Shown here: piece by piece, positions 1 to 64,000 of the stretch
How the letters are laid out: every line of letters begins with the position of its first letter
Numbering within the stretch: position 1 is the first letter of the stretch
Assembly: GCA_951812855.1 (NCBI GenBank)
Contig: OX638337.1
Location: 960,108-1,024,107 of the forward strand
From: an uncultured Lentisphaeria bacterium
GTDB taxonomy: Bacteria; Verrucomicrobiota; Lentisphaeria; JABSQK01; JAJFLO01
Length of the DNA stretch: 64,000 bases
Direction of reading: 5' to 3'
Translations under genes and position numbers: made by a program
The notes under the pieces: generated by a model
What the model was told of the DNA's origin: nothing
The model's input: the letters and a program-made list of their open reading frames with translations, nothing else
The model's database searches: none

Positions 1-179
1 AACTGATCAATAAACTCAAAGCAGGCGATAAAGTAGTGACGAGCGGCGGAATTCATGGTGCTATCACTGCAGTAAAAGATGAAACTGTTCTACTGAAAGT
101 AGCTGACAATGTAAAAATTGAAGTCAATCGACTTAATGTACTCGATACTATATCAGGAGAGAAAAAGGAAACTGGTTAA
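1..179 (+). CDS. yajC: Preprotein translocase subunit YajC, C-terminal portion (gene begins upstream of window)
   Basis: Open frame from position 3 to TAA at 177-179 translating ...KAGDKVVTSGGIHGAITAVKDETVLLKVADNVKIEVNRLNVLDTIS..., typical YajC C-terminus; immediately precedes secDF as in conserved yajC-secD-secF arrangement. Confidence 0.55.
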   Translation, partial: LINKLKAGDKVVTSGGIHGAITAVKDETVLLKVADNVKIEVNRLNVLDTISGEKKETG

Positions 180-181
180 TT

Positions 182-2737
182 ATGAAAAACTCTGTACCTG
201 GAAGACTGTTTGTAATTTTTATTATACTGCTGGGATGGTGGTATTCGTTATATCCAATTAACGATCGCCCTTTTTATGATGTTCTTCGGGAAGAAATTAA
301 CCGGGACACAGACGTCAACGAAATTGAAAATATCATTAAAAAGGCACAGGAAATTGAAAAAATCAAGGCTGCAGAAGGTTTAGCGATGAGTCCGGCGAAA
401 GCTGTAAAATTAGCTGCGTCAGATTTAAAAGTAAATCTTCGTGATTTTATCAGCATCTACAACCAGCCAAAGGCATCAAATGATGTTGTAATAAATTTTG
501 TTCGCCGTAAAGCCGCAGGAAAAATTCGACTGGGATTAGATCTTAAAGGTGGAACCGAATTTATTATTGCGTTTGATGAAGAGGAATTTAAGAAAAATGA
601 ACCTGAAAAGGAAATTACCGAAGCTCAGCAAGAAATTATTGAAATATTACGAAACCGTGTTGATCAGAGTGGAATAGTCGAAGCCGAAATAAAACCAATT
701 GGGCCATCCACAATATCCTTGAAAATTCCAAGTATTGATACTGATGATATCCAAAAGAACAGAGAGCTGATTCAAAGAACAGCAAAATTGGATTTTAGAC
801 TCGTGCATGAAGACAGTGCAACATTAGTGAGTAACGAAAAAAACGAAGACTTTGTTCCTCCCGCTGCCTATGAACGTATGGAAATGGCAAACTCGTCAGA
901 CGCAGAGACACCAACGCAGATTTTGTATATTAAACGAATTCCTGAAAGCGTTGGAGGCAAGCATATTCTCCGTGCTTTTCCGAATGTAAACCAATTTGGA
1001 AGTTACTCCGTCAGTCTGGAATTTAATACTGAAGGTGCCAGGCTGTTTCATGATGTCACCAGTGCAAATACCGGCCGAAGATTGGCTGTTGTTCTGGATG
1101 GCACGGTATATAGTGCACCGAATATCAACGAACCGATTGCCGGCGGACGTGCAGAAATTTCAGGCAGTTTCAGCTCAGAAGAAGCGACAGATTTAGGTGT
1201 CGTTTTAAGATGCGGTAATTTACCCGTTGATATTAGTATCGAAGGTGAATTCAGTACGGATCCAACATTGGGAAGGGATTCCGTAGAAAGCGGCAAAAAC
1301 GCTTCGATTTGTGGATTGGTCGCTGTAATAATATTTATGGTTATTTATTATCGGACCGCAGGGATTGTTGCAACTATTGCACTGACTGCAAATATACTGC
1401 TTGTACTGGGGACTCTGACAATTGCCGGTGCAACCATAACGCTGCCGGGAATCGCAGGTATTGTCCTGACAATTGGTATGGCTGTTGATGCAAATGTTCT
1501 CATATTTGAACGGATTCGGGAAGAATTGGATAATAAAAAATCGACTCCAAATGCAATACATACTGGCTATAATCGTGCGTTTATCACAATTCTTGATGCA
1601 AACTTAACCACGTTATTCACCGCATTGATACTCTATAAATTCGGATCCGGTCCTATCCGGGGGTTTGCAGTTACATTAAGCATTGGTATACTCGCGAGTT
1701 TATTTACATCCTTATTTATGACACGGGCAATTTTTGATCTGTTTATATGGATGGATAAACTAAAAAATCTAAATCTTTCCCCATGGTTCACGGTCAAGAA
1801 TGTAAAGTTTTTGAATTTCAGAAAACTCACATCACTTGCGTCTGTTATACTGATTGTTATTTTAGCGGCACTAATGACAGGTCGCGGCAAATCGGCTCTC
1901 AGTGTAGATTTTACCGGGGGATCAGCAATAACATTTAATTATAGTAACGAAATCTCGCCTTCCAAAATTAAAGAAGTTTTGAATAAAAATGACTACAAAG
2001 ATACACGGGTTGCTTATAAGGCATCTGCTCAGCAGGAAACCCGACTATTAGAAATCGTTTTAGGTGGAGTTGTCCAAAAGGATAAAGACGTAAAAACCGA
2101 TATCCGTGATTTACTGAATAAAGACTTCCCGGCTGCAGAACTTTCAGGGGGCTCAGAAAAACGAATTGGTGCACTGGTTGGCAATCAATTTATGAAGCAG
2201 GCAATTTATGCTGCCATATGGGCTTTAGTAACAATTATTATGTATATTACCATTCGATTTGAATTCAGTTATGCTTTGGGTGCTGTTGCTGCATTGGCCC
2301 ATGATGTTGTTATCTGTACCGGTCTATTCCTCATTGCAAATCTCGGCGAACGCCAAATTTCATTACCCGTCATTGCAGCATTGTTAACGATTATGGGATA
2401 TTCACTTAATGATACTATTGTTGTGTTTGATCGTATACGAGAGAATTTTGGTCTTGTTAAAAACATGTCTGTTAAAGAACTCGTCAACCTCAGTCTCAAT
2501 CAAACATTCAGTCGTACTGTTCTTACGTCATTTACCACGTTGCTCGTGATTATTATTCTATATGTATTTGGCGGTGGTGCGATTAATGATTTTGCATTGG
2601 TTATGCTTATTGGTGTTATAATTGGTACTTATTCATCGATTTTTATCGCGACGCCTGTTATGATGTTTTTTCGTGATAGAAAAGAAAAAGGAAGTGCTGT
2701 GACATCGACAGCAAATTTAAAAAAATCAACAGCATAA
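182..2737 (+). CDS. secDF: Fused SecD-SecF protein-export membrane protein
   Basis: 851-aa ORF; periplasmic SecD-like region followed by two multi-TM export domains (…GLDLKGGTEF…, …IAGIVLTIGMAVDANVLIFERIRE…, …MLIGVIIGTYSSIFIATPV…); follows yajC. Confidence 0.9.
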   Translation: MKNSVPGRLFVIFIILLGWWYSLYPINDRPFYDVLREEINRDTDVNEIENIIKKAQEIEKIKAAEGLAMSPAKAVKLAASDLKVNLRDFISIYNQPKASNDVVINFVRRKAAGKIRLGLDLKGGTEFIIAFDEEEFKKNEPEKEITEAQQEIIEILRNRVDQSGIVEAEIKPIGPSTISLKIPSIDTDDIQKNRELIQRTAKLDFRLVHEDSATLVSNEKNEDFVPPAAYERMEMANSSDAETPTQILYIKRIPESVGGKHILRAFPNVNQFGSYSVSLEFNTEGARLFHDVTSANTGRRLAVVLDGTVYSAPNINEPIAGGRAEISGSFSSEEATDLGVVLRCGNLPVDISIEGEFSTDPTLGRDSVESGKNASICGLVAVIIFMVIYYRTAGIVATIALTANILLVLGTLTIAGATITLPGIAGIVLTIGMAVDANVLIFERIREELDNKKSTPNAIHTGYNRAFITILDANLTTLFTALILYKFGSGPIRGFAVTLSIGILASLFTSLFMTRAIFDLFIWMDKLKNLNLSPWFTVKNVKFLNFRKLTSLASVILIVILAALMTGRGKSALSVDFTGGSAITFNYSNEISPSKIKEVLNKNDYKDTRVAYKASAQQETRLLEIVLGGVVQKDKDVKTDIRDLLNKDFPAAELSGGSEKRIGALVGNQFMKQAIYAAIWALVTIIMYITIRFEFSYALGAVAALAHDVVICTGLFLIANLGERQISLPVIAALLTIMGYSLNDTIVVFDRIRENFGLVKNMSVKELVNLSLNQTFSRTVLTSFTTLLVIIILYVFGGGAINDFALVMLIGVIIGTYSSIFIATPVMMFFRDRKEKGSAVTSTANLKKSTA

Positions 2738-2934
2738 TTGTTGGTGTGATTACAGGTGTGTTCTTTTTGTGTAACGTTAAAAAGCGATTGATAATGCTTT
2801 ACGTGTAACGAGAATGCAGCCGAAACATTATAAATTATTCAGCTGACTGCCGTTTACCATCTCCAAATTGACCACCGTTTGATTTATGAACTAATCAACG
2901 GATCCCACGCTGAGTTTGCATACTGTTCTTAACA

Positions 2935-3687
2935 TTGAGACAAACCAAATTAACTATGAAATCCAGAAACGATACACCGGCGGAGAATGAACAGTCAAGA
3001 AAAAATATCTGGTCCATGTTTGATCAAATCGCCCACCGATACGATTTTTTAAATCATTCACTCTCATTAGGCCAAGATATTATTTGGCGGTCACAGGTGA
3101 GTAAATGTATCTCAGGAAAAGGTTTTTCAACGTTTCTGGACATTGCCACGGGAACCGGTGACCAACTCATTCGAATTGTTAATAAAGTGAATACAATTCA
3201 ACATGCAATTGGTCTGGACATGTCGATAAATATGTTGAATATCGGAATGAAAAAAATTGCAAATCAGAATATTCAAAACCGGACTGCACTTATCCATGGA
3301 GACGCATTGAATTTGCCTATTGATTCTGATTCAGTAGAACTTGTCACCATTTCTTTCGGTATTCGAAACGTTATTGATGTGTCAGAGGCACTGAAAGAAA
3401 TGTTCAGGGTCATGAAAACAGGTGGAATGGTAATTATATTAGAATTTTCTATCCCGAAAAATAGATTATTTAGAATTTTTTATTTATTTTATCTAAGGAA
3501 TATACTTCCCGTTATAGGATCATTAATTTCAGGTAACAAAAAAGCGTACACCTATCTTAATAAAACGATAGAGACCTTTCCCTGTGGGAATGAGTTTTGT
3601 GACATTATGAAAAAATCAGGTTTTACAAATATATCCGCCAAACCATTAACATTCGGGATCGCAACACTATATCGTGCCGGTAAATAA
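2935..3687 (+). CDS. ubiE: Demethylmenaquinone/ubiquinone C-methyltransferase (UbiE/MenG family, class I SAM-dependent)
   Basis: 250-aa ORF (track start is TTG at 2935; ATG at 2956 is an alternative start); SAM-binding motif LDIATGTGD and UbiE-like N-terminus MFDQIAHRYDFLNHSLSLG; heads men gene block. Confidence 0.8.
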   Translation: MRQTKLTMKSRNDTPAENEQSRKNIWSMFDQIAHRYDFLNHSLSLGQDIIWRSQVSKCISGKGFSTFLDIATGTGDQLIRIVNKVNTIQHAIGLDMSINMLNIGMKKIANQNIQNRTALIHGDALNLPIDSDSVELVTISFGIRNVIDVSEALKEMFRVMKTGGMVIILEFSIPKNRLFRIFYLFYLRNILPVIGSLISGNKKAYTYLNKTIETFPCGNEFCDIMKKSGFTNISAKPLTFGIATLYRAGK

Positions 3688-5105
3688 TGAATATGACAAC
3701 GTGTCCTGGTGAAGAACTCAAATCAGCGGCTGACGCTATCGACAAAGAATTTGATTCTGTTCGTAATATCAACGATTCAGAACAGGATAGTTCACGCATC
3801 ATAATCCGGCGAATAAACGTCTCTATTCCGAAAACCAATTTACTTTCCTGGCTGGACAAACAAATAATCTATCCAAAAATTTACTGGTACAGTCGGAATA
3901 TCAATCACGAAATTGTATGTACGGGCAGTATTCACACTATTATTGGCGATCACCTGAAAAACTTAAAAGATGAATTCAATGACTCAGCATTATTATCGGA
4001 TGCGGATTGTCGATATTTTGGAGGATTATCCTTTCAATCACAAATCACATCACCCGATTGGAATTCTTTTTCAGCGTATCAATTTATTTTACCTCAGTTT
4101 GAATTAGTCAATAAAAATGATGATGAAACACGCTTTATCTGTAATTTAAAAATTGATCCGACGAAAAATCTAATTAAACAAAAATCAAAAATACTTGACG
4201 ATTTATCACGGCTGGATTTTGATGAGACCTCTCCTGATTCAAAACCGTTACATATTGAATCTCGCAGTAATCTCCCGGATCAAAAAAATTGGAATATTAA
4301 AATTGACAAAATTTTAAATGAAATAAGGACCGGAATATTCAAAAAACTGGTTTTAGCACGAGAATCGATCCTTAGGTGTCGGACGAACGTAAATGCCCTT
4401 TCACTACTGGCTAACGTTGGGGATCGTACTATGAATTCTTATCGATTTTATTTTCAACCCACCCCCGAATCCGAATTTTTTGGAATAAGCCCCGAACGAT
4501 TATTTTTTAGAGACAAAAATAAAATCAGTGTTGAAGCTGTTGCGGGAACAAGTCATCGGGGAAAAACAAAACATCAGGAGATTCAAACAGGAAGAGATCT
4601 ATTAAAATCAGAAAAGGCAAATCGGGAACACCGCTATGTTGTAAAAAATTTGAGACAGGTCCTTAACACACTTAATGCTAAAATCGAACACGAGACTCAA
4701 CCTGGAATCATGAAATTACATCAGCTTCAACATTTATTTCAGGAAATCACTGCATCTCTGCGGAATAACACTGACGATATCGATATTTTGACTGCATTGC
4801 ACCCAACCCCTGCGGTGGGTGGTTATCCAGGTGAAAACGCTTTATCCTATATTGAAAATATTGAAGGATTCGATCGCGGATGGTATGCAGGCCCAATTGG
4901 ATGGATTGGTAAAGAGCAAACTGAATTTGCAGTTGCCATTCGATCCGGATTATCAACGGGTAAAACATTGCATATTTACAATGGTGCCGGCATTGTTAAA
5001 GGATCTTCAGCACATGAGGAATGGGCAGAAATTGAAATGAAATTTTCGTCAGTAATAGGTTTATTGAACATTTTCATGCCAGAATTCACTGAAGAAAATC
5101 CATGA
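3687..5105 (+). CDS. menF: Isochorismate synthase (menaquinone-specific, MenF-like)
   Basis: 472-aa ORF; chorismate-binding C-terminal domain (…EAVAGTSHRGKT…, …ALHPTPAVGGYPG…, …GWYAGPIGW…); start codon overlaps ubiE stop (ATGA). Confidence 0.8.
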   Translation: MNMTTCPGEELKSAADAIDKEFDSVRNINDSEQDSSRIIIRRINVSIPKTNLLSWLDKQIIYPKIYWYSRNINHEIVCTGSIHTIIGDHLKNLKDEFNDSALLSDADCRYFGGLSFQSQITSPDWNSFSAYQFILPQFELVNKNDDETRFICNLKIDPTKNLIKQKSKILDDLSRLDFDETSPDSKPLHIESRSNLPDQKNWNIKIDKILNEIRTGIFKKLVLARESILRCRTNVNALSLLANVGDRTMNSYRFYFQPTPESEFFGISPERLFFRDKNKISVEAVAGTSHRGKTKHQEIQTGRDLLKSEKANREHRYVVKNLRQVLNTLNAKIEHETQPGIMKLHQLQHLFQEITASLRNNTDDIDILTALHPTPAVGGYPGENALSYIENIEGFDRGWYAGPIGWIGKEQTEFAVAIRSGLSTGKTLHIYNGAGIVKGSSAHEEWAEIEMKFSSVIGLLNIFMPEFTEENP

Positions 5106-5134
5106 GCAGAATTCTAATCTGATTAATTGCACTT

Positions 5135-7021
5135 ATGAATACCTCTGTTACACCCTACTTAAACAGTTTATGGGCCACCCTGATCGTTGAAGAGTCTGTA
5201 CGATTGGGTAATTGTAACGTGTGTATCTCACCCGGATCAAGAATCACTCCGCTGGCAGCAGCTGCAGCCTTACATCCTAAAATAGAGAGTACCGTTCATT
5301 ATGATGAGCGTGGCACAGCGTTTTTTGCCTTAGGACAGGCAAAAGGATCAGGAAAAGCCAGTATCCTGTTATCAACATCAGGCTCGGCCGTTGCTAATTT
5401 TATGCCTGCGGTTGTTGAGGCAGCTATGGATAGAGTTCCATTGATAATTCTTACCGCTGATCGCCCGCCGGAACTAAGAGACACCGGAGCAAACCAAACG
5501 ATTGATCAAGTTAAATTTTTCTCTAATTACGCCGTATGGCAATTCGACCTCCCCTGTCCGACACTCGATATCCCGCCGGATACACTGTTGAGTATCATTG
5601 ATCATGCCGTGTTTAAGAGCGAAAACATCAGAAAAGGTGTAGTGCATTTAAACTGTCTGTTTCGGGAACCATTTCTACCTGACAACCAGGACCTTACAGA
5701 AAATAAAAAATCATTCTCGTTTGACCAATTTTTGCATAAATCAAATTCTATGTTGAATAAGGAATTAGAAAACACGTCTTTTTCGGAAATCAACTCTCCT
5801 ATAGGAAAAGACTTGCTGTTACGATATACAGCATCAATCAATTCGTGGATAAAAACTGCTGCACCGAAAACAGATTATCGGAGGGCGGCAGGCTACTCAC
5901 CAAAATCCACGACCCAATCCGAGTCAATACTTGCATCTATCAGCAAATCAAAAAAAGGCTTGATAATATTGGGCAATATTTCATCAAAGATTAAATCTGA
6001 TATTTTAATGGAATTTTTGAAAAAACTAAACTGGCCGGTATTTGCAGATATCAATTCTGGAATTCGTCCAGGGTTTGATTCTGACATTGTAATACACTAT
6101 TATGATCAGCTGCTATACGATTCGTGCCAATTAGATTCATTTTCACCGGATTCAATTATTCAAATCGGACATCAAATCGTATCTAAAAGATTATTGAATT
6201 TTCTTCGTAATTGTCACCCCGAAGAATATGTACTCCTGACAGATTCTAATGACCGCATTGACCCTAACCACCGTATAACGCACCAAATCGTTACTGACAT
6301 TTCCGGATATTTGGATTTGATTTCAGCTGAAATAAAGCGTTCCCCAAAATCACCCGTTCTTAAATCAATGAGTAAAAAATCAGTCCTGATTGATCAATTT
6401 TTGATTGACGAATTTGATTTAAACAAACCGTTGACAGAGCCGGGAATCGCCAGACATCTATCAGAGTGTATACCCGCAGATACAGGTATGTTTATTGGAT
6501 CAAGCATGCCTATTCGCTATATGGATATGTTTGCTGCACGGGATGGCAATACCCCTGTTATAACATCTAATCGTGGAGCCAGCGGCATAGATGGTGCAAT
6601 CGCAACCGCTGCCGGATTTGCTAAGAATATTAATAAGCCCATGACTGTTTTAATCGGTGATTTAACCTTACTTCACGACATGAACTCTCTGCCCTTGATA
6701 AAATCACAATTACATCCATTTGTGATTATAGTTCTCAACAATGATGGTGGCGGTATATTTTCCCTGCTTCCTATTTCCCGGCATTTCAAAAACAAAAACC
6801 TGGAGCAGCATTTCTCAAGTACTCATGGACTGAAATTTGACAAAACAGCATCCATGTTTGGGTTTAATTATAGCTCGCCGCCATCACTGAAATCATTTAT
6901 TTCTGAATATTCTCTGGCAATAGAAAACACAACTCCGACTATTATTGAAATATCCAGTAACCGATCTAAAAATGCTGAATGTTTGGAGAACATAAAAATT
7001 CAGATTTTGAAGATTACTTGA
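5135..7021 (+). CDS. menD: 2-succinyl-5-enolpyruvyl-6-hydroxy-3-cyclohexene-1-carboxylate synthase (TPP-dependent)
   Basis: 628-aa ORF with TPP-enzyme N- and C-terminal domains (…ILLSTSGSAVANFMPAVVEAAMDRVPLIILTADRPPELR…, …NRGASGIDGAIATAAGFA…); 30 bp downstream of menF. Confidence 0.85.
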   Translation: MNTSVTPYLNSLWATLIVEESVRLGNCNVCISPGSRITPLAAAAALHPKIESTVHYDERGTAFFALGQAKGSGKASILLSTSGSAVANFMPAVVEAAMDRVPLIILTADRPPELRDTGANQTIDQVKFFSNYAVWQFDLPCPTLDIPPDTLLSIIDHAVFKSENIRKGVVHLNCLFREPFLPDNQDLTENKKSFSFDQFLHKSNSMLNKELENTSFSEINSPIGKDLLLRYTASINSWIKTAAPKTDYRRAAGYSPKSTTQSESILASISKSKKGLIILGNISSKIKSDILMEFLKKLNWPVFADINSGIRPGFDSDIVIHYYDQLLYDSCQLDSFSPDSIIQIGHQIVSKRLLNFLRNCHPEEYVLLTDSNDRIDPNHRITHQIVTDISGYLDLISAEIKRSPKSPVLKSMSKKSVLIDQFLIDEFDLNKPLTEPGIARHLSECIPADTGMFIGSSMPIRYMDMFAARDGNTPVITSNRGASGIDGAIATAAGFAKNINKPMTVLIGDLTLLHDMNSLPLIKSQLHPFVIIVLNNDGGGIFSLLPISRHFKNKNLEQHFSSTHGLKFDKTASMFGFNYSSPPSLKSFISEYSLAIENTTPTIIEISSNRSKNAECLENIKIQILKIT

Positions 7022-7543
7022 CCTTTCTTCTTAAAACCAGCCCGTTTTGAAAGAGAGTCCTCACTGTTAAATTATAGTAATAAAGGAGAACATATAGTGA
7101 AACGGAAATCCGCCCTTTGGTAATATGATCTTTTTGATTCGTTCTCCTTTAATAACATTCACGTAAAAAAACCGCGGTAATTCTGAGATTCATTCAAGCG
7201 TACAGCAGCAAATGGATTGCTTATTTTGGCACTTTTAAAAAAGTTCCTGAGCAAAGAGATGACCTGCTGATTTACCCGTGCCTGTACTGAAATAAACGAA
7301 AGATCGCCTTTGGACAGTTTTTTTTCAGCGAATCCAGAACAATAATTGTAAAAGCATCATTAACGGTTTCAGTTTCATGACAGGCTCATTACATTTGATA
7401 AATAAAAAGAGGCGTAACTTGAAGATTTTTTGAGTTATTATATTTTCATGATGAGTTTAACCGGCTTCCTGTTCTTCAAGGAAGGCAAAGGGAAAATAAG
7501 GCTTCTATGCAAAATGAAGAGAAGTCCAAACGGAAATGACTAA

Positions 7544-10500
7544 ATGCATGACGATTCCACAATAAACGATGGGATAATTCCCCTTACCAATCCTGATCAG
7601 GCAGAGCTTGATAAACATGCGATTATCGAAGCATCGGCGGGAACGGGGAAGACCTATACGATCGAACAGCTGGTTGTTCGACTGCTCATTGGAAACCCTG
7701 ATGTAAATCCTCCGGTTTTACCTATTCCTATTGACCGGATTCTGGTTGTCACATTTACCGAAAAAGCGACCGGCGAAATGAAAGACCGGATACGTAATAC
7801 TATCGAAGCAAAACTGAACAACGCAGCACGTTCTGATACCGAATGGTTCTATCTGCATGACGCACTGGAAAATTTTGATAATGCCCAGATATCAACGATA
7901 CATGGGTTCTGTCACCGAACATTGCGGGAACATGCCTTTGAAAATGGTCGCCAGTTTGAATATGATGTCGTTGATGATCGGGATATTTACCATACACTGT
8001 TACTCCGGCAAATGCGGGAAGATTGGCCAAAACACTATGGCCGCAATCTATGCACATACCTTCTATTGGCAGATTTTCCGCATCGAGTCCAAAATGAGAG
8101 TCAGTGGATAGACACAACGATTAAACTTGCACAAAACTTCAGACCCAATGCCGGAGATCAACTCTATCCTGAACCTGATGCAACCGTTTCACCAATGAAA
8201 ACTGTGTCGGAACTGAAACAATACCTGTCTGAATTAGTAATGGTGATTGGAGGATTTCCAATTAACTCTGTTACCGATCATCCATTTTATGGTGCGTATT
8301 CCAGATTGAACTTTAATGCCGGCAGCAAAAACCTCCGCCTTAAGAACGTTATTACACCATTATTAGAACTGTTAGACCATTTCAGGGAAAAGAAGAATGA
8401 CATTCTGGATTCCGGTACAGTCGCAGCAATGATCAGATTAATCCGGGATAATAAAAAAACATCAGCGTTTGCTGAGTCCGGTTTTGCCTGCCTTATGCCG
8501 AAAAAATGGAATAAGGACAAGAACAACCTGGATACAGAATGCCCGCATTTACAATCTATAATCAACCCTCTTGAACAGATCCGGGAATTGACAACATCCT
8601 TTGCCCCTCAATTCAGGAGTCAGGTTGTTAAACAACTGCAAACCGATGTCCGCCTGTATAAGGAACAGAAAGGTTTACTGACTTACAACGATATGATCTC
8701 CATGGTTGCAGCCGCGTTATCCGGAAACCATGGCACTGAAACCCCGCCTCCATTATTATCTGCGTTACGTGATCGCTACAAGATTGCATTAATCGATGAA
8801 TTTCAAGATACGGATATCTTACAATGGTCAATTCTGAAAACCGTTTTCGTGGATAAACATGATGACAGCCCACACCGTTTAATTGTTGTTGGAGATCCCA
8901 AACAGGCAATATATGGTTTTCGCGGTGCCGATTTGAATGCCTATTATTTAGCCCGAAATCAACTTGGTAAACTCGGAAAAACGAAAACCGGATGTTACTC
9001 ACTGGATACCAATTGGCGTTCAATTCCACAGTTAATAGATGCATTCAACGCTCTATTCAAACACGATAACTGGTTTCAACGTAATGACATCCGACATCAA
9101 CCGGCCAATACTCCGACACCCGGATCAGGACGGAATCGATTATATCGTGACAACACAGGTTCTTCAGTATTAATAACGCATAGCATTAACAGTGATAAAT
9201 CAGCGAAGGCGGCTCAGGCAGAGTGGTTTAAATTTATTGCAGCAGAAATTGATCGTTTACTGAATTCATCAACTGAAATGATGATGTTTGGTGATAAAAC
9301 CTCACCGCCTCGACCGCTTCGTGCAGATGATATTTGTATCCTTTGCCAAAATAAAACAGAAGCCGGACGAATAGAGAAAGAATTAAATAACACTCACATC
9401 CCCTATTCATTTTACAAAAAACCGGGGCTATATGAATCCGATGAAGCCTTGCAGCTGCTTTACTTATTAGAGGCAATTGCGTCGCCAAATGATACGGCTG
9501 CGTTTAAGAAACTGCTGATGACATGCTTTTTTGCAATTCCGGTATTAGATGTCAAAAATTATGAAAATCTGCCTTCGGATCATTGTATTAAACGGCTTTT
9601 CCTGAAGTGGGTCAGACATGCAGCAAATCGACAGTGGGCGATTATGTTTCATTCAATCAGAAACGAAACCCGCATTCTGCTAAACACAGGAAACGACCCC
9701 GATCATGAACGGCGATTAACAAATATTGAACAGATTATCCAAGAACTCCATAATCGTGCATTGACCGAAAATATGGATATTATTGACCTTGCCAATCTTC
9801 TTGGCAACCTTTATTATAATCATATCTCAATCTCTGAGGAAGACAATTTACATCGTCGAGACACAGAACATCCCGGGGTACAAATGACCACCATCCATAA
9901 GAGTAAAGGACTTGAGTTTCCTGTTGTTTTCATTGCCGGGGGAATGACAGCACCTCCGAATACAAATCAACCCTATTACAAGATTCATAATGGGGAACAT
10001 GTCATTTATGACCTGACATCCAAATCAAAATCACAATGGGAAAATGAACAGCATGAAGAACTGCAGCGGTTATACTATGTTGCATTAACCCGGGCAATAT
10101 ATAAGCTTTATATTCCTCATTATCGAAACGAAAAACAGCTGAATGCGTCAGGAGCAGTCGCCAAAATACTATATCCCGCCATTAATGCTGCTGCAGGCGA
10201 ACTTCCCGCCGCTCCTGTTATAACTGATCGAATTGATATATCAAACTCTGAGTGGAACGAGTCGAGGATGAAGGTAATACAACTCGATCCGGCAATAGAG
10301 TTACCGCGTAACGATTTCAATCTCAGAGACCGAAACAGGTCACAGAGTATCGATTCATATTCCGGGTTAAAAAACAAAATGCTGCCACATGCTCCAGCCA
10401 AATTCCAGAATATCTCAAATCAATTCGGATATGACCAGGCGGAAGAACCTGCAGCCGATGAAAGCAGTCAAACGACGCAAACCCGGACAATGAACATTGA

Positions 10501-11218
10501 AGCTGCCGATCCAATTCAAAAAACAGGTCTGCCGCCCGGTCGACTCACCGGGAATCTATTGCATAATGTATTCGAATCATTAGACTTTCAACTTGCCGGA
10601 TCCACGGCAGGTCCAAAGGAACTCTTACAAACCGGCACAGCTGAAGTCATTAAAAAATCGATGAATCACTATCAACTGCCGGCAGAACATGATGATCAAC
10701 TCAAAACAATCTATCACCATGAAATTTCGAAAATTATCTGGACAACATTAAATGTCGAACTTCCAGGCGGAATCAAACTTCGGGATATTTCAGAATGTGA
10801 CCGCAAACACGAACTGGAGTTTTTTTTTCCGTATCCTCAGTTAAGTAATACTGACATTCCCAATATCAATCGATGTGACGGCTTTGTAAAAGGTTATATC
10901 GATTTGATATTCCGCTGCCGGAATAAGTATTATATTCTTGATTGGAAATCGGATAGTCTCGATGATTATTCACCGGATCAACTGGAGCATCATATGTGCA
11001 GTAATTACTATGATCTGCAATATAAACTCTATACGATCGCAACAGATCGCTGGCTGCAGCAATATCATCAGACAAATCAATTAGCGGGCGTATTTTATCT
11101 ATTCCTCCGTGGCTTGAAAACAGGGACACATAGCGGGATTTTCCCGGTAATATTTAAAGATCAGGTTCCCCCGACTCAGGAATATGAAAACGAACTTGAT
11201 AAATTGATACAAACGTAA
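7544..11218 (+). CDS. recB: RecB-family helicase-nuclease (exodeoxyribonuclease V beta-like)
   Basis: 1224-aa ORF; N-terminal UvrD/Rep-type Walker A (IIEASAGTGKTYTIEQL), helicase motifs (…VVGDPKQAIYGFRGAD…), C-terminal PD-(D/E)xK nuclease motif (GYIDLIFRCRNKYYILDWKSD). Confidence 0.8.
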   Translation: MHDDSTINDGIIPLTNPDQAELDKHAIIEASAGTGKTYTIEQLVVRLLIGNPDVNPPVLPIPIDRILVVTFTEKATGEMKDRIRNTIEAKLNNAARSDTEWFYLHDALENFDNAQISTIHGFCHRTLREHAFENGRQFEYDVVDDRDIYHTLLLRQMREDWPKHYGRNLCTYLLLADFPHRVQNESQWIDTTIKLAQNFRPNAGDQLYPEPDATVSPMKTVSELKQYLSELVMVIGGFPINSVTDHPFYGAYSRLNFNAGSKNLRLKNVITPLLELLDHFREKKNDILDSGTVAAMIRLIRDNKKTSAFAESGFACLMPKKWNKDKNNLDTECPHLQSIINPLEQIRELTTSFAPQFRSQVVKQLQTDVRLYKEQKGLLTYNDMISMVAAALSGNHGTETPPPLLSALRDRYKIALIDEFQDTDILQWSILKTVFVDKHDDSPHRLIVVGDPKQAIYGFRGADLNAYYLARNQLGKLGKTKTGCYSLDTNWRSIPQLIDAFNALFKHDNWFQRNDIRHQPANTPTPGSGRNRLYRDNTGSSVLITHSINSDKSAKAAQAEWFKFIAAEIDRLLNSSTEMMMFGDKTSPPRPLRADDICILCQNKTEAGRIEKELNNTHIPYSFYKKPGLYESDEALQLLYLLEAIASPNDTAAFKKLLMTCFFAIPVLDVKNYENLPSDHCIKRLFLKWVRHAANRQWAIMFHSIRNETRILLNTGNDPDHERRLTNIEQIIQELHNRALTENMDIIDLANLLGNLYYNHISISEEDNLHRRDTEHPGVQMTTIHKSKGLEFPVVFIAGGMTAPPNTNQPYYKIHNGEHVIYDLTSKSKSQWENEQHEELQRLYYVALTRAIYKLYIPHYRNEKQLNASGAVAKILYPAINAAAGELPAAPVITDRIDISNSEWNESRMKVIQLDPAIELPRNDFNLRDRNRSQSIDSYSGLKNKMLPHAPAKFQNISNQFGYDQAEEPAADESSQTTQTRTMNIEAADPIQKTGLPPGRLTGNLLHNVFESLDFQLAGSTAGPKELLQTGTAEVIKKSMNHYQLPAEHDDQLKTIYHHEISKIIWTTLNVELPGGIKLRDISECDRKHELEFFFPYPQLSNTDIPNINRCDGFVKGYIDLIFRCRNKYYILDWKSDSLDDYSPDQLEHHMCSNYYDLQYKLYTIATDRWLQQYHQTNQLAGVFYLFLRGLKTGTHSGIFPVIFKDQVPPTQEYENELDKLIQT

Positions 11219-11258
11219 TTAAAATTAACTGACCCAACATAGTCTCAACGCGAATTAA

Positions 11259-13385
11259 ATGATGAGTTTACCACTAACGATCGAAACCCTGAAACATCAC
11301 AATGTTATATCTCCGGGGAACATTGATATTGAAACGCTTTATACCAATGCACTGGACCATTTAAATCTAACCGGTGCAGACTATCTGACGATTCGGGATT
11401 TGCTGCAATTCATCAATCAACCGGAAATAGACGTTCATGCACTTTTGCTCTGCATGTTTGCATCGCTTAATGATGGAAGTGTCTGTATTCATATTAACCC
11501 GTCAAATCTTAACAGACACTTATGTCGGTTTCTAAAGAATGAAACAGTCATTGACCGACTGGTTCAGGATATAATTTCCTGCCTGAAGAATAAAAAAACA
11601 GCCCCTGTCATTGGTCAGTCAGTTAAGGAATTTAAACCCTTAATTCAGGCAAATGACAGCCTGTTATACTTTCAAAAATACTACTCTGCAGAATATAGAT
11701 TAGGCCAGTTACTCTCATCAATTATAGATAGCGACAGCACAATTACCCCGATTACAGATGGTAATCTAAATGAGATACTGATTGATAGTTTTGAGACTCA
11801 ACCAATTGGATCAGGCCACGGGCAAATTCGTTATAATGATGACCAGATTTTGGCTCTGATTGCTGTACTTTTAAAACGATTTGTCATCATTTCCGGAGGT
11901 CCGGGAACAGGGAAAACGTCTCTGATTATCGCCATTGTCCGGATGTTTATCCGAACCGGTATATTCGCTGACCGTATCAAGCTTGCTGCACCAACCGGGC
12001 GTGCCGCCCAACGATTGACAGAATCTATTCATGCTTTAAATTTCAGTCAGGGCAGCAAAAATGAGATTGATGACAGTTTGAAAAGTATGGACGCTACGAC
12101 AATCCATCATCTTCTTGGTTATAAAAAATCACGTAATTCATTCACCTGCAATGACCATAACCTCCTGCCTGCAGATGTGGTTATTGTCGATGAAGTGTCC
12201 ATGGTTGACATCGTCTTAATGACAAAACTTTTACAGGCAATCCCAAAGGAGTGTCACATTATTTTTCTTGGTGATCGCAATCAATTACCCTCAGTTGAAG
12301 TCGGCAGTGTTCTGGCAAATCTTATCCCCGTATCGTTACCGGGATATTCTATTGAATTCCGGGAAACCGTAAAATCAATCAGACCCGAAATTAATCTGCC
12401 GGCACTATCGGCACAAGACAATAATCAATTGTGTGACAAGGTCGTATTTTTGTCGAAAAATTACCGTTCTGAACCAAATATAATACAGATTACCGATACA
12501 ATAAACTCACTTTCAAATGAAAACCCGGGCATAGACACAGCATCCAGGGCGGCCGAAATAATCCATGACCTTCCACAATTGAATATAAAGCAAATGACCC
12601 ATTCCTCACAATTCCCTAAAACTGGATGTTGGCAGTTTATACCCGGCACAACTTCCGATAAATTGATATGGATAGAAATCATACAAACCTGGGGAAAATC
12701 TCAATACCTGATGCGCAGAGACAACCATGGAAACACCTATAAAGACTGTATTCAAAAAGTTCAGGGAAGAGAGATTCAGTCTGAGGTTCACAGTGATGAT
12801 AAAAACGAAACATTTGATGCGATATTTAAATTTATCAGTCAGGCACGAATACTGACACTCATCCATGCCGGATTATTGGGTACCCAGGGTATTAATGAAA
12901 TTTTAATCAATCAGCTTCACCCCGAATTCGATACCCCGGGAAGCAATGCAATATTTCACGGATCACCTATCCTGATTACCCGCAACGATAAAATAAGTGG
13001 TCTGTTTAATGGCGATATAGGCGTTATACTAACTGATGCAGAGCGTGGATTTAACGGCGTGTTCCAACGGTCAGGAAACTACATTTCAATTCCTGTCAAT
13101 GAACTCCCGCCATACGAATCATCTTTCGCCATGACTGTTCATAAAAGTCAAGGATCTGAATATGATGACGTTCTTCTTGTACTCCCCGATAATCCCAATC
13201 ACCGATTATTGACGCGTGAAATCATTTACACCGGCCTCACCCGTGCAAAAAATCTGGCTGTTATATATGGTTCAAAAGAAACACTGCAAACCGCTATAAC
13301 AATACAGATACATCGGGAATCAGGATTGGATATTTGGAATTTTCATGAAATACAGGGGGAATCTTTACACAGACAAAATGTATAG
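11259..13385 (+). CDS. recD: RecD-family SF1 5'-3' helicase (exodeoxyribonuclease V alpha-like)
   Basis: 708-aa ORF; Walker A ISGGPGTGKTS, Walker B …VIVDEVSMVD…, C-terminal …TVHKSQGSEYDDVLLVLP…; 40 bp downstream of recB. Confidence 0.8.
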   Translation: MMSLPLTIETLKHHNVISPGNIDIETLYTNALDHLNLTGADYLTIRDLLQFINQPEIDVHALLLCMFASLNDGSVCIHINPSNLNRHLCRFLKNETVIDRLVQDIISCLKNKKTAPVIGQSVKEFKPLIQANDSLLYFQKYYSAEYRLGQLLSSIIDSDSTITPITDGNLNEILIDSFETQPIGSGHGQIRYNDDQILALIAVLLKRFVIISGGPGTGKTSLIIAIVRMFIRTGIFADRIKLAAPTGRAAQRLTESIHALNFSQGSKNEIDDSLKSMDATTIHHLLGYKKSRNSFTCNDHNLLPADVVIVDEVSMVDIVLMTKLLQAIPKECHIIFLGDRNQLPSVEVGSVLANLIPVSLPGYSIEFRETVKSIRPEINLPALSAQDNNQLCDKVVFLSKNYRSEPNIIQITDTINSLSNENPGIDTASRAAEIIHDLPQLNIKQMTHSSQFPKTGCWQFIPGTTSDKLIWIEIIQTWGKSQYLMRRDNHGNTYKDCIQKVQGREIQSEVHSDDKNETFDAIFKFISQARILTLIHAGLLGTQGINEILINQLHPEFDTPGSNAIFHGSPILITRNDKISGLFNGDIGVILTDAERGFNGVFQRSGNYISIPVNELPPYESSFAMTVHKSQGSEYDDVLLVLPDNPNHRLLTREIIYTGLTRAKNLAVIYGSKETLQTAITIQIHRESGLDIWNFHEIQGESLHRQNV

Positions 13386-13470
13386 GTACATCAGCACTGA
13401 TTTAAAATTTACGGCCATGGTAACTAATAATAATCAATCTTATATTGCGTTATAAATAAATAAAAATATT

Positions 13471-14046
13471 TTGAAAGAGATACCAATTCTTATGGAATCA
13501 GACGTATATAAAACACCGGGAACAGACTTACAGAATAACAATCAGCTCAATCCTGATTACTATGTGGTCTCACCGAAAAAGTTTGTTGTCCTCTTCACCG
13601 TTACTGTTGGCGTGTATTCGGTCTATTGGTTTTATAGAAACTGGCTGCACTACAAAAAGCGCAGCGGCGAAAAAATATGGCCGGTGATGCGTGCGATTTT
13701 TTCGATATTTTATGTCCATTCATTGTTTGAAATCATTGATACCAGACTTAAAAAAATGAATAGTTATTTTATATGGTCACACCGTTCCGCGGCAACGTCT
13801 TACGTTCTGTTCACGATTATTCAGAGCGTTTGCGATCATTTATCTTCAAAAAACATTGGATATCCCATTACAGATATAGTGAGTATCGCCATACTCCCTG
13901 TAATTGGTTATTCGCTCTATATTGGACAAAAAGCAATCAATGAAGCTTGCAAGGACCCGAATGGAGAATCAAATTCCAGGTACACCGCAGCCAATATTTT
14001 CTGGATCGTCATGGGCTGCATATTATGGCTGTTTGTAATTAATTGA
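13471..14046 (+). CDS. Hypothetical multi-pass membrane protein (DUF4234-like signature VGVYSVYWFYRNW)
   Basis: 191-aa ORF with 3-4 hydrophobic segments; no catalytic motif recognised; assignment to DUF4234 is from memory of the motif only. Confidence 0.45.
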   Translation: MKEIPILMESDVYKTPGTDLQNNNQLNPDYYVVSPKKFVVLFTVTVGVYSVYWFYRNWLHYKKRSGEKIWPVMRAIFSIFYVHSLFEIIDTRLKKMNSYFIWSHRSAATSYVLFTIIQSVCDHLSSKNIGYPITDIVSIAILPVIGYSLYIGQKAINEACKDPNGESNSRYTAANIFWIVMGCILWLFVIN

Positions 14047-14212
14047 TATTATTTTGGGCATTCCCGACCCGGAATAAATCCTGGAATTAAATAACGCAGA
14101 AATTTGGCAATGTATCATTCCCGATATCGTGAATAACTGTGATTTACTTTAGTTTTAGAATCAGCATATCCTTTCTACTGACACATCGAATAGAAACAGC
14201 CAATATGCAATT

Positions 14213-14701
14213 ATGAGTACAACACATAATTTTCATTTTTCAGATTCACGTGATATTGGCACTGTTGACAATGATTCAATCGACCTGGCTGTTACCTCAC
14301 CACCCGACCCTGTGATGGAAATGTGGGATGACCTTTTTGTTACTCTTAATCCAGATATTAGCGATGTACTTTCAGATTTAAACGGCCGGTTAGCCTTTAG
14401 TAAAATGCATCATGAATTAGATAAAGTCTGGAGAGAATTGGATCGGGTCGTGAAACCAGGCGGATTTGTATGCATAAATATCGGTGACGCAACCTGAACA
14501 ATCGGTAATAATTTCAGCCTGTATTCCAACCATTCCAGCATCCTTATGTCAATGACATCACTCTCATTTTCGTTACTGCCGTTAATATTATGGAGAAAAT
14601 CGACAAATTCACCAACGAAATTTATGGGCTCGGGGCTGCTCCCGCCAGGGGCCTGTATAACACTTGAACATGGATACATATTAATCTTCAGAAAAAATTA
14701 A
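14213..14701 (+). pseudogene. DNA (N4/N6-adenine/cytosine) methyltransferase remnant with in-frame TGA and missing C-terminal SAM-binding region
   Basis: Frame continues through TGA at 14495-14497: …SIDLAVTSPPDP…VVKPGGFVCINIGDAT(TGA)TIGNNFSLYSNHSS…FMGSGLLPPGACITLEHGYILIFRKN(TAA); resembles N-terminal half of PF01555-type MTases (DPPY-like motif degraded to SPPD); no downstream FxGSG motif found. Confidence 0.5.
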
Positions 14702-15364
14702 AATATAATAGCCGGCACCATTGTTTTCCTGTTATGACACGACAGGGGCAGGAGATACTCATTAAGTACATTGAAACGATTCAGATCAGTGATAACGGCA
14801 GAATTAATGTGGACTACACACCATTTGAATTAAATAATAAGTATGCGGAAACAGAAGAATCAGTTAAACACAAATCACAAATTTTAGAGAACCGGCAATT
14901 ATCATTATTCCAGATCTATTCTCGGAGAATCTCAATAATTATTAATAAGCAGGTGTCGTCATATGTTCTGGGTCGTCGTTGCAGTATTTGGATGTATCTT
15001 TTTTATCGTAATTAATGCGTTCGTGTTTAATCCGCCGGAATCATTGCTCAAGTCTATACTTGAATGGAAAGAAAAATCAGTAGATGATGATCCTGGAACT
15101 GAAGACAGTAAAGAATAAAGTAAACAATACGTGATCTAAGAATCAAAACTTAAAACGGTAACACAGATTGATATGCCTCATGAACTCATTTTCAATCAAT
15201 CACATAAAAACCGAAATCAATGGTCGATATTTTATGAAACGATCTCTTCGGTGGACTTAAAAATTGATAATCGTAACAGGACAGTGTAAAATTAAATCTG
15301 ATAACTATTGAAAATCCGCTTTTTCAGAACAGGCTCCCGTTAAATCCTAATAATATAAAAAATT

Positions 15365-15868
15365 ATGTTTTTTAACTTATTATTACTATTTATTGTTGTA
15401 CCCATCATTGAATTATTGATTTTATTCAGAATTGGAGGACTGCTGGGTGCAATCAATACATTTACGGTGATAATTATTACCGGTGTTATTGGTGCATATC
15501 TGGCTAAACGACAGGGATTAATAATTCTTAAAAAAATTCAGACATCCATTGGAGAGGGCAAAATTCCTGCTGCCGAAGTTGTTGATGGTCTAATCATTCT
15601 CGTTGCCGGTGCAGTATTGTTAACGCCTGGATTTTTAACTGATATCACCGGCTTTTTACTCTTACTTCCTTTTGGGCGAAATCTGGTAACACTCTGGTTA
15701 ATAAAAAAGTTTACAACTATGATAAAATCGGGTAAAATTTCAGGGTCTGATTCCGGACACTTCGCGTTTAACATGACATCACATTCAGAGAAGGAAACGA
15801 TTCAGACTCACAAGAGCGATGTCATTGATGTAGAAAGCAGGCAGATTAATGACAACCTGATTGAATAA
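15365..15868 (+). CDS. fxsA: FxsA family cytoplasmic membrane protein
   Basis: 167-aa ORF; N-terminus …VPIIELLILFRIGGLLGAINTFTVIIITGVIGAYLAKRQG… matches FxsA family signature. Confidence 0.7.
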   Translation: MFFNLLLLFIVVPIIELLILFRIGGLLGAINTFTVIIITGVIGAYLAKRQGLIILKKIQTSIGEGKIPAAEVVDGLIILVAGAVLLTPGFLTDITGFLLLLPFGRNLVTLWLIKKFTTMIKSGKISGSDSGHFAFNMTSHSEKETIQTHKSDVIDVESRQINDNLIE

Positions 15869-15968
15869 TCCAAATCAGGTTTCAGGGATTCATTAACAAA
15901 GCTGCCGGATATGGTTTTCTTGCCCGGTTAGAATAATTCCAATAACGTCTTATACATGATCGTTGTGA

Positions 15969-16868
15969 TTGGTATTAAAGCACCTATTAATTTTAGTTTA
16001 TATGGCAAAGATACTTATAGCAGGATGTGGTAAAATCGGGATTAAATTGGGTTTAAAATTAGCCGAAGAAAACCATGACGTTTTTGGAGCAAGACGAAAT
16101 ATATCCGAAATTCCTGCTCCAATAATTCCTTTAACCGTTGATTTTTCAATACCGGATACACTGCCGGCCATTCCCGGGGCAATTGAATTTGTATATATTA
16201 TTTTAACCCCGGAAAAGTTTGATGATGACAGCTATAAACGAAGCTATGTTGAAGCGACGCAGAATATTTTGAAATATTTCGAAAAAAAGAAAGAGAAACC
16301 ACTTCACATCTTTTTTATATCAAGTACCAGTGTTTATGGACAGAAAAACGGCGAATGGGTTGATGAAAATTCAGAGACTGTTCCATTAGGTTTTTCAGGA
16401 ACGAGGATGCTCGAGGCAGAACAACTCATCACTCAGTCATCGATTGCGGGTGCCTCCTGTATTCGGTTTGGTGGTATTTATAGTAGTAAAAGAACAAGAC
16501 AAATCGATCGAATACAAAAAGGCATTTCAAAAAATTATCATGATTTAATAAATTATAAAAATTTAATTAATGAGGAAGATGCAGTAGGAATATTGCACCA
16601 TTTATTGGCAGAACCGAATAAGGAGACTCATTATCTGGCAGTTGATAATGAACCCGTTCAGGAATGCGATTTGTTAGAGTGGCTTCTGACAGAATTAAAG
16701 CTGTCTACAGCTCACGAATGCTCTGACCAATCTTTGTCCAGAAAGAGGAATTTAACTAATAAACGCTGTAATAATCAGAGAATTAGAAGATCAGGTTATA
16801 AATTTTCTTTCCCGACATACAAAGAAGGTTACAGGTCCATTATTGAAAAATTAGCTGCTTCAGCCTAG
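15969..16868 (+). CDS. NAD(P)-binding Rossmann-fold protein (SDR/epimerase-dehydratase family)
   Basis: 299-aa ORF; glycine-rich dinucleotide-binding motif MAKILIAGCGKIG near N-terminus (likely true start around 16002); …ISSTSVYG… typical of NAD-dependent epimerase family. Confidence 0.65.
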   Translation: MVLKHLLILVYMAKILIAGCGKIGIKLGLKLAEENHDVFGARRNISEIPAPIIPLTVDFSIPDTLPAIPGAIEFVYIILTPEKFDDDSYKRSYVEATQNILKYFEKKKEKPLHIFFISSTSVYGQKNGEWVDENSETVPLGFSGTRMLEAEQLITQSSIAGASCIRFGGIYSSKRTRQIDRIQKGISKNYHDLINYKNLINEEDAVGILHHLLAEPNKETHYLAVDNEPVQECDLLEWLLTELKLSTAHECSDQSLSRKRNLTNKRCNNQRIRRSGYKFSFPTYKEGYRSIIEKLAASA

Positions 16869-16986
16869 TTGACCGAAATGGTATTCTATTTGAAATGTTT
16901 GGTTTAATACAGCTGAGAGAGAATTAGATCTAATATTAAAAAAATAAAACGTATTAATTTTTGACTCTCAAACCAGAGAGTTGTTT

Positions 16987-17006
16987 AAAATAGCACAAAA
17001 CACTGT
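16987..17006. repeat. Copy 1 of 20-bp direct repeat AAAATAGCACAAAACACTGT in wza upstream spacer
   Basis: Seen directly; second copy at 17501-17520 differs at 2 adjacent positions (CA vs TG). Confidence 0.5.
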
Positions 17007-17105
17007 TTATATTTGGACTACTTTTGCTTTTGTTGATTTCTTAAAAAAATTCGCTTCCTGTTGATTTTATAATACGTTACAATTATTCAGGAATGTATTG
17101 GAATT

Positions 17106-17135
17106 TTAATTGCTGTAGTTTTAATTGCTGTAGTT
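17106..17135. repeat. Perfect tandem duplication of 15-mer TTAATTGCTGTAGTT
   Basis: Seen directly in sequence (two adjacent identical copies). Confidence 0.7.
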
Positions 17136-17500
17136 AGAAAAAAGCGTGCATGTCGATTGCAGCGTCTGACAGTGAGGGATATCTGGTGGTACGCATAGTC
17201 AGAACACAGGTCGGAGAGGTTTCTGAGTAACTTCCATCACCGCTGAAGGCATGGTCTGAAGAACAATAGACTGTCCTGGCGTCTCTGGGCAATGCTTCTA
17301 TTAATGAATGGCTCAATACTGTCAACATTAATTTTATGTGTATGAATGTACTTGCTCCCATTTACAAGACTAAAATTAAATCATTGGTTAGGTCATGGTA
17401 TACAAACAATAATCAGCAATTATTAAAATATAGAAAACGGGTAATAAATTCTATAACCCAAGACTGCTGACGGTGGTTAAAAATGCAGGATATTATTTTA

Positions 17501-17520
17501 AAAATAGTGCAAAACACTGT
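17501..17520. repeat. Copy 2 of 20-bp direct repeat AAAATAGTGCAAAACACTGT, ~90 bp upstream of wza start
   Basis: Seen directly; 514 bp downstream of copy 1, same orientation. Confidence 0.5.
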
Positions 17521-17607
17521 AAATTTAAATTAATCATTTGCTTTCCCTTAAATTTGATATACAGTTGTTCCTTTATTTTAATCTCCAACATGTCATCATA
17601 AATTTGT

Positions 17608-18516
17608 TTGAACAATGCAGTTCAAACGTCAACTGACCCAATATCAAAATGGGATTTTCGATTAAATATGTTACCTGTTAAATCTAAAAATTTACTTTTT
17701 ACTTTATTCACTCTATTCTCTCTATTCACTCTTCATCATTCACTTTTTGCTGAAGAGGATGATTATCAAATCGGCGGAAAAGATGTTCTCGAAGTTATAG
17801 TGTATGACGAACCGGATTTATCAAAAGAAGCGATTAGGGTATCTCTGGACGGTTATGTAAATTTCCCATTAATTGGAAAAGTTAATGTAAAAGGGTTGAC
17901 GTCCAGCCAAATTGAGGAAAAACTACAAAACCTGCTTGCTGACGGTTACATTCTTAGTCCACAAGTCTCTGTACTGGTAATGGAATACGGTAGCAGAAAG
18001 GTATTTGTTTTAGGTGCTGCAAAAAATACCGGAAGTTATGAACTTAGAGGAAAGACAACGTTATTAGAAATGATTTCAAAGGCAGGGGGCGTCGGTAAAA
18101 AAGCGGGAGATCACTTTCTTGTCCTTCGTGAAACTGAGCGTGGACCTGAGTCCATCCCGATTAACCGCAAAAAATTAATTGATGAAGGTGATTTATCACT
18201 AAATGTTATCTTAAAGAATAATGATACCGTTTATATACCCATTGCCGATGCAATTTACGTACTGGGCGAAGTTAAACGTCCTGGGACTTATGAACTTAGC
18301 GGCAATAATCGGACGGTGCTCTCTGCTATTACCCACGCTAGTGGCTTTACAAAAATAGCAGCTCCCGAAAAAACAAAAATAATTCGCGTCAACAATAAGG
18401 GTGTACAAGAAACGATCATTGTCGATCTTGAAGATGTTATGAAACGAGGTCAAAAATCCAAAGATATCAAACTCAAACCTGAAGATGTCATCATCGTTCC
18501 TCAAGGAATTTTTTAA
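17608..18516 (+). CDS. Polysaccharide export outer-membrane protein (Wza-like, short form)
   Basis: 302-aa ORF with hydrophobic N-terminus (likely start MLPVK at ~17668); polysaccharide-export/SLBB motifs (…YQIGGKDVLEVIVYDEPDLS…, …YVLGEVKRPGTYEL…). Confidence 0.8.
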   Translation: MNNAVQTSTDPISKWDFRLNMLPVKSKNLLFTLFTLFSLFTLHHSLFAEEDDYQIGGKDVLEVIVYDEPDLSKEAIRVSLDGYVNFPLIGKVNVKGLTSSQIEEKLQNLLADGYILSPQVSVLVMEYGSRKVFVLGAAKNTGSYELRGKTTLLEMISKAGGVGKKAGDHFLVLRETERGPESIPINRKKLIDEGDLSLNVILKNNDTVYIPIADAIYVLGEVKRPGTYELSGNNRTVLSAITHASGFTKIAAPEKTKIIRVNNKGVQETIIVDLEDVMKRGQKSKDIKLKPEDVIIVPQGIF

Positions 18517-18859
18517 TTTAAGCTATAAACTGTTTTAAAGTAAAATTTACGATTAAAACCCTGATAAGACTTATAACATTTATAAAATATCAGGTTTGAC
18601 TCAGTATCTCAATTATTCAATCATATATATATAGTGTATCAAATGTAGTAGGAATCATGTAAGCCAAAAGAGAATTTAATAAACTATTAAGCCATTTGTA
18701 CTGTTTACAAATGATTGCCTGATGCTCAAGTACACTTTTGTTAGTGCCAATCGATTTTAAAGTCCAAAGTCATACGTCCTACTTGCCGTATCGAAAACAT
18801 TTTTTTTTATGATTTTTCAATAAAATAAATTTAATATATAAAAAAATAAAATTCTTAAA

Positions 18860-21142
18860 ATGAGTGTAATACATCAAGAAAATTTAGAGACCTTTGAACA
18901 GAAAAAAGATATTGATCTTAAAGAATACCTCTCTGTTATCCGCAAACGCAGATGGGTTGTTTTTTTTATATCCCTGATTATAATAGTCAGTATTACGACA
19001 CACACTTTCAAAGTTCGCCCTGAATATCGGGCAGTAGTTCGCCTTCTTATAGACAAAGAGAATCCAAATATTGTTTCATTTGATGAAGTGTTGTCACTGG
19101 ACGGCAGAAGTGCTGAATATTATCAGACTCAGTTCAAGATTATTACAAGCCGAGGTGTTATTGAAAAAGTTATAACGCAATTAGATCTTGAAAAGGAATT
19201 TGATGAATTACAGGAAAGAGAGAAAGAAACTAAATCTCTCTCCAATATCCTGTCTGCACTTTCTGAGTCAGTAATTCAATTATTAACATCTATATTCAAA
19301 AAAGACCAAGACCAGTCAATTGTAGTTGACAAAACTGTTCCTTCTAGAATTGATAACCCTGCCCTTAGAAAGGAAGAATTACTCTTTCGCGAAATTATCG
19401 AACCATTAACAGTAACCCCCATAATGAACAGTCGCTTAGTTGATTTAGAATATACCGGGTACGATCCTCAAAGAATTACTGAAATTGTTAATGCAATTGC
19501 ACGGGTGTATATAGAGCAAAATTTAGAAAACAGGCTGTATGCCTCTGAAGACGCAGCTGTTTGGCTTGATGAACGATTAACTTCAATGCAGGGAAGAGTT
19601 GAAAATTCAGAACGAGCTCTACAAATTTATAGCAAAAATGCGGGAGTAACATCAATTGAAGATAAGCAGAAAACTCTGGATCAGGAATTATCAGAATTCA
19701 ATGCCGAGTTGATCAAGACTACGAAAAAAAGGGTCAAACTGGAGCAAAAATACAAAAACTCTCAGAATCCGGACCTGTCCAATTCTATTTTAGAAATTAT
19801 TAATAATGCCCTTATCCAAAATCTCAACAAGGACTTGTCTGTTTTAAGAGCCAAACAATCTGAACTGGAGGGAAAATACGGAACAAAGCATCCCAAAATG
19901 ATTCAGGTTGTTTTGAAAATAAATCAGATTAAAGAAATCATTGCCATTGAAGTAAAAAAAATACATGACAGCATTCAGAATAGATACCAGCTGGCTTTAA
20001 TCGAAGAACAATCATTAAAAGACAGATTACAAAAATTACGGGATGAATCTGAATTTCTTAATGAAAAATCAATTCGTTATGGAGTTCTCAAAAGAGAAGC
20101 GGTCAGCAACCGGCAAATGTATGAATTGTTACTAAAACGCTTAAAAGAAACGGATTTGTCCCAAGGATTACGTACAAATAATATCCGTATTATTGACAAA
20201 GCAAAACCCCCTTTAGAGCCGTTTAAACCAAATAAAAAACAAAATATACTGATCGGTATCATCTTTGGATTAATAAGTGGGCTCGGTTTGGCATTCTTGA
20301 TTGAATATTTAGACAATACCGTTAAGGAACCTGATGAAATAGCAATCAGATTCAACATTCCGTTTTTAGGATTGGTCGGCAATGACATAAACTCTGACAA
20401 GAAAACCTCAGTGGCAAATCCAGGTCTAACCTCAAAAATTAAACTAATTGCTTATAGAGATCCCGAATCAAATATTTCTGAAAGTCTGCGAACCATACGC
20501 ACTAATGTGATTTTTTCAGCTGATGGTGATAAGGATAAAGTATTTATGGTTACATCATCATTGCCTAAAGAAGGAAAAACAACAGTCGCGTCAAATCTTG
20601 CCGTTGTTATGGCATCACTTGGAGAAAGAGTACTGATTATTGATGCCGACCTTAGACGACCTTCCATTCATAAAGAATTAAATTGTATGAAATCACCCGG
20701 GCTATCATCCTATCTGATTCGTCAAAAAGAAATTGATGAAATTATAATAGATACTCAAATAAATAATTTATCAGTTGTTCCCAGCGGGCTTACACCTCCA
20801 AATCCTTCCGAATTGCTCAGTCATCCCCAAATGAAAGCACTATTAGACTATGCAAGGGAACATTACGATCGAGTTATTCTCGACACACCACCAGTTGCAT
20901 CTGTAACTGATCCTATTGTTATTAGTAGACAGGCTCACGCGGTTCTCTTTGTTATTCGTTTTGGTTTAGCACCCAGAGATGCAATATCTAAATCTATTCA
21001 ACAACTAAAACTGGTCAAAGCAAATATTATGGGTGCAGTGTTGAATGGTGTCGATTTCAGCAAGGATTCTTATTATTATCAGTATTATTATAAGCATTAC
21101 TACCATAAAGAAACTGATGGTGAAAAAGCAACCCCTTCCTGA
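18860..21142 (+). CDS. Wzc-like polysaccharide co-polymerase / BY-kinase (tyrosine autokinase)
   Basis: 760-aa ORF; N-terminal Wzz-type chain-length domain with TM segments, C-terminal P-loop ATPase (…VTSSLPKEGKTTVASNLA…, …LIIDADLRRP…), C-terminal tyrosine cluster DSYYYQYYYKHYYH. Confidence 0.85.
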   Translation: MSVIHQENLETFEQKKDIDLKEYLSVIRKRRWVVFFISLIIIVSITTHTFKVRPEYRAVVRLLIDKENPNIVSFDEVLSLDGRSAEYYQTQFKIITSRGVIEKVITQLDLEKEFDELQEREKETKSLSNILSALSESVIQLLTSIFKKDQDQSIVVDKTVPSRIDNPALRKEELLFREIIEPLTVTPIMNSRLVDLEYTGYDPQRITEIVNAIARVYIEQNLENRLYASEDAAVWLDERLTSMQGRVENSERALQIYSKNAGVTSIEDKQKTLDQELSEFNAELIKTTKKRVKLEQKYKNSQNPDLSNSILEIINNALIQNLNKDLSVLRAKQSELEGKYGTKHPKMIQVVLKINQIKEIIAIEVKKIHDSIQNRYQLALIEEQSLKDRLQKLRDESEFLNEKSIRYGVLKREAVSNRQMYELLLKRLKETDLSQGLRTNNIRIIDKAKPPLEPFKPNKKQNILIGIIFGLISGLGLAFLIEYLDNTVKEPDEIAIRFNIPFLGLVGNDINSDKKTSVANPGLTSKIKLIAYRDPESNISESLRTIRTNVIFSADGDKDKVFMVTSSLPKEGKTTVASNLAVVMASLGERVLIIDADLRRPSIHKELNCMKSPGLSSYLIRQKEIDEIIIDTQINNLSVVPSGLTPPNPSELLSHPQMKALLDYAREHYDRVILDTPPVASVTDPIVISRQAHAVLFVIRFGLAPRDAISKSIQQLKLVKANIMGAVLNGVDFSKDSYYYQYYYKHYYHKETDGEKATPS

Positions 21143-21500
21143 CTTTGACCTGCCGGGACTGCAGCTCAAGTGCTGTCCATTAAATAACTGATCTGTCATA
21201 AAATCCATCACCGAGACTTTGGCTTTGTAACTTTGTTACCCAATCCCTCAGTACAGTATAGTTGATAAATGTCCTTGTGATTGACCGCCCATGTCCGACA
21301 AATGCTTACTTGAAATATTACTCGAAGAAAATAAACCAAATCACACCTCTATTTCAGCCGCTATCCGCGATGGGATCCAGCCGAGATTAAAGCCGCACGC
21401 CCATCTCTCGATACATTCACCCCGCCCTCCTGGCAAACTGAAAAGGCAATCCTTCTGAACATTTATTCTCAACTGACGGGTGTTGTGCCGATGACAGGCA

Positions 21501-21674
21501 AGTTATAAAAACGATCTGGATTATCAACCAATATGCAGCGCTGCCCAAAGAAGGCATCCTTGGCGGTCGCACGCATCACTTGGCACACGAGTTCACTAAA
21601 ACAGGGCACCAAGTCTATGTCGTCGGTGCAAGGTGGCATCATCATCTGACAGACCGCAGCCATGCCGAGACTTA
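21501..21674 (+). pseudogene. 5' fragment of a GT4-type glycosyltransferase gene (no start codon, stop after ~57 codons) within GC-rich island
   Basis: Frame translates …VIKTIWIINQYAALPKEGILGGRTHHLAHEFTKTGHQVYVVGARWHHHLTDRSHAET(TAA); resembles conserved N-termini of GT4 glycosyltransferases (MKIxxINQYxxxPxxG…GHxVxVV…SHL); ATA where ATG expected. Confidence 0.4.
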
Positions 21675-21919
21675 ATTCTTTGTACTTGGCATTAGCGGCC
21701 GTTTGTGCTTCGTCGGCATCGGTATATTAATGTCGGAGGCTAAATACCCCCTCGGCAGTGCCCGCCCCGTCGGCCCAGTCGATTTTTGCCGCAACCGCTC
21801 GGGTCCCCCTCCAGGTCCGACACCAGGAGAAGTGAAATTACAGAAAGAAAGTTACACTCCCTGGAAAGAAGTCATTTATTTGTAAAGAATATTAAATGAA
21901 ACTGTGTACGTTTTAATTA

Positions 21920-23548
21920 TTAGCATAATGCCTTATCAACAATGTCCTGTGCTTCGTTTAACAATTGTTTTAAGTGATCATCACCAATAAAACTTTCTGC
22001 ATAAATCTTGTAAACATCCTCGGTACCGGAAGGTCGTGCCGCAAACCAGCCGTTTTCAGTGGCGACTTTAACTCCGCCGATCGGCACAGCATTGCCGGGA
22101 GCATTACTTAGTTTTTGGAGAATTTTTTCACCTGCTAATGTGTTTGCTGTTATTTGGTTCGGGGAAAGATTTTTTAGCCTGTTTTTCTGTTCAGAATTAG
22201 CTGCTGCGTCGATCCGCCGATAGACCGGATCACCAAATTTCTCTGTAAGTTCTTTATAATGTTCACCGGGGTCCTTTCCTGTTTTGGCCATAATTTCGGC
22301 TGCGAGTAAATCGAGAATAATTCCATCCTTGTCTGTTGTCCATGCGGTACCGTCAAATCGGAGGAACGATGCCCCGGCGCTTTCCTCCCCGCCAAATCCA
22401 TAGGTCCCTGTCCGGAGACCCTGGACAAACCATTTAAAGCCGACGGGTACCTCTAATAACCTCTGACCGAATGAATCGGCGACCCGGTCAATCATGCTGC
22501 TGCTGACCAGGGTCTTTCCGATTGCTGCATCAGGCTTCCATCCCGGACGATTTGTGAAAAGGTAATGAATGGCTGCTGCGAGATAGTGATTCGGATTCAT
22601 CAAACCGACACTCTTAGTCACGATTCCATGGCGATCGCTGTCAGGATCGTTGCCAAAGGCAATATCATAATTTTCTTTCATAGCAATCAGCCCGGCCATA
22701 GCGTAGGGAGAGGAACAGTCCATCCGAATTTTTCCGTCTTTGTCAACCGTCATAAATTTGAATGTTGGATCGATATCTTTGTTGACGATATCAATATTAA
22801 GACCATATCGGTCTGCGATAGGCTGCCAATACTGCAGTGATGCACCCCCCATGGGATCAACCCCTATATTTAATCCTGCGGATTTAATTGCATCCATGTC
22901 GATGACATTCTCGAGGTCGTTTACAAACGGTTTAATATAGTCGTGGGCATGGGTAGAATCCGCAGTTAAGGCCTGTTCTAAAGATAATTTACGGACATCA
23001 TGATTTGAATTATTCATCAACGAGTTTGCCCGATCTTCAATCCATCCGGTGATTGTGGTATTTGCCGGGCCGCCATCGGGTGGGTTGTATTTAAATCCAC
23101 CATCTTCAGGAGGATTATGAGATGGTGTAATAACGATACCATCCGCATCTGCTTTCTTCGCTGATTTATTATGTGTTAAAATCGCATGTGAAACAACTGG
23201 AGTTGGTGTATACCCATTATCCTTTTGTATATACACATCGACGGTGTTGGCAGCCAGCACCTCTATTGCTGTATTGAATGCCGGGGTTGAAAGTGCGTGT
23301 GTATCTTTTCCGATGTACAGCGGACCTTTAATTGCATTGGTATCGCGGTAGTCACAAATTGCCTGAGTGATCGCCTGAATATGACGTTCATTAAAACTGC
23401 CTGCATTCGACGATCCGCGATGACCCGAGGTACCAAAGGCAACAGGTTGAAGACGATCCACCTTTTCATAATAAGTATCTACTAAATGTGCGATGTCAGC
23501 GATCAATTCAGTGGGAACCGGTTTTCCGGCTAAAGGATGTAATGACAT
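21920..23548 (-). CDS. pgm: Phosphoglucomutase (alpha-D-glucose phosphate-specific)
   Basis: 542-aa ORF; phosphoserine-loop motif …[10 protein letters not shown]…, metal-binding …GVDPMGGAS…, sugar-binding …[10 protein letters not shown]…. Confidence 0.9.
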
Positions 23549-24121
23549 GGATTTTGTCTCCTGTAACGTTATTCAATGATGACTACAGTCAGGTATTGTA
23601 ATACTTGAAACAGATCTTCAGGTTCCGGGATGAGAAAATCAAACATGAATGTATACCGATTATTATTTAAATCCATTGTGTCTGTATCACAATGTTTTTA
23701 CGTACTTTCCGAGTAAAAAACCAGCATAAAATTCAGGTTAAAATGCTATAAAGTAAAATTAATGGTACCATATTTTATGAGGTGTAAAGGATACGGTGCG
23801 GGATATCCGAAATAAATCTGTATTGATAATAAGGCGTTACTGTCATGATACGGAGCTATCCCTCAAATGGCGATTTTACGTTTTTCATAATTGACAAGAA
23901 GTTGCGGTCTAAATTTCGTTTCATTTTCGAGATAATGCAGTTCCGTAATCACTCTTGTAGAACGGAATTCTTCTGGTTTACTTAAACATTCGAGAAAATG
24001 AACAGCACTGCCCCATTGTGCAACATGTTGAGGCTCTGCTGAAAGTGACACATTTTCATCCCATTTTATATCCAGCGAATAGCTGACACAGGTTGATTTC
24101 GAAATTGTTATAAGTTCTGCT

Positions 24122-24487
24122 AATACTGGTATATATAAACGAATCCCTGCCCTGGCCAACGCTGCCGGGTTCACCTTCAGCACAATGCCACGGCTTAAAT
24201 ACCTAAAAAAGAAATGCACAGTGAGGTCGCCCAGGCATTACCATAGACGATGACGTACCACTAATATGGCAGAAAACATCAATAAACAATTAAAGGAACG
24301 AACACGCATCGCATCACTTTTCCCAAACGAAGCATCACTGCTCAGATTGGCAAGTGCCATTTTGATCAAAATCAGCGACCGGCGGACGCTGGAAAACGTA
24401 CCTGAAAATGGATCATCAATGACCTGCGATTATCAAACTGCAGAAAAAAATTTGCATTACCGCCATTTTTTAATAATTGTGTACTAA
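24122..24487 (+). mobile_element. IS256 (Mutator)-family transposase 3' remnant with in-frame TGA
   Basis: Frame translates …SPRHYHRR(TGA)RTTNMAENINKQLKERTRIASLFPNEASLLRLASAILIKISD…, matching the conserved C-terminal block of IS256-family transposases (…TTNxIExxNxxLRxxxKxxxxFPNExSxxRLxxAxL…); N-terminal/catalytic part not found; 5' boundary approximate. Confidence 0.5.
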
Positions 24488-24603
24488 TTTTGCTGTTTAT
24501 AAGTGATTTACTCATGTTTGTGTGTAGTGTAAAAGCTTTCGTTTTATACACAATAAATATTTGATAATGAACAATGCGTGAGTTATATGAGGAGAACGAC
24601 TAA

Positions 24604-26079
<1,476 letters not shown>

Positions 26080-26143
26080 GCATACTTTTACACACTGATT
26101 ACAGTTGCAATTGTACTGAATAACATTTAATCACCGAGAAAAA

Positions 26144-27922
26144 ATGCATCCATTCAGAACACATACATGCGGGGAACTATGCAAAGACCATGTCGGCGAG
26201 TCCGTTCGTCTTTCCGGCTGGGTTCATCGCGTCAGAGATCATGGAGGCGTCATCTTTGTTGATCTTCGTGACCACTATGGAATTACCCAGATTGTCATTG
26301 ATCCGGAAAAGGAAATATATCAGGATTTACATCATTGGCGTGTCGAGTCAGTGGTAACGTTTACGGGTAAAATCGTCCTTCGTGATGAGAAAACGGTCAA
26401 TTCTAAAATACCAACCGGCCACATCGAGCTTGCCGCAGATGAAATGGATATGCAAAGTAAAGCCGATTTATTACCGTTTCCCGTGGCAGATGAAGCACCG
26501 TGTCCGGAGTCAACCCGATTATCCTACCGTTTTCTGGATTTACGCAGAGAAGATCTTCATCAAAATATTATTCTCCGCTCACAAATTATTGACAGTATTC
26601 GTAAACGTATGGTTAAGTCAGGCTACAATGAATTGCAAACACCGATTCTGACATCGAGTTCACCAGAAGGTGCACGTGATTTTCTTGTTCCCAGTCGGTT
26701 ACATCCCGGAAAATTTTATGCATTGCCCCAGGCACCGCAGCAGTTTAAACAGTTGCTTATGGTTTCTGGTTTCGATAAATATTTTCAAATTGCACCCTGC
26801 TTCCGAGATGAAGATTCAAGAGCCGATCGGTCTCCGGGTGAATTTTATCAACTTGATTTGGAAAGGTCATTTGCAACTCAGGATGACATTTTTGCAGATG
26901 TTGAGTCTGTGTTATCCGGCCTTTTTAACGAATTTTCAGATGACAGTATTGATGATGCACCATTTATACGTATTCCCTACAAACAGGCAATTTTAGAGTT
27001 TGGCAACGATAAGCCGGACTTAACGAACCCTTTACGACTGATTGACGTAACAGATGAATTTAGAGATTCTGAATTTAATGCATTTGCCAACGTCGTTAAA
27101 AAAGGCGGGGCGGTGCGTGCAATTAGTGTTAAAGGTATTGTTGATCAATCACGAAAATTCTTCGATGATATGATCGAATTTGCTCAGTCCGTTGGAGCAA
27201 AAGGACTTGCCTACATAGGTTGGAAAGATGGAAATGAGCGTAGTCCAATTGCCAAATTTTTAACTGAAGAAGCATTGGAAACATTAAAAGTTAAAGGAAA
27301 AATTGATGATACTGATGTCATGTTTTTTATATGTGATAAGATAGAGAAGGTATCCGATATCGGTGCTGCTGTTATAAAGGAACTGGCTGACCGTTTGGAT
27401 TTACGTGAAAAGAATGCGTATCGATTTTGCTGGATTGTTGATTATCCAATGTTTGAGCTCAATGAACAAACTCGGAAAATAGAATTCTCGCATAATCCAT
27501 TTTCAATGCCGCAAGGAGAAATGGATTCATTAAAAAACAACGATCCTCTTGATGTGTCAGCCTATCAATATGACCTCGTTTGCAATGGAGTTGAGCTATC
27601 CAGTGGTGCGATTCGAAATCACAAACCGGATATCATGTATAAAGCATTCGGTATTGCCGGATATACACGAGATGAAGTCAATGACAAATTCTCAGGTCTG
27701 ATTCGGGCATTTAAATTGGGTGCACCCCCACATGGCGGTATTGCACCGGGTATTGACCGCATTATTATGCTTCTTACAAAATCACCCAATATTCGTGAAG
27801 TTATTGCATTTCCAATGAATCAACAGGCTCAAGATCTCATGATGAATGCACCTTCATCAGTAAAACCGCGGCAACTTAAAGAACTTCACCTTGAAGTAAA
27901 ACTTCCGAAAAAGAAACAATAA
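26144..27922 (+). CDS. aspS: Aspartate--tRNA ligase
   Basis: 592-aa ORF; N-terminal OB anticodon-binding domain (…VRLSGWVHRVRDHGGVIFVDLRD…), class II motifs (…FYALPQAPQQFKQLLMVSGFDKYFQIAPCFRDED…, …GGIAPGIDRIIMLL…). Confidence 0.9.
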   Translation: MHPFRTHTCGELCKDHVGESVRLSGWVHRVRDHGGVIFVDLRDHYGITQIVIDPEKEIYQDLHHWRVESVVTFTGKIVLRDEKTVNSKIPTGHIELAADEMDMQSKADLLPFPVADEAPCPESTRLSYRFLDLRREDLHQNIILRSQIIDSIRKRMVKSGYNELQTPILTSSSPEGARDFLVPSRLHPGKFYALPQAPQQFKQLLMVSGFDKYFQIAPCFRDEDSRADRSPGEFYQLDLERSFATQDDIFADVESVLSGLFNEFSDDSIDDAPFIRIPYKQAILEFGNDKPDLTNPLRLIDVTDEFRDSEFNAFANVVKKGGAVRAISVKGIVDQSRKFFDDMIEFAQSVGAKGLAYIGWKDGNERSPIAKFLTEEALETLKVKGKIDDTDVMFFICDKIEKVSDIGAAVIKELADRLDLREKNAYRFCWIVDYPMFELNEQTRKIEFSHNPFSMPQGEMDSLKNNDPLDVSAYQYDLVCNGVELSSGAIRNHKPDIMYKAFGIAGYTRDEVNDKFSGLIRAFKLGAPPHGGIAPGIDRIIMLLTKSPNIREVIAFPMNQQAQDLMMNAPSSVKPRQLKELHLEVKLPKKKQ

Positions 27923-28014
27923 GGTTATTTGTTTTCTGGAGGTGAAATATTTTCGTTATTATTCTTAATACCCGCCTAATATGGTATATAAGAACGAATC
28001 TTTATTAATCGATT

Positions 28015-28218
28015 TTATTTATACTCGAGAATGGTTGCACCATCGGTAAATCCCCCGCCAAAACTGCAGAGACCGATATCATTGTAACCGTCCATATCTG
28101 CCATAATATCATTAAGGGCAAGTGGTATGGTATTGGATGAGGTATTTCCAGGATGCTCAATATTACAAAAAACTTTCTCATTATCAATATTTAATCCTGT
28201 TTGGGTTCCAATTGTCAT
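28015..28218 (-). pseudogene. C-terminal fragment of a FabH-like 3-oxoacyl-ACP synthase III / thiolase-fold condensing enzyme
   Basis: 67-codon frame …GLNIDNEKVFCNIEHPGNTSSNTIPLALNDIMADMDGYNDIGLCSFGGGFTDGATILEYK matches FabH C-terminus pattern (GNTSxxSIPLAL … FGGGxTWGA); in-frame TGA two codons upstream of first Met; no upstream body of gene found. Confidence 0.35.
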
Positions 28219-28697
28219 GGATTGTCACACAATTGTACACGGATTTATTAAATTAGTTTAAATATAAGGGAGTCAATATGAATACACCTCTCATCTTTGA
28301 ATGATCGCAAGAAGACTCGAATATGCTTTTTATGTTTATCAGCCAAGTTTTATTTTCCATGGTATTTGTTAGTGGGGTAAGCTTTGGTTTTCGTATCGGT
28401 TTGTTATTAAGCACATTGTATTGTCAGATTCATGGCAGCTGTTTGAATTACCGGTGTTCACAGGGCAGGTTACAGCCTTGACGTATCTGTTCACCTTAAT
28501 ATACAGGATGCACTTTCAGGAAATAGCCGGGGCAGTTTCTTTTAACTAAATGGCAGCCTTGTATTTTACCTCACTTTAATTATTTATGGTAAACTGACGG
28601 GCTGTAACACCGGGCTTAATGGCCTTGTATTCCTCTGAAAAATCAGGCGGGCGGCATATTTTTTGACATCATTTTAAAATTTATAAAGATTAACGCC

Positions 28698-30908
28698 ATG
28701 GATATTACACATTTACGTTTGGGAACTTTAGTCATCTCTGTATTTGTCGGGGTATGGCTTTTTATTGTTTCACACTATATCCGAATTCCTGCAATTGTTC
28801 TTTTACTGATTGGAGGCGTAATACTGGGGCCGGAGGGGTTGGCCATAATCGACCCTGAATCTCTTGGACAGAGTCTTCGGTTAATCATATCTCTGTGTGT
28901 TGCCATTATACTTTTTGAAGGAGGTTTATCCTTAAAGCCCGAGGGATTTAAGAAGGCACCAAGAGTTATTTGGAAGCTTTTAACAATCGGTGTCGGAATC
29001 ACCTGGCTTGGAACTGCTGCGTTAATTCATTTTCTTCTGAATTTTCCTATACCAGTCTCATTATTATGCGGCAGTCTGGTTATTGTTACGGGTCCAACAG
29101 TTATCGCGCCATTGCTTAATCGAATCAGTGTTAAGGATAAATTATATCACATCTTGCATTGGGAAGGTGTTTTAATTGATCCAATTGGTGTTTTTATTGC
29201 AATTTTGTGTTTCGAATGGTTAAGCATTGAGGGAAGTTTTATAACGCATATTGGACATTTAAGCTATCGCTTGTTAGTTGGCATTGTGATAGGTATCATT
29301 GGCGGTCTAATTTTAACGTTTTTACTGGTTAAAAAAATAATACCGGAACAACAAGTGAATATTTTGGTATTTGCCACAGCGTTATTTTTATTTGGTATCT
29401 CTGAATCAGTTGTTCACGAGGCCGGTATTCTTACCGTGGTTATAGCAGGACTTGTTATGGGCTGGACGTCTCCTCCGCAGCTTAAACATATCAAAAAATT
29501 TAAATCTGAGTTAACCGAAATTTCGATTGCACTGGTTTTCATACTTCTTGCCGCCAATCTTGAACTGCATCAATTTTCAAAATTCGGCTGGAGAGTTGTA
29601 TTGGTTATTTGTGGTGTGCTGTTTATTATTCGTCCACTTAGCATCATGCTGTGTACAAAAGGCTCTCAACTTAGGATGAATGAAAAATTGTTTCTGTCCT
29701 GGATTGCCCCAAGGGGGGTTGTCGCAGGGTCGATGGCGTCCCTCTTCGGGTTAAGGTTATCAATGCAAGGTCATCCAAACGCAATATTTTTGGAAACATT
29801 TACATTCAGTATCATCGCAACTACAATTGTTTTTCAAGGATTAACTGCTGGTATTGTGGCACACTGGTTAAAGGTTGAAGAACCCGAAAAGAAGGGATGG
29901 CTTATCATCGGTGCTCACCTTTTCTCAAGAAAAATTGCGTCGTTCATCATGGAAACGACCAATGGCGTATGTATTTTGATTGATACCAATGAAGATGCGG
30001 TCAGAGAGGCACAAAATGAGGGATTTATCGTGATCCAGGGCAATGCGTTGTCGACGGATATTCTTCCTCTTGATCAGATGTCTTCAATCGGCAATCTCCT
30101 CGCACTGACTGATAACCGGGATTTAAACCAGTTGATTTGCGAGAAATGGTCAGAGATGATTGACCGTAATCATTTATACAGGTGGTCGTCACGATCCATT
30201 CAGGATGAAAACGAAATTGGTGGAATGGGAAAGCCGTTATGGCCGATGATCCCAAAACCCTCTCAACTGTCATATGATTTAAAAAACATGAATGTCAATT
30301 GTCGGCAATTAAATGAAAACGAATCGTTTGTAAAGTCATCCGGAAATGAGAGGATGATAACCTTTACTGACAGCACACTTCATTTTTCAGACAGTGTTCC
30401 TGAAGGAGTTGAAGCACCTGATGTTTTTGTGTTGGAACGACTGTCGCTGAATTTACTTGGATTAATTAAACGTAATCAAATCTTTTTTCTTGACTATGAC
30501 GATTATGAAGAATTGTTAAATGTAATACTTAATGAAATTGAACAGATTTATCCGGATATTGTTAATGATGCACTCAAATCAAGTTTGGTGCATCGCGAAG
30601 TCAAATTTCCCTCAATACTGGCAAATAGAATTGCAGTACCGCACACCCGATCTTCCTCATTAAATGAGTCAATTTGTGTAGTTGTACAGTTAAAACAGGA
30701 GATAAATTTACCGCCGCCTAACGCCGGGACTGTCAGACTGTTATTTCTATTATTGACACCCGAAGATAAACCGGAACAACATTTAAGACTTCTTGCAGAA
30801 ATTGCCAAAATTGCATCGTCCCCGGACTTGGTTGATTCACTTATAAATGTGAATTCGATTGATGATTTAATACAAAATTTTAAGGGTATTAATGCAAAAA
30901 TCGAGTGA
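28698..30908 (+). CDS. NhaP/CPA1-type cation:proton antiporter with central RCK-like and C-terminal PTS EIIA (type 2, PtsN-like) domains
   Basis: 736-aa ORF; ~12 TM segments in first 400 aa, Rossmann-like middle region (…WLIIGAHLFSRKIASFIMETTNGVCILIDTNEDAV…), C-terminal EIIA-2 domain with AVPH active-site motif (…ILANRIAVPHTRSSSL…LLFLLLTPED…). Confidence 0.8.
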   Translation: MDITHLRLGTLVISVFVGVWLFIVSHYIRIPAIVLLLIGGVILGPEGLAIIDPESLGQSLRLIISLCVAIILFEGGLSLKPEGFKKAPRVIWKLLTIGVGITWLGTAALIHFLLNFPIPVSLLCGSLVIVTGPTVIAPLLNRISVKDKLYHILHWEGVLIDPIGVFIAILCFEWLSIEGSFITHIGHLSYRLLVGIVIGIIGGLILTFLLVKKIIPEQQVNILVFATALFLFGISESVVHEAGILTVVIAGLVMGWTSPPQLKHIKKFKSELTEISIALVFILLAANLELHQFSKFGWRVVLVICGVLFIIRPLSIMLCTKGSQLRMNEKLFLSWIAPRGVVAGSMASLFGLRLSMQGHPNAIFLETFTFSIIATTIVFQGLTAGIVAHWLKVEEPEKKGWLIIGAHLFSRKIASFIMETTNGVCILIDTNEDAVREAQNEGFIVIQGNALSTDILPLDQMSSIGNLLALTDNRDLNQLICEKWSEMIDRNHLYRWSSRSIQDENEIGGMGKPLWPMIPKPSQLSYDLKNMNVNCRQLNENESFVKSSGNERMITFTDSTLHFSDSVPEGVEAPDVFVLERLSLNLLGLIKRNQIFFLDYDDYEELLNVILNEIEQIYPDIVNDALKSSLVHREVKFPSILANRIAVPHTRSSSLNESICVVVQLKQEINLPPPNAGTVRLLFLLLTPEDKPEQHLRLLAEIAKIASSPDLVDSLINVNSIDDLIQNFKGINAKIE

Positions 30909-31151
30909 TGAATTAAAAAAAGCACATAAGGAAGAGAAATGAAGTTTGCTGCTAATGCTGCAGCGAAGCGGGCAGGTGTCAGGAGTTGTTATTGCTGTTT
31001 TTACCATACATATGAAGATTCGATTGATAAGATGGATTTTAAAAAATCAGCACGGGTGGTCGCCGGTTTAGAACATGTTATTAAGAATTTAGTCGGCATA
31101 AGGAAATGAGAAATAACGGATAATAATAAGAAAGTAAATATAGAAAATTGT

Positions 31152-32715
31152 TTAGCTTCGATTAAGCACAATTGCAGTTCGGGCTGGAAGATATACGGTG
31201 AAGAAATGCTTTTGATTTTTACCGTTATTTTTACATTCTCGGGTATGGTAACGCTGATTTTCATCCAGTCTGCCCTGGCCGTTAAAGGTTTTTGCATCAC
31301 TGTCTAATAGAAGTTTGTAAGTCCCGGGATCAGTATAAACCGGTAAATGATTAACGGGGATTAAAGTTAAAGATAAAAATAAGTTGAGCTCGTTGGAAAC
31401 AAATTAATTTATCCAGGATGTGGTTGCAGATTAAATCTCCCCTGTCATCAGGATCTAGAAGATTAAACGTGTCGGCTATTTTTATCATTTCCTTGTCAAA
31501 TTCTGCTAAATGATAATAAATCAGATTGGGATCATCACGCAGGCTCCACTGGCGTCTTGCATATTGGAACGACCAATCATTTCCTTCTCTCGGGAAATCA
31601 ATCCACTCAGGATGACCAAACTCATTTCCCATAAAATTCAAATACCCTTCACCACCGATGGCCAACGTAATCAGACGGATCATTTTATGTAAGGCGACAC
31701 CTCTTTCAACAGAGATATTGTTATGGTCAAGATGCATATTGTGGTACATATCTTCGGCAATGGTCAGGGCATCGGGTTTGAGTTTGTGAATCAGTTTATT
31801 TGCCAATGTCAGGCAGGTCAGGGCATCGTTATCCACCTGATCATTGAAATAATCATCATAAGTTGTAAATGTTTTATCAAGACCATGGTCGGTGTACAGC
31901 ATGCTGGTGACGCCATCAAAACGAAATCCATCTAAATGAAATTCATCCCGCCAATATCGACAGTTTGATAGCAGAAAATGTATCACTTCACCTTTTTGAC
32001 AGTCAAAACATCGTGAGTCCCAGGCGTCATAATAGCCGCGGCTGCCGGTATGAAAATAAAGATGATCAGTACCGTCAAAAAAGCTTAATTATTCTACTTC
32101 ATTGCGAACGACATGGGAATGAACCAGATCCATGATGACAGCAACGCCTTGACCGTGTGCGGCATCGATAAGTGCTTTTAATTCATCCGGCGTCCCGAAT
32201 CTGGAAGATGCTGTAGAAAAATTAGACACATGATAACCAAATGATCCGTAGTAAGGATGTTCCTGTATTGCCATCAATTGGATGGTATTGTAGCCGCAAT
32301 CAACGATTCTCGGGAGAATATTATTTTTGAATTCGGTGTATGATCCGACACGGGTATTCTCCAATGCCATACCAATATGTGTCTCGTAAATGATTGGTGG
32401 TTTCGTTGATCGTTTAAATCAGGTATCTGCCGGATCAATTTTAATCCTTATAGTTTCGCCTTCCGACCATATTGGGTTTTCTGAATTTTCTGGCAGGGAA
32501 AACATTTTCACCTGGAAATAGCCAACCTCCAACATTGGCAATGAAATTTTGTAATAATTTTTACGAACTGGTTTCATCGGGAAATCAAACCAGTCGTCAT
32601 TCTTTTTGGCTTCTCCGAATTCCACCTGATTAATAATATCCTGCCGGTTGTTCCTGCCGTGGCTCAGTGTACTTCTGATCCGGGCGGTCTCTTGACAGGG
32701 TTGATTTAATGTCAA
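31152..32715 (-). pseudogene. glgB: Eukaryote-type (GH13) 1,4-alpha-glucan branching enzyme gene, decayed: four in-frame stops, one frameshift, internal deletion, truncated N-terminus
   Basis: Three track ORFs (32419..32715, 32089..32370, 31351..31986) lie in the same frame, separated by in-frame TGA (32419-21) and TAA (32089-91); conserved GBE motifs present (…IYETHIGMA…, …[23 protein letters not shown]…, …LDGFRFDGVTSMLY…, …HKMIRLIT…GGEGYLNFMGNEFGHPEW…) but ~95 aa including the catalytic ESHDQ region absent between TIAED and MYHNM; C-terminal domain (…VYTDPGTYKLLLDSDAKTFNGQGRLDE…FFTVYLPARTAIVL) continues in another frame after TAA 31351-53/TGA 31330-32. Confidence 0.65.
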
Positions 32716-32818
32716 TAAAAACAGAATAATATCACCACTACAGGATATTACTTCTGATCCGGGCTTTGGTGTTGTGTCAGCATTTTCTTTAGTATCGTTA
32801 ATACGAAATGTTATAAAA

Positions 32819-33721
32819 TTATATAACCGATCCTATTGAGAAAAGAATACTGTAAAGGATCAACAATTTACCGGTGTTCGCCAGTGATTCGTTCAGTGCA
32901 GATCCGTCTGTGTGGGTAAATATCGTCTTCACTACAGGTATAGCCGGTAATAAAATCAAACTGCTCATGATACTGTATTTGCAGGGTTTGCAGGCAATAA
33001 AAATGTAGACAGGAATCAAACAGGCCAATACGATGCATACTAAAAATTCCCATTTTGCAAATGTTTTTCCAAATATCACGGCAAGGGTTCTCTTCCCAGA
33101 TAATCGATCCTCATCAACATCACGAAGGTTATTGACGGCTAACATCGCCATTGATATTAACCCCGGGCCAAAACCGATGATGATAATATTGATGTCCAAC
33201 GTTAATGTCTGGACGTAGTATGTCCCGGCCAGAGCGACAGGTCCGAAAAAAATAAGTACAAAGATATCTCCCAATCCATTGTAACCCAAAGGATACGGGC
33301 CGCCGGTATACAGTATGCCTGATGTAATTGAAATAACTGTTATGATTAATATTACCCACCCGGCACGCTTAAATAGCAGCAGACCGAGTAATCCCGTGAT
33401 TATCATTAGTAAAATATAAGAAATTTTCATTGTCTGTGGTTTAATGAGACCAGCCTGAGTAACCCGGGTCGGGCCGGTTCGTTTATCCGAGTCCGAACCA
33501 TTTATAAAATCATAATAGTCATTCGCAAAATTTGTGGCAATCTGAATTGAAATAGCAATGAACAGGCAAATCGCTGCTGATAGCCAATGATATAATCCTG
33601 TCTTGTATGCTATTGCGGTTCCGATTAACACGGGTGCAATTCCTGCAAACAATGTTTTGGGTCTGATGGCCATAAGCCATATTTCAAATTTAGATAAATT
33701 CTGGTTCTGACACTTTAACAA
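32819..33721 (-). CDS. menA: 1,4-dihydroxy-2-naphthoate polyprenyltransferase (UbiA superfamily)
   Basis: 300-aa ORF; 8-9 TM helices; UbiA-family Asp-rich motifs (…NFANDYYDFINGSDSDKRTGP…, …NLRDVDEDRLSGKRTLA…). Confidence 0.85.
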   Translation of the reverse strand: MLKCQNQNLSKFEIWLMAIRPKTLFAGIAPVLIGTAIAYKTGLYHWLSAAICLFIAISIQIATNFANDYYDFINGSDSDKRTGPTRVTQAGLIKPQTMKISYILLMIITGLLGLLLFKRAGWVILIITVISITSGILYTGGPYPLGYNGLGDIFVLIFFGPVALAGTYYVQTLTLDINIIIIGFGPGLISMAMLAVNNLRDVDEDRLSGKRTLAVIFGKTFAKWEFLVCIVLACLIPVYIFIACKPCKYSIMSSLILLPAIPVVKTIFTHTDGSALNESLANTGKLLILYSILFSIGSVI

Positions 33722-34329
33722 AATCTTAACTCCCTAATTTTTTAAAAATCCAGATACGTCTTGCAAAATTCTGTAACGATCCTTCTAAAAATCTGTCTGA
33801 CAAGATATTATAATCTATGTTGAGTTTTAAGTATAATGAGATCGATGAAAAAGTATTTTGGGTCGAACATCATACCATTTTGAAGGAATCAAATAGACTC
33901 TTTAATGATGGTGTAACGAGCAGAAAATTTAACTATGGCAGATACTCATTACAGGGGGATATGGGAAATTGGGATTTGAACTGGCAAAGGCATTTTCTAA
34001 CTCGTAAATCTTGCTTAGCGTTTAACATGAAACCCGGGTTTCAGTGCGGAGCACGGGATAGAAGTATCGATGGGATTAAGATGAATCAGCTCACACGTCC
34101 TGTATTTAAACTCTGATAACGAAATATTTTCCCGGTGACAGTCATATCACATTTTTTTAAGATACACAGATTTTAATCGATATTAGTTATTGCCAGCTAT
34201 ATTGATGACAAACAGTCTTAATTCAGCCGATAATGCTGCGGCACTGTCATAGCGTTCATCCGGATCTTTTTTTAATAATTTCTCGAGAATTAATTCTAAA
34301 TCATCTGGAAAATCAAAGTCTGATTCTGA

Positions 34330-35409
34330 TTAAAAATCGAGTAGTTCAACATCGAAGATTAACGTTGCTTTTGGGGGAATACGTGGCGGGGCTCCCCGTT
34401 CACCATAGGCAAGGCGGTGGGGAATTATTAATATGCGTTGTTCTCCCTTTTTCATATCTAAAAATGCTTCGTCCCATCCTTTGATGACACGACCAGCTCC
34501 AACATTGAATTCAAATGGTAAATTTCGATCTCGTGAACTGTCAAATGTTTTTCCATTGGCAAGAGTGCCGGTGTAGTGGGCTTTTACTTTTGTTCCTCTT
34601 TTGGGTTTATTACCTGAGCCTTCTTTTAATATAACATATCGTAATCCGGATGCAGTTTTGATTTGGTTCGGCCATTTTTTATTGATAATTGCATTGTCCT
34701 TTTCCTGTACCGCTTTTTCTTTCTCCGCCTGTTGATTTTTAGCCTTCTTCAGTCGGTTCTTAAAAGTATCATTGTCTGATTTAAACTTGTTTGCATCGTC
34801 ACCTACTCTGACAATGGTAATCGAATTTATCTTATCTTTATTCTGAATTTTATTAACGATATCCTGACCGTTTATTACTTCCCCAAAGACTGAATGTTTG
34901 TTGTCTAACCAGGGAGTTGCCTTGTGAGTGATAAAAAATTGACTGCCATTTGTATCCTGTCCGGAATTTGCCATAGACAGTATTCCCGGGCCGCTATGTC
35001 TAAGAGTTGGGTCAAACTCGTCAGAAAATTTATAACCGGGACCTCCAGTACCTCTGCTGAGTGGACAACCGCCCTGAATCATAAAATCGGGAATGACCCG
35101 ATGAAAGACTAATCCGTCATAAAACTTGGTTCCCTTTGGTTTATTCGATTCAATCGTACCCTCAGCTAATCCGATAAAATTCATGACTGTCAGTGGAACT
35201 TTGTCATAGTGTAACTTCAGCAGGATTGTTCCTTTTGAAGTATTGATCTTTGCATAGATTCCGTCACTGAGTTTTTTTGAAGACGATTCTCCAGCATAAG
35301 AAAGGAAGTTTATGGTTATTATTAGAATTAAGAGCTGAATAATATTTCTTAAATTATAACGGCATAGGATCATCTTTATTCCATCCTGTTTTGTCTGTTG
35401 CTTTTTCAA
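34330..35409 (-). CDS. Secreted dual-family peptidyl-prolyl cis-trans isomerase (cyclophilin domain fused to FKBP domain)
   Basis: 359-aa ORF; N-terminal signal/TM segment; cyclophilin motifs (…[15 protein letters not shown]…, …[18 protein letters not shown]…), C-terminal FKBP domain (…[14 protein letters not shown]…[29 protein letters not shown]…[10 protein letters not shown]). Confidence 0.8.
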
Positions 35410-35767
35410 TGCTCAAAGTTGGTGCTGATACGGTAAAAGTTTTATACGTAAAAAAACAAGGTAACTGTTATGTCTTCCTGTGGCAATGCAATGTCTAAAA
35501 TTTTGCTTTGAATTTGAATTGCTCCTTGATTTGGTGTAAGATGTTAAGTAATAAGATACGTGTGATTTGTGGATTTTTAGATTGGCGTTTTTCAATAACA
35601 TTTTGTTCCATAAATCCGAACATTTATTATTTTCTGATGTCCTGACAAATATCCGTGTGATATATCTAAACTGTTGTCTAAGCAGATGCTGTGTCGCCTA
35701 AAATTGAAATCGTTATTTGTTGGTATATGAATTTGAGCCATAACTATGAAAAAGGAGCAATGATAAT

Positions 35768-36106
35768 ATGGAGAACACAAGCTCAAGTACGGAGAAGTTA
35801 TCTGAAGCCTTAAAAATGCTTGATGATGCAGCGAAAAGCAAAAAAGCTGAGATTCAGGATTTACTGTCTTCCAAATATAAGAATATAAAAGAAACATTTA
35901 CTGGTTTCGATTCTAAAGACTCAGTTGAAGCGTTAAAGAAAAATGCAACTGAAAAGGCATCAAGAGTAGCTGAAATCAGTGAAGATAGAGTTAAAGAGAT
36001 TGCAACTGAAATCGATCAAAATGTCCATAATAATCCCTGGCCGTATATTGGTGGAGCAGCCATATGTTCATTACTCCTCGGCTATATTATGGGGCGCAAA
36101 GATTAA
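35768..36106 (+). CDS. DUF883 (YqjD/ElaB-like) C-tail-anchored membrane protein
   Basis: 112-aa ORF; coiled/charged N-terminal region and single C-terminal TM helix (…WPYIGGAAICSLLLGYIMGRKD), the ElaB/YqjD architecture. Confidence 0.65.
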   Translation: MENTSSSTEKLSEALKMLDDAAKSKKAEIQDLLSSKYKNIKETFTGFDSKDSVEALKKNATEKASRVAEISEDRVKEIATEIDQNVHNNPWPYIGGAAICSLLLGYIMGRKD

Positions 36107-36160
36107 TTTTGCATTACATTCAATCCGGAAGAGTATCAAGACAGATAGTCATAACAAACA

Positions 36161-36550
36161 ATGAATAACATATTCAGTTCGATATTTAGTCGAGTTATAA
36201 GTCCAGTTTTCAAAGCAAGTCGGCAGACGTCTCTTAAATTATTAAAAATTGAAGTGGCCCGATGTCGTATTAATATTGTAAAAAAAGTGCGTCTGGCGTT
36301 TCTTGGCGGTGCAGGAGTCCTTTTCTTATACAGTTTTTTTACAAGTGGTTTTCTAATGTTGGCGGCGACTTGCTTTATCATATTAATGGTAAAATTTGGA
36401 GTGAAAACTGCCGTAATTTTTCTATTTATATCAGGTGCTTTATGTTGTCTAATCCCAATCACCATACTGTCGATAGTCAGCTCAGAAAAAGCCTGGCTAA
36501 AACATACCGATTGTGATTCTATCCTGGACGATGTTTTTTCAGGAAAATAA
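36161..36550 (+). CDS. Small inner-membrane protein (possibly YqjE-like partner of the preceding gene)
   Basis: 129-aa ORF with two hydrophobic segments; 55 bp downstream of DUF883 gene; family assignment tentative. Confidence 0.4.
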   Translation: MNNIFSSIFSRVISPVFKASRQTSLKLLKIEVARCRINIVKKVRLAFLGGAGVLFLYSFFTSGFLMLAATCFIILMVKFGVKTAVIFLFISGALCCLIPITILSIVSSEKAWLKHTDCDSILDDVFSGK

Positions 36551-36690
36551 TATCCTGTCTTTCACGCAGTGAAAAACCAGATCCTGATGTCTTGCCCGTA
36601 TCCCTGACTCCACTAAAACATGGATATATGAAAAGCTGATATGTGGATACAGACCAGTGTTCTGTCCTCAGTATTTTATTAAAAGGATGA

Positions 36691-37449
36691 TTGAATCTGA
36701 ATCGTATGAAAAATTGGTACAAAGACGCCTTTACTGAAGATTATATTCATATTTATCAACACCGCAACCAAACAGAAGCGACAATTCTAATCGACCGGTT
36801 ATTGAAATTTTTGAATTTACCAGGCGATTCATTGTGTTTAGATTTATGCTGTGGATTTGGTCGTCATTTATCATATTTATTAGATCAGGGGATAAATACA
36901 TATGGATTAGATTTATCACAGCCACTACTGGAAAATGCGGTTGAAATAAGGCAATTATCCGGTCGTGTCATTCTTGGAGATATGAGACACATTCCCTTTA
37001 GTAAGTCATTTGATTTTGTTTTCTCCTTTTTCTCCAGTTTTGGTTATTTTCACAGGGATTCAGAAAATATACAAGTTTTACAGGAGATTAATCGAGTGTT
37101 AAAACCAAAGGGAAGATTCTTAATCGATTATCTTAATGCTGAGCATGTTAAAGATAATTTGAGAGAACATGACCTTCGTTGCTATGATAATTTTACTGTA
37201 AAGCAGAAGCGCTGGATAAATTCAGATTTAAATACGGTAGAAAAAGAGTTAATCATTGAAGATGTCAAGGGTGAACGATCTTATTTTGAGAGTGTTAAAC
37301 TCTATGATCTGGTAGATTTCAGGCAACTTTGTTCAGCCTCGAATTTGAAAATCACCCATGAATTTGGAGATGCCATTGGAAAACCGTTTGACATCGGATC
37401 AAGTCGTTTGATCATGGTGGGGGGAAAAATTGACAGTCACCTTTCATAA
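36691..37449 (+). CDS. Class I SAM-dependent methyltransferase (translationally coupled to bshC)
   Basis: 252-aa ORF; SAM-binding motif …LDLCCGFGRHLSYLL…GLDLS…; stop overlaps bshC start by 20 nt. Confidence 0.75.
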   Translation: MNLNRMKNWYKDAFTEDYIHIYQHRNQTEATILIDRLLKFLNLPGDSLCLDLCCGFGRHLSYLLDQGINTYGLDLSQPLLENAVEIRQLSGRVILGDMRHIPFSKSFDFVFSFFSSFGYFHRDSENIQVLQEINRVLKPKGRFLIDYLNAEHVKDNLREHDLRCYDNFTVKQKRWINSDLNTVEKELIIEDVKGERSYFESVKLYDLVDFRQLCSASNLKITHEFGDAIGKPFDIGSSRLIMVGGKIDSHLS

Positions 37450-38995
37450 TTTCAATTTGGTAGATGATAACCTTTATAATGCCAAAATAACGTCCGCTTT
37501 TCTGGAAACAGATCCTTATTCATCAGATTCATTGTCCAGGAATCATCAATACGCGTCATCACGGTCTGACATCGACCGCGAATTTTTGTCGGAGACTTTT
37601 TCTGAATATAATAATGTCATCGGTAATGACTCCACGGCACTTTATAATTGCAGTCGAATAAGAAATGCAGGTTCAATGGCAGTGGTTACAGGCCAGCAGG
37701 CCGGGATGCTGACCGGTCCATTATACACGATATATAAGATTATTACGGCTGTTAATTTTGCAAAGCATTGTGAACATAAGTTTAAGACACCTGTCATCCC
37801 GGTTTTTTGGAACGCAACCGAAGATCATGATTTAAGTGAAGTCGAATCATTTCATTATCCTGGCAAGAAGTGGTCTGCCACTTTTTCACAAAACGGAGTT
37901 GCAGCACAATTTTTAAACGTAAATCCGGCATGTTCGAATCTTGTTTACAATTTCCTGGATTCAATCTCAGAAATAAATCATAAAGATGAAATTACATCTA
38001 TACTGACAAATGAGTTTGAAAAATACGGAGAATTTTCATCGTCAGTGACAGCCCGGTTATTTAAGGGGACGGGTCTGGTCATTATTGAACCAAAATTATT
38101 GCGTAAAAAGTCAACTCCATTTTTTCAAAAGTGCATCAGCCATTGTCATGATATCAGAAATGGATTGGAGCAGGCCGGTGTTCTCTTACAGCAAAATAAA
38201 ATTAAGCCTGCATTTCAGGTGTCCGGGGATTCAACAGGACTTTTTTATATAACAGATGACGGGATTCGATATCAAATAAAAAATAGGAAAAATGACTTTT
38301 TTATTAATAACAAATGGGTTTCGGAATCTTCAGCGTTACAACTTATTGCCGAGTCTTCTTCAAATTTTTCTACCGGTGCATACCTGAGACCCGTTTTGCA
38401 GTCAAAAATTATTCCTGCTCTGGCATATATAGCAGGTCCAGCGGAATATAGGTATCATTTACAACTGAAAAATATATTTCACATGTTTGATGTTAAAATG
38501 CCTGTAATTCTACCCAGAAATCATGCAACCATTTTGACAAAAAAAGAATTGAAAGTTGCGAATAAACTGGGTTTGAAAATTCATGATTATTTTGAAGGTC
38601 CTCAAAAATTTTATCATCAGCACAAGTTATATAAAAAAGGAAGAGACAGTTTTAAGAATGCTGAACAGGCCTTGATAGACATCGCTGAGAATTTGGCTCA
38701 GGACATACCGGATTTAGTCAATGAGAATGTATTAAATCAGTTTAAATCAAACTTGGGTATTCAATTAGACAAACTTGAAAAACGCGTTGCGAAAGAAGTC
38801 TTGAGACGCGAGGGAATTGACAATGCCAGAATTGATCGGTTTTATAATTGTATTTTCCCGAAAAAATCTATGCAGGAACGATGGATTAATATCTTTTATT
38901 TTATTGAACAAAATGGTTTATCCATTATCAGTGATTTGTTGAAAATTATCGATCCTTTAGAACGGCGACATTATGTTGTTTATACAGACCATTAG
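37430..38995 (+). CDS. bshC: Bacillithiol biosynthesis cysteine-adding enzyme BshC
   Basis: 521-aa ORF; conserved BshC block …AVVTGQQAGMLTGPLYTIYKIITAVNFAK…PVIPVFWNATEDHDL… and …AYIAGPAEYRY…; followed by bshB and bshA. Confidence 0.8.
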   Translation: MTVTFHNFNLVDDNLYNAKITSAFLETDPYSSDSLSRNHQYASSRSDIDREFLSETFSEYNNVIGNDSTALYNCSRIRNAGSMAVVTGQQAGMLTGPLYTIYKIITAVNFAKHCEHKFKTPVIPVFWNATEDHDLSEVESFHYPGKKWSATFSQNGVAAQFLNVNPACSNLVYNFLDSISEINHKDEITSILTNEFEKYGEFSSSVTARLFKGTGLVIIEPKLLRKKSTPFFQKCISHCHDIRNGLEQAGVLLQQNKIKPAFQVSGDSTGLFYITDDGIRYQIKNRKNDFFINNKWVSESSALQLIAESSSNFSTGAYLRPVLQSKIIPALAYIAGPAEYRYHLQLKNIFHMFDVKMPVILPRNHATILTKKELKVANKLGLKIHDYFEGPQKFYHQHKLYKKGRDSFKNAEQALIDIAENLAQDIPDLVNENVLNQFKSNLGIQLDKLEKRVAKEVLRREGIDNARIDRFYNCIFPKKSMQERWINIFYFIEQNGLSIISDLLKIIDPLERRHYVVYTDH

Positions 38996-39080
38996 GTCCA
39001 TATCAGCAAATCATAGATTTAACGTTGTGAAGTCTGACTGAAATGAAGAATGTAATACAACCAGAAAGAGTTGATACATT

Positions 39081-39791
39081 ATGGAATTGGATTATTTATT
39101 CTTGGCGGCCCACCCTGATGACGCAGAGCTATATTGTGGGGGATCAATTATTAAATTCAGGGAGAATGGTTATAGAGTGGGTATCCTGGATTTTACCAGA
39201 GGTGAAGCGGCAACTTCGGGTACAGTGGAAGACCGTGATCGCGAAACATTAACATCAAATGCAGTCCTCCAGCCAGATGTCAGGCACAACCTTGGACTTG
39301 TTGACAGTGGGTTGAGGGATGACGGGAATACGAGAATTCTGGTTGTTAATTATATTCGCAAGTATAGAGTTAAAGTATTGATTGCACCTCATGGACCATG
39401 CAGACATCCTGACCATACTGCTGTATCGACGCTGGCGAAAAATGTTTTTTTCTTTTCAGGTGCGGGCAAGTTCCCGTCTGATCATGAACGCTGGCAACCG
39501 CTGCAGCTTATTTACCATATGGAATTCCAGGATGTAAGACCGTCGTTTGTCGTTGATATTTCAGAACAGTTTGAACGAAAGATAAAGACAATTGAAGCAT
39601 ATAGTACCCAGTTCTATACGGATAGTAATCAAAATGAAAAGACACTGATCGGTTCCCATCGTTTTCGAGAGTTGATGATATCTCGGTTTAAGTATTATGG
39701 AAATCTTATAAATTGTGATTATGGAGAACCCTATATTCTTGACGAAACTCTAAGAATAGATGATCCTTTAAAGAACAAATTGGAAGGATAG
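39081..39791 (+). CDS. bshB: N-acetylglucosaminyl-malate deacetylase BshB (LmbE/PIG-L family)
   Basis: 236-aa ORF; LmbE-type metal-binding motif …LFLAAHPDDAELYCGGSI… and …HPDHTAV…. Confidence 0.8.
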   Translation: MELDYLFLAAHPDDAELYCGGSIIKFRENGYRVGILDFTRGEAATSGTVEDRDRETLTSNAVLQPDVRHNLGLVDSGLRDDGNTRILVVNYIRKYRVKVLIAPHGPCRHPDHTAVSTLAKNVFFFSGAGKFPSDHERWQPLQLIYHMEFQDVRPSFVVDISEQFERKIKTIEAYSTQFYTDSNQNEKTLIGSHRFRELMISRFKYYGNLINCDYGEPYILDETLRIDDPLKNKLEG

Positions 39792-39800
39792 GGTGAACGC

Positions 39801-40916
39801 ATGAATATCGGTATTGTTTGTTATCCATCAATTGGCGGGTCGGGCCTGATTGCAACTGAACTTGGAGTTAACCTCGCGAAACTGGACCATCAAATACATT
39901 TTATTTCATACTCAGTACCGTTCAAACTGTCAGTTTTCGACCGGAATGTCAACTTTCACTCTGTTGATCCCATTAACTATCCCTTATTTAATCAAACGTT
40001 ATACACATTTTCACTGACCGCAAAAATTATTGATGTCGTCAGAGAATATAAACTCGATCTTGTCCATGCACATTATTCGATACCCCATTCGCTATGTGCA
40101 CATTTAGCCAGGGAAGTCAGCGGGTGTGATTTTAAAATTATTACAACATTGCATGGTACAGACGTAACAATTGTCGGCCAAAATAAACCCTTATTTTCTT
40201 TGAATAAATATGGGATAGAGCAAAGTGATATGGTGACAACTGTATCACAATTCCAGAAAGAACATACGAATCGGTATATTGGTATTGCCAATGAAATAGA
40301 GGTGATTTATAATTTTGTTGATGCGGATATCTTCAGACCTGTTCCAAAAGGAAAATGCAGGGAATCACTGGCCTCGCCCGATGAAAAAATAATCATGCAC
40401 ATTTCAAATTTTCGGTCGCCGAAAGATCCCGAAGGAGTCATTAATATATTTCATGAAGTTTTGAAAAAAATCGAAGCGAAACTTGTCTTGATTGGTGACG
40501 GTCCGGGAATCGGAGAAATTAAAACATTATGTAAAGAGTTTAAAATCTGTGATAATGTTTGTTTCCTGGGAAAAATCGACAATGTCGAAAATCTGATACC
40601 TATGGCTGATTGTATATTACAACCCAGTTTAAGAGAATCATTCGGAATGGGTTTATTAGAGGCAATGTCCTGTGAAGTTCCTACGGTCAGCAGTAATGTC
40701 GATGGAATTCCTGAAGTAGTCGTTGATGGAGAAACTGGACTCATGGCTAATCCGGGAGATTATAAGACATTATCTGAGCATGTTATTAAAATTTGTTCGT
40801 CGGTGGATTGGGCAAAAAAGATGGGGAAAAACGGACGTCGGGTTGCTATTGAAAGATTCAACAAAGACAAAATCATCAGTGAATACCTAAAGTGTTATGA
40901 AAATGTGTTGAGCTGA
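39801..40916 (+). CDS. bshA: N-acetyl-alpha-D-glucosaminyl L-malate synthase BshA (GT4 glycosyltransferase)
   Basis: 371-aa ORF; BshA-type N-terminus MNIGIVCYPSIGGSGLIATELGVNLAKLDHQIHFISYSVPFKL and GT4 C-terminal motif …ESFGMGLLEAMSCEVPTVSSNVDGIPEVV…. Confidence 0.85.
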   Translation: MNIGIVCYPSIGGSGLIATELGVNLAKLDHQIHFISYSVPFKLSVFDRNVNFHSVDPINYPLFNQTLYTFSLTAKIIDVVREYKLDLVHAHYSIPHSLCAHLAREVSGCDFKIITTLHGTDVTIVGQNKPLFSLNKYGIEQSDMVTTVSQFQKEHTNRYIGIANEIEVIYNFVDADIFRPVPKGKCRESLASPDEKIIMHISNFRSPKDPEGVINIFHEVLKKIEAKLVLIGDGPGIGEIKTLCKEFKICDNVCFLGKIDNVENLIPMADCILQPSLRESFGMGLLEAMSCEVPTVSSNVDGIPEVVVDGETGLMANPGDYKTLSEHVIKICSSVDWAKKMGKNGRRVAIERFNKDKIISEYLKCYENVLS

Positions 40917-41025
40917 ATATTATTTTTGATAAATTACTTGCGATTTGAATCACACAGTTCATGAATTTACTTAAACCATAATCACGAAATCGGTAACCTG
41001 AAATCAGGTTGATCCACTCGATTTT

Positions 41026-41343
41026 TCAGTTATGCCTGAACGTGAACATCGTATTATTTAGCACCTCTTTAATCGCAGATGCCGGTTTAGATAAATCAAT
41101 TGGTTTCATGACGCAGTCATATACACCCGCTTCCTTCGCTTTTTCAGGGCTGGTACTGCCACTGAAACCCGAAGCAAGTATAACGGGGATATTCGGATTA
41201 ATTTCCAGAATATGTTTGACCAGATCAGTTCCAGTCATTCCGGGCATTGTCTGGTCGGTAAAGATTAGATCAAATCGTTCTGAATTCGATTTAATTTTCC
41301 GAGAAGCAGAGATTATATTTTTATGTATTTGAGGGAATTTCCA
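41026..41343 (-). pseudogene. Response-regulator receiver domain remnant (C-terminal two-thirds only)
   Basis: Minus-strand frame reads (stop)…KIKSNSERFDLIFTDQTMPGMTGTDLVKHILEINPNIPVILASGF…AKEAGVYDCVMKPIDL…; contains phospho-acceptor Asp region and K of receiver fold but lacks the N-terminal acidic pocket and any start codon upstream. Confidence 0.5.
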
Positions 41344-41543
41344 TTATTTTTCGTCTATCAGTTCATATCTCAATCTAAATTGACAAAAAAAATTGGCTGT
41401 TGCTAATTTGAATTTAAGTATTAAAATTGGGTTATAATCAGGAGACAAATCAAAATGAGAGTTCCTGATGTCATAGTGAAACGATATAATCGGCTAAATT
41501 TTTTGCATTTTTCTGAAAAACACACAATCGATTAGGGAATATA

Positions 41544-42368
41544 ATGCCAAAACCATACATGTTAACAAATGATCAGAAAATGCAGTTTGCCGCAATTTAT
41601 GTCTTGGAATATATGATCAATAAACCGCATGAATTTCCATTATTTCTGGACAGGAATGATCAGGATCTTGAATCCATTCTTGAATGGCTTCTGATTAAAG
41701 AGATGGTCCAAATCAAAAAAAATGAATCCTATTCTCCAACTGACAAAGGGCGGGAGAGTTTGACAAAATTTATGAATCGGTACACAGAATTTTTAAATGT
41801 ATTTGATATATATTGTGCGGTTGATCTTAGCACCGGAGAATTTGCATTTGAGTCGTATTTCGATTTTGAAGACAAAGCATCCTGGGGAAAATATCTCCAT
41901 GAAGATCGATGGGAGGACCTGCGGGTTGCTGTAGCTGACTATAAGAAATTGAACCCGGTTGAAATTGTTTTTATGAGTTTTATAAGTGAAAATCGATTCG
42001 GCAGGGATAAAACCGGATGGCAATTTGATTTATTATTGGGAAGTGTATGGGATGAGATATTGGAAATTTGCAATACTGCAGTCCAATGGGATGAATTAGG
42101 GTTCGAAGATGAAGAAGGCGACGTTCCCGCTGAAGCGGTTATTGAAGATGTCATTGTCCAGGGAGCAGAACATATCCTTGCTCTCCAAAAGGAAGAGTTG
42201 AACTGTAATCCAAAATATTTTAGTGATTATGATGAAAATTTTACAACGTCATCGAATGGTGAACTGAATAAGGGTCGGGTTGTAATAAACGAATATTCCG
42301 TAGATTACTATGATCCTTATCTTGATCCGGGTTATGTCTCGCCAATATGGTTTGGATTTTGGTTTTAA
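41544..42368 (+). CDS. Hypothetical protein (possible N-terminal winged-helix region, acidic C-terminal half)
   Basis: 274-aa ORF, no recognised catalytic motif; first of three co-directional genes ending with pspA. Confidence 0.45.
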   Translation: MPKPYMLTNDQKMQFAAIYVLEYMINKPHEFPLFLDRNDQDLESILEWLLIKEMVQIKKNESYSPTDKGRESLTKFMNRYTEFLNVFDIYCAVDLSTGEFAFESYFDFEDKASWGKYLHEDRWEDLRVAVADYKKLNPVEIVFMSFISENRFGRDKTGWQFDLLLGSVWDEILEICNTAVQWDELGFEDEEGDVPAEAVIEDVIVQGAEHILALQKEELNCNPKYFSDYDENFTTSSNGELNKGRVVINEYSVDYYDPYLDPGYVSPIWFGFWF

Positions 42369-42547
42369 TCCCGCCTTGCGGGCTGTCCTGCTACACTCGG
42401 CTGCGGCGTTGATTGTAAAGACGAAGTTTCAAACAGCAGGATAATCAGTGACTGTTTTTTGTAATTTCGTTAAGAATTTCTATTTTGTTTAGATGAGACT
42501 ATATTTTTTGATCTTTTTCAAAAAATAACACTATATAAGGAGCTCTT

Positions 42548-42961
42548 ATGAGTATTAACGTTCAAATCAGGAAAGAGGAAGAACTCAGTCGATTCCTGGA
42601 GATTCATAATTTTCAGGTGGATGATTTAGACAATGGTGTCTATCGGGTTGTCAGAGAAACTGAGCTGCCGGTTTTTATAAAGGTATCGGAAGTGGCTGTT
42701 TATTTTGAGCTTGATCTGGGTAATATCACAGAACTGGCTGGTGAAGAGTTATACTTCAAATTATTAGATCTCAATACTGAAATATTGCCTGTCAGTTTTG
42801 GTATTAATAATTCAAATCCAGATGATCCCAGGCTTGTTCTCGTTGAAACTCGGGAACCATGTCACTTGAGTGACAATCAGTTACTCAGTGTATTTGATGC
42901 AATTGAATTAGCTGCAGATAAGGCTGAAAAGCTTCTCACTTCATGTATTAGTGAAGGTTAA
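42548..42961 (+). CDS. Hypothetical protein, YbjN-like (tentative)
   Basis: 137-aa ORF; size and alternating hydrophobic pattern compatible with YbjN/T3SS-chaperone-like fold; 33 bp upstream of pspA. Confidence 0.4.
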   Translation: MSINVQIRKEEELSRFLEIHNFQVDDLDNGVYRVVRETELPVFIKVSEVAVYFELDLGNITELAGEELYFKLLDLNTEILPVSFGINNSNPDDPRLVLVETREPCHLSDNQLLSVFDAIELAADKAEKLLTSCISEG

Positions 42962-42994
42962 AGTTCAATTAATTTTTAATAGAGGAGTCTGATT

Positions 42995-43684
42995 ATGAGT
43001 ATTTTTTCTCGCATTTTTAAGGTGGGACAAGCAACATTGAATAAATTGATTGATGGTCTGGAGGATCCAGAGAAAATGTTAGAACAGGCTGTCAGAGATA
43101 AAGCCCGGCAGATTCGTGAAGCAAAGAAAGCAATTCAGGAATGTATTGCAACAGAGCGACAGACCAGGGCTCAAATGGAAAAGGAAAAAACAGAAAAGTT
43201 TTCCTGGGAACAAAAAGCTGAGGCCGCATTGAAAGCAGGTCAGGAAGAACTCGCTGTAAAGGCATTGTCACGAGCCACTGAGCATGAACAAAAAGCTAAA
43301 TTGTTGGAATCCAACTGGCAGCAGCAAAAAAGCAGTGTTGACTCTCTTAAAAAAGATATCATGAAACTGGAAGATGAACTTGCTGAATTCAAGCGGAATA
43401 AAGATTTTATTGTCGCTCAAAGCAAAGCCGGGGATGTTAAAAAACAAATTTATGAAGCCAAAGCAAAAATCAGCAGTAAAGATACATCGGATGATCTTAT
43501 GGCTCGATTAAAGGCAAAGGCAGAGAGAACAACCCATGAAGCTGATGCTGCAGAGGAACTCGCTGAAACACTTGACGGCGGAGACAGTTTGGAGAAAGAG
43601 TTCAAAGATATTGGTGCTGCCGGTGTTGATGTTGACGTTCAGAATAAACTCAATGCTATGAAAGCAAAATTAGGGAATGCGTAA
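42995..43684 (+). CDS. pspA: PspA/IM30 (phage-shock protein A / Vipp1) family protein
   Basis: 229-aa ORF; PspA N-terminal signature MSIFSRIFKV…LIDGLEDPEKMLEQAVRD… and long coiled-coil. Confidence 0.85.
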   Translation: MSIFSRIFKVGQATLNKLIDGLEDPEKMLEQAVRDKARQIREAKKAIQECIATERQTRAQMEKEKTEKFSWEQKAEAALKAGQEELAVKALSRATEHEQKAKLLESNWQQQKSSVDSLKKDIMKLEDELAEFKRNKDFIVAQSKAGDVKKQIYEAKAKISSKDTSDDLMARLKAKAERTTHEADAAEELAETLDGGDSLEKEFKDIGAAGVDVDVQNKLNAMKAKLGNA

Positions 43685-43923
43685 CGGGCAGGAAGCTCAG
43701 TATTTTCACCGATTATATATACTCAAAGCCTTGCCGGCATAAAATAGGGTTACTTCATTATATAATGTGTGCAAAAATGGGACTGGAGCGATGAGTTCCA
43801 ATAAAACACTTTAATTTTGAGCAGTATTTAATGTGACTCCGCTGACCCCTGAACCCAAAGAACCCAGACGCTGTGAAGGGGGACACTCATTGATAATCGC
43901 AGCGTATTTGTTATCTAATTGGT

Positions 43924-44322
43924 ATGAATGATTCTATAGACTTAACTTCTCAAAATCCAACTTGCCCTTTAGGAAGACAGATACTGGTAGATTTATATGA
44001 TTGTGATACAGACTGTCTTAATCATGTCGAGGTAATAAAAACAATACTGATTGAGGTTGCTGATTCAATAAATACAAATGTTATTGATTCATCATTTCAT
44101 GAATTTTCACCCTGTGGTGTAAGTGGCGTACTTATTATTTCTGAAAGCCATATTGCTATTCATACATGGCCGGAACTCGGCTTTGCAGCGGTTGATGTAT
44201 TTACATGTGGAGATAGACTCAACCCTGATTTAATTCAATCTGAATTCGGTCGTCGGTTTGGAGCGAAGCGTTCCGAAAAGCAGATAATTTATCGTGGAAA
44301 TGAACGAATGAAACAGTCATAA
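43924..44322 (+). CDS. speH: S-adenosylmethionine decarboxylase proenzyme (small pyruvoyl-dependent class)
   Basis: 132-aa ORF; self-cleavage/pyruvoyl site motif …LIISESHIAIHTWPE…. Confidence 0.8.
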   Translation: MNDSIDLTSQNPTCPLGRQILVDLYDCDTDCLNHVEVIKTILIEVADSINTNVIDSSFHEFSPCGVSGVLIISESHIAIHTWPELGFAAVDVFTCGDRLNPDLIQSEFGRRFGAKRSEKQIIYRGNERMKQS

Positions 44323-44370
44323 ACTCTTCCCTGTGTTGTAGTGTGAATTTAATAATTTTCTGATATTACA

Positions 44371-45726
44371 ATGGTTAACGTCGATAAAATAACTAAATAT
44401 TGTTTAGGAAATTTCAGTAATTTAAAAAATCAGATGATTTCTCAGGATCATGCATCAGATTTTGAAATTGATTTTGAAATTACGTACATATTATTCCTGG
44501 CATCACATATTGATGGAGATCTTACGTATAGGGAAAATCAGTTTTCCGAAAGCGTTGGGGACTGTCTTGGCTGGTCTGAATTCTATGCGTCACTGCTGAC
44601 TTCCAGGGTACTTAAACAGCCATCATACCAAATAGAGCATTTAAAAATTGCTCATAAGCATAAGAAATTTGGTTATACGCTGTTTCATCTCGCCTATTGC
44701 ATGGTGCTTATTGACGGTGATTTAAATGTAGACGAGCGGGCGTTTATCGGCAACTTAAGAGATTCTCTTTTTGGAGATTCCAAAGAAATCTGTGAAGAAA
44801 TAGAACTGAATATCAATGATGTATTTGAGGGGAAAATGAACAGAGTTCCAACCGAATTTGATCTAAATGATTTCAGTGGTATTACAAACAGTGTTGATGA
44901 TGAAACGGTCAGTTTGAAAGAATGTATGGAGGAACTTGACAGTCTGGTTGGATTAGATCATGTCAAAGATGAAATAAAAAAATTAATCAGCTATTTGAAT
45001 ATTCAAAAAAAACGGCGTGAATTGGACTTGTCATGTACAAATTTATCGTTACACATGGTATTTACCGGAAACCCGGGCACAGGAAAAACAACCGTCGCAC
45101 GATTAATCGCTAAAATTTATAATGCATTGGGTTTTTTAGATAAAGGGCATTTAGTAGAAACTGATCGGAGCGGGCTTGTTGGGCAGTATGTTGGCCATAC
45201 TGAAATTAAGACATCTGAAGTGATAAACAAAGCACTTGACGGGATCCTGTTCATTGATGAAGCATACAGTTTGCATAAAGATTCAGAAAGTGATTTTGGT
45301 GAAGAGGCAATAGACACTCTGGTTAAAAGGTTGGAAGATCATCGTGACCGTTTAGTTGTCATTGCAGCTGGATATGAGGGGGAAATGCATGAGTTTATTG
45401 ACTCTAATCCAGGTATGCGGTCACGCTTTAACACCTATATAAATTTTTCAAATTATTCCTCAAAAGAATTGTTTGAGATATTCGAATTAATGAGTAAAGA
45501 AAATGATTATCTTCTTGATAAGAGTGCTGCCTCAAAGTTGTTACAAGTCTTTGAATCCAAAGTTGAAAATGCTGGAACAGGATTTGGTAATGGTCGATTC
45601 GCACGCAATTTATTTGAACAAATTCTGCGAAATCAGGCCCTTCGGCTGAGCGAAGTCAATAACCTTGCCAAAGAGGACTTGATTACAATTAAAGCCCAGG
45701 ATATACAATCTGCAGTTTTAGATTAA
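44371..45726 (+). CDS. AAA+ ATPase (CbbX/SpoVK-like) with N-terminal TerB-like tandem motifs
   Basis: 451-aa ORF; Walker A FTGNPGTGKTTVARLIA, Walker B ILFIDEAYSL; N-terminal repeats …HIDGDLTYRENQF… and …LIDGDLNVDERAFI… resembling TerB/DjlA-N type motifs. Confidence 0.75.
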   Translation: MVNVDKITKYCLGNFSNLKNQMISQDHASDFEIDFEITYILFLASHIDGDLTYRENQFSESVGDCLGWSEFYASLLTSRVLKQPSYQIEHLKIAHKHKKFGYTLFHLAYCMVLIDGDLNVDERAFIGNLRDSLFGDSKEICEEIELNINDVFEGKMNRVPTEFDLNDFSGITNSVDDETVSLKECMEELDSLVGLDHVKDEIKKLISYLNIQKKRRELDLSCTNLSLHMVFTGNPGTGKTTVARLIAKIYNALGFLDKGHLVETDRSGLVGQYVGHTEIKTSEVINKALDGILFIDEAYSLHKDSESDFGEEAIDTLVKRLEDHRDRLVVIAAGYEGEMHEFIDSNPGMRSRFNTYINFSNYSSKELFEIFELMSKENDYLLDKSAASKLLQVFESKVENAGTGFGNGRFARNLFEQILRNQALRLSEVNNLAKEDLITIKAQDIQSAVLD

Positions 45727-45815
45727 AAAGTACTTCCTTTAAACCCGTTGTGAGTCGTGATTTAGATAATACCATTCGTAACGGGTTAGATAAAGATTGA
45801 CAGTTTGAGGTTGAG

Positions 45816-47078
45816 TCAGAAAAAGCCTCTGACAGCATTGGCAAACCCTTCAATTTCCTGTTTCGTATGAACTGCTGATACAAAACATACTTCGAATTGC
45901 GAGGGTGGAATGTAATACCCTGCTGACAGCATGTAATGAAAGAATCTTGAATATTTCTCTGTATCACATTGTTTTGCGTCCTCTAAATCGGAAATTGAAT
46001 TTTCGTTGAAAAATAGTGTAAAGACACCATCTAAATGGGCCAGTGTACATAATCCATTTTTAAATTGTTCGGTACCCTCCAACCCCTCAAGGATTTGTGC
46101 ATTTTGTTTTATTCTGTCATATACGTTATGAGATTTGAGAATCTTTAATGTTGTTATACCGGCAGTAACAGCGATTGGATTGCCGCTCAGGGTTCCGGCT
46201 TGATAGACATTTCCTAACGGCGATAATTTGTCCATTATCTTACGTTGCCCACCCAATGCTCCTATTGGCAGCCCCCCGCCGATAATCTTGCCAAGACAGG
46301 TAATGTCTGGAGTTACATTACAAATCGTTCCGTATGTTGTTGGTCCAAATCGAAAACCTGTAATCACTTCATCAAAAATTAAAAGTGCACCATACTCTTC
46401 TGTTATTCGTCGTAATCCGGCTAAAAAGCCGTCTTCTGGTTTTACCAGTCCCATATTGCCGGCTACCGGCTCAATGATGATTGCGGCGATCTCGGAACCC
46501 CGGTTCTTAAAAATAGATTCAATGGCTTCGAGGTTATTGTAAGGTGCAGCAAAAGTATCTTTTATAATATTTTCAGAAATTCCCTCAGATAAATGGATTG
46601 CTCCGGTTAGTAAACCGCTTCCTCCTGATACAAGCAGTGAATCTGAATGGCCGTGGTAACATCCATCAAATTTAACTATTTTTGATCGATTTGTATATCC
46701 TTTAGCTAAGCGCAGTGCTGTCATTGTTGCTTCTGTCCCCGAATTTACTAAACGAACTTTTTCAAAATAAGGAATTTGCCGGCAAAGGAATTCGGCTAAT
46801 TCTATTTCTAATTCAGTGGTGGCTCCAAACGTCAGCCCGTTGTCGGCGGCAACTTTAACTGCATTGATTACTTCAGGGTGGGCATGTCCCAGAATCAGCG
46901 GGCCCCAGGATCCGCAGTAATCTGTTAACGTTTGGCCATCTGCAGTAATTAATTTGCTGCCGGACCCGCGTTCGATGTGAATGGGGATACCGCCGACTGC
47001 ATTCCACGCACGTACTGGACTGTTTACCCCTCCGGGAATTACTCTATTTGCCCGAATTGAAAGATTTTTTGATGTCAT
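45816..47078 (-). CDS. hemL: Glutamate-1-semialdehyde 2,1-aminomutase
   Basis: 420-aa ORF; class III aminotransferase motifs (…RVIPGGVNSPVRAW…, …LIFDEVITGFR…) and HemL-specific N-terminus. Confidence 0.9.
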   Translation of the reverse strand: MTSKNLSIRANRVIPGGVNSPVRAWNAVGGIPIHIERGSGSKLITADGQTLTDYCGSWGPLILGHAHPEVINAVKVAADNGLTFGATTELEIELAEFLCRQIPYFEKVRLVNSGTEATMTALRLAKGYTNRSKIVKFDGCYHGHSDSLLVSGGSGLLTGAIHLSEGISENIIKDTFAAPYNNLEAIESIFKNRGSEIAAIIIEPVAGNMGLVKPEDGFLAGLRRITEEYGALLIFDEVITGFRFGPTTYGTICNVTPDITCLGKIIGGGLPIGALGGQRKIMDKLSPLGNVYQAGTLSGNPIAVTAGITTLKILKSHNVYDRIKQNAQILEGLEGTEQFKNGLCTLAHLDGVFTLFFNENSISDLEDAKQCDTEKYSRFFHYMLSAGYYIPPSQFEVCFVSAVHTKQEIEGFANAVRGFF

Positions 47079-47204
47079 TAAGTTATTATATCGAGTTTAC
47101 TATTCTGTAAACTGGTATTCTGATTGATTGATTAAACAAGTTTTTTGCAAATGATAAATAATGCGGACATCAAGTGTCATGCTTCCAGTAAACCTGTAAG
47201 CACA

Positions 47205-47801
47205 TTATTTCCATTTCCGGGTATCAAATAAATTTTTTGAACATGCATTATGGATTGCACAAGTCCGATGACTAATCGAATTTTTTATAGATTTATCCAA
47301 TTCGCCGAATGTTTTTTGATAACCGTCCGGAATAAATATTGGATCATATCCGAATCCATTTTTCCCTGCGGGTTCACGTGCAATACTTCCCCTGACTTCC
47401 CCCTCGGTTGTGTCAATAATACCATGGGGTGTTGCGAATGCCAAAACACAAACATATCGAGCACTGCGGTTAGGATTTTTACCCAGTTTTTTGAGGATTA
47501 AGTCATTTTTGTCAACATCACTTAAATTTTCTCCGCCATATCGTGCGGAATAAATTCCAGGCTCTGCATTGAGTGAAAACACTTCTAAACCAGAATCTTC
47601 TGCAAAAATATTCCGGCCAGTGTAAGCAGCAATCTCTAAAGCCTTTTTTTGGGCGTTATCTTCGAATGTCTTTCCATCTTCTATAACTTCAGGGAGCTTC
47701 CAAATATGGCTCGCATTTTCTACAGACAAACCAAGTTCTGATAAAACATCATTGAACTCTTTAATCTTATTATTATTGGATGTGGCTGCATACAGGGTCA
47801 T
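47205..47801 (-). CDS. rdgB: Non-canonical purine NTP pyrophosphatase (RdgB/Ham1 family)
   Basis: 198-aa ORF; Ham1 motifs …ATSNNNKIKEF… and …GFGYDPIFIPDGY…SHR…. Confidence 0.85.
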   Translation of the reverse strand: MTLYAATSNNNKIKEFNDVLSELGLSVENASHIWKLPEVIEDGKTFEDNAQKKALEIAAYTGRNIFAEDSGLEVFSLNAEPGIYSARYGGENLSDVDKNDLILKKLGKNPNRSARYVCVLAFATPHGIIDTTEGEVRGSIAREPAGKNGFGYDPIFIPDGYQKTFGELDKSIKNSISHRTCAIHNACSKNLFDTRKWK

Positions 47802-47823
47802 CTTTTTTCAATCTTAACCCATT

Positions 47824-48153
47824 TTAATCTTTGACAAGTTCTTTCGATTTTTCTTTTCTGCGTATGTGTTTATCTCTTAATTTACTGAGGAATTTTCCCA
47901 ATTGTTTATCCGCCTTTTCAAGGGCATTATCGATTGATTGGCGTTGGGTAAGTTCTTTTGATTTTGCCTCGATGGAAATATTCTTGCCATGGAGAATAAC
48001 TTCCGTATAAAACAAGTTCTTCTGATGATCCAGTACAACCCTGGCAGAGGTGAGTTTGTTATACTCAGCTTCGATTTTGTCCAGTGCATTGTAGATATAC
48101 CGTTTTAAGTTTTCATCTAAATTCTGATGTCTTCCAGCAATAATTTTTTCCAT
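47824..48153 (-). CDS. hpf: Ribosome hibernation promoting factor (short HPF/RaiA family)
   Basis: 109-aa ORF; HPF-like pattern …IIAGRHQNLDENLKRYI…VVLDHQKN…; 13 bp downstream of lptB. Confidence 0.7.
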   Translation of the reverse strand: MEKIIAGRHQNLDENLKRYIYNALDKIEAEYNKLTSARVVLDHQKNLFYTEVILHGKNISIEAKSKELTQRQSIDNALEKADKQLGKFLSKLRDKHIRRKEKSKELVKD

Positions 48154-48166
48154 AATGTAATCCGTT

Positions 48167-48895
48167 CTATTCTGAAAATTGTGGGCCTAAGTAAACGTCT
48201 TTTGCTTTTTCATCATTTATTAAATATTCCCGATCTCCTTCACATATTATTTTCCCTTCATAAATCAAGTATGCACGATCAACTATGGCTAATGTCTCTC
48301 TCACATTATGATCTGTAATGAGGATTCCTAATCCACGATCTTTTAAGTTTTCAATTAGTTTTTGAACATCATGAACTGCCAATGGATCCACCCCGCTAAA
48401 TGGCTCATCCAACATGATAAAACTTGGATTTGTTACGAGTGCACGGGTTATTTCTAATCGTCTTCGCTCACCTCCACTCAATGTATACGCTTTCTGTTTT
48501 GCTAAAACGGTTAGTCCTAATCCATCGAGGAGATGGTTTAACCGTTCCTGTCTTTTTTCCTTAGAGATATCCAGGGTTTCCAGGATGCTCATAATATTAT
48601 CTTCTACTGTCATTTTTCTGAAGACAGACGGTTCCTGTGATAAATAACCAAGCCCTAATCGTGCTCGTTTGTACATGGGAAGATTTGAAACGTCCCTGTC
48701 ATTAAATATGATGCTCCCTGAGTCTGGTTTGACGAGACCGACGATCAGATAGAAGCTGGTTGTTTTACCTGCACCATTGGGGCCTAAAAGCCCAACGATT
48801 TCACCATGACCTATCGTAACATTTATACCGTTGATAATCTGTTTGCTGCGATAGGACTTTTTCAATCCGTTTACGGATAAAAGATGCTCACTCAC
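48167..48895 (-). CDS. lptB: LPS export ABC transporter ATP-binding protein LptB
   Basis: ABC ATPase motifs (…GLLGPNGAGKTTSFY…, …LSGGERRRLEITRAL…, …FIMLDEPFSGVDP…); track ORF extends to 48949 but overlaps lptA, so a GTG start at 48895 adjoining the lptA stop is more likely. Confidence 0.85.
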   Translation of the reverse strand: MSEHLLSVNGLKKSYRSKQIINGINVTIGHGEIVGLLGPNGAGKTTSFYLIVGLVKPDSGSIIFNDRDVSNLPMYKRARLGLGYLSQEPSVFRKMTVEDNIMSILETLDISKEKRQERLNHLLDGLGLTVLAKQKAYTLSGGERRRLEITRALVTNPSFIMLDEPFSGVDPLAVHDVQKLIENLKDRGLGILITDHNVRETLAIVDRAYLIYEGKIICEGDREYLINDEKAKDVYLGPQFSE

Positions 48896-49460
48896 GTTTA
48901 CCGTCTTTTGATTTAGGGTTTGTAAACAAATTGTTGAGGGGATGATCATCGCTTTCAGATTTTTTGATGACTAAATGTACTTTCCCTCCCTCTGTTTTGA
49001 ATTTCCCTTTATCTCTTGAGTAAATAATTTTTTCTGCACCCTCAATCTGATTATAGCCTTTGATCAAAACAGGTTTATTTGAAAGAATAACATTACCTTT
49101 GGCAAAATCATAAACCGCGTTGCCGCCAACAGCCTCATTATTGTCAGAAATGATTTTTACATTACCGTCTGCTTCTATTTTTCTTAAATCATCATTCTCA
49201 TCAAATTCTACAGTTAATTTATCGGCATTCATTGTCAGTTTTTCATCCTCAATTGTAACATTCCCGACAAAAACAGCCTGTTTTTTATTAATGTCGAAAT
49301 CAAGGGTATCCGATGTAATATCTGTAAATAATGATACAATTTCCTTTATAACCTCGGTTGTTGTGTCTTTTTCATTTTCAGCTGTTGAAAGCTGGGAAAT
49401 AAAAAGAAAACCTGAGAAAATTGAAATAATAAGATATAAAATGTGTCTGGTACAATTCAT
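48888..49460 (-). CDS. lptA: Periplasmic LPS transport protein LptA (OstA-like N-terminal domain)
   Basis: 190-aa ORF with signal peptide; OstA-like beta-jellyroll repeats (…AVFVGNVTIEDEKLTMNADKLTV…ADGNVKIISDNNEAVGGNAVYD…). Confidence 0.7.
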   Translation of the reverse strand: MNCTRHILYLIISIFSGFLFISQLSTAENEKDTTTEVIKEIVSLFTDITSDTLDFDINKKQAVFVGNVTIEDEKLTMNADKLTVEFDENDDLRKIEADGNVKIISDNNEAVGGNAVYDFAKGNVILSNKPVLIKGYNQIEGAEKIIYSRDKGKFKTEGGKVHLVIKKSESDDHPLNNLFTNPKSKDGKRE

Positions 49461-49465
49461 TTCAA

Positions 49466-49882
49466 TTATTGACCAAGCAGATTAACATTTTTATTAAAAA
49501 TCCTCATTTTCACGTTATGCCTGATGAAAAGATGTTGCTTTTCAAACAATAAGTCAAAACCAATTCCATCAACGGTGAATGACTGACTGCGGAAGTGAAC
49601 CCGGCGATCACTGCTGCATACCTTTTCGATTTGGTTTAAGGTACACTCCGGACTAAATAAGCGCATATCCCCAGCACTTTTATTGAACAGTACGTGGACA
49701 TTACTCAACTTACCGATATTGCCTGAGAATACTGCTTTTTTTCCGCTGATAATATAACTAAGGCCACCAAGCTTAAAATTATCTATTGCGACTCTCTCAT
49801 TAAAAAAGTCACCCTCAGCAAGCGATGGCAGAATGATCAGGAATACTGTGCTGATAATTAATGATGCTCTATAATTTTTCAT
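49466..49882 (-). CDS. LptC-like membrane-anchored periplasmic protein (tentative)
   Basis: 138-aa ORF; N-terminal TM anchor then beta-rich region; position between kdsC and lptA matches the conserved kdsC-lptC-lptA-lptB order. Confidence 0.45.
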   Translation of the reverse strand: MKNYRASLIISTVFLIILPSLAEGDFFNERVAIDNFKLGGLSYIISGKKAVFSGNIGKLSNVHVLFNKSAGDMRLFSPECTLNQIEKVCSSDRRVHFRSQSFTVDGIGFDLLFEKQHLFIRHNVKMRIFNKNVNLLGQ

Positions 49883-50408
49883 TTTCTTCTTCAGTCAAAT
49901 AGGGCTGCATAGCATTTTCCCATTGACCCTTTTCATTTAAGAGTCTAACAATTATTTCTCTGACGGCTCCCTTGCCTCCGGCTAACGTTGACTGCCAATC
50001 GGAACATTTTTTAACCTCATCTACAGCATCGGCAACACATGCGCCAATCCCGGCTTTTCTTAAAACCGGTATGTCGATGACATCGTCACCGATATATAAG
50101 CATTCTTTAGCAGTTAAATTGTTGTCTGTTAATATTTGTTCAAATGCAATTGCTTTATTAATTTTTCCTTCATATAAGAAGCTTAAATTAAGTTCTTCAG
50201 CCCGCTTTCGGGTTGCGTTATCTGATCTCCCCGTTAGAATCCCAACCTTATATCCGGCATTCAGTGCTGTTTTTATTGCATGACCATCTTTGGTATTAAA
50301 GAATTTAATCACCTCATTGCCATTATATCCCAAAATGCCGTCGGTCAGGACTCCGTCAACATCAAGTATTATAGTATTTACAGAGTTAATTTTTTCGGAA
50401 TAGGTCAT
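49869..50408 (-). CDS. kdsC: 3-deoxy-D-manno-octulosonate 8-phosphate phosphatase (HAD family)
   Basis: 179-aa ORF; HAD motif I …IILDVDGVLTDG… and KdsC-like C-terminus. Confidence 0.8.
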   Translation of the reverse strand: MTYSEKINSVNTIILDVDGVLTDGILGYNGNEVIKFFNTKDGHAIKTALNAGYKVGILTGRSDNATRKRAEELNLSFLYEGKINKAIAFEQILTDNNLTAKECLYIGDDVIDIPVLRKAGIGACVADAVDEVKKCSDWQSTLAGGKGAVREIIVRLLNEKGQWENAMQPYLTEEENEKL

Positions 50409-51216
50409 GGATTTTTACTGCTTGAAGCAGGGATTGTTTAATTTTAGACAGTGGAATTGAATTGGGTCCATCTGATTTTGCTTCCTCTGGATTCGGATGT
50501 GTTTCAAGAAAAAGACCATCTATACCCACGGCTGCTGCTGCACGCACTAAAGGAAGAATAAATTCTCGTTGACCGCCACTGGATTTTCCCTGTCCTCCAG
50601 GTAACTGGACAGAATGGGTCGCATCAAATATAACCGGAACATTTAAGGACCGCATGATAACCAATGAGCGCATATCTACAACAAGATTTTTATAACCAAA
50701 GGTAGTTCCTCTTTCTGTTACCAACACATTTTTATTTCCGGTAGATAGAACCTTTTCAACTGCAGATTGCATATCCCGGGGTGCCATGAATTGTCCTTTT
50801 TTGATATTAATGGTGCGTTTGCTATTTCCAGCTTCTATTAATAAATCTGTTTGCCGACATAAAAATGCAGGTATTTGCAGGATATCCGCGACGTGGCTGA
50901 CGGGTTCAATTTGACTGATTTCATGGATATCAGTCACGATGGGAATAGAGAGTGAGTCTTTTATGTGTTTAAGTATTTCTAATCCTTTTTCAAGTCCCGG
51001 ACCACGAAAAGAATCAATACTCGTGCGATTTGCTTTATCAAATGAGGCCTTGAAAATATAGGATATACCCAATTCATGACATACATTTTTGAGTGTTGTG
51101 GCTATTTCAATGCACATAGTTTCGTTTTCAATAACACATGGACCGGAAATAACCAAAAGCGGATGTGCCGTCCCGATAATCATCGAATCTGTAATTTTTA
51201 CTTCCATATTATTCAT
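50386..51216 (-). CDS. kdsA: 2-dehydro-3-deoxyphosphooctonate aldolase (Kdo8P synthase)
   Basis: 276-aa ORF; conserved KdsA blocks (…VIFDATHSVQLPGGQGKSSGGQREF…, …GLFLETHPNPEEAKSDGPN…). Confidence 0.9.
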   Translation of the reverse strand: MNNMEVKITDSMIIGTAHPLLVISGPCVIENETMCIEIATTLKNVCHELGISYIFKASFDKANRTSIDSFRGPGLEKGLEILKHIKDSLSIPIVTDIHEISQIEPVSHVADILQIPAFLCRQTDLLIEAGNSKRTINIKKGQFMAPRDMQSAVEKVLSTGNKNVLVTERGTTFGYKNLVVDMRSLVIMRSLNVPVIFDATHSVQLPGGQGKSSGGQREFILPLVRAAAAVGIDGLFLETHPNPEEAKSDGPNSIPLSKIKQSLLQAVKIHDLFRKN

Positions 51217-51231
51217 TTGGCCGAATAAATT

Positions 51232-51984
51232 TTATATTTTAGAAAGGCGTAATTTTTGTTCTACTCTTTTGATATCCTCAGGGACATCCACACCTATGGT
51301 ATCGTTATCTGTTATAATGACTGAAATTTTAACTCCATGTTCGAGTGCACGAAGTTGTTCCAGTTTTTCAGCACGTTCTAAATTACTCCGGGGCCATTTT
51401 ACAAATTGTTTTAAGAAACGTGTTTTATACGCATAAATCCCCCAATGTTTTAACGGTTGTGCTGCATTATCAGTATTATCCCTGAAATAAGGTATTGCTG
51501 CTCTGCTGAAATATAGTGCAAACTTATCTTTGTCTATGACAACTTTAACGGTATTCGGATCATGGCAGTCATTATTGTCTGGACAGAATGGAACCGCAAT
51601 TGTTCCCATTTCAACGTGTTCCTGCTGTTTCATTACAGTAATTAATTCATTAATCACTGATATTGACACTAATGGTTCATCTGCCTGTACATTTACAATA
51701 ATATCAGTATCTATATCTTCGATAACCTCAGCGATCCTGTCACTTCCTGTAGTGTGGTCAGGTGATGTCATTACAGCGGTTCCGCCGAATGATTTGACAC
51801 ATTGTAAAATTCGATCGTCATCGGTTGCAACAATTGTCTGGAGAACATCTGCAGAGGATGTTTGTTCATAAACCCGCTGAATCATGGGTTTGCCCGCGAT
51901 TTCAGCTAATGGCTTTCCTGGAAATCGTTCACTGGCGTAGCGGGCAGGTATAATTGCAATGACACGTTTATTTTTACGATCCAT
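51232..51984 (-). CDS. kdsB: 3-deoxy-manno-octulosonate cytidylyltransferase (CMP-Kdo synthetase)
   Basis: 250-aa ORF; N-terminus …VIAIIPARYASERFPGKPLAEIAGKPMIQRVYE… diagnostic for KdsB. Confidence 0.9.
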   Translation of the reverse strand: MDRKNKRVIAIIPARYASERFPGKPLAEIAGKPMIQRVYEQTSSADVLQTIVATDDDRILQCVKSFGGTAVMTSPDHTTGSDRIAEVIEDIDTDIIVNVQADEPLVSISVINELITVMKQQEHVEMGTIAVPFCPDNNDCHDPNTVKVVIDKDKFALYFSRAAIPYFRDNTDNAAQPLKHWGIYAYKTRFLKQFVKWPRSNLERAEKLEQLRALEHGVKISVIITDNDTIGVDVPEDIKRVEQKLRLSKI

Positions 51985-52010
51985 CTATACAACGGGTTAG
52001 GGTTATATTA

Positions 52011-53096
52011 TTAAAATTCAATAGAGTATGGAGCCGGATCTATAATTGGTAAACGATTTAGAATTATATCGGCTAATAATCTTGCAGATGCGGGAGCTAA
52101 CAGAATTCCATTGCGGTAGTGCCCTGTATTGACGTATAGATTCTGAATATTAGGTATTTTTCCTATTAATGGCAATCCAGATTCTGAAAACGGTCGTAAT
52201 CCGGACCAATGTCGAATCGTTTTACAGTTAGACAACTCAGGGACTAATTCTATTGCGAACTTTTTTAGTGCTTTCAAACCATCCTCAGTAATATTTTTAT
52301 TAAATCCTGCATTTTCTACAGTGCTGCCGGATAAAACCAAGCCATCCGTTCTGGGAATCAAATATAGCTCATTTTTTAATATAATCTGCGAAAATAGATT
52401 CTTATTACATTTAAATGAAATCATTTGGCCGCGAACCGGAGAAATTTTTAGATTGCAACGATTTGATTTCACCAAGTTTCCACTCCAGGCACCACTCGCA
52501 ATAATGATGTTGTCAGAAAGATAATTGCTGTTGTTTAGTTTAAATCCTAAACACCTTTGATTTTCAATTAGCAGGTTTTCAATACAGGATTGTTCTAAAA
52601 TAGAAACTCCCTGTTGTAATAAATAGACTTTTAGTGCTTCCAATAATAATGGATTTCGAATCTGGTATATGTCAGGTAAAAATAATGCAGAATGATATTT
52701 CTTATTCAAATTAGGAGCCAATCTGGCTAATTCATTTTTACTCAACCTATCTGTATTGATATCTTGTTTTTCTGCCCATGAAAAACATTGATCCATATCA
52801 TGCGAGCCGATGATCATCATTCCACTCTTTGTGAGTTCTGGATTGATTTGTGTTGAATTTATCAACTCTTCAACTAAGCTTTGGTAATTGTTTTGTGACC
52901 ACTGTGCCAGATCAGATATAGCCCGGGGTACTTTCCAGGGAGAGAGGGCTGAAAGGATACCGCCTCCTGCCCATGATGATTCATTTCCAGTAGTGCCTGA
53001 ATCTACTAACAGAACGGACATTTCAGATTTAATAAGTTCTTTTGCGGTCAATAGCCCGATAATGCCGCCACCGATTATGATGCTGTCATATTTCAT
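52011..53096 (-). CDS. FAD-dependent oxidoreductase (glycine/D-amino-acid oxidase family)
   Basis: 361-aa ORF; N-terminal FAD-binding fingerprint …YDSIIIGGGIIGLLTAKEL…; substrate not assignable from sequence alone. Confidence 0.7.
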   Translation of the reverse strand: MKYDSIIIGGGIIGLLTAKELIKSEMSVLLVDSGTTGNESSWAGGGILSALSPWKVPRAISDLAQWSQNNYQSLVEELINSTQINPELTKSGMMIIGSHDMDQCFSWAEKQDINTDRLSKNELARLAPNLNKKYHSALFLPDIYQIRNPLLLEALKVYLLQQGVSILEQSCIENLLIENQRCLGFKLNNSNYLSDNIIIASGAWSGNLVKSNRCNLKISPVRGQMISFKCNKNLFSQIILKNELYLIPRTDGLVLSGSTVENAGFNKNITEDGLKALKKFAIELVPELSNCKTIRHWSGLRPFSESGLPLIGKIPNIQNLYVNTGHYRNGILLAPASARLLADIILNRLPIIDPAPYSIEF

Positions 53097-53121
53097 AGAT
53101 TCTGAATTCAGATGATTTAAT

Positions 53122-53862
53122 TTGATAAATAAACAATTTTATGAGGGTCATTATATTACTATGATTTATTACGGTATAAATCCGGTCTTTGAATCTTTGA
53201 ATTCAAACAATTTGCCGGACACAATTTACACTGCTGCATCAAAGGACAGTTCAACGATTAATTCCATAATTCGTATAGCAGAAAAGAAAAATATACCTGT
53301 CATTCGAAAACTGGATCTGAAAAAACTCTGTCAGTCGGATAATCATCAGGGAGTGTGTGCACATATTGCAAGCTTAAATGAGCATAATTTATTTCAAACT
53401 GAAATTTCAACAAATAGATTTATTATGTTTGATGGTATACAGGATCCGCATAATTTTGGTGCTGCATTGAGAGTGTGTGAGGTATTTGGTTTCAAGCATG
53501 TAATTTTTCATAAAGGCAATTCCAGTGGACTTACTTCGACCGCAATCAAGGTATCTTCTGGTGCCGCATTTCACCTTAATCTGTATCAGACAAACCTGAA
53601 TTCAGCGATAAAGAGACTAAAACATCTTAATTTCCAAATTTGTATTTTAGACAACAACAGTGAGCAAAGCATATATGAAATAACGTTTCCGAAAAAGATT
53701 TGTTTTGTAATTGGCTCAGAAAATAAAGGAGTTCGTTTTTCGATTAAACGAAAATCAGATATTACAATGAAAATTCCGCTTTTGGGTAAGGTTGATTCAC
53801 TGAATGTTTCGTGTGCACTGTCAGCTGTATTGTCAGTATATACAGGCTTTGCGTCAGAGTGA
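53122..53862 (+). CDS. SpoU/TrmH-family RNA 2'-O-methyltransferase (RlmB-like, with N-terminal substrate-binding domain)
   Basis: 246-aa ORF; SPOUT motifs (…FDGIQDPHNFGAALRVCEVFG…, …IGSENKGV…, …LNVSCALSAVLS…). Confidence 0.75.
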   Translation: MINKQFYEGHYITMIYYGINPVFESLNSNNLPDTIYTAASKDSSTINSIIRIAEKKNIPVIRKLDLKKLCQSDNHQGVCAHIASLNEHNLFQTEISTNRFIMFDGIQDPHNFGAALRVCEVFGFKHVIFHKGNSSGLTSTAIKVSSGAAFHLNLYQTNLNSAIKRLKHLNFQICILDNNSEQSIYEITFPKKICFVIGSENKGVRFSIKRKSDITMKIPLLGKVDSLNVSCALSAVLSVYTGFASE

Positions 53863-53966
53863 AGATGAGATATCTTCTCAGAAATATGAATTGCCGGTCT
53901 TTTTATGAAAACATCAGACCTAATCGAATACAACAAATTGAACGAGAATCACAAAGTTTGGAAAAA

Positions 53967-54380
53967 TCACTTCAAACTTAAAGAATAATCACCCTTCCTT
54001 TTTTCCCATACAAATTTAGGATCGATAACAGGATCATAATTTCCCGGTGCAGAAGAAATAAAAAACGCAGTATCATAAACGCCTGCACCTGTGCGTGCTG
54101 CGACCATAACAAGCCCATTAAAAAGTCCAACAGTGGGTGTTGCCAGGAGTCCATCGTTTTTAAACGTTAACCAAAGCTGCCTGGGTAATTCTATCCAACC
54201 CGTTGCAATGTTAACGATACCTCGAAAGAATTTTTTATTCATTGGATCAAAAACTGATTCAAATGGAATCCCGTCAAAATTTTTAGATGGAGAGTCTGTC
54301 TCCTGTGCTCTTAGATGTGAAACATTTACCAGCGACAAAATAATAACGAAAATATACAAAGTACTTAGATAATTTTTCAT
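53967..54380 (-). CDS. Small secreted protein with signal peptide (possibly exosortase-system-associated family; tentative)
   Basis: 137-aa ORF; N-terminal signal peptide (…IFVIILSLVNVSHLRAQ); motif …RGIVNIATGWIELPRQ…AARTGAGVYD… recalled as typical of a small exosortase-associated protein family; not verified. Confidence 0.45.
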   Translation of the reverse strand: MKNYLSTLYIFVIILSLVNVSHLRAQETDSPSKNFDGIPFESVFDPMNKKFFRGIVNIATGWIELPRQLWLTFKNDGLLATPTVGLFNGLVMVAARTGAGVYDTAFFISSAPGNYDPVIDPKFVWEKRKGDYSLSLK

Positions 54381-54681
54381 GCGTTTATTCCTGTCGGTAA
54401 TTACGTTTTGGATTTAGATATAGAACTGTTTAGTGGCTGTCATAAATATTATCATCAATTAAATGATTGCAAATCACTTTGACATAGATGCCCTGCTTCT
54501 TCAATGAGAGACAATCCTGTTTTATATAAATTCATCCATAAAATGATCAATTTTAGTGTTTTTTACACTTCACTAAATTCAATTAAGCATACGGTGTCCC
54601 AGGTGAATTATTCGCAGGTAAAATTTATACGTGAACAGGGGTTCTGGAAGTTTGAGCAGGAAGTTGCCGGTACAGGAATTA

Positions 54682-54822
54682 ATATTTTTTCTCTTCCTTG
54701 AATTCAACTTCACTCTGTTGTATGCCAAAGTGTTTGCAAGTGTATTGAATAAATTCCTGTTCATCTGAATTTAACTCACCGTCAATCATAGATACTTCAA
54801 TAATGTTTACCAATTTGTTTTG
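54682..54822 (-). pseudogene. TerB-like domain fragment (paralog-like remnant of the N-terminus of the 44371..45726 ATPase)
   Basis: Stop-to-stop minus-strand frame QNKLVNIIEVSMIDGELNSDEQEFIQYTCKHFGIQQSEVEFKEEKKY; the …MIDGELNSDEQEFI… block parallels …VLIDGDLNVDERAFI… in the TerB-AAA protein; only ~45 codons. Confidence 0.3.
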
Positions 54823-55165
54823 TTACGAAAATTATTTAGGATAGAAACGGGAATGTCCATGGTTGTTTATATTCCGGATGTCGTTTTTGTTTTCTTTATA
54901 AATTTATAAAGTTTGTACAAGTAAGCCGTCGTTCTGTTTATTTTATTTTCATTTGACTTACCTTAATTTAATAGAGATAAATGGGTAATAAGAATAATTT
55001 GAAATCTTTACAAGAATTAGCAGAGTACTTAATATTAATTTTCTTAAAATCTATTCGACAGCTCATGATTTCGTATGAGAGCTGACGGTGTTGAACACGA
55101 TTAATGACTGAATACTCCATGACATATTTGGGCATGTATTTTTATTTACACAGCAGCTTTTTTAC

Positions 55166-55912
55166 TTGATTGATCTGACTGCAGAAATTTTAACCTTAAA
55201 GGAAACTCAAATGTATTGTGTCAGTGACTGGTATTTATCTTTAGGGCTTTATACATTTCCAACTCTATTTATTCAGTTGAATAATGATGAGATTGAATTA
55301 ATCAGAAATGTTGAAGATTGTTCTAATTCTTCCAGAAATATTATCAGAAAAATTGACAGTGCCGTAACCAGTTTCCCCGGAAGCAGTTTTATACATGTAG
55401 ACTATTGTGCCCCAACCGATTCTTCGTTATTTCAGAAGGGAAAAGGAGCGATTAATTCTGGTAAAACCGGCTGGAATATCCTGTCTCAAAGTGAAAAAGT
55501 AAAAAAGGCATTCGCCGAAGATAAAACAAAAAGGATTTGTGTTCATCCGTACAGAAGAATAGATCATGCCCGCGAATTCAGAGTTTTCACTAAAGCAGGT
55601 ACGGTTGTGGGAGTGTCTCAAAAAGATGTCGCTAAACATCATCCTAAACTTCATAAACGTCGGGACTTTATCCAAAGGAAAATTTACAAGTTTATGAAAC
55701 ATATCAATAGTCAATTGGAAACCGAAGACATCATTGTAGACGTTTATCTTACTTCTCAGGATGAATTAATGATTCTGGATACCCACTCATGGGGCGGGGC
55801 AACAAATCCGTTATTATTTCGCGACTGGGATCGTGACTGGAGTAAAAATTCTGGATTAGTTTTAGTTGAAAAACCCGAAAAGTTAGGGGGGAACGTCTCT
55901 GTTTCGTTTTAG
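55166..55912 (+). CDS. Cdc123/D123-family ATP-grasp protein (eukaryote-type)
   Basis: 248-aa ORF; three blocks closely parallel eukaryotic CDC123 as recalled: …GSSFIHVDYCAPTDSS… (cf. SVFPKLNWSAPRDA), …REFRVFTKAGTVVGVSQKD… (cf. AEFRCFVKENKLIGISQRD), …IIVDVYLTSQDELMILDTHSWGGATNPLLFRDWD… (cf. FVFDIYRDSRGKVWLIDFNPFGEVTDSLLFTWEE). Confidence 0.7.
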   Translation: MIDLTAEILTLKETQMYCVSDWYLSLGLYTFPTLFIQLNNDEIELIRNVEDCSNSSRNIIRKIDSAVTSFPGSSFIHVDYCAPTDSSLFQKGKGAINSGKTGWNILSQSEKVKKAFAEDKTKRICVHPYRRIDHAREFRVFTKAGTVVGVSQKDVAKHHPKLHKRRDFIQRKIYKFMKHINSQLETEDIIVDVYLTSQDELMILDTHSWGGATNPLLFRDWDRDWSKNSGLVLVEKPEKLGGNVSVSF

Positions 55913-55950
55913 TTAGAAGTAATCTGATACAGCAAACCAGAAACTGAACT

Positions 55951-57138
55951 TTATTCAAGACTGGTGTTGTGGGAGAAGCAGATTCGTGAAATACATTCAT
56001 TAAAGTTTTCATGCCCACTTAAAATATCGATTTCTACACGCATATGGACAATTTGTAAATCTCTTCTATCCATCATTGGAAATCGAACAGAATCCTTTTC
56101 AGTTGTGACTATAAGGTCAGCATTACGTTTCAATGCAGCATTAATAAAATTAATGATTTCTTGCTGTGTATATCGATGATGGTCGGCAAATCGTTCCTTA
56201 TAAACGAGGTCGCCGCCAAAACTGGAAAGAAATTTTTCAAAGCCTGCCGGAGCTGCAATGCCTGAAATAGATGCGATTTTCTTTCCATTTAAATAGTCCG
56301 GATCAAATTTCTGTTTTGAGTATATGTCTTCCAGATATTGAGGCTTATGGGTACATTCAATAATTTCCGCACGGTGATTATGCTTTTTCAGGAAACGCTT
56401 GAAGTGATGCAGGTGTTTTCCGCCTGAAGATTTGGTCAGGAATATATAATCGGCTCTTTGAATATTTTTAATTGGTTCTCTGAGTAATCCTCTGGGGAGT
56501 AAATGGTGATTATCAAAAGGGTTAGTCGAATCGATTAACAAGATGTTCAATTTGGGTTTTAAAGGGAGGTATTGAAAACCATCATCAAGTATCAGAGTAT
56601 CTGAATTGAATTCATTTATAGCATAACGTCCACTTTTGACACGATCTTTATCAACCAATATAACAACATCTTTTAAATTGGTTGCCAACATATACGGTTC
56701 ATCACCGGCCATTTCTGAATTTAACAATAAACTCTTTCCATCAGATACAATTCTCGGGGGAATATCCTGGTTGCGTTTGAAGATGAAGTCCGCAATTTTT
56801 TCGAAAAATGGTTTTCCTTTATTTCGGTAGCCCCGGCTAAGAATTGCAACTTTTCTTCCTTTCGCTGCAAGCGTTTTTGAAAAAACTTCGACAACGGGTG
56901 TTTTTCCGGTTCCACCGACGGTAAGATTTCCTATGCTGACAACCAGACAGCCGAGAGTATGGTCGCGAAAAATACGATCTCGGTATATAGTCAGACGAAG
57001 CTGTACTAAAGAGCGAAACATTCTGGACAACACAAAAAGCAATGATTTGGCACAGATATCAACTGGAGAATGCCGTTTTTCCTTGATAATATCAGTTACA
57101 TAGGTTTCGGCCTTCTCGATTATGATTTGGAAATTCAT
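55951..57138 (-). CDS. lpxK: Tetraacyldisaccharide 4'-kinase
   Basis: 395-aa ORF; P-loop …VSIGNLTVGGTGKTPVV… and …AILSRGYRNKG… characteristic of LpxK. Confidence 0.9.
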   Translation of the reverse strand: MNFQIIIEKAETYVTDIIKEKRHSPVDICAKSLLFVLSRMFRSLVQLRLTIYRDRIFRDHTLGCLVVSIGNLTVGGTGKTPVVEVFSKTLAAKGRKVAILSRGYRNKGKPFFEKIADFIFKRNQDIPPRIVSDGKSLLLNSEMAGDEPYMLATNLKDVVILVDKDRVKSGRYAINEFNSDTLILDDGFQYLPLKPKLNILLIDSTNPFDNHHLLPRGLLREPIKNIQRADYIFLTKSSGGKHLHHFKRFLKKHNHRAEIIECTHKPQYLEDIYSKQKFDPDYLNGKKIASISGIAAPAGFEKFLSSFGGDLVYKERFADHHRYTQQEIINFINAALKRNADLIVTTEKDSVRFPMMDRRDLQIVHMRVEIDILSGHENFNECISRICFSHNTSLE

Positions 57139-57623
57139 AAACCATGAAATGCATCATCTGCCATAGAATAATCACTGATTTCATTTGGTGAAAACCAAAT
57201 ATTGATTTCATTTTCTGCTTCTTCAATGGTAGCAGATGCATGGATTAAATTCATTAGCGGCGGCGGCATTTCATCCCCGGGAGTTTCAGTTCTTTGCTGA
57301 TGTGCAAAATCACCTCGAATGGTTCCAGGCAATGCTTTTCCCGGCATTGTATCTCCGGCCATTAACCTTATTTTGTCGATTGCGTAACATCCACCAAGTA
57401 TAAAAATGATGACTGAATTTGATGTTACATATTTTTCCAATGATTTATAGAAAGGTTTATCGATATGTTCTGCATAATGCTGTCTGAATTTTTTGGTTGA
57501 CATAATTCCAAACTTCATTGCATGGATTTTCAATCCGGCGTTCTCAAATCGCCCGATTATTTTGCCAACGAACCGGCGTTGTATCGCATCAGGTTTTAAT
57601 ATAATCAATGATTTTTGATACAT
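57135..57623 (-). CDS. ndk: Nucleoside diphosphate kinase
   Basis: 162-aa ORF; …LIILKPDAIQRRFVGKIIGRFENAGLKIHAMKF… and active-site His region …NLIHAS…; stop overlaps lpxK start. Confidence 0.85.
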   Translation of the reverse strand: MYQKSLIILKPDAIQRRFVGKIIGRFENAGLKIHAMKFGIMSTKKFRQHYAEHIDKPFYKSLEKYVTSNSVIIFILGGCYAIDKIRLMAGDTMPGKALPGTIRGDFAHQQRTETPGDEMPPPLMNLIHASATIEEAENEINIWFSPNEISDYSMADDAFHGL

Positions 57624-57696
57624 TTTTAATATTTTCTTTCTCTTTTATTAAGAATACGTGCCGGATAATAGATTACGGGAAACTACAAATAATATT

Positions 57697-59415
57697 CTAA
57701 ATCGTGGAAACAGGGAACTGATCCGTCAAGGATTTTACCTGGTCACGGACCTGTGTAAATATTGATTCATCATCAATATTTTTTACAACCTTATATATCC
57801 AATCTGCAATTAATTTCATTTCAGGTTCTTTCATACCCCGTGTCGTTACTGCTGGAGTACCTATTCTTAGTCCACTTGTCATAAACGGTTTTTCAGGATC
57901 AAACGGAATTAAATTCTTATTCACGGTAATTCCGGCTTTATCCAGGGCTGATGCCGCGATTTTCCCTGTTGTATTTAAAGGACGTAAATCGACCAGCATC
58001 AAATGATTGTCTGTTCCTCCAGATACAATACGGAACCCATGTTTGGATAATTCCTCAGCCATAACCTTTGCATTTTTTACAATTTGCATCTGATAATGTC
58101 TAAATTCATCGGTCAGAGCTTCTTTAAAACAAATTGCTTTTGCTGCGATGACATGCATTAACGGACCTCCTTGAATTCCCGGGAAAATTTGAGAATTTAT
58201 TTTCTTCAAATATTGCTCTCTGCAAAGGATGAAACCTCCTCTGGGGCCACGTAATGTCTTGTGTGTGGTAGATGTGACGACATCGGCATAGGGTACCGGG
58301 CCGGGGTGAATCCCTGCCGCCACCAGGCCGGCAAAATGTGCCATATCGACCATAAAAAGAGCATTTACTTTGTCCGCAATTTCTTTCAATCTCGGGAAAT
58401 TAATAATTCTGGGATATGCACTCGCACCGGCAAGGATCATCCTGGGCCTATTTTCTAATGCCAATGATTCGATGTTGTCATAATCTAAGTGTTCCGTTTC
58501 TTTATTAACTCCATAGCCAATAAAATCATAATATCTGCCGCTGAAATTAATCTTATGTCCATGTGTAAGATGTCCTCCGTGTGCAAGATCCATTGCAAGG
58601 ACCTTATCTCCAGGATCAAGTAAGGCAAAATAAACCGCCATATTTGCCTGGCTGCCAGAATGGGGTTGGACATTTGCACATTCTGCACCAAAGATTTTTT
58701 TTACGCGTTCAATTGCTGTATGTTCAACGTCATCGACGAAATCACATCCATCATAATAGCGCTTGCCTGGATACCCTTCTGCATACTTATTTGTCAGACT
58801 TGATCCCTGTGCAGCCCGGACTGCGGGAGAAACGATATTTTCAGAAGCGATAAGTTCTAATATTTCACTCTGCCTCCGGGTTTCCTTTTTTATATATCCC
58901 GCTATTTCAGGATCAACATCTTCAATTGCAGTTATATTATTATTCGGGCCTGTTTCAATTTTGTTAATGCGTCGTTTATGCCTGGCTTCGTTACTGAATG
59001 GGGTGTTTAACCACAATTCAATTAAGTCCAGTATTTCTTTGTCGGATTTGTTGCTGCTTCCAATAACAAGCACATTTGAATTATTATGTTCCCTGCTCAT
59101 TGCTGCAGACAGCTCTGATGTGACAAGTGCAGCCCGGACGTATCGATATCGATTTGCATTTATACACATACCGATACCTGATTTACAAATCAGTATACCA
59201 CAATCAGCCTTGCCAGTCGATATTTTAGCAGCGAGTATATTTGCGTAATCTGGATAATCATCTTTTTCATCGAAATCTGATGGACCTACATCTTCTACAT
59301 TCAACTTTTTGTCGTTAAAGTGTGCATATATTCTATTTTTTAACTCCCAGCCCCCATGGTCTGATCCAATAAGTATTTTGCATGGGGTTTTGGTAAAGTC
59401 GATTATGTCTCTCAT
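57697..59415 (-). CDS. glyA: Fusion protein: RpiB/LacAB-family sugar-phosphate isomerase domain + serine hydroxymethyltransferase
   Basis: 572-aa ORF; residues ~10-150 are RpiB-like (…[14 protein letters not shown]…[17 protein letters not shown]…NVLVIGS…); remainder is full SHMT (…[36 protein letters not shown]…, PLP-lysine region …[16 protein letters not shown]…); no internal start codon at the junction. Confidence 0.85.
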
Positions 59416-59418
59416 TAA

Positions 59419-59901
59419 TTAAGATTCCTTAAACTTGTCAATTATTTTCTGCAAGAACGCATCCAGTGCGGGTTGCATTTTATTAAAACATTCCTCATAA
59501 TCAGCCAGACCGCCACCGTAGGGGTCTTCTATATCTTCTTGTAAACCGACATGGCTCATTAGAGTTGACGTTTTTCTGCTTGAATTAACGAACAACAGTT
59601 TTATTTGTTCGTAATGTATCCTTGACATCGCGATAATGAAATCAGCAGATTTAACTGTATCTGCGGTTAAAGGTGAACTTGTTTGTCCGTCCCACAAAAT
59701 ATTTTTTTTGTTTAAGACTTCCTGTGCAAATACACTGGGTGGATGCCCGTGGGTTGCATATATACCTGCTGATGTAATTTCAAAATTTGTTAAACCGTCT
59801 ATTTCGCACCGATGTTTAATATAAGCCTCGGCCATTGGGCTTCTACATATATTACCGGTGCAGACAAATACAATTTTAATTTTGGTGTCAATTGATTTCA
59901 T
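59419..59901 (-). CDS. Low-molecular-weight protein-tyrosine phosphatase
   Basis: 160-aa ORF; CX5R P-loop …VFVCTGNICRSPMAEA… and DPYGG loop; 3 bp upstream of the rpiB-glyA fusion gene. Confidence 0.85.
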   Translation of the reverse strand: MKSIDTKIKIVFVCTGNICRSPMAEAYIKHRCEIDGLTNFEITSAGIYATHGHPPSVFAQEVLNKKNILWDGQTSSPLTADTVKSADFIIAMSRIHYEQIKLLFVNSSRKTSTLMSHVGLQEDIEDPYGGGLADYEECFNKMQPALDAFLQKIIDKFKES

Positions 59902-60124
59902 AAAATAAGTCTACGATCATCTGCAGGTTCTTATTGTCAGACTCACAAACAATGAAAAATATGCAAAAAATAATTTTTGTCTTACCGGTTTCCCCAGGCG
60001 ATATGGTTTATTGCATCGTGAAACATACACTCTTGTGGGCAGGTTGAGAAAAAATACATAATAATGGTGGAGAGAATAAAAAAATCAATGGTAAATTGGC
60101 GATAAATAATAGAATCAATTTAGT

Positions 60125-60148
60125 AAATTACAGCCTGGGCTGTAATTT
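60125..60148. promoter_or_regulatory. Perfect palindrome AAATTACAGC-CTGG-GCTGTAATTT in divergent promoter region (candidate operator or RNA hairpin)
   Basis: Seen directly: 10-bp arms with 4-nt spacer, ~150 bp upstream of aroB and ~225 bp upstream of the divergent LMW-PTP gene. Confidence 0.3.
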
Positions 60149-60297
60149 CGAGTGATTTCACCTTTTTAGAAGGTAAACTAAGCCATACTGTAGATAACGA
60201 ATGCAAACAAATAATACTGCATCACCAATATCAGTGAATTACAATTTAGCAGTAAAAGATCCGAATGTGTTGTTAATGATAATAAAAACAAACATGT

Positions 60298-61404
60298 ATG
60301 AGTATTTATAGTTTAAACGTTCCATTAGATGATCGATCATATGAAATTGTAATTGGCAAAGATTTTTTTAGCCAATGGCAGGATGTTCCTTCGATTCAAC
60401 CGGTGTTGGAAAACCGTACCTGTTTTGTAATAACAGATGAAAACGTTCAAAAATTATATCTAAAATCGGTTGAACAATGTTTGACAAATCTCGGTGTGCG
60501 TTACCTGGGAGACTACGCATTTTTACCAGGAGAAAAATCAAAGAGTCTCAGTACAGTCAAATCATTATATGAGAAAATGATTTCAGCTGGATTAGATCGA
60601 AAATCAATCATCGTGGCCCTGGGGGGCGGGGTTGTCGGCGATACCGCCGGATTTGCTGCTGCGACCTATATGCGAGGCATAGACTATGTACAAATCCCAA
60701 CATCATTGGTGGCACAGGTTGACAGTAGCGTTGGCGGTAAAACCGGTATAGATTTGGATCAGGGAAAGAATTTAATCGGAGCATTCTGTCAACCAAAATT
60801 AGTTGTCGTTGACACAATGGTATTACAGACCCTGCCGATTCGGGAGTTAGTATGCGGGTTGGCTGAAGTTGTTAAATACGGGGTTATTCTGGATGAAGTT
60901 TTTTTTTCATTTTTAGAAGATAATGTCTCTTCTATTTTAAATATTGATCAAACTGTGTTCCAGACAATCGTTCGAAAATGCTGCTCTTTAAAGGCAGATG
61001 TTGTTACAGGTGATGAATTAGATCAGGGAGGCAGAGCAATATTAAATTATGGACACACATTTGGTCATGCTCTGGAGAAATTAACATCATATACAGGCCT
61101 TACACATGGTGAAGCCATTGCAATCGGTATGGGGATGGCTGCAGACCTGGCTGTAATGAGGTATGGCGGATCAGAATTACTAAATTTAGTTAAACGACAG
61201 GATGATTTGTTTCAGGCATTTGGACTTCCTGTAAAATTTAATAAATTTTCCCCGGAAGAAATCCTTTTAGCTATGGCCGCGGATAAGAAATGTATTGATG
61301 GAAATATAAATTTTGTTTTGCCTGAGAAAATTGGTAAAGTTGTGATTGATTCAGGAATTGAAGAAGATTTGATTAAGCAAGCTATCGGAGCACGTATTGA
61401 CTAG
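60298..61404 (+). CDS. aroB: 3-dehydroquinate synthase
   Basis: 368-aa ORF; …VALGGGVVGDTAGFAAATYMRGIDYVQIPTSLVAQVDSSVGGKTGI… and metal-binding His region …NYGHTFGHALE…. Confidence 0.9.
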   Translation: MSIYSLNVPLDDRSYEIVIGKDFFSQWQDVPSIQPVLENRTCFVITDENVQKLYLKSVEQCLTNLGVRYLGDYAFLPGEKSKSLSTVKSLYEKMISAGLDRKSIIVALGGGVVGDTAGFAAATYMRGIDYVQIPTSLVAQVDSSVGGKTGIDLDQGKNLIGAFCQPKLVVVDTMVLQTLPIRELVCGLAEVVKYGVILDEVFFSFLEDNVSSILNIDQTVFQTIVRKCCSLKADVVTGDELDQGGRAILNYGHTFGHALEKLTSYTGLTHGEAIAIGMGMAADLAVMRYGGSELLNLVKRQDDLFQAFGLPVKFNKFSPEEILLAMAADKKCIDGNINFVLPEKIGKVVIDSGIEEDLIKQAIGARID

Positions 61405-62515
61405 TCGTGAAGCCTACATAATTTTAAATTTACTTTCAGGTGTTGGTCCAGTTAGAGTTAAGCATTTGCTTGCTAATTTTTCATGTCCTGAGCAATTACT
61501 CTCCGAGACAACATCGTCATTAGCAAAAATTAAAGGTATCGGTCCTAAAACAGCCGGTATTATTGGTGACTGGAAAAAAACTGCCGATCTGGATACTGAA
61601 CTCAGTCAAACAGAAAAAGCCGGTGTATCAATTATTACCCTGGCCGATCCCGATTATCCTGATATTTTAAGGGAAATATATGACCCTCCGTTATGTTTGT
61701 ATGCCCGTGGCCAATTATCTTCTTTATGCAGGCAGCAGTCTCTTGCAGTTGTTGGATCCCGGAGAAATTCGAATTATGGAATTTCAATCTCAGAGAAACT
61801 GGTCTGTTCTTTGGTCAGCTCTGGTTGGAGTATTGTTTCAGGGCTTGCACGGGGTATTGATACTGCAGCTCATAATTCTGTTCTGAAATCTAATGGTTGT
61901 ACAATCGCAGTATTGGGTGGAGGACTTGGATCGATATATCCTCCGGAAAACATATCTTTAGCAAATAAAATTTGTGAAAATGGACTTTTATTAAGTGAAC
62001 AACCAATGCAGCTCAGACCTGATCGTCGATCGTTTCCTATGAGAAATAGAATTATTTCCGGATTGTCTCTGGGAACAGTAGTGATTGAAGCCGGTGCTAA
62101 AAGTGGTGCGTTAATTACTGCTCAGGTTGGTTTGGATCAGGGGCGGCTGGTTTTTGCTGTTCCCGGTCGAATAGACAATCCTCTGTCCAAAGGGTGTCAT
62201 AATTTAATAAAACAAGGTGCAAAACTTGTTGATTCTATTGTTGATATAAATGAAGAATTTGAATTTTTCAGAGGGATTCTGAGTTCAGAGAACGATATCT
62301 ACAAAACAGATATCCTGCCACAAAATAATTTAAAGCTTACCGAGGCAGAGACAGGATTGTTGCAACTATTAAGATATGGTGAATGTTCAATTGATGAATT
62401 AAATAAGGATCTTGAAATTCCAATGCATATTTTGTTATCTTCATTAATGAAACTGGAAATGAAACATATAATCAAACAGTTACCGGGCAAGAGATTCACT
62501 TTGACCCAGATTTGA
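61397..62515 (+). CDS. dprA: DNA-processing protein DprA (Smf)
   Basis: 372-aa ORF; Rossmann-like DprA core …LAVVGSRRNSNYG…GLARGIDTAAH…GGGLGSIYPPEN…; start overlaps aroB stop. Confidence 0.85.
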   Translation: MTSREAYIILNLLSGVGPVRVKHLLANFSCPEQLLSETTSSLAKIKGIGPKTAGIIGDWKKTADLDTELSQTEKAGVSIITLADPDYPDILREIYDPPLCLYARGQLSSLCRQQSLAVVGSRRNSNYGISISEKLVCSLVSSGWSIVSGLARGIDTAAHNSVLKSNGCTIAVLGGGLGSIYPPENISLANKICENGLLLSEQPMQLRPDRRSFPMRNRIISGLSLGTVVIEAGAKSGALITAQVGLDQGRLVFAVPGRIDNPLSKGCHNLIKQGAKLVDSIVDINEEFEFFRGILSSENDIYKTDILPQNNLKLTEAETGLLQLLRYGECSIDELNKDLEIPMHILLSSLMKLEMKHIIKQLPGKRFTLTQI

Positions 62516-62678
62516 GATTGATTCCCTTGTGAGAATCATTATCAGTAGAAACTTTTTTTATTTTTTTCGCATTTTAAATGTCTGAAGTTATTTCCGATAT
62601 TTTTTTAAGATTATTAAGTTTTATATGAAATTGCATAGAACACATTATATAAAATTGACATGATTACAGAGGTAAAAC

Positions 62679-64000
62679 ATGAGTGACGGATTAGTAATAG
62701 TGGAATCACCGGCAAAGGCCAGGACGATTAATCGAATTTTGGACAGCTCTTTTTCTGTTCAATCTTCAATGGGACATATTCGTGATCTTCCAGAGAAGAG
62801 TTTTGGAGTTGATTTGGAGAATGAATTCACTCCTGCTTACCGGGTTAACACCAGTAGAAAGAACGTAATCAGTTCTTTGAATAAGGCTGTTAAGAAGGCA
62901 AAAAATGTGTATCTGGCTACTGACCCGGATCGGGAAGGTGAAGCTATTGCATGGCATTTATTTGAATTACTCAAAAAGAAAAGTAGATCTGCAGAATTTC
63001 ACAGGGTAACATTTCATGAAATAACTAAACAGGCAGTTTTGAGTGCATTTAAGCATCCAGAAAAATTGGATATGGATCGGGTAAATGCCCAGCAGGCAAG
63101 ACGAATTCTTGATCGTATTGTGGGATATCAGGTAAGTCCTCTGCTTTGGAAGCGAATTGACAGGAGTGCAAGAAGTGCTGGTCGTGTCCAGTCTGTAGCG
63201 TTACGTTTAATTTGTGAACGTGAAGTAAAAATTCGGGGTTTTGTGCCTGTTGAGTATTGGGTTTTTACGGCTTTATTTTACAAATCAGAACATAAGAACG
63301 ATACTTTTTCTGCAAAACTGCAGGCTGTCGATGGCTCTAAAGTCGAAATAAACAACGAAAAAGATGCTTTGTTTATTTATAATGATGCATTAAAAGGAGA
63401 GTATCAGGTTGCCGGAGCAGCTCAAAAACCAAAAACAAAACGGCCCGGCCCTCCCTTTATCACGAGTACCCTTCAACAGGCAGCAGGGTCGAATTTACGA
63501 TTCGGTGCAAATCGTACCATGGTTATTGCTCAGCAGTTATATGAAGGTATTGATATCGGTAATGGTCCTGTTGGACTCATAACGTATATGAGGACTGATT
63601 CAGTCAACATTGCTGAAGAGGCAAAGAAAAATGCCGGAGAGTTTATAATAAACGCATTCGGGAAAAAATTTGTTCCGGCAAAACCGAACGTTTACAAGTC
63701 AAAACAATCAGCACAGGAAGCACATGAGGCGATTCGACCAACAGACGTCTCTTTAACTCCCGATCTGGCAGCTAAATTTTTAGATCACCACCAGCTCAGG
63801 CTCTATCGGTTAATTTGGAATCGATTTATTGCAAGTCAAATGTCGCCTGCAAAGCTGATTCAGCATACAATAGATATCGAAAATAAACCGGGTTCATGTT
63901 CGAAAAAATATTTATTTAGAGCTGCCGCAATCATTACAACATTCCCCGGTTTTATGTGCGTTTACAATCTTGAAGATATTAGAGTTGAAAAAGAAGAATC
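62679..64000 (+). CDS. topA: DNA topoisomerase I, N-terminal part (gene continues beyond window end)
   Basis: ATG at 62679; frame open to window end; TOPRIM N-terminus MSDGLVIVESPAKARTINRIL…ATDPDREGEAIAWHL… and …IVGYQVSPLLW…; not in ORF track because no stop within window. Confidence 0.9.
   Translation, partial: MSDGLVIVESPAKARTINRILDSSFSVQSSMGHIRDLPEKSFGVDLENEFTPAYRVNTSRKNVISSLNKAVKKAKNVYLATDPDREGEAIAWHLFELLKKKSRSAEFHRVTFHEITKQAVLSAFKHPEKLDMDRVNAQQARRILDRIVGYQVSPLLWKRIDRSARSAGRVQSVALRLICEREVKIRGFVPVEYWVFTALFYKSEHKNDTFSAKLQAVDGSKVEINNEKDALFIYNDALKGEYQVAGAAQKPKTKRPGPPFITSTLQQAAGSNLRFGANRTMVIAQQLYEGIDIGNGPVGLITYMRTDSVNIAEEAKKNAGEFIINAFGKKFVPAKPNVYKSKQSAQEAHEAIRPTDVSLTPDLAAKFLDHHQLRLYRLIWNRFIASQMSPAKLIQHTIDIENKPGSCSKKYLFRAAAIITTFPGFMCVYNLEDIRVEKEE

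Follow-up and report, generated by a model that had tools for sequence, protein, structure and literature searches.

Andersson and colleagues reportedly found that about 24% of the R. prowazekii genome is non-coding DNA and that degraded gene remnants occur in Rickettsia spacers. Early-stage reductive genomes, such as those of Mycobacterium leprae, Sodalis glossinidius and the Sitophilus symbiont SOPE, display mass pseudogenisation: about 50% of such a genome is coding, a pseudogene is met every few kb, and many IS copies are often present. The pseudogene survey of Liu et al. 2004 is said to have shown that failed horizontal transfers and accessory genes decay in free-living bacteria.

The DNA analysed here, a stretch of 64,000 nucleotides that we call the window, is from sample ERZ18545485; the main circular contig with which it is compared below was assembled from that sample too. 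The source genome is a closed circular contig of 1,941,460 bp (1.94 Mb); genomes of cultured Lentisphaerota are about 5-6 Mb. Judging by the best matches of one protein, which lie in Lentisphaerales and Victivallaceae genomes, the organism is probably an uncultured PVC-group bacterium. Its GC content is 38%, compared with 39-43% in close relatives and 47-63% at the sampled Lentisphaerales/Victivallaceae loci. The closest relative (P0002), with an antiporter of 86% identity, has been recovered from two independent Mycale hentscheli sponge metagenomes, and no locus found in the relatives was syntenic beyond one or two genes.

Homology searches confirm that the long spacers between intact housekeeping genes of the window hold real, recently inactivated gene remnants (Table 1). 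A preliminary description of this DNA had listed seven remnants, and six-frame translation revealed all seven stretches at or near the positions reported there. Six of them (the methyltransferase, glycosyltransferase, IS256 transposase, FabH-like tail, glgB and response regulator) were confirmed by homology, and all of these except the glycosyltransferase exceeded the curated Pfam gathering scores that served as acceptance cut-offs. The TerB-like seventh is weak, and an eighth (28305-28424) has been added. Nine spacers exceed 500 bp, and remnants occupy all but two of them (7022-7543 and 16869-17607), in which no frame had a Pfam match. The disabling lesions include premature stops, a frameshift, deletions and, as judged by profile or ortholog coverage, truncations. 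There is one remnant per ~8 kb of the window, most being short stubs and few full-length pseudogenes. Comparison with orthologous loci of related genomes retrieved intact counterparts of glgB, the KAS III (FabH)-like fusion gene, the glycosyltransferase and the 129-aa gene to which the eighth remnant corresponds.

Table 1. Gene remnants and the repeat-flanked stretch located in the window (coordinates counted from the first nucleotide of the window)
Feature	Coordinates	Strand	Evidence
N4/N6 DNA methyltransferase, N-terminal half	14213-14701	+	Pfam N6_N4_Mtase, 36.9 bits (cut-off 26.7), profile 1-107 of 221
514-bp non-coding stretch between imperfect 23-bp direct repeats	16984-17520		blastn alignment of L091 and the window is interrupted at the repeats
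GT4-family glycosyltransferase, first 56 codons	21505-21672	+	phmmer, P0361 (407 aa), E = 1.8e-22
IS256-family (Mutator-type) transposase, C-terminal remnant	24143-24469	+	Pfam Transposase_mut, 35.9-38.5 bits (cut-off 21)
KAS III (FabH)-like end of a large fusion gene, last 64 codons and stop	28015-28209	-	Pfam ACP_syn_III_C, 45.1 bits (cut-off 26.6)
Eighth remnant, middle part of a 129-aa membrane-protein gene	28305-28424	+	tblastn with the 129-aa protein of L084
GH13 1,4-alpha-glucan branching enzyme (glgB) pseudogene	31001-32715	-	Pfam Alpha-amylase and intact ortholog P0121
Response-regulator receiver-domain remnant	41026-41379	-	Pfam Response_reg, 55.7 bits (cut-off 30.2), profile 39-107 of 111
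Possible TerB-domain gene, C-terminal fragment	54679-54819	-	Pfam TerB, 19.2 bits, below cut-off 24.4, E = 1.6e-3

The glgB pseudogene scored 48.1 bits with the Alpha-amylase profile (cut-off 22) and aligned to its intact ortholog (665 aa) in three blocks of 82%, 77% and 68% identity that cover residues 156-379, 460-601 and 599-661, respectively; the N-terminal ~155 codons are unrecognisable. The stretch aligning to the ortholog is 31164-32418, and the C-terminal frame extends to about 31001, beyond the earlier limits of 31152-32715. A TAA codon at 32089-32091 falls within the ungapped 82%-identical block at a position where the ortholog has Gly, and a TGA at 32419-32421 stands at the 5′ limit of the recognisable homology rather than within it. 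An 80-codon in-frame deletion near 31760, whose junction is in a short repeat where two I(A/G)EDM-coding repeats are joined, has led to the loss of conserved region IV (ESHDQ), and there is a frameshift near 31340-31352. Since dN/dS between glgB and the intact ortholog is still 0.07-0.09, in the range of the intact pairs Wza, Wzc and antiporter (0.04-0.08), the inactivation was recent, and for glgB the earlier statement that genes of the window decayed recently is borne out. Between the window and the second contig described below, glgB differs by 8 SNPs, 5 of them non-synonymous and 3 synonymous, and none affects a stop; calculated from these 8 SNPs only, its SNP density is 0.005 per site, close to the pS of 0.0059 in intact genes, whose pN is 0.0013.

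The FabH-like remnant is 69% identical to residues 1056-1119 of an intact 1119-aa gene of a relative (L084), which stands upstream of the antiporter gene in the same position and orientation and contains E1_dh, Transket_pyr, Transketolase_C, Biotin_lipoyl, ACP_syn_III and ACP_syn_III_C domains. Deletion has removed the remaining ~1055 codons. The eighth remnant lies in the space that separates the KAS III tail from the antiporter gene, as does the intact 129-aa gene of the same relative, and matches residues 40-96 of the 129-aa protein with 46% identity (E = 7e-9) and two internal gaps.

The methyltransferase remnant, which was recovered again by a six-frame scan, has an in-frame TGA at 14495-14497, within the Pfam-aligned stretch, and ends at a TAA at 14699-14701, so that its C-terminal half is absent. 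The glycosyltransferase fragment (earlier placed at 21501-21674, now corrected) had no match in Pfam, NCBIfam or PDB; an exhaustive phmmer search of 1.84 billion representatives showed it to be 80% identical to residues 1-56 of a protein that, like four other phmmer matches, carries Glyco_trans_4 and Glycos_transf_1 domains. Its start ATG is now an Ile codon, and the other ~350 codons are missing. The spacer that houses it has a GC content of 47%, with a peak of 55%, in a 38% GC genome and therefore looks like foreign DNA. The IS256 remnant, whose limits were likewise adjusted (from ~24122-24487), covers positions 324-373 of the 379-position Transposase_mut profile and contains a TGA at 24251-24253 inside the aligned stretch; no trace of the first ~320 residues of the transposase was found in the plus-strand frames of the spacer.

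In the receiver-domain remnant, the C-terminal two thirds of the domain are well kept, and clear homology is limited to 41026-41298, a shorter stretch than the 41026-41343 given before; upstream of it, there is no receiver-domain match, and the frame contains an in-frame stop. The stretch at 54679-54819 may tentatively be regarded as a fragment of a TerB-domain gene on the basis of faint sequence similarity: besides the sub-threshold Pfam score, there are two weak matches over the same 35-45 residues, one to the TerB-family protein of PDB entry 2ou3 (E = 0.25) and one by tblastn with a TerB protein of another genome (L088, E = 0.029). A six-frame scan of this spacer did not recover the fragment.

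The repeats that flank the 514-bp stretch, at 16984-17006 and 17498-17520, form repeat family D1 with a spacing of 514. The stretch is present in the window and missing from the main circular contig, and four further contigs, which show 100% identity to the window along their lengths, keep it. Searches of the stretch with Pfam and Rfam found no match.

Taken together, the long spacers are very probably the wreckage of genes lost by this lineage, in a process that is recent and still under way. Genes would first have been disabled by point nonsense mutations and frameshifts, and deletions between short direct repeats would then have taken most of each gene and left short 5′ or 3′ stubs behind; glgB is dead though still nearly full length. 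That the loss is recent and ongoing is indicated by the intact orthologs in relatives, by the signature of past purifying selection in glgB and by the 514-bp deletion that varies between contigs.

One can also propose, with distinctly lower probability, that the window samples a variable "plasticity" region, in which mostly failed horizontal acquisitions and accessory genes decay locally, while the small genome is ordinary in other respects and undergoes neither genome-wide reduction nor host restriction. The accessory set in question (a restriction-modification methyltransferase, an IS element and a polysaccharide-locus glycosyltransferase) undergoes turnover in any bacterium. The methyltransferase, IS256 and glycosyltransferase genes are accessory or mobile, and such genes also decay in free-living bacteria; the glycosyltransferase spacer, as noted above, and the IS256 remnant (45% GC) also exceed the genome in GC content. 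Seven of the eight remnants fall at 14-41 kb. The window as a whole is 79-81% coding, its segments at 1-13 kb and 42-54 kb are compact, and coding fractions are 93% in the 10 kb upstream and 84% in the 6 kb downstream, the flanks and other window segments being 84-93% coding; in these ~16 kb of flanking DNA, neither obvious fragments nor transposases were seen among the called genes. The same explanation would account for the lack of intact IS elements and for a pN/pS of 0.22 in the intact genes between the two contigs, which indicates that purifying selection is still effective; with dN/dS against relatives at 0.04-0.08, no relaxation of purifying selection on retained genes was detected. However, glgB, the KAS III fusion, the 129-aa membrane protein and the receiver domain belong to chromosomal genes of native-like composition (34-41% GC), intact orthologs are present in relatives, the genome is just 1.94 Mb, and the remnants are interleaved with the core housekeeping genes IlvC, AspRS, PGM and bshABC rather than gathered in a single island.

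It is highly improbable that the stops and frameshifts are errors of long-read metagenome assembly. The source is indeed a metagenome assembly, and in one contig (L003) AspRS is lengthened by the loss of 1 bp from an A5 run, which could be a homopolymer error. However, the stops in the methyltransferase, IS256, FabH-like and glgB remnants are identical in a second long-read contig that is 99.7% identical to the window and differs from it at ~0.25% of sites. All comparable stops are common to both contigs, which speaks against assembly errors; the methyltransferase remnant shows no difference between them, and not one of the 122 SNPs that distinguish the window from the main circular contig alters an in-frame stop. 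Four more contigs, identical to the window, span the methyltransferase region, and the majority of the lesions are truncations or deletions that take in hundreds to thousands of bases. Finally, four indels (three of 1 bp and one of 514 bp) separate the window from the main circular contig, and all of them spare intact coding sequence, falling in the non-coding or pseudogene part that makes up 21% of the sequence.

Even less credible is recoding, whereby TGA or TAA would be read as an amino acid (by reassignment, selenocysteine insertion or programmed read-through) in functional genes: protein sequence does continue through the in-frame stops of the methyltransferase, IS256 and glgB remnants, as originally described and as the alignments across 14495-14497, 24251-24253 and 32089-32091 show, but TAA, TGA and TAG terminate 25, 14 and 9 intact genes of the window, the methyltransferase has no C-terminal half, the transposase lacks its N-terminal part and glgB has lost catalytic region IV and is frameshifted. 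Because all three codons end intact genes, and the same remnants bear deletions, truncations and a frameshift, the original interpretation of the stops as inactivating mutations holds.

Loss of genes by the lineage, the reading that we prefer, was originally presented as early reductive evolution in a recently host-restricted organism. The 1.94-Mb circle and the sponge-metagenome relative agree with this view, whereas the clustering of the remnants, the compact flanks, the lack of intact IS elements and effective selection do not. No IS proliferation was seen, the degraded IS256 tail being the only IS-related sequence in 64 kb. The Cdc123/D123 gene, which had been taken to fit host restriction, is real (79 bits) and compatible with host association without being evidence for it; bacterial members of the family have been described as type VI secretion-linked or possible effectors (PMC4431377). 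We infer that the genome as a whole may be undergoing reduction as selection is relaxed, perhaps in connection with life in a sponge or another host; remnant density was read in about 80 kb of the 1.94-Mb contig (window and flanks), where the spread is patchy. It is conceivable, if rather doubtful, that the organism represents an undescribed invertebrate-associated Lentisphaerota lineage midway in genome reduction, in which short-repeat deletions still vary among co-occurring strains. If true, the dynamics of DNA loss could be tracked at the population level in a PVC lineage outside Chlamydiae and Verrucomicrobia.

A passage of PMC6686919, citing Henrissat 2002, links loss of glycogen metabolism to a parasitic lifestyle and reduced genomes. 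The dead glycogen branching enzyme gene in a small genome resembles the marker described in that passage; glgB is the one glycogen gene compared here, and the phosphoglucomutase gene is intact in the window. Decay of accessory genes as in free-living bacteria fits the methyltransferase, IS256 and GC-rich glycosyltransferase remnants, but leaves unaccounted for glgB, the KAS III fusion, the membrane protein and the receiver domain, which have native composition and, in three of the four cases, intact orthologs. As in M. leprae, Sodalis and SOPE, recognisable pseudogenes with nonsense codons and frameshifts adjoin intact core genes; in contrast to those genomes, the window is about 80% coding, its remnants are sparse and mostly stubs, and intact IS elements are absent. 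By analogy, these sparse stubs would fit a milder or later stage. With Rickettsia, the window shares intact housekeeping genes separated by long spacers with barely recognisable fragments, a coding fraction near 76-81% and deletion-biased erosion that follows inactivation. It differs in the larger 1.94-Mb genome of a PVC-group organism and in the patchy distribution of remnants over 80 kb, and the intracellular lifestyle is that of Rickettsia. The gene loss seen here is an ordinary process in a little-studied lineage.

All seven gene remnants listed in the preliminary description are visible in six-frame translation, and five of them exceed the curated Pfam cut-offs (see table). The glycosyltransferase fragment found no match in Pfam, NCBIfam or PDB sequence searches; an exhaustive phmmer search, however, aligned it to the start of P0361, a GT4 glycosyltransferase, with 80% identity (E = 1.8e-22). 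Its start codon is mutated and the remainder of the gene is absent. The contig encoding P0361 gave no record on look-up. The contig carrying the relative's Wza and Wzc genes was rejected as a reference for this remnant: Wza-Wzc are common to it and the window, yet no glycosyltransferase follows them on the contig. Two wzc copies flank wza there. Both are 72% identical to the only wzc of the window, whose lineage may have lost one copy. Because the spacer around the stub is much richer in GC than the genome (38%), the composition suggests horizontal transfer as the origin of the lost glycosyltransferase gene or cluster. The TerB-like fragment scores 19.2 bits in Pfam, under the cut-off of 24.4; two other weak matches coincide with this stretch of 35-45 residues, one of them to the TerB protein of the contig with the intact glgB (E = 0.029 only), and the six-frame scan of its spacer did not recover TerB. 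Its identity as TerB is thus weak and should be read as putative. With six remnants supported by Pfam or phmmer, and an eighth added below, the observation was borne out and slightly extended.

Coordinates of gene remnants, their lesions and other features (window positions unless a contig is named)
Feature	Position (strand)	Description
Methyltransferase remnant		N-terminal half of N4/N6 DNA methyltransferase; above Pfam cut-off
Methyltransferase stop	14495-14497	TGA
Glycosyltransferase stub	21505-21672	Residues 1-56 of P0361 (407 aa)
Spacer around stub	21143-21919	GC 47%, peak 55%
IS256-type transposase remnant		Last ~50 residues; above Pfam cut-off
IS256 stop	24251-24253	TGA
FabH-like remnant		KAS III (FabH) C-terminal domain; above Pfam cut-off
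Eighth remnant	28305-28424	Decayed part of 129-aa membrane-protein gene
glgB remnant		GH13 alpha-amylase catalytic domain; above Pfam cut-off
glgB frameshift	near 31340-31352
glgB stop	32089-32091	TAA
glgB second stop	32419-32421	TGA
Response-regulator remnant		C-terminal two thirds, receiver domain; above Pfam cut-off
TerB-like remnant		Putative
NhaP-type antiporter	28698-30908 (+)	Fused with TrkA_N and PTS EIIA domains
Double prolyl isomerase	34330-35409 (-)	Cyclophilin-FKBP fusion
Small protein	42548-42961 (+)	CesT/Tir type III secretion chaperone family, borderline (26.9 bits, cut-off 27); immediately upstream of pspA
D123/Cdc123-family gene	55166-55912 (+)	ATP-grasp; adjoins lpxK
572-aa fusion gene	57697-59415 (-)	LacAB_rpiB (ribose-5-phosphate isomerase B) domain fused to serine hydroxymethyltransferase; unusual combination
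Relative's 1119-aa gene	WLWI01006652.1 386-3745 (-)	E1 dehydrogenase, transketolase-like, lipoyl-attachment and KAS III (FabH) domains
Relative's wza/wzc locus	JAJFLO010000098.1 1343-8015
Synthase locus	L097 (flanking DNA) 294-8950	~1-10 kb upstream of window; 2337-aa multidomain synthase (KS, AT, ACP, KR, DH) and PfaD-like enoyl reductase

The window (GC 38%) carries mostly core genes: secDF, menF/menD, AddA-like and RecD-like helicases, wza/wzc, phosphoglucomutase, ilvC, aspS, the NhaP-type antiporter, ubiA, bshC/B/A, pspA, speD, lptABC, kdsABC, lpxK, ndk, aroB, dprA and the start of topA. Metagenome assembly ERZ18545485 holds a circular 1,941,460-bp contig 99.7% identical to the window (1,947,381 bp in the NCBI copy) and, in addition, several short contigs with 100% identity to it. 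When species-representative genomes are compared by AspRS, the top matches come from MAGs of Lentisphaerales and Victivallaceae (64-69% identity), and on this single-protein placement the source organism is a divergent PVC-group bacterium, probably of the Lentisphaerota. In aspS itself, one contig (L003) lacks 1 bp of an A5 run close to the 3' end (window position 27908). The deletion lengthens the product, 592 aa otherwise, to 607 aa, and is either a possible homopolymer error or genuine variation. A synteny check of the closest species-representative genomes found no gene neighbours common to the window and these MAGs, so comparison of orthologous loci was impossible there. A literature search on the accessions of the window's sample and of GCA_021772675.1 returned no match.

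Intact counterparts of the FabH-like fragment, glgB, the glycosyltransferase stub and the eighth remnant were found in other relatives. The closest antiporter homolog (86% identity) lies on short contigs from metagenomes of the sponge Mycale hentscheli, sequenced in two independent studies (PMC7157528, PMC7196800), where two intact genes, encoding a 1119-aa fusion protein and a 129-aa membrane protein, precede the antiporter. The FabH-like fragment corresponds to the C-terminal 64 residues of this fusion protein (69% identity, position and orientation conserved), and the membrane-protein gene identifies the eighth remnant, absent from the earlier list.

With the conceptual glgB protein as query, an intact 665-aa ortholog (P0121) was found in GCA_021772675.1, on a contig with no further synteny with the window. 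The two align in three blocks of 82%, 77% and 68% identity. The N-terminal ~155 residues are beyond recognition, one nonsense codon lies within conserved sequence, a frameshift is present, and residues 380-459 are lost in frame, which removes GH13 region IV, with the junction inside a short repeat that codes for I(A/G)EDM. The dN/dS of surviving codons is 0.07-0.09, close to the 0.04-0.08 of intact Wza, Wzc and antiporter pairs, a qualitative result as dS is saturated. This similarity indicates that glgB was under selection through nearly all of its divergence from the ortholog and was inactivated recently.

The in-frame stops had been described as real rather than recoded, and this holds: intact window genes end in TAA (25), TGA (14) and TAG (9), which rules out recoding. 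The glgB TAA lies inside the ungapped 82% block, where the ortholog has glycine; the second stop is at the edge of recognisable homology, outside it. Across 48 kb, the window differs from the main circular contig by 122 SNPs and four indels, three of 1 bp and one of 514 bp. None of the SNPs touches an in-frame stop, and all four indels fall in the 21% of sequence that is non-coding or pseudogene, avoiding intact coding DNA; an assembly artefact was therefore rejected. Between the contigs, pN/pS of intact genes is 0.22, and the glgB difference rate (0.005, only eight SNPs) is close to synonymous pS (0.0059). A strong non-coding SNP excess over 22 kb (p = 0.001) weakened over 48 kb (3.3 vs 2.3 per kb, p = 0.08) and was not relied on.

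Dismantling would begin with a point mutation or frameshift that disables the gene, after which deletions would erode it. Most remnants are terminal stubs, as large deletions leave 5' or 3' gene ends, and both deletion junctions examined lie between short direct repeats. The 514-bp non-coding stretch, present in the window and absent from the main circular contig, lies between imperfect 23-bp direct repeats. Since it differs between the two contigs, deletion appears to be still in progress, its presence being, we infer, the ancestral state.

Remnants occupy seven of the nine spacers longer than 500 bp. Six-frame Pfam scans gave no match in spacers 7022-7543, 16869-17607, 35410-35767 and 59902-60297, and revealed no extra pieces of known remnants. 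The full window was also searched for Rfam families and tRNAs, with no matches, so known RNA genes do not explain the long spacers. Long non-coding stretches at 7022-7543 and 14702-15364 (plus frames scanned for the latter) match no protein or RNA family, and may be remnants beyond recognition or regulatory DNA. Small ORFs called in spacers (94-, 67-, 93-, 121- and 211-aa products) should be annotated as gene fragments.

Genuine, recent gene decay is thus well supported. The preliminary description went further, to an early stage of reductive evolution that follows recent restriction to a host, and this part is no more than plausible. It is favoured by a genome closed as a 1.94 Mb circle, a coding fraction of 79-81% in the window, the filling of long spacers by remnants, a sponge-associated nearest relative and GC of 38%, against 39-43% in close relatives and 47-63% in sampled Lentisphaerales/Victivallaceae loci. 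The dead glgB suggests that glycogen storage was lost, which fits one report that links host dependence to the loss of glycogen metabolism (PMC6686919). A milder or patchy process, however, accounts for the 80 kb in view just as well: all remnants but one of the eight are found at 14-41 kb, both the remaining window sequence and the ~16 kb flanks (84-93% coding) are compact, no intact IS element was found in the window, and retained genes are under effective selection. Moreover, the methyltransferase, IS256 and glycosyltransferase genes are accessory or mobile, the last in a foreign-looking spacer.

The Cdc123 gene, earlier said to fit a host-restricted lineage, is real (Pfam, 79 bits) and compatible with host association, not proof of it. 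Bacterial members of the family have been linked to type VI secretion or considered possible effectors (PMC4431377); no type VI secretion genes were found near it in the window. The flanking synthase locus resembles a polyunsaturated fatty-acid or polyketide synthase (Pfa-type) cluster, a large biosynthetic locus retained in a small genome.

The value of these data is descriptive, with gene dismantling documented against intact orthologs, in a closed genome from a PVC lineage about which little is known, and with a deletion still variable between strains of one sample. Nonsense mutation followed by deletion is the textbook route of gene decay. The finding therefore overturns nothing and is of modest significance: it adds one more case of a known process, from a lineage that has received little study.

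Follow-up and report, generated by a model that had tools for sequence, protein, structure and literature searches.

A decayed beta-class DNA methyltransferase gene of the M.MthZI/M.MjaI family, probably solitary before its inactivation

Results

The methyltransferase remnant and its parts

The region 14213-14910 on the plus strand of the window (the whole 64-kb stretch of DNA analysed here) is, with high probability, a non-functional remnant of a beta-class DNA methyltransferase (MTase) gene with an SPPY motif IV, belonging to the M.MthZI/M.MjaI family. The region is homologous to this family, carries several disabling lesions, lies at the same position as an intact gene of a relative, and is the same in two strains. 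No active enzyme can be made from it because the cofactor-binding lobe, the catalytic tyrosine, and a continuous reading frame are all missing. It is an ordinary pseudogene of an already known family, and its parts are as follows.

14213..14698 (+): N-terminal part of the MTase pseudogene, 162 codons in frame 1, motif IV through the EHxYILIFRK block
14297..14308 (+): motif IV, SPPD (native SPPY), codons 29-32; codon 32 changed from TAC to GAC
14495..14497 (+): in-frame TGA, codon 95, replacing the conserved Arg of GDATR; CGG in the orthologue
14683..14701 (+): deletion junction inside the A-run TTCAGAAAAAATTAAAATAT; the alignment of the N-terminal part runs to 14695, and that of the C-terminal part begins at 14683 in frame 3
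14699..14701 (+): frame-1 TAA, codon 163, a product of the frame change
14683..14910 (+): C-terminal tail of the MTase in frame 3, orthologue residues 299-374; holds most of the 93-codon ORF 14734-15015
14911..15015 (+): non-homologous read-through beyond the lost original stop; the orthologue ends ...QQLSLF-stop, the window continues ...RQLSLFQIYSRR...
14963..15118 (+): 51-codon gene for a small membrane protein, a neighbour outside the pseudogene; 54% identity (E 3e-17) to positions 11853-12002 of the relative's locus L087

Frame 1 from the ATG at 14213 was translated as MSTTHNF...DLAVTSPPDPVMEMWD...CINIGDAT-stop-TIGNNF...EHGYILIFRKN-stop. An earlier, sequence-only reading of this DNA had described the N-terminal half of an N4/N6-type MTase that reads through a TGA at 14495-97 and ends at a TAA at 14699-701, and both codons were found there as codons 95 and 163. 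The proposed homology was also borne out by the profile search: PF01555 (N6_N4_Mtase) matched the read-through translation with 36.9 bits, above its gathering score of 26.7, and the match comprised profile positions 1-107 of 221, that is, the N-terminal half only. The homology of the remnant to PF01555 is far beyond chance, because a protein database search with the read-through remnant gave about 270 homologues, the best showing 60-64% identity with E values down to 1e-59. A C-terminal catalytic region with FxGxG, which the same reading had failed to recognise, was likewise not found in the window by either tblastn or the family HMM described below. A search of NCBIfam with the remnant and the 93-codon ORF gave no relevant family. 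When the region was scanned for promoters and terminators, promoter-like sites were fewer than in shuffled sequence and no terminators were detected; the 94-codon N-terminal ORF might still be transcribed and translated.

An intact orthologue downstream of recD in a relative

The gene upstream of the remnant in the window is recD. In the relative GCA_012263305.1 (contig WLWD01004618.1, locus L087), RecD is about 60% identical to that of the window, and an intact PF01555 gene of 374 codons (8996-10120) lies directly downstream of recD. This gene showed 73% identity to the N-terminal part in the window (E 3e-76), and it retains SPPY, GDATR, FFWEERN, AYPFEL, and FLGTGTT. Like the window copy, it stands between recD on its upstream side and the 51-codon gene on its downstream side and has no endonuclease beside it; unlike the window copy, it is intact, and an insertion sequence carrying a DDE transposase (DDE_Tnp_1) gene lies between it and the small gene (11853-12002). 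Because the order of recD, MTase, and small membrane-protein gene is common to the two loci, this order is ancestral, and the window copy is the decayed orthologue.

The 51-codon ORF 14963-15118 is probably a real gene since it is conserved in L087 at the identity given above. Its product is small and hydrophobic, and the read-through at the end of the pseudogene runs into the gene. A 191-codon ORF (13471-14046) with a hydrophobic product lies between recD and the pseudogene; it could be placed in no family of Pfam or NCBIfam, and L087 lacks a counterpart. A recB-like gene (1224 codons, UvrD helicase and PDDEXK) adjoins recD in 7544-13385 with no recC before them, and MenD (5135-7021) followed by a 522-bp gap lies upstream of the recB-like gene; in the more distant relative L088, recC, recB, and recD are consecutive. 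In L087, the recD call consists of two ORFs of 235 and 482 codons (6247-8365), which may reflect a frameshift, and two DDE_Tnp_1 transposase genes were observed downstream of the MTase gene (10557-16157).

An internal deletion and a tail in another frame

Full-length genes of the family taken from genome loci have 344-397 codons (median 365). Among the 80 listed genome loci, 76 have complete, uninterrupted ORFs, and these 76 were used to build the family HMM. The window has no uninterrupted ORF of that length, as it is broken by the TGA at codon 95 and by a frame change at about 14690, and about 424 nt are missing. A clean C-terminal truncation was suggested by the first tblastn search, in which the queries were protein-search hits (120 listed), all of at most 284 residues and devoid of the C-terminal tail of the family; nothing was seen past 14698 because the query proteins lacked this tail. 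The truncation was overturned once full-length genes from genome loci were used as queries. The 377-codon gene of Desulfocicer vacuolatum (L008) aligned to 14210-14695 of the window in one frame, and its last 76 residues aligned to 14689-14916 in the other frame (E 4e-6). The family HMM gave a frame-1 match over nodes 1-163 (260.9 bits) and a frame-3 match over nodes 301-349 (22.1 bits, E 3.5e-9), and nodes 164-300 had no counterpart in the searched region 13386-15365. Furthermore, residues 299-374 of the syntenic orthologue aligned by tblastn to 14683-14910 with 53% identity (E 4e-23). Because these three results are concordant, the ORF 14734-15015 is the MTase's own C-terminal tail, overrunning the lost stop. 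The sequence-only reading had treated this ORF as an adjacent one of no identifiable family; it indeed has no Pfam match, as it has none in NCBIfam, but it is not independent of the MTase gene.

The coding sequence of the orthologue has 1122 nucleotides and 14213-14910 of the window has 698, so that about 424 nt are missing. As 424 is a multiple of three plus one, the loss changes the frame. The missing segment corresponds approximately to residues 162-298 and comprises the entire catalytic lobe of the C-terminal side, with the FFWEERN block, the AYPFEL block, and the AdoMet-binding motif I (FxGTG). In the orthologue, both breakpoints lie in A-runs, TTCAGAAAAGG and CGATAAAAAAGAA (the second also given as CGATAAAAAAGAATTTGAAATAT), and the same two sites in ER2bin7 (L007) read AGAAAAGGGGA and CAAAAAAAAGGTGA. 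Since A-runs are present at the junction and at both breakpoints, a deletion by slippage or microhomology is plausible; we infer this from endpoints that are approximate, as the orthologue has diverged.

Point lesions and the timing of the decay

Tyr32 of motif IV is invariant in the 76 intact homologues, and it is Asp in the window (Y32D). The degradation of this motif to SPPD had been noticed previously with DPPY as the presumed starting point; the degradation stands, but the native motif is SPPY, so that only the change of Tyr to Asp counts. Two other invariant columns are changed (Y148C and E154G), as are near-invariant columns (M34V, I35M, R109S, G118S, and M142L). The window copy thus violates 3 of 25 invariant columns, compared with a mean of 0.12 for the intact genes, 69 of which (of 76) violate none. 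The Arg95 of the GDATR motif, which is conserved in at least 95% of the intact homologues, is replaced by TGA. The window copy carries neither a motif IV of the form (S/D)PP(Y/F) nor a motif I of the form FxGxG.

The dN values to two outgroups were 0.279 and 0.319 for the window copy versus 0.218 and 0.266 for the L087 gene, and in this relative-rate comparison the non-synonymous change on the window branch was about twice that on the orthologue branch. Only dN and the relative-rate comparison were used, and no dN/dS, as the synonymous sites were saturated (pS 0.67-0.75). The window copy therefore combines disabling lesions relative to an intact orthologue with relaxed constraint. Between the window and L087, the dN of the MTase (0.17) was below that of recD (0.29); because of this, the MTase gene must have been constrained through most of the divergence of the two lineages and probably died relatively recently, the recent timing being our reading of these distances.

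Family and probable specificity

The N-terminal part in the window showed 53% identity to M.MthZI of the plasmid pFZ1 (E 8e-63), and the orthologue in L087 was 52.8% identical to the pFZ1 MTase over residues 1-343 (92% of its length, E 1e-113). On pFZ1 (NC_001337.1), the MTase gene is convergent with a gene annotated as "MjaI family restriction endonuclease", and the two constitute the MthZI system. According to Ouellette et al. 2018 (PMC5867850), M.MthZI has been characterised experimentally as an m4C CTAG methyltransferase, and its beta subtype also includes the homologues M.MjaI, M.BfaI, and HVO_0794 of Haloferax. The same authors class HVO_0794 as an orphan and report that CTAG methyltransferases of the orphan kind occur widely among Halobacteria. 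Our direct sequence comparison covered M.MthZI, and the likeness to HVO_0794, M.MjaI, and M.BfaI is drawn from that publication.

The family shares with M.MthZI the PF01555 architecture, the N-terminal SPPY motif IV, the FxGTG motif I towards the C-terminus, and a size of some 355-375 residues. In contrast to M.MthZI, M.MjaI, M.BfaI, and HVO_0794, the window copy is dead (motif I deleted, the Tyr lost, a nonsense codon, and a frame shift), and it is a member by descent only, namely a PF01555 pseudogene of the M.MthZI/M.MjaI beta class. It also differs from M.MthZI of Methanothermobacter in its host, which is a bacterium of the PVC type (Planctomycetes-Verrucomicrobia-Chlamydiae group) and not an archaeon, and in having no partner endonuclease. 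Judging from the identity of about 53%, the family, and the linkage to MjaI-type nucleases at a minority of the loci, the ancestor is presumed to have been specific for CTAG with m4C as the product. The closest non-orthologous relatives of the MTase among the matches listed are from Desulfobacterales (64-67% identity); the distribution of the family is therefore patchy across the phylogeny, as one would expect of methyltransferase genes. Among solved structures, the one closest to the full-length family members was TTHA0409 of Thermus thermophilus (PDB 2zie, E 7.8e-31, residues 6-271), a putative beta-class modification methylase that is much more distant, lacks the C-terminal tail of about 100 residues, and serves as a fold reference only.

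Discussion

The findings are best explained by the following course of decay. The ancestor was a gene of about 374 codons between recD and the small membrane-protein gene, probably a solitary (orphan) MTase. A single loss of about 424 nt, bounded by A-rich stretches, took out residues 162-298 and shifted the frame; the Arg95 codon became TGA, and the catalytic Tyr of motif IV was replaced by Asp, with further invariant residues changed (Y148C and E154G). The inactivation that the sequence-only reading had proposed is thereby confirmed against an intact syntenic orthologue, by the deletion, the nonsense codon at Arg95, and the loss of Tyr32.

Two explanations would deny that the gene is dead. 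In one, sequencing or assembly introduced the TGA or the frame break by mistake, and the true gene is whole. Single-base errors can create stops, and several metagenome homologues appeared frameshifted near the T-run of the FFWEERN block in the first search, in which the listed hits were all of at most 284 residues. However, the lesions are of three independent kinds, among them a 424-nt deletion, and substitutions at invariant residues are found in addition. At least five alternate contigs of the long-read metagenome assembly ENA ERZ18545485 are identical to the window, and 11 contigs carry a sequence coding for the 94-residue ORF product. The primary contig of this assembly, the circular 1.94-Mb ptg000035c, differs from the window at 22 of 8794 positions (0.25%) and by one indel of about 490 bp, and the two strains do not differ in the pseudogene or in the region downstream of it, the nearest difference being at 14208. 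Because the lesions are identical in two strains, and in one of them on several haplotigs, they are not sequencing errors; the same base at 14495 in both strains and several haplotigs also disposes of the suggestion that an error at this position explains the stop, and we regard an artefact as practically excluded. In the other explanation, a product still functions, through read-through of the TGA, as a protein of 94 or 162 residues with a new role, or as a split MTase with a cofactor-binding half supplied by a gene elsewhere. The start codon and the N-terminal frame are kept, and the remnant is without polymorphism between the two strains; at a divergence of 0.25%, though, zero SNPs in 700 nt is not significant (about 1.7 expected). 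TGA is a normal stop here: it ends 9 of the 35 long ORFs in the window and occurs inside none of them, with ORFs of up to 1224 codons, which also ruled out an alternative genetic code with TGA as a sense codon. Substitutions have removed the catalytic Tyr and other invariant residues, the window contains no fragment bearing motif I, and the C-terminal tail directly follows the N-terminal part in a different frame, which fits a simple deletion and not a split gene. A functional product is accordingly very improbable, even if somewhat less so than an artefact.

Given that the gene is a pseudogene, the remaining question is what kind of gene decayed. The sequence-only reading had raised the possibility of a relic of a restriction-modification system, which would here be a type II system of the MthZI/MjaI type whose endonuclease was lost first and fully erased while the MTase was still decaying. 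True pairs do exist in the family, on pFZ1, in Desulfocicer vacuolatum (L008), where an RE_MjaI gene (PF09568, 2.9e-40) overlaps the start of the MTase gene, and at five or six other loci. CTAG is also strongly depleted in the window, with 5 sites observed versus 42 expected from trinucleotide frequencies (O/E 0.12). Depletion of CTAG is, however, widespread in bacteria. Most of the genomes carrying the family show it with or without an endonuclease (pooled O/E 0.30 and 0.46, respectively), and we rejected it as a sign of past restriction because it is general among these genomes and hence not specific. The same reading had recognised no endonuclease in the flanks, and this holds for the whole window: a search in all six frames by tblastn and with a five-sequence HMM of the MjaI family yielded nothing better than E 0.3 for an MjaI-type endonuclease remnant. 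No MjaI-type endonuclease gene lies within 8 kb of the intact syntenic orthologue in L087 either. The search of the host genome covered these 64 kb, and a second intact MTase gene or a distant endonuclease gene may lie outside them. Among the 80 listed genome homologues, 6-7 have an MjaI-type neighbour and 73-74 do not, and clustering of the neighbours within 2.5 kb of these loci revealed no other recurrent partner. The relic is therefore unsupported, and we consider it improbable. Within the pseudogene reading, a decayed orphan MTase is the probable alternative to the last relic of a restriction-modification pair. The position is conserved without an endonuclease partner, as seen in a single relative (L087), and the solitary state would predate the inactivation because it is common to the orthologous locus in GCA_012263305.1. 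An older restriction-modification origin of this orphan ancestor is possible.

Among the other 4-base palindromes, GCGC was also depleted in the window (14 versus 54 expected, O/E 0.26), and the remaining ones tested had O/E values of 0.72-1.24.

By analogy with the orphans of Halobacteria, the solitary, recD-linked MTase of the CTAG type might have been a vertically inherited epigenetic regulator of this PVC-type lineage, and its decay a natural knockout during genome reduction; we offer this as a speculation that is rather unlikely to be right. If it were true, the recent decay in a 1.94-Mb genome in which CTAG is almost absent would mark the loss of a regulatory layer. CTAG in the host is predicted to be unmethylated, unless another enzyme acts on it.

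The importance of these findings lies mostly in annotation. They add the anatomy of a single gene with an internal deletion, its family and probable specificity, an intact syntenic orthologue, and a revision from a restriction-modification relic to a probable orphan. The locus should be annotated as one MTase pseudogene (14213-14910) and one real small gene (14963-15118) instead of two or three hypothetical ORFs. More generally, a gene that seems "truncated" may hold an internal deletion, with its tail concealed in another frame.

Several homologues on long contigs (P0002, P0004, P0010, P0046, and P0057) end early, with the FFWEERNxWFSD block out of frame (AYPFEL in P0046). The locus L084 has a frameshift at about 8521-8549, where a T-run codes for the FFWEERN block. 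These cases could represent homopolymer sequencing errors or a recurrent slippage site.

The best named relatives of SecDF (182-2737) in the window are from Verrucomicrobiota, Kiritimatiellota, and Lentisphaeria, at about 50% identity, which gives a rough placement of the host. ORFs of at least 150 codons cover only about 75% of the window, and an Rfam scan of the window detected no RNA family, rRNA and tRNA included. Other apparent gene remnants were seen. On the minus strand, the region 31351-32817 contains a fragment of a GH13 alpha-amylase-family gene at 32092-32418 (PF00128 positions 29-92 of 446), flanked by further ORF pieces separated by stops, and has the appearance of another broken gene. 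Positions 24254-24484 on the plus strand encode the C-terminal end of a Mutator-family transposase (PF00872 positions 334-373 of 379), and positions 41029-41343 on the minus strand a response-regulator receiver domain without its first 38 or so profile positions; each suggests a gene remnant. Decay in the window is thus not confined to the MTase gene but affects several genes, and the pseudogene and the other fragments suggest a small, modestly decaying genome.

The indel of about 490 bp mentioned above is a presence/absence polymorphism at 17007-17496: the window and the alternate contigs have the segment, and ptg000035c (L001) of the second strain lacks it. The segment contains a 75-codon ORF without a Pfam match, and it lies between a 299-codon ORF (15969-16868, no family assigned) and a Poly_export gene. 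A direct repeat of some 20 nt, AAAATAG(C/T)GCAAAACACTGT, flanks the segment.

Follow-up and report, generated by a model that had tools for sequence, protein, structure and literature searches.

A GC-rich spacer between wzc and pgm that is probably a relic of a horizontally acquired polysaccharide-biosynthesis operon

Exopolysaccharide (EPS) loci of the exosortase (EpsH/PEP-CTERM)-associated kind carry wza and wzc as a pair, and the same pair is found in four loci that encode relatives of the Wzc protein considered here (L087, L088, L103, and L104), where it is accompanied by a BBP2_2 porin and/or the exosortase EpsH. In L104, the order of genes is an EpsH/EpsI exosortase, a BBP2_2 porin, wza, wzc, and then biosynthesis genes. 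A second group of relevant genes encodes the WbuB-like family 4 glycosyltransferases (GT4s) of O-antigen and capsule clusters, whose intact members are clustered with genes for a flippase, Wzy, Bac_transf, and further glycosyltransferases. The 64-kb stretch of DNA that was analyzed in full, here called the window, also has a wza-wzc pair, but neither the BBP2_2 porin nor the exosortase was found in it, and unlike in L104-type loci, wzc is followed only by what appears to be a foreign relic. That relic resembles gene remnants known from small or reducing bacterial genomes in its atypical composition, its two-sided truncation, its lost start codon, its position in a long spacer, and the presence of an IS256/Mutator transposase relic nearby. 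Compared to the usual pseudogene debris, it is distinctive only in that an operon junction survives and that the lineage of its one close homologue is represented in the same metagenome.

The features on which the analysis turns are the following, with strand given where a feature has one.

17608-18516, plus strand: wza, outer-membrane polysaccharide export (Pfam Poly_export, 4e-22; SLBB/SLBB_2)
18860-21142, plus strand: wzc, polysaccharide co-polymerase and tyrosine autokinase (Pfam Wzz, GNVR, AAA_31)
21143-21370: left block of the spacer, 42% GC
21371-21675, plus strand: transferase segment, 51% GC
21371-21508, plus strand: GT-A remnant of an upstream GT4 gene, last ~45 codons and stop TAA at 21506-21508
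21505-21675, plus strand: GT-B stub of a WbuB-like GT4 gene, ATA at the start position, 56 codons, then TAA at 21673-21675
21676-21830: right block of the spacer, 59% GC, with a subpart at 21727-21830 of 64% GC
21831-21919: 3' flank of pgm, adjoining the pgm stop, 27% GC, AT rich and native looking
21920-23548, minus strand: pgm, phosphoglucomutase (Pfam PGM_PMM I-IV), convergent with wzc

Wza (Poly_export and SLBB) and Wzc (Wzz, GNVR, and P-loop kinase) are both present, intact, and encoded by adjacent genes, which form the native flank of the spacer. The wza gene has a GC content of 37.5%, a GC content at third codon positions (GC3) of 0.29, and a translation ~85% identical to that of wza in L086; wzc, which has the orientation of the relics, has a GC content of 35.7% and a GC3 of 0.29. 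A Pfam scan of the large open reading frames (ORFs) revealed no linked flippase, polymerase, priming transferase, or sugar-nucleotide gene in the 64 kb, and to that extent the view taken in a preliminary description, that the polysaccharide-export locus consists of only wza and wzc, was borne out. Except for a few large ORFs that lacked a match or lay outside the scan, everything else was housekeeping and included secDF, men genes, recB/recD, ilvC, aspS, bshCBA, lpt/kds genes, lpxK, and glyA. Only one other GT4 gene is present in the window, the bshA-like member of a bshC-bshB-bshA group.

Other observations concern the organism and its window. The lpt, kds, lpxK, recBD, and men genes, together with the Wzc relatives, indicate an uncultured Gram-negative lineage; a scan of GTDB genomes with pgm gave a best identity of 67%, with matches in scattered phyla, no synteny, and no close genome. 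The bsh group (37430-40916, plus strand) encodes BshC (Rossmann-like_BshC), a BshB-like PIG-L deacetylase, and the BshA-like GT4, and suggests bacillithiol synthesis. A low-molecular-weight phosphotyrosine phosphatase (LMWPc, 2e-31) encoded at 59419-59901 on the minus strand, 38 kb off, is a possible Wzb-type partner of Wzc. Next to it, at 57697-59415 on the minus strand, a 572-aa ORF combines a LacAB_rpiB ribose-5-phosphate isomerase domain (residues 14 to 153) with a full serine hydroxymethyltransferase (residues 164 to 540), and a single ORF at 34330-35409, also on the minus strand, joins cyclophilin-type and FKBP-type peptidyl-prolyl isomerase domains. Finally, a 248-aa ORF at 55166-55912 on the plus strand matches Pfam D123 (PF07065, 3.6e-22), a family mainly described from eukaryotic cell-cycle proteins.

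The spacer between wzc and pgm spans 777 bp (21143-21919), is bounded by the stop codons of wzc on the plus strand and pgm on the minus strand, and had been judged by eye to be markedly GC rich. Its GC content is 47.4%, compared to 38.3% for the whole 64-kb window, and at the 777-bp scale it is the stretch richest in GC across the window: 777-bp windows vary with a standard deviation of 3.0%, and the 0.57% of them that reach 47.4% all overlap the spacer region. Noncoding DNA was chosen as the baseline, and the spacer is a GC outlier because it lies above all 20 of the other spacers longer than 100 bp (pooled GC, 35.2%; maximum, 41.4%). The windowed calculation therefore agreed with the visual impression. 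GC content is uneven within the spacer, ranging from 27% to 64% from segment to segment. At its far end the GC-rich tract continues into pgm, which at 45% GC is the highest among 46 ORFs, and the tract therefore appears even longer by eye than it is in the spacer. We conclude that the spacer is a GC-rich island of patchy composition.

The preliminary description had recognized in the island the first ~57 residues of a GT4-type transferase with ATA in place of the start codon. An exhaustive phmmer search of 1.84e9 representative proteins with the stub as the query returned 29 hits, the best of which was a 407-aa protein, P0001 (E value of 8.4e-22; 81% identity between query residues 1 to 54 and P0001 residues 2 to 55), and the second best of which was 63% identical. 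In a tblastn search, residues 1 to 56 of P0001 matched 21505-21672 with 80.4% identity, such that the ATA at 21505-21507 lies opposite Met1. P0001 is intact and carries Pfam Glyco_trans_4_4 and Glycos_transf_1, other full-length hits carry either Glyco_trans_4_4 or Glyco_transf_4 plus Glycos_transf_1, and for several relatives of P0001 the source gives the name "glycosyltransferase WbuB" or "family 4." When a profile built from 135 members of the family was run against all six frames of the whole window, the stub scored 58.6 bits at 21508-21684 (HMM positions 3 to 60), and a distant match was obtained to the bshA-like gene at 39.8 to 40.9 kb. Searches of Pfam, NCBIfam, PDB sequences, and a word-indexed protein database with the 56-aa stub gave nothing relevant; short relics escape standard libraries, and the family of the stub was found only by the exhaustive HMMER scan.

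The stub shares the motif region KTIWIINQYA...GGR.HHLA..F...GH.V with the WbuB-like GT4s of O-antigen and capsule clusters but has none of the C-terminal Rossmann domain and little of the N-terminal one. Neither tblastn nor the profile detected any part of the family beyond residues 1 to 56 anywhere in the window, such that ~14% of the protein is encoded and ~350 downstream codons are lost. The two-domain GT-B architecture of ~400 aa is absent, Pfam shows no glycosyltransferase domain at this position, and there is neither a usable start codon, as ATA stands opposite Met1, nor an intact frame, as TAA occupies codon 57. The identification of a GT4 fragment with ATA at its start thus held up, and the stop codon, placed at 21672-21674 in the preliminary description, is corrected to 21673-21675. 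The stop may be just a deletion breakpoint rather than a separate nonsense mutation, because neither the family profile nor P0001 independently matches anything past the TAA. Some pairwise alignments extended GT-B past the stop to 21726, and that extension was supported by neither the profile nor P0001. We conclude that GT-B, as judged from its reading frame, is a pseudogene fragment that would be unable to act as an enzyme.

Immediately upstream of GT-B is a remnant that the preliminary description did not include. The interval 21371-21475 encodes WDPAEIKAARPSLDTFTPPSWQTEKAILLNIYSQL in a forward frame other than that of GT-B, and WDPAEIKAARPSLDTFTPPSWQTEKAILLNIYSQL aligns with residues 342 to 376 of the product of a 379-aa GT4 gene in L090 with 54% identity (E value of 1.45e-8 against the whole 64-kb window; single hit). 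The comparison cluster, L090/L091, comes from Mesorhizobium sp. Z1-4, and its transferase P0030 is 55% identical to P0001. The matched GT4 gene of L090 is the immediate upstream neighbor of the WbuB-like gene within a Wzx/Wzy-type, O-antigen/capsule-type cluster, and the gene order and overlap are the same as in the island. Moreover, the stop codon of GT-A overlaps the ATA of GT-B by 4 nt (TTA TAA / ATA AAA ACG ATC TGG), and at the L090 junction (TCG TGA / GTG AAA ACA ATA TGG) the overlap is GTGA and the residues K-T-I-W come next, as they do here. Assuming an ATGA junction in the ancestor, one G-to-A change at 21507 would have given ATAA and would have produced both the ATA at the start of GT-B and the change of the upstream stop from TGA to TAA. 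The GT-A match depends on a single homologue (L090/L091), and no second example was found among 11 metagenome loci or in a plasmid collection. A scan of JGI metagenomes with the stub recovered only relatives with ≤55% identity, the upstream genes of which were uninformative, and plasmid searches by protein and by DNA gave no match. We conclude that the island retains the junction of two neighboring, probably translationally coupled transferase genes, and that GT-A, which at 21371-21505 encodes the C-terminal 35 to 45 residues of its product, is a second gene remnant, with both genes cut on the outer sides of the operon junction.

Codon usage was compared by a synonymous-codon log-likelihood ratio (LLR) of host genes versus those of a 47%-GC organism (L084/L085), a measure that is independent of amino acid content. 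Host genes (n = 36) had an LLR of -0.096 ± 0.030 per codon, and the maximum among 2000 random 100-codon chunks of host genes was +0.08. The LLR per codon was +0.09 for GT-A and +0.17 for GT-B; genes of the 47%-GC organism gave +0.05 to +0.15 in 15 of 16 cases and -0.01 in the remaining one. Likewise, GC3 was 0.51 in the GT-A remnant and 0.56 in the GT-B stub, compared to a host mean of 0.33 ± 0.04. Because LLR and GC3 are outside the host range, the remnants are compositionally foreign. The pgm gene, considered as a further part of the foreign block, had a GC3 of 0.405 and an LLR of -0.053, which is inside the host range, and its high GC content comes mostly from codon positions 1 and 2; pgm is native and lies outside the block. 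We conclude that the nonhost synonymous codon usage and GC3 of both remnants point to horizontal acquisition, which had earlier been called probable and which the codon-composition check upheld.

The transferase genes account for 305 of the 777 bp (~40%), and the GC-rich flank blocks, 21143-21370 and 21676-21830, for 383 bp. The left block had no Pfam or NCBIfam match in any frame, the right block had no Pfam match in six frames and no Rfam match, and neither block matched L084, L085, L090, the loci of the Wzc relatives, or plasmids. A continuation of GT-A upstream of 21371 with a frameshift was considered and rejected, as a custom frameshift-tolerant alignment scored below the mean of shuffles. 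A minus-strand glycosyltransferase relic at 21140-21487 was rejected as well: BLAST gave weak, mutually consistent matches of family residues ~97 to 198 to that interval (E values of 0.002 to 0.02), and the family profile reached only -3.5 bits, a score equaled by 9 of 100 shuffles. The blocks are most likely further debris joined by deletions; to assign them to the same cluster would be guesswork, because they match nothing.

Loci encoding relatives of Wzc were compared downstream of wzc, where homology of the wzc region to the relatives stops at ~21117-21147. The homologues are 70, 61, 51, and 46% identical to the Wzc of the window.

L086, Wzc 70%: wzc followed by a convergent unknown gene; contig ends 1.5 kb on
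L087, Wzc 61%: contig ends 0.5 kb past wzc
L088, Wzc 51%: wzc followed by DUF6788, CorA, MscS, and ABC transporter genes
L103, Wzc 51%: wzc followed by epimerase/dehydratase, RmlA-type, and RmlC-type genes
L104 and L105, Wzc 46%, same Wzc protein in both: sugar-nucleotide and modification genes after wzc, spanning ≥10 kb

Biosynthesis genes thus stand straight after wzc in three of six relatives (L103, L104, and L105), and the three closest (70, 61, and 51%) have no transferase genes after wzc, within contigs two of which end within 1.5 kb. The island did not resemble any of the genes that follow wzc in the relatives, L103 to L105 included. Outside wza-wzc, the comparison of L103 to L105 with the window gave only one unrelated match, and nothing in the window was matched in a tblastx search with the regions of L087 and L088 that carry BBP2_2. 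In L086 (GCA_021772675.1; 38.6% GC), positions 1343-8015 of a 9.5-kb contig carry two wzc genes (products of 752 and 757 aa), between which lie wza and a small ORF, in that order. For the proposal that the island is the stub of a once larger polysaccharide cluster, the comparisons are mixed: the junction of two GT4 genes is colinear with the Wzx/Wzy-type cluster of Mesorhizobium and L103 to L105 have biosynthesis genes after wzc, but the three closest Wzc relatives do not support a full cluster at this site.

One way in which the island could be other than a relic is if it has a present function as a small ORF, a regulatory RNA, or a terminator or 3' untranslated region of wzc or pgm. The island is unchanged in two strains, it contains ORFs of 55 to 64 aa, and ATA is listed among the rare initiators of translation table 11. 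The sequence is secure, being identical on three overlapping contigs and in the second strain, L089 (circular, 1.94 Mb), and it occurs once in the window. Over 22.3 kb, however, 54 sites distinguish L089 from the window, and the identity of the island is what this divergence of 0.25% predicts; the absence of single-nucleotide differences from the island is uninformative because only ~2 were expected. The small ORFs lack family matches, and nothing in the island is conserved in the Wzc relatives. There was no Rfam hit with an E value of ≤1 in 20900-22200 and none at the gathering score across the window, no tRNA and no terminator-like site was found in the island, and predicted folding was no more stable than that of shuffled sequences (z-scores of +0.26 and +0.44 on the two strands). 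Promoter-like sites were not in excess, with 4 found and 2.0 expected from shuffles. An RNA gene had been named as the finding that would speak against a relic, and neither a covariance-model match nor a stable fold was detected. We conclude that a present function is highly improbable.

A relic could instead be native, the remains of an ancestral, vertically inherited exosortase/Wza-Wzc EPS locus from which the transferases were deleted in place during genome reduction. We consider this unlikely, even though wzc immediately precedes the remnants and shares their strand, rml-type genes (L103) or, behind EpsH/EpsI-BBP2_2-wza-wzc, ≥10 kb of polysaccharide genes (L104) come after wzc in distant Wzc relatives, and a window without the porin and exosortase found beside wza-wzc elsewhere fits a stripped-down locus. 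A GC3 of 0.51 to 0.56 and a codon usage outside all 36 host genes and all 2000 host chunks argue otherwise, and native origin is further disfavored because inactivated DNA of native descent would be expected, in an AT-rich genome, to have no more GC than the host, not 13 points more. Moreover, the island lacks homology to the genes that follow wzc in L103 to L105, and the closest relatives lack such genes. Quite unlikely, too, is the capture of a few hundred foreign base pairs spanning the junction, for example as filler in double-strand-break repair or by illegitimate recombination following DNA uptake, at a site where there was never a cluster. Flanks of 42% and 59 to 64% GC match neither host spacers (35%) nor the transferase segment in composition and look like several pieces, and it would be a coincidence for transferase DNA to land beside, and co-oriented with, export genes. 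What such a capture would account for is that the assignable DNA is one contiguous 305-bp segment, that nothing of the kind follows wzc in the closest relatives, and that traces of mobility are missing: no direct or inverted repeats of ≥14 bp occur in 20900-24700, and the island has no transposase domain in any frame, no integrase, and no mobile-element ends. A larger acquired insert that was trimmed by several deletions seems somewhat the likelier history than the capture of a single short fragment, because the relics are co-oriented with wzc and the composition of the island is patchy.

We conclude that the island is probably a nonfunctional, patchwork relic of a horizontally acquired polysaccharide-biosynthesis operon. 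The operon would have been acquired downstream of the native wza-wzc pair and in the same orientation. The foreign insert would have been larger at first and would then have been whittled down by deletions, which may have stripped GT-A of everything upstream and GT-B of its ~350 downstream codons. The product would be a relic with no present function beyond spacing two convergent genes.

The sole close homologue of the stub among ~15 billion proteins is the 81%-identical one from a lineage of ~47% GC. The 90% cluster of P0001 has three members: P0001, on a 2.04-Mb contig; P0149, which differs from it by two residues, on a 1.98-Mb contig; and P0148, a 170-aa C-terminal fragment encoded on 47%-GC contigs of the same metagenome as the window (ERZ18545485). 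There, L084 (ena:ERZ18545485:ptg000164l) carries at 10001-10513 only the C-terminal 166 residues of the transferase, 99.4% identical to P0001, with a GC content of 53% and a GC3 of 0.54, like the stub. Transposase debris of the DUF772, IS481, IS1595, and Mutator kinds lies around the fragment, and the transferase gene thus appears to be undergoing loss in the 47%-GC organism as well. The stub and the L084 fragment are not halves of one split gene, as the L084 fragment is a different copy in a 47%-GC genome. No DNA similarity was found between the window and the 47%-GC contigs (L084), nor was there similarity between the Mutator relic of the window and that of L084. The stub is no recent copy of that organism's gene because 81% protein identity is too diverged. 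Composition and the 81%-identical protein are the basis on which we infer that the donor was a bacterium of ~47 to 53% GC related to one in the same community, and the tie of the stub to the co-occurring 47%-GC organism is suggestive only. Both organisms have contigs of ~2 Mb with insertion sequence or transposase debris. That the relic is a fossil of an exchange of surface-polysaccharide genes between co-resident, perhaps host-associated, partners, followed by parallel loss in both, is a tentative idea that we regard as doubtful.

Debris of other kinds was seen in the window. A relic of the C terminus of an IS256/Mutator transposase (PF00872, E value of 4.7e-5, positions 338 to 373 of 379) lies at 24266-24487 on the plus strand, in a 1-kb spacer between pgm and ilvC. 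Upstream of wza, a 490-bp segment (17007-17496) is missing in the sister strain L089, which otherwise has 99.75% identity to the window. The segment is flanked by an imperfect direct repeat (AATAGCACAAAACACTGT and AATAGTGCAAAACACTGT) and has a 150-bp core of ~50% GC (17150-17299) without any match; the segment could represent a further small relic of foreign DNA or reflect a repeat-mediated deletion. Spacers of more than 100 bp number 21 in the window and total ~11 kb (17%), and one of 1.3 kb (14047-15364) contains short ORFs only, without family hits. The spacer content suggests further unrecognized pseudogene debris in this ~1.95-Mb genome.

The relic is an ordinary horizontally acquired pseudogene, a further instance of a well-known kind, and its significance beyond annotation is small. 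For annotation, the spacer should be entered as two glycosyltransferase pseudogene fragments rather than left blank or filled with small ORFs, and wza-wzc should be flagged as an export pair without linked biosynthesis genes in the 64-kb window. For the organism, the relic is a small marker of the past acquisition, and later loss, of surface-polysaccharide genes, and in a comparison of whole genomes it could be of help in tracing how the genome was reduced or what was exchanged with a co-resident organism.

Follow-up and report, generated by a model that had tools for sequence, protein, structure and literature searches.

What occupies the DNA between pgm and ilvC, and how did it come to be there? 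In the 64-kb stretch of an uncultured Lentisphaeria genome analyzed here (the window; 38% G+C), these two intact genes are transcribed away from each other across a spacer of 1055 bp (23549–24603). A preliminary description, made from the sequence alone, had put the spacer at about 1 kb, correctly, and had claimed that it holds the relic of an IS256/Mutator transposase, which would be the only mobile-element trace in the window and may have shaped an unusually long spacer. The sequence of the relic is real, since the locus is found in all strain-variant contigs of the source metagenome assembly (ENA ERZ18545485): two of these contigs match the window at 100% identity and two others at 99.7–99.9%. 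By exact protein matches, the locus also lies on a circular-type contig of that assembly (ptg000035c; 1,941,460 bp). The layout of the locus is given in Table 1.

Table 1. Features of the pgm–ilvC spacer and its flanks (positions are those of the window)
Feature	Position	Strand	Description
pgm (phosphoglucomutase)	21920–23548	-	Intact left flank; 542-aa ORF with all four PGM_PMM Pfam domains
Spacer DNA, ~600 bp	23549–24147		Presumably the pgm promoter plus decayed sequence of unexplained origin
Orphan ORF	23863–24219	-	118 aa (106 aa in the public assembly); 5' end antisense to the IS relic
IS256-family relic	24148–24462	+	312 bp out of the 1055-bp spacer
Block A	24148/24151–24234	+	Transposase residues about 248–275; reads PGQRCRVHLQHNATA, stop, IPKKEMHSEVAQ; different frame from block B
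Internal-deletion junction	24235–24246	+	~150–160 bp gone, transposase residues about 276–324
Block B	24230–24379	+	Transposase residues about 325–374; reads PRHYHRR, stop, RTTNMAENINKQLKERTRIASLFPNEASLLRLASAILIKISD
Frameshifted C-terminal tail of the transposase	24380–24422	+	Reads ...GGRWKTYLKMDHQ; original TGA stop at 24420–24422
Right terminal inverted repeat of the IS	24435–24462	+	CAAACTGCAGAAAAAAATTTGCATTACCG region
Native ilvC 5' region (promoter and leader)	24463–24603	+	Intact; begins directly at the IS end
ilvC (ketol-acid reductoisomerase, class II)	24604–26079	+	Intact right flank; 491-aa ORF with KARI_N and KARI_C

The segment at 24148–24462 is a decayed fragment of an IS406-like insertion sequence (IS) of the IS256/Mutator family, as had been proposed. 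A reconstructed 100-aa peptide matches the Pfam family PF00872 (Transposase_mut) with E=3.6e-12 and 46.3 bits (gathering score 21), and the NCBIfam model NF033543 ("IS256 family transposase") with E=1.7e-13 and 50 bits. The latter score does not reach the model's cut-off of 150, which applies to full-length proteins; a fragment of only 100 aa would not be expected to reach it. A protein search of 5.8 billion sequences returned 90 matches, all of them PF00872, and the best of these, P0001, aligns with block B by tblastn with E=6e-20 and 76% identity over 50 aa. These E-values rule out a chance similarity to IS256-family transposases. The nearest annotated elements are IS256-family/IS406 transposases, which are 55–58% identical to P0001. 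An ilvY-type regulator, which stands next to ilvC in E. coli (the ilvY–ilvC arrangement), was also considered as the source of a relic divergent from ilvC and was rejected, there being no LysR-type or other Pfam signal of one in any frame.

The relic is confined to this segment and does not take up the whole of the 23549–24603 interval. The remaining DNA on the pgm side (23549–24147) has no Pfam match in six frames and no Rfam family, and it resembles neither other parts of the window nor any of the fetched loci. It also gave no IS256-family transposase similarity in tblastn searches with full-length relatives, and these ~600 bp are not attributable to the IS.

How much of the transposase is left? 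The surviving parts were mapped with three full-length relatives: IS406 of Burkholderia multivorans, an IS256-family element of Burkholderia sp. (L007), and a 390-aa transposase encoded on a metagenome contig (L093). Two pieces remain, residues about 248–275 and 325–388 of a protein of ~390 aa. The first (block A) aligns by tblastn with P0001 (E=1e-7, 64% identity) and with residues 248–275 of the L093 transposase (71% identity), and by blastn with the DNA of L093 (74%) and of L006 (71%), the 924-bp contig of P0001 (GCA_024449935.1). It keeps a CxxH motif, with the Cys codon at 24163–24165 and the His codon at 24172–24174, and the QRCRVH in which this motif lies (24157–24174) corresponds in the alignment to QRCQFH (IS406) and QRCQTH (P0001); an in-frame TAA follows at 24196–24198. 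Between the aligned blocks, nothing corresponds to positions 372–534 of L006, and the same gap appears in the protein alignment. Block B, which reads in frame 2, covers positions 323–373 of the 379 in the PF00872 profile, and besides its match to P0001 it is identical by tblastn at 74% (L093), 78% (P0003) and 90% (P0016) of the aligned residues. As previously described, it carries the RTTN-x-E-x-N and FPNE-S-LRL motifs and an in-frame TGA at a hydrophobic position; this TGA (24251–24253) replaces a Leu of the relatives (...IRLRTTN...). In the tail, it is frame 3 whose translation matches the C-termini of P0001, P0003 and P0016 (...GKRYLKMDDQ, then the stop), and the DNA alignment with a second relic from the same genome (L005) shows single-base gaps in this region.

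The Glu codon of RTTNMAENIN (24272–24274) aligns with the invariant E340 of IS406, the position at which the DDE glutamate of the IS256 family sits (PMC7780238), and, as judged from this alignment, the residue is the third catalytic residue (Glu) of the DDE triad. In the same family, the CxxH motif comes after the second aspartate (PMC7780238; PMC3942029). What had been called a C-terminal block thus belongs to the catalytic region. On the other hand, residues 1–247, including both catalytic Asp (in FLDARY and DDH of IS406), are absent from all six frames of the spacer in very permissive tblastn searches and Pfam searches at E<=10, and no N-terminal transposase remnant was found in 23549–24150 by tblastn with IS406, the Burkholderia protein and L093 or by six-frame Pfam at E<=10. 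The earlier statement that the DDE region could not be found thus stands for the two Asp and for everything N-terminal of about residue 248, but not for the catalytic Glu and the CxxH motif, which are present. A triad of which only the E survives fits a truncated relic of a family member and not an intact member. Intact members of the IS256 family have a single transposase ORF of ~390–420 aa in an element of ~1.3–1.5 kb. In the relic, the reading frame is broken by two stops, at least one frameshift and the ~150-bp internal deletion. The single strain SNP that falls inside it replaces the F of the conserved LFPNE motif by L; purifying selection on the relic is not visible, and the one SNP fits neutral drift without proving it. 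The relic cannot encode a transposase, and its anatomy predicts that it is inactive in the copy-out/paste-in transposition of the family, which runs through a circular intermediate.

Elements of the IS256 family are bounded by two terminal inverted repeats of about 25–40 bp. Neither had been found in the preliminary description; the left one is indeed absent from the window, but the right one is recognizable. DNA similarity ends at ...TTTGCATTACCG (24462) in three independent comparisons (with L005, L006 and L093), and the last ~28 bp align with both inverted repeats of the intact IS406 (L008), the Burkholderia element (L007) and L093, with the consensus AATTTACAGAAAAxAxGTTGCAC. The terminal repeats of the family carry a subterminal TGTAAA/TTTACA (PMC7780238), which in the relic has decayed to ACTGCA (3/6 matches). 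A window-wide search with the reverse-complemented right end, allowing <=3 mismatches, found only the right end itself and no left inverted repeat. Nor does the 9-mer to the right of the end, CCATTTTTT, have a second copy in the spacer that could represent the 8–9-bp target-site duplication of the family; it occurs four times window-wide, which is the chance level. This test has little power, since the left junction no longer exists. With only one end left, the relic cannot be mobilized in trans. A simple in-situ insertion that has lost its left end and target duplication looks the same as the arrival of an already truncated fragment by recombination.

Which element did the relic come from? 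Its closest relatives are the fragment P0016 from the same genome (locus L005), P0001 on L006, and the element on L093, the closest of full length, which has an intact 390-aa transposase and both repeats, ~1.6 kb apart. At the DNA level, the identity is 89% for L005 and 74% for L006. All three end at the same right terminus as the relic and carry its signature MAENINKQ...FPNEASLLRLASAIL. (The L093 element has a ~300-bp non-coding tail that is absent from IS406. On its contig (101–1204 and 1087–2735), the IS is apparently inserted into or at the end of another transposase-like ORF, whose family is a guess.)

Among the closest named elements is IS406 of Burkholderia multivorans/cepacia, a member of the IS256 family with a length of 1367 bp and a 388-aa transposase that is 52% identical to the relic over block B and 48% over block A. 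IS406 and the relic have the same order of motifs (QRCxxH, RTTNxxExxN, FPNxxSxLRL) and a similar terminal-repeat architecture (...TTTACAGAAAAGAGGTTGCACAATCC against ...ACTGCAGAAAAAAATTTGCATTACCG). The documented insertion geometry of IS406 is also like that of the relic: it lies in a divergent intergenic region, with the IS oriented in the same direction as the downstream gene (PMC8231446). Unlike IS406, the relic measures only 312 bp, is broken by stops, a frameshift and deletions, and lacks the left end and the Asp residues; its host belongs to the PVC group and not to Burkholderia. Since the identity is only about 50%, the relic belongs to a different, unnamed lineage from IS406. The features of the IS256 family include an RNase H-like DDE domain, an alpha-helical insertion with C/DxxH, the subterminal TGTAAA and 8-bp target duplications, and members can be as distant as the structurally characterized ISCth4 and IS256, which are only 26% identical (PMC7780238). 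Of the features that ISCth4 and IS256 itself (from Staphylococcus and Enterococcus) define for the family, the relic still has the CxxH and the E, together with a repeat in degenerate form. In sequence it is probably distant from these two; even the IS406-like elements, the nearest to it among those with names, share only about 50% identity with it. In short, the relic is what remains of an IS406-like element of the IS256 family that has no name of its own, and it is ordinary genomic debris, in all likelihood non-functional.

The relic is not the only one of its kind in the genome. Between ffh and proC of the same 1.94-Mb genome lies a second relic (L005 10033–10230), 89% identical over 200 bp. 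It is more truncated than the copy in the window and consists of only the last 52 codons (protein fragment P0016) and the right repeat. This second relic points at the downstream proC, ~330 bp away; the window copy points at ilvC, 141 bp away. No intact transposase of the same lineage was returned from the 1.94-Mb contig by the first protein search, only P0016, which is 63 aa long. This suggests that the IS is extinct in the source genome, while an intact copy elsewhere in that genome is possible. A decayed IS256-family fragment on the minus strand, with pieces from the N-terminal and middle parts of the transposase, is also present ~5 kb downstream of ilvC in the related metagenome-assembled genome (MAG) OFTM198 (L011 11993–12585), and the IS256 family therefore has a history across the clade.

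Within the window, on the other hand, the relic stands alone as far as it was searched, consistent with the earlier claim. The rest of the 64 kb has no other significant tblastn match to P0001; six-frame Pfam searches of 12 further gaps of 343–1318 bp revealed no other transposase; and no mobile-element domains were found by Pfam in the 20 ORFs between 42995 and 59901 or in the called genes of the 14–36 kb region. The ORFs at 182–14046 and 35768–42961 were judged by reading their translations, which resemble those of housekeeping genes, and those at 60298–62515 were covered by the tblastn search alone.

An alternative view of the spacer is that the orphan ORF on the minus strand (Table 1) is a real gene, so that the spacer would in fact be a pair of ordinary intergenic regions and the IS similarity would have no bearing on the ORF. 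No ORF in the spacer is longer, and the public assembly lists it as a gene. It belongs, however, to no Pfam or NCBIfam family, and an exhaustive HMMER search of 1.84 billion representative proteins found only the ORF itself and two weak, repeat-inflated hits; the FN3-like hit is to a short motif, with a score inflated by 9 repeats. Over its first ~23 codons the ORF is antisense to the transposase relic, and the two strain SNPs that fall within the ORF are both non-synonymous. The ORF is probably spurious, and of all the readings weighed here, a genuine gene in this position is the one to which we give the least credence.

Does the relic do anything for ilvC? The DNA between the IS end and the ilvC start (24463–24603) is 78% identical at the nucleotide level to the corresponding region upstream of ilvC in the MAG OFTM167 (L009 3067–3203), compared with 55–56% at the third codon positions of ilvC and aspS between the same two genomes. 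This difference identifies the region as the conserved native promoter and leader of ilvC, which is intact. It matches no Rfam family and gives no signal of RNA structure (z=+0.66). A promoter scan of the spacer gave no plus-strand site, and it is uninformative, since it gave fewer sites than shuffled sequences did.

The one residual role that seems plausible is regulatory: the right end may have been retained because it supplies a promoter or read-out transcription that drives or modulates ilvC. There is a precedent in IS406, whose insertion in a divergent intergenic region, oriented with the downstream gene, raised the expression of that gene 3.9-fold and lowered that of the other gene 9.4-fold (PMC8231446), and the right repeats of the IS256 family carry a -35-like TTTACA (PMC7780238). 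Moreover, both relics in this genome consist of a right end only, each facing a biosynthetic gene (ilvC and proC). In the relic, however, it is precisely this TTTACA that has decayed at three of its six positions, and the scan gave no plus-strand promoter site. Two out of two relics in the same orientation is within chance, and the one strain SNP alters a conserved motif, as neutral drift might, although a single SNP is no proof. Further, ilvC should not need a promoter from the IS, since its native 5' region is intact and conserved with a relative that has no IS. Such an exaptation is thus very improbable, and it is slightly more improbable still that dead IS256-family right ends are kept selectively in this genome as regulatory or promoter modules for biosynthetic genes. 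If that were true, the gene-activating behavior of IS406 and IS256 would have become fixed as host regulatory DNA in a shrinking genome. Most likely, the fragment does nothing now, as judged from its lesions.

How, then, did the relic get to its present state? The nearest public genomes by their ilvC are the Verrucomicrobia MAG OFTM167 (90% aa identity), OFTM300 and OFTM198 (77–78%) and a Lentisphaerales MAG (75%), which makes the organism a member of the PVC group, and its genome is small. The closest of these, OFTM167 (L009), has no IS upstream of ilvC. The two relics in the source genome differ from each other by ~11%, far below the near-saturated neutral divergence from OFTM167; together with the IS-free ilvC upstream region of OFTM167, this leads us to infer that the IS invaded after the two lineages had split.

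The family of the element, the extent, lesions and right end of the relic, the second relic and the IS-free closest relative are directly observed, and from these a likely course of events can be pieced together. An IS406-like element of the IS256 family, about 1.35–1.6 kb long and encoding a transposase of ~390 aa, would have inserted ~140 bp upstream of ilvC and in the same orientation, with its right end directly abutting the conserved promoter and leader. The left 60–70% would then have been deleted, taking with it the left inverted repeat and codons 1–247 with both catalytic Asp. A further deletion of ~150 bp would have removed codons about 276–324, and the remainder would have gained the TAA, the TGA and the frameshift. 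The order of these decay events is inferred. As a whole, the account of an IS406-like element that inserted upstream of ilvC, decayed in place and is now inert is one in which we have high confidence.

The account can be extended. In OFTM167, ilvC–aspS is preceded by moxR–DUF58 on the same strand, and not by a divergent pgm as in the window, so the relic may mark a synteny breakpoint at which IS-linked recombination or an adjacent deletion removed the left part of the IS along with the former upstream genes, thereby joining pgm to ilvC. This would add to the main explanation rather than replace it. The nucleotide homology to L009 starts within about 0–10 bp of the right end of the IS, and the side of the IS that was lost is exactly the side facing pgm. 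A search with the DUF58 protein of OFTM167 turned up no close homologue from the 1.94-Mb genome. Two more distant relatives, however, have moxR–DUF58 followed by DUF503–grpE–dnaJ and not by ilvC, so that OFTM167 may be the genome that was rearranged. Furthermore, neutral sites are near saturation (55% identity), and unselected DNA to the left of the IS would therefore be unalignable even if no rearrangement had taken place. Nor is there a close pgm orthologue with which to compare the left side, the best non-self match being 71%. An IS-associated deletion or rearrangement at the spacer is consequently a reasonable reading, with the direction of change going either way, but as a scar that joined pgm to ilvC in this genome it is tentative and on balance unlikely. 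Insertion and decay in place, with or without such an event, remains our main explanation.

The spacer as a whole is in keeping with its surroundings. The relic accounts for 312 of the 1055 bp, which lends weak support to the suggestion that an old insertion shaped an unusually long spacer, but ~600 bp are left unexplained and spacers of 520–1318 bp are common in the window. Nine further gaps in the window measure 522–1318 bp, and several contain pseudogene debris. Six-frame Pfam searches revealed fragments of an N6/N4 DNA methylase in the gap at 14047–15364 (E=5e-8), a FabH-like protein (ACP_syn_III_C) at 27923–28697 (E=2e-9), and the catalytic and C-terminal parts of an alpha-amylase/branching enzyme at 30909–31350 and 31987–32818 (E=4e-8 and 1e-6). 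Since such spacers of 500–1300 bp with pseudogene debris are common in the window, that between pgm and ilvC is not unusually long. The coding density, counting ORFs of >=100 aa, is only ~80%. The decay is apparently still under way: in the strain-variant contig L001, ~491 bp between two imperfect 23-nt direct repeats (16984–17006 and 17498–17520) are missing, and this deletional loss of intergenic DNA is thus polymorphic among strains.

Two other genes in the window deserve mention. A 572-aa ORF at 57697–59415 on the minus strand combines an RpiB/LacAB ribose-5-phosphate isomerase domain (residues 14–153) with a full serine hydroxymethyltransferase (residues 164–540), an apparent rpiB–glyA fusion. 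At 55166–55912 on the plus strand, after a gap of 785 bp, a 248-aa protein matches the Pfam family D123 (E=3.6e-22), a CDC123-like ATP-grasp family best known from eukaryotes. The latter may have a bearing on a host-associated lifestyle.

What does the relic mean for the organism? In the first place, it is a routine item of annotation, a pseudogenized IS fragment that was missed by gene callers, with the antisense orphan ORF called in its place in the public assembly. It is also a modest marker: some time after this lineage parted from its nearest sequenced relative, an IS256-family element was active in it, and that element has since become extinct or nearly so. This pattern is expected for a host-restricted bacterium passing from a phase of IS expansion to one of IS loss and genome reduction. 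Because the relic sits at a difference in gene order with the closest relative, a census of such relics over the whole genome could help to reconstruct its rearrangements and deletions. Taken by itself, the relic is of only slight value: in a PVC-group genome undergoing reduction, it marks former IS activity and a difference in gene order.

Follow-up and report, generated by a model that had tools for sequence, protein, structure and literature searches.

The window analysed here, a stretch of 64,000 nucleotides, comes from a HiFi metagenome assembly (ENA ERZ18545485). On its minus strand, positions 31152 to 32783 hold a short piece of a glycogen debranching enzyme (GDE) gene, followed by the interrupted remains of a glycogen branching enzyme (BE) gene. 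In the direction of reading, the features are:

32422..32783, minus strand: GDE 5' remnant of about 121 codons, with the original ATG at 32783-32781 (tblastn, exhaustive HMMER)
32419..32421, minus strand: TGA at the junction of the GDE and BE remnants, where GDE homology ends and BE homology begins; breakpoint left by the loss of at least 4.9 kb
32092..32418, minus strand: BE codons 156-265, where the GH13 catalytic barrel begins, with region I, DLVHSH (blastn, 78.8% nucleotide identity to L001:7568-9565 in a segment that also spans the next fragment; codon alignment; human GBE1 alignment)
32089..32091, minus strand: nonsense codon TAA in place of glycine codon 266, which is GGA in the homologue, two base changes away (codon alignment)
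31747..32088, minus strand: BE codons 267-379, regions II and III (PDB search, tblastn, codon alignment)
31746..31761, minus strand: scar of a 255-nt (85-codon) in-frame deletion of codons 380-464; two blastn segments overlap by 15 nt here
31357..31746, minus strand: BE codons 465-594, from the last part of the barrel into the C-terminal domain (tblastn, codon alignment)
31351..31356, minus strand: frameshift near 31354, where 8 nt are deleted (codon alignment: the intact gene reads CCAGCCAGTCATTTAATCAT, the window CCCG--------TTAATCAT)
31152..31352, minus strand: BE from codon 599 onward, the C-terminal all-beta domain, read in the other frame up to TAA 31152-31154 (tblastn, 68% identity; PF02806)

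Three open reading frames (ORFs) of the minus strand, 32419-32715, 32089-32370 and 31351-31986, lie in a common reading frame and are separated by the TGA at 32419-21 and the TAA at 32089-91. An earlier sequence-only reading had joined all three into one BE gene. The shared frame and the assignment of the second and third ORFs to BE hold, whereas the first ORF is the N-terminal remnant of a GDE (tblastn, HMMER). In a PDB search with the stitched BE translation, human GBE1 (5clt/4bzy) was matched with an E-value of about 5e-128 and rice BEI (3AMK) with 1e-123, whereas bacterial GlgB chains reached 5e-43 or weaker. As that reading had proposed, the BE remnant is by sequence similarity a eukaryote-type (GH13_8-like) branching enzyme, nearer to the eukaryote-type BEs than to bacterial GlgB (GH13_9). 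Pfam recognised Alpha-amylase and Alpha-amylase_C (PF02806, E 2e-13) in the stitched translation, in which no match to CBM48 (PF02922) was found. The best database homologue is P0001, an intact protein of 665 aa from GCA_021772675.1, with up to 81% amino acid identity in the best local segment. The intact gene at L001:7568-9565 aligned by blastn in two blocks, the first over 676 positions at the identity given above and the second with 75.9% over 602 positions.

Homology to BE, in both DNA and protein, begins only at 32418, which corresponds to codon 156 of the nearest intact homologue and lies directly 3' of the TGA (blastn, codon alignment). Homologues carry 122-187 residues ahead of this point, and none of the BE N-termini of 120 homologues matches anything upstream of 32418. 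The N-terminal domain had been described as short; the alignments indicate that the BE N-terminus, 155 codons including CBM48, has been lost entirely.

The ORF upstream of the TGA is the 5' end, about 121 codons, of a GDE gene of about 1,430 residues, and not a short BE N-terminus. A genome-contig search with the stitched BE translation and generic patterns (NFMGNEFG and similar) gave 80 BE loci; the source genome and its nearest relative are absent among the matches listed in that search. By tblastx of 32419-32818, the start of a long ORF upstream of BE was matched in at least eight loci among the matches listed for these 80. The matched long ORFs, such as L037:818-5110 (1,430 aa) and L018:4729-9042 (1,437 aa), contain Alpha-amylase, GDE_N and GDE_C domains. 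Residues 11-126 of the L037 and L018 GDEs align by tblastn to window positions 32769-32422, with E-values of 1.6e-23 and 6e-22, respectively. An exhaustive HMMER search of the whole library with the 121-aa version returned 114 proteins (E down to 6e-19). The full-length ones are 1,370-1,480 aa long and are matched at their own residues ~1-125, the best with 33-45% identity, and GDE_N and GDE_C were present in all four of the matched proteins that were checked. Pfam assigned no family to the 98-aa upstream ORF, and a word-indexed homologue search with the 121-aa GDE remnant matched only itself.

In a tblastn comparison of full-length GDE with the whole window, only residues 11-126 were found, plus a weak continuation into the BE barrel. 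The N-terminal domain of about 125 residues is present, and the catalytic modules (GH13-like, GDE_N and GDE_C) are absent. This domain is homologous to that of large bacterial GDE-like proteins (Alpha-amylase, GDE_N PF12439 and GDE_C PF06202, ~1,400-1,480 aa). Such proteins are often encoded upstream of BE, and the remnant likewise precedes BE on one strand, an arrangement shared with L005, L018 and L037. Unlike intact GDE genes, this one has lost over 90% of its length, and with it every catalytic module. In the window strain, a 1-nt deletion near 32767 additionally shifts the frame of the GDE remnant after codon 5.

GDE homology stops at ...DPADT (EPADTCC in the homologues), and the window then continues as BE from codon 156 onward. 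Because the upstream ORF belongs to a different gene and BE homology starts at 32418, the TGA at 32419-21 marks the junction and is not a stop inside BE. It could be a mutated Cys codon (the homologues read ADTCC), or it could have arisen with the creation of the junction itself. Of the two stops that had been thought to break the BE frame, this one lies outside BE homology, whereas the TAA at 32089-91 lies within it and is a true nonsense codon. A single deletion would have joined GDE codon ~126 to BE codon 156, removing both GDE catalytic modules and the BE N-terminus with its CBM48. Its size would be about 4.9 kb if GDE and BE were adjacent, and about 9 kb if the genes for glycogen phosphorylase (glgP) and glycogen synthase (glgA) lay between them.

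The ancestral state would accordingly have been a GDE gene for about 1,430 aa (GH13-like, GDE_N and GDE_C) upstream of a eukaryote-type GH13 BE gene on the same strand. Among the matches listed for the 80 BE loci, a full-length GDE occurs upstream of BE on the same strand in at least eight, and a partial GDE in at least four more. L005 and L018 have the two genes immediately next to each other, 438 and 530 nt apart. The interval is about 4.3-5.1 kb in L006, L008, L010, L023, L027 and L037, and in L037 it holds glgP and glgA. No remnants of glgP or glgA were found in the window by tblastn with queries from L037. A search of L001, the BE locus of the nearest relative, found no GDE adjoining the intact BE, and the genes flanking it differ from those flanking the remnant. 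As the L001 BE has no GDE neighbour, we infer the ancestral adjacency in this lineage from more distant bacteria and from the chimeric scar, rather than observing it directly. On this view, the scar keeps a record of the original order, GDE before BE.

In each of the two paralogous enzymes, the large deletion has its breakpoint a few residues before the GH13 barrel opens with its first beta-strand (window 32400-32440, minus strand; residue ~126 of the L037 GDE; residue 156 of P0001), and the fusion keeps the GDE and BE pieces in one frame. Because of these positions just ahead of strand beta-1 of both barrels and the preserved frame, the deletion may have been guided by paralogy and may first have yielded a chimeric enzyme. 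This suggestion is speculative.

Within the BE part, alignment of the read-through translation to BEs places GH13 regions I (DLVHSH), II (GFRFDGVTS, with the nucleophile Asp) and III (TIAED, with the acid/base Glu) in register, and all three are still encoded. Region IV (ESHDQ) is absent and falls in the 85-codon deletion. The column of the TAA at 32089-91 is occupied by Gly in all of 112 homologues, and this codon appears to be the sole true nonsense change at the locus. At the in-frame deletion, TIAED is directly followed by MYHNM, as had been noticed from the sequence alone; the loss amounts to exactly 85 residues against each of the 112 homologues, and not to the roughly 95 codons first estimated. 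E[ST]HD lies in this gap in 110 of the 112. In human GBE1 numbering, the gap corresponds by alignment to residues 415-497, which include the His-Asp of region IV; the nucleophile Asp and Glu412 (TIAED) lie outside the gap and remain. In the intact homologue, the deleted segment is flanked by the short direct repeats ATCGCCGAAGACATG and ATTGGTGAGGACATG, coding for IAEDM and IGEDM. Replication slippage or illegitimate recombination between these repeats would explain the deletion.

The C-terminal all-beta domain is still recognisable, but it lies out of frame with the barrel, behind the 8-nt frameshift. It is found by tblastn in the other reading frame, and its last ~65 codons run to the terminal TAA. 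The stops TAA 31351-53 and TGA 31330-32, which had been listed as further interruptions beside a frameshift, are indeed in the old frame. Because that frame reads them only after the 8-nt deletion, they are by-products of this one deletion and not independent lesions. No insertion occurs anywhere in the codon alignment to the intact gene, and all length changes are deletions. Bacterial pseudogene decay shows a deletional bias, and the deletions-only pattern fits it.

Compared with eukaryote-type GH13 BEs (CAZy GH13_8; GBE1, PDB 4BZY/5CLT; rice BEI, 3AMK) and with their homologues in bacteria (about 665-690 aa), the remnant shares regions I-III and the C-terminal beta-domain. It differs from them in having no N-terminal/CBM48 part and no region IV (ESHDQ), and in carrying one nonsense codon and one frameshift. 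No active enzyme can be encoded by the BE remnant.

The gene fusion and all the BE lesions recur in three further HiFi contigs, L083, L084 and L085. Together with the window, these represent four contigs and two strains, so the decay proposed from the sequence alone is real. At this locus, L084 and L085 do not differ from the window. L083, a contig of 1,941,460 bp whose name ends in the assemblers' suffix for circular contigs, comes from another strain, which over 2 kb differs by 8 substitutions and 1 indel. In L083, one extra base near 32767 restores an intact ORF of 121 codons, from the ATG at 32783-81 to the junction TGA. The 1-nt deletion near 32767 is an additional, younger frameshift of the window strain, and this step is still polymorphic.

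Comparison of the BE remnant with the intact homologue gave a dN of 0.12 and a dS of 1.63, hence a dN/dS of about 0.07. Near-invariant columns are changed in 5 of 132 cases in the remnant, and the intact P0001 also has 5 changes. As the count is no higher than in this intact protein, the drift of conserved columns alone would not prove inactivation. The low dN/dS together with the few changed columns implies that most of the divergence arose under selection, and the inactivation is accordingly recent. The two strains differ at 9 of 1,650 positions in the remnant (0.55%), at 19 of 3,653 in other non-genic DNA (0.52%) and at 15 of 8,906 in intact genes (0.17%), all of these being small counts. 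The remnant has eight of these substitutions, and five would change an amino acid (5:3, non-synonymous to synonymous, again small counts). One of the five, derived in the window strain, changes His to Tyr at a near-invariant position that is His in at least 98% of homologues. The locus now evolves without constraint, at the non-coding rate, although the strain-difference counts are small. In the intact genes of window positions 22698-36906, 8 non-synonymous and 7 synonymous differences from L083 were counted (menA 4:0, aspS 4:1), which suggests weak purifying selection across the genome.

The terminators of 45 long ORFs in the window are TAA in 23 cases, TGA in 13 and TAG in 9. An alternative genetic code is ruled out by this usage; the code is standard.

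Partial function could persist in several ways: by read-through or recoding of the stops, by a split enzyme assembled from fragments, or by the 121-codon GDE ORF serving as a small glucan-binding protein. The 121-aa ORF of L083, which keeps its ATG and has no internal stop, and the three GH13 regions that are still encoded speak for this idea. They are outweighed by the deletion of region IV, the absence of CBM48 and the displaced frame of the C-terminal domain. In addition, TAA and TGA serve as normal stop codons in this DNA, the window strain carries a frameshift in the 121-aa ORF, and variation between the strains runs at the non-coding rate. A retained function is therefore highly unlikely. 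Less likely again is the single BE gene of the sequence-only reading, with a shortened N-terminal domain, several independent in-frame stops and a loss specific to branching. It would account for the common frame of the three ORFs, the BE identity of the second and third, and the intact pgm. However, 0 of 120 BE homologue N-termini match upstream of 32418, while that stretch matches GDE N-termini at E 1e-23 (tblastn) and in 114 library matches. Moreover, two of the supposed stops are frameshift by-products, and further genes of the window are truncated too. For the first ORF, the single-gene reading is refuted.

Least likely of all is a sequencing or assembly artefact that hides a gene intact in the organism. 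The 1-nt difference near 32767 would suit such an error, as it lies in a short C/G run and varies between contigs. The 255-nt deletion, the 8-nt deletion, the two-base TAA change and the gene fusion are not HiFi error types, and these four lesions are common to four contigs from at least two strains. Window positions 31152-32783 (minus strand) are thus very probably what is left of a glycogen gene cluster that was inactivated recently and no longer functions. The locus is a genuine, well-resolved pseudogene or, more exactly, the chimeric scar of a GDE-BE glycogen cluster.

The proposed order of events begins with the large, gene-fusing deletion. The repeat-mediated in-frame deletion, the small frameshifting deletion and the nonsense change would have come afterwards, and a further step is polymorphic between the strains. 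The locus offers a clean, datable example of the dismantling of a bacterial operon. For annotation, it teaches that three ORFs in the same frame need not be one gene.

Other genes of the window bear on how far this loss extends. At least four more are truncated (FabH, an IS256-type transposase, a DNA methylase and a response regulator), and pgm is complete:

28018-28224, minus strand: C-terminal piece of FabH in a 69-codon open frame (PF08541 positions 28-90 of 90, E 1e-11); it lies in the 775 nt that separate aspS from an NhaP-type antiporter gene
24254-24484, plus strand: tail of an IS256/Mutator transposase, the last ~40 residues (PF00872 positions 334-373 of 379, E 3e-7), in a 1-kb gap between pgm and ilvC
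14159-14494, plus strand: N-terminal piece of a DNA methylase gene (PF01555; the E-value of 9.5e-5 does not reach the curated cut-off)
41029-41343, minus strand: response-regulator receiver that lacks about 38 profile positions at its start (PF00072 positions 39-106 of 111); the gap around it measures 627 nt
21920-23548, minus strand: pgm, intact, 542 aa, with all four PGM domains

The FabH piece is probably another truncated gene remnant, and the transposase tail looks like a degraded insertion sequence. Upstream of ilvC, the relative L086 has other genes. The methylase fragment is followed by two more broken frames in a 1.3-kb gap, and 14159-15012 (plus strand) as a whole may be a fragmented methyltransferase gene. 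Either the receiver gene is truncated, or it is a small gene whose limits were set wrongly.

The intact pgm had been taken as a sign that the loss was specific to glycogen branching. Its completeness was confirmed; the conclusion drawn from it does not follow. Phosphoglucomutase also supplies the synthesis of nucleotide sugars and polysaccharides, and pgm is adjoined by a polysaccharide export cluster of the Wza/Wzc type. Because the enzyme serves nucleotide-sugar synthesis and this cluster lies next to its gene, an intact pgm is uninformative on glycogen. The debranching gene, apparently hit by the same deletion as BE, has also been destroyed and other genes of the window are truncated, so the decay is not specific to branching and fits general genome erosion. 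The remnant may well reflect a genome reduction still in progress, in which glycogen storage is lost.

The host genome is a closed contig of about 1.95 Mb (1,947,381 bp). The best named matches of the aspartyl-tRNA synthetase (AspRS) encoded in the window belong to Lentisphaerota and Victivallales, with 66-71% identity. The nearest relative, GCA_021772675.1 (L086), has an AspRS that is 90% identical, shares the ilvC-aspS synteny and holds the intact 665-aa BE. A second relative, GCA_011087705.1 (L088/L089, JAAHTH010018617.1), also has a 90% identical AspRS and keeps the ilvC-aspS order. The latter assembly (JAAHTH) derives from a metagenome of the sponge Mycale hentscheli (PMC7196800), which hints at a sponge-associated lineage. 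About 78% of the 64-kb window lies in ORFs of at least 120 aa, and eleven gaps measure 0.5-1.9 kb. Scans of the 64 kb found no tRNA genes and no Rfam families.

Host-dependent bacteria tend to lose glycogen metabolism, as Henrissat et al. are cited to have described (2002, Trends Genet 18:437, as cited in PMC7935935). The likeness to the reductive loss ascribed to that work lies in the small closed genome of 1.95 Mb, the gene fragments nearby, the relative in a sponge metagenome and the glycogen genes being lost. It differs from that account in that host dependence is putative here and the comparison covers two genes of the pathway, with the window and its 10-kb flanks as the DNA that was read. 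In contrast, the Chlamydiae of the same PVC superphylum have been reported to keep the glycogen pathway (PMC7935935). It is conceivable, if on balance rather doubtful, that a PVC (Lentisphaerota-like) lineage associated with sponges or invertebrates has lost the whole glycogen pathway early in its genome reduction, with the two co-occurring strains showing successive steps of decay. If true, this would contrast with the Chlamydiae, in which glycogen metabolism is kept through a far deeper reduction. The locus would then be a data point, from a poorly known PVC lineage, for the idea that glycogen storage is lost early as bacteria become host-dependent. It is clearly a case of ordinary gene loss during genome shrinkage and represents no new mechanism or system.

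Elsewhere in the window, the menaquinone genes (ubiE/menG, menF, menD and a UbiA-family, menA-like prenyltransferase gene) and a BshC-like gene seem intact, at 2935-7021 (plus strand), 32819-33721 (minus strand) and 37430-38995 (plus strand). The longest window frame of the BshC-like gene has 521 codons against 512-aa proteins in the gene calls of the large contigs; the choice of start may differ.
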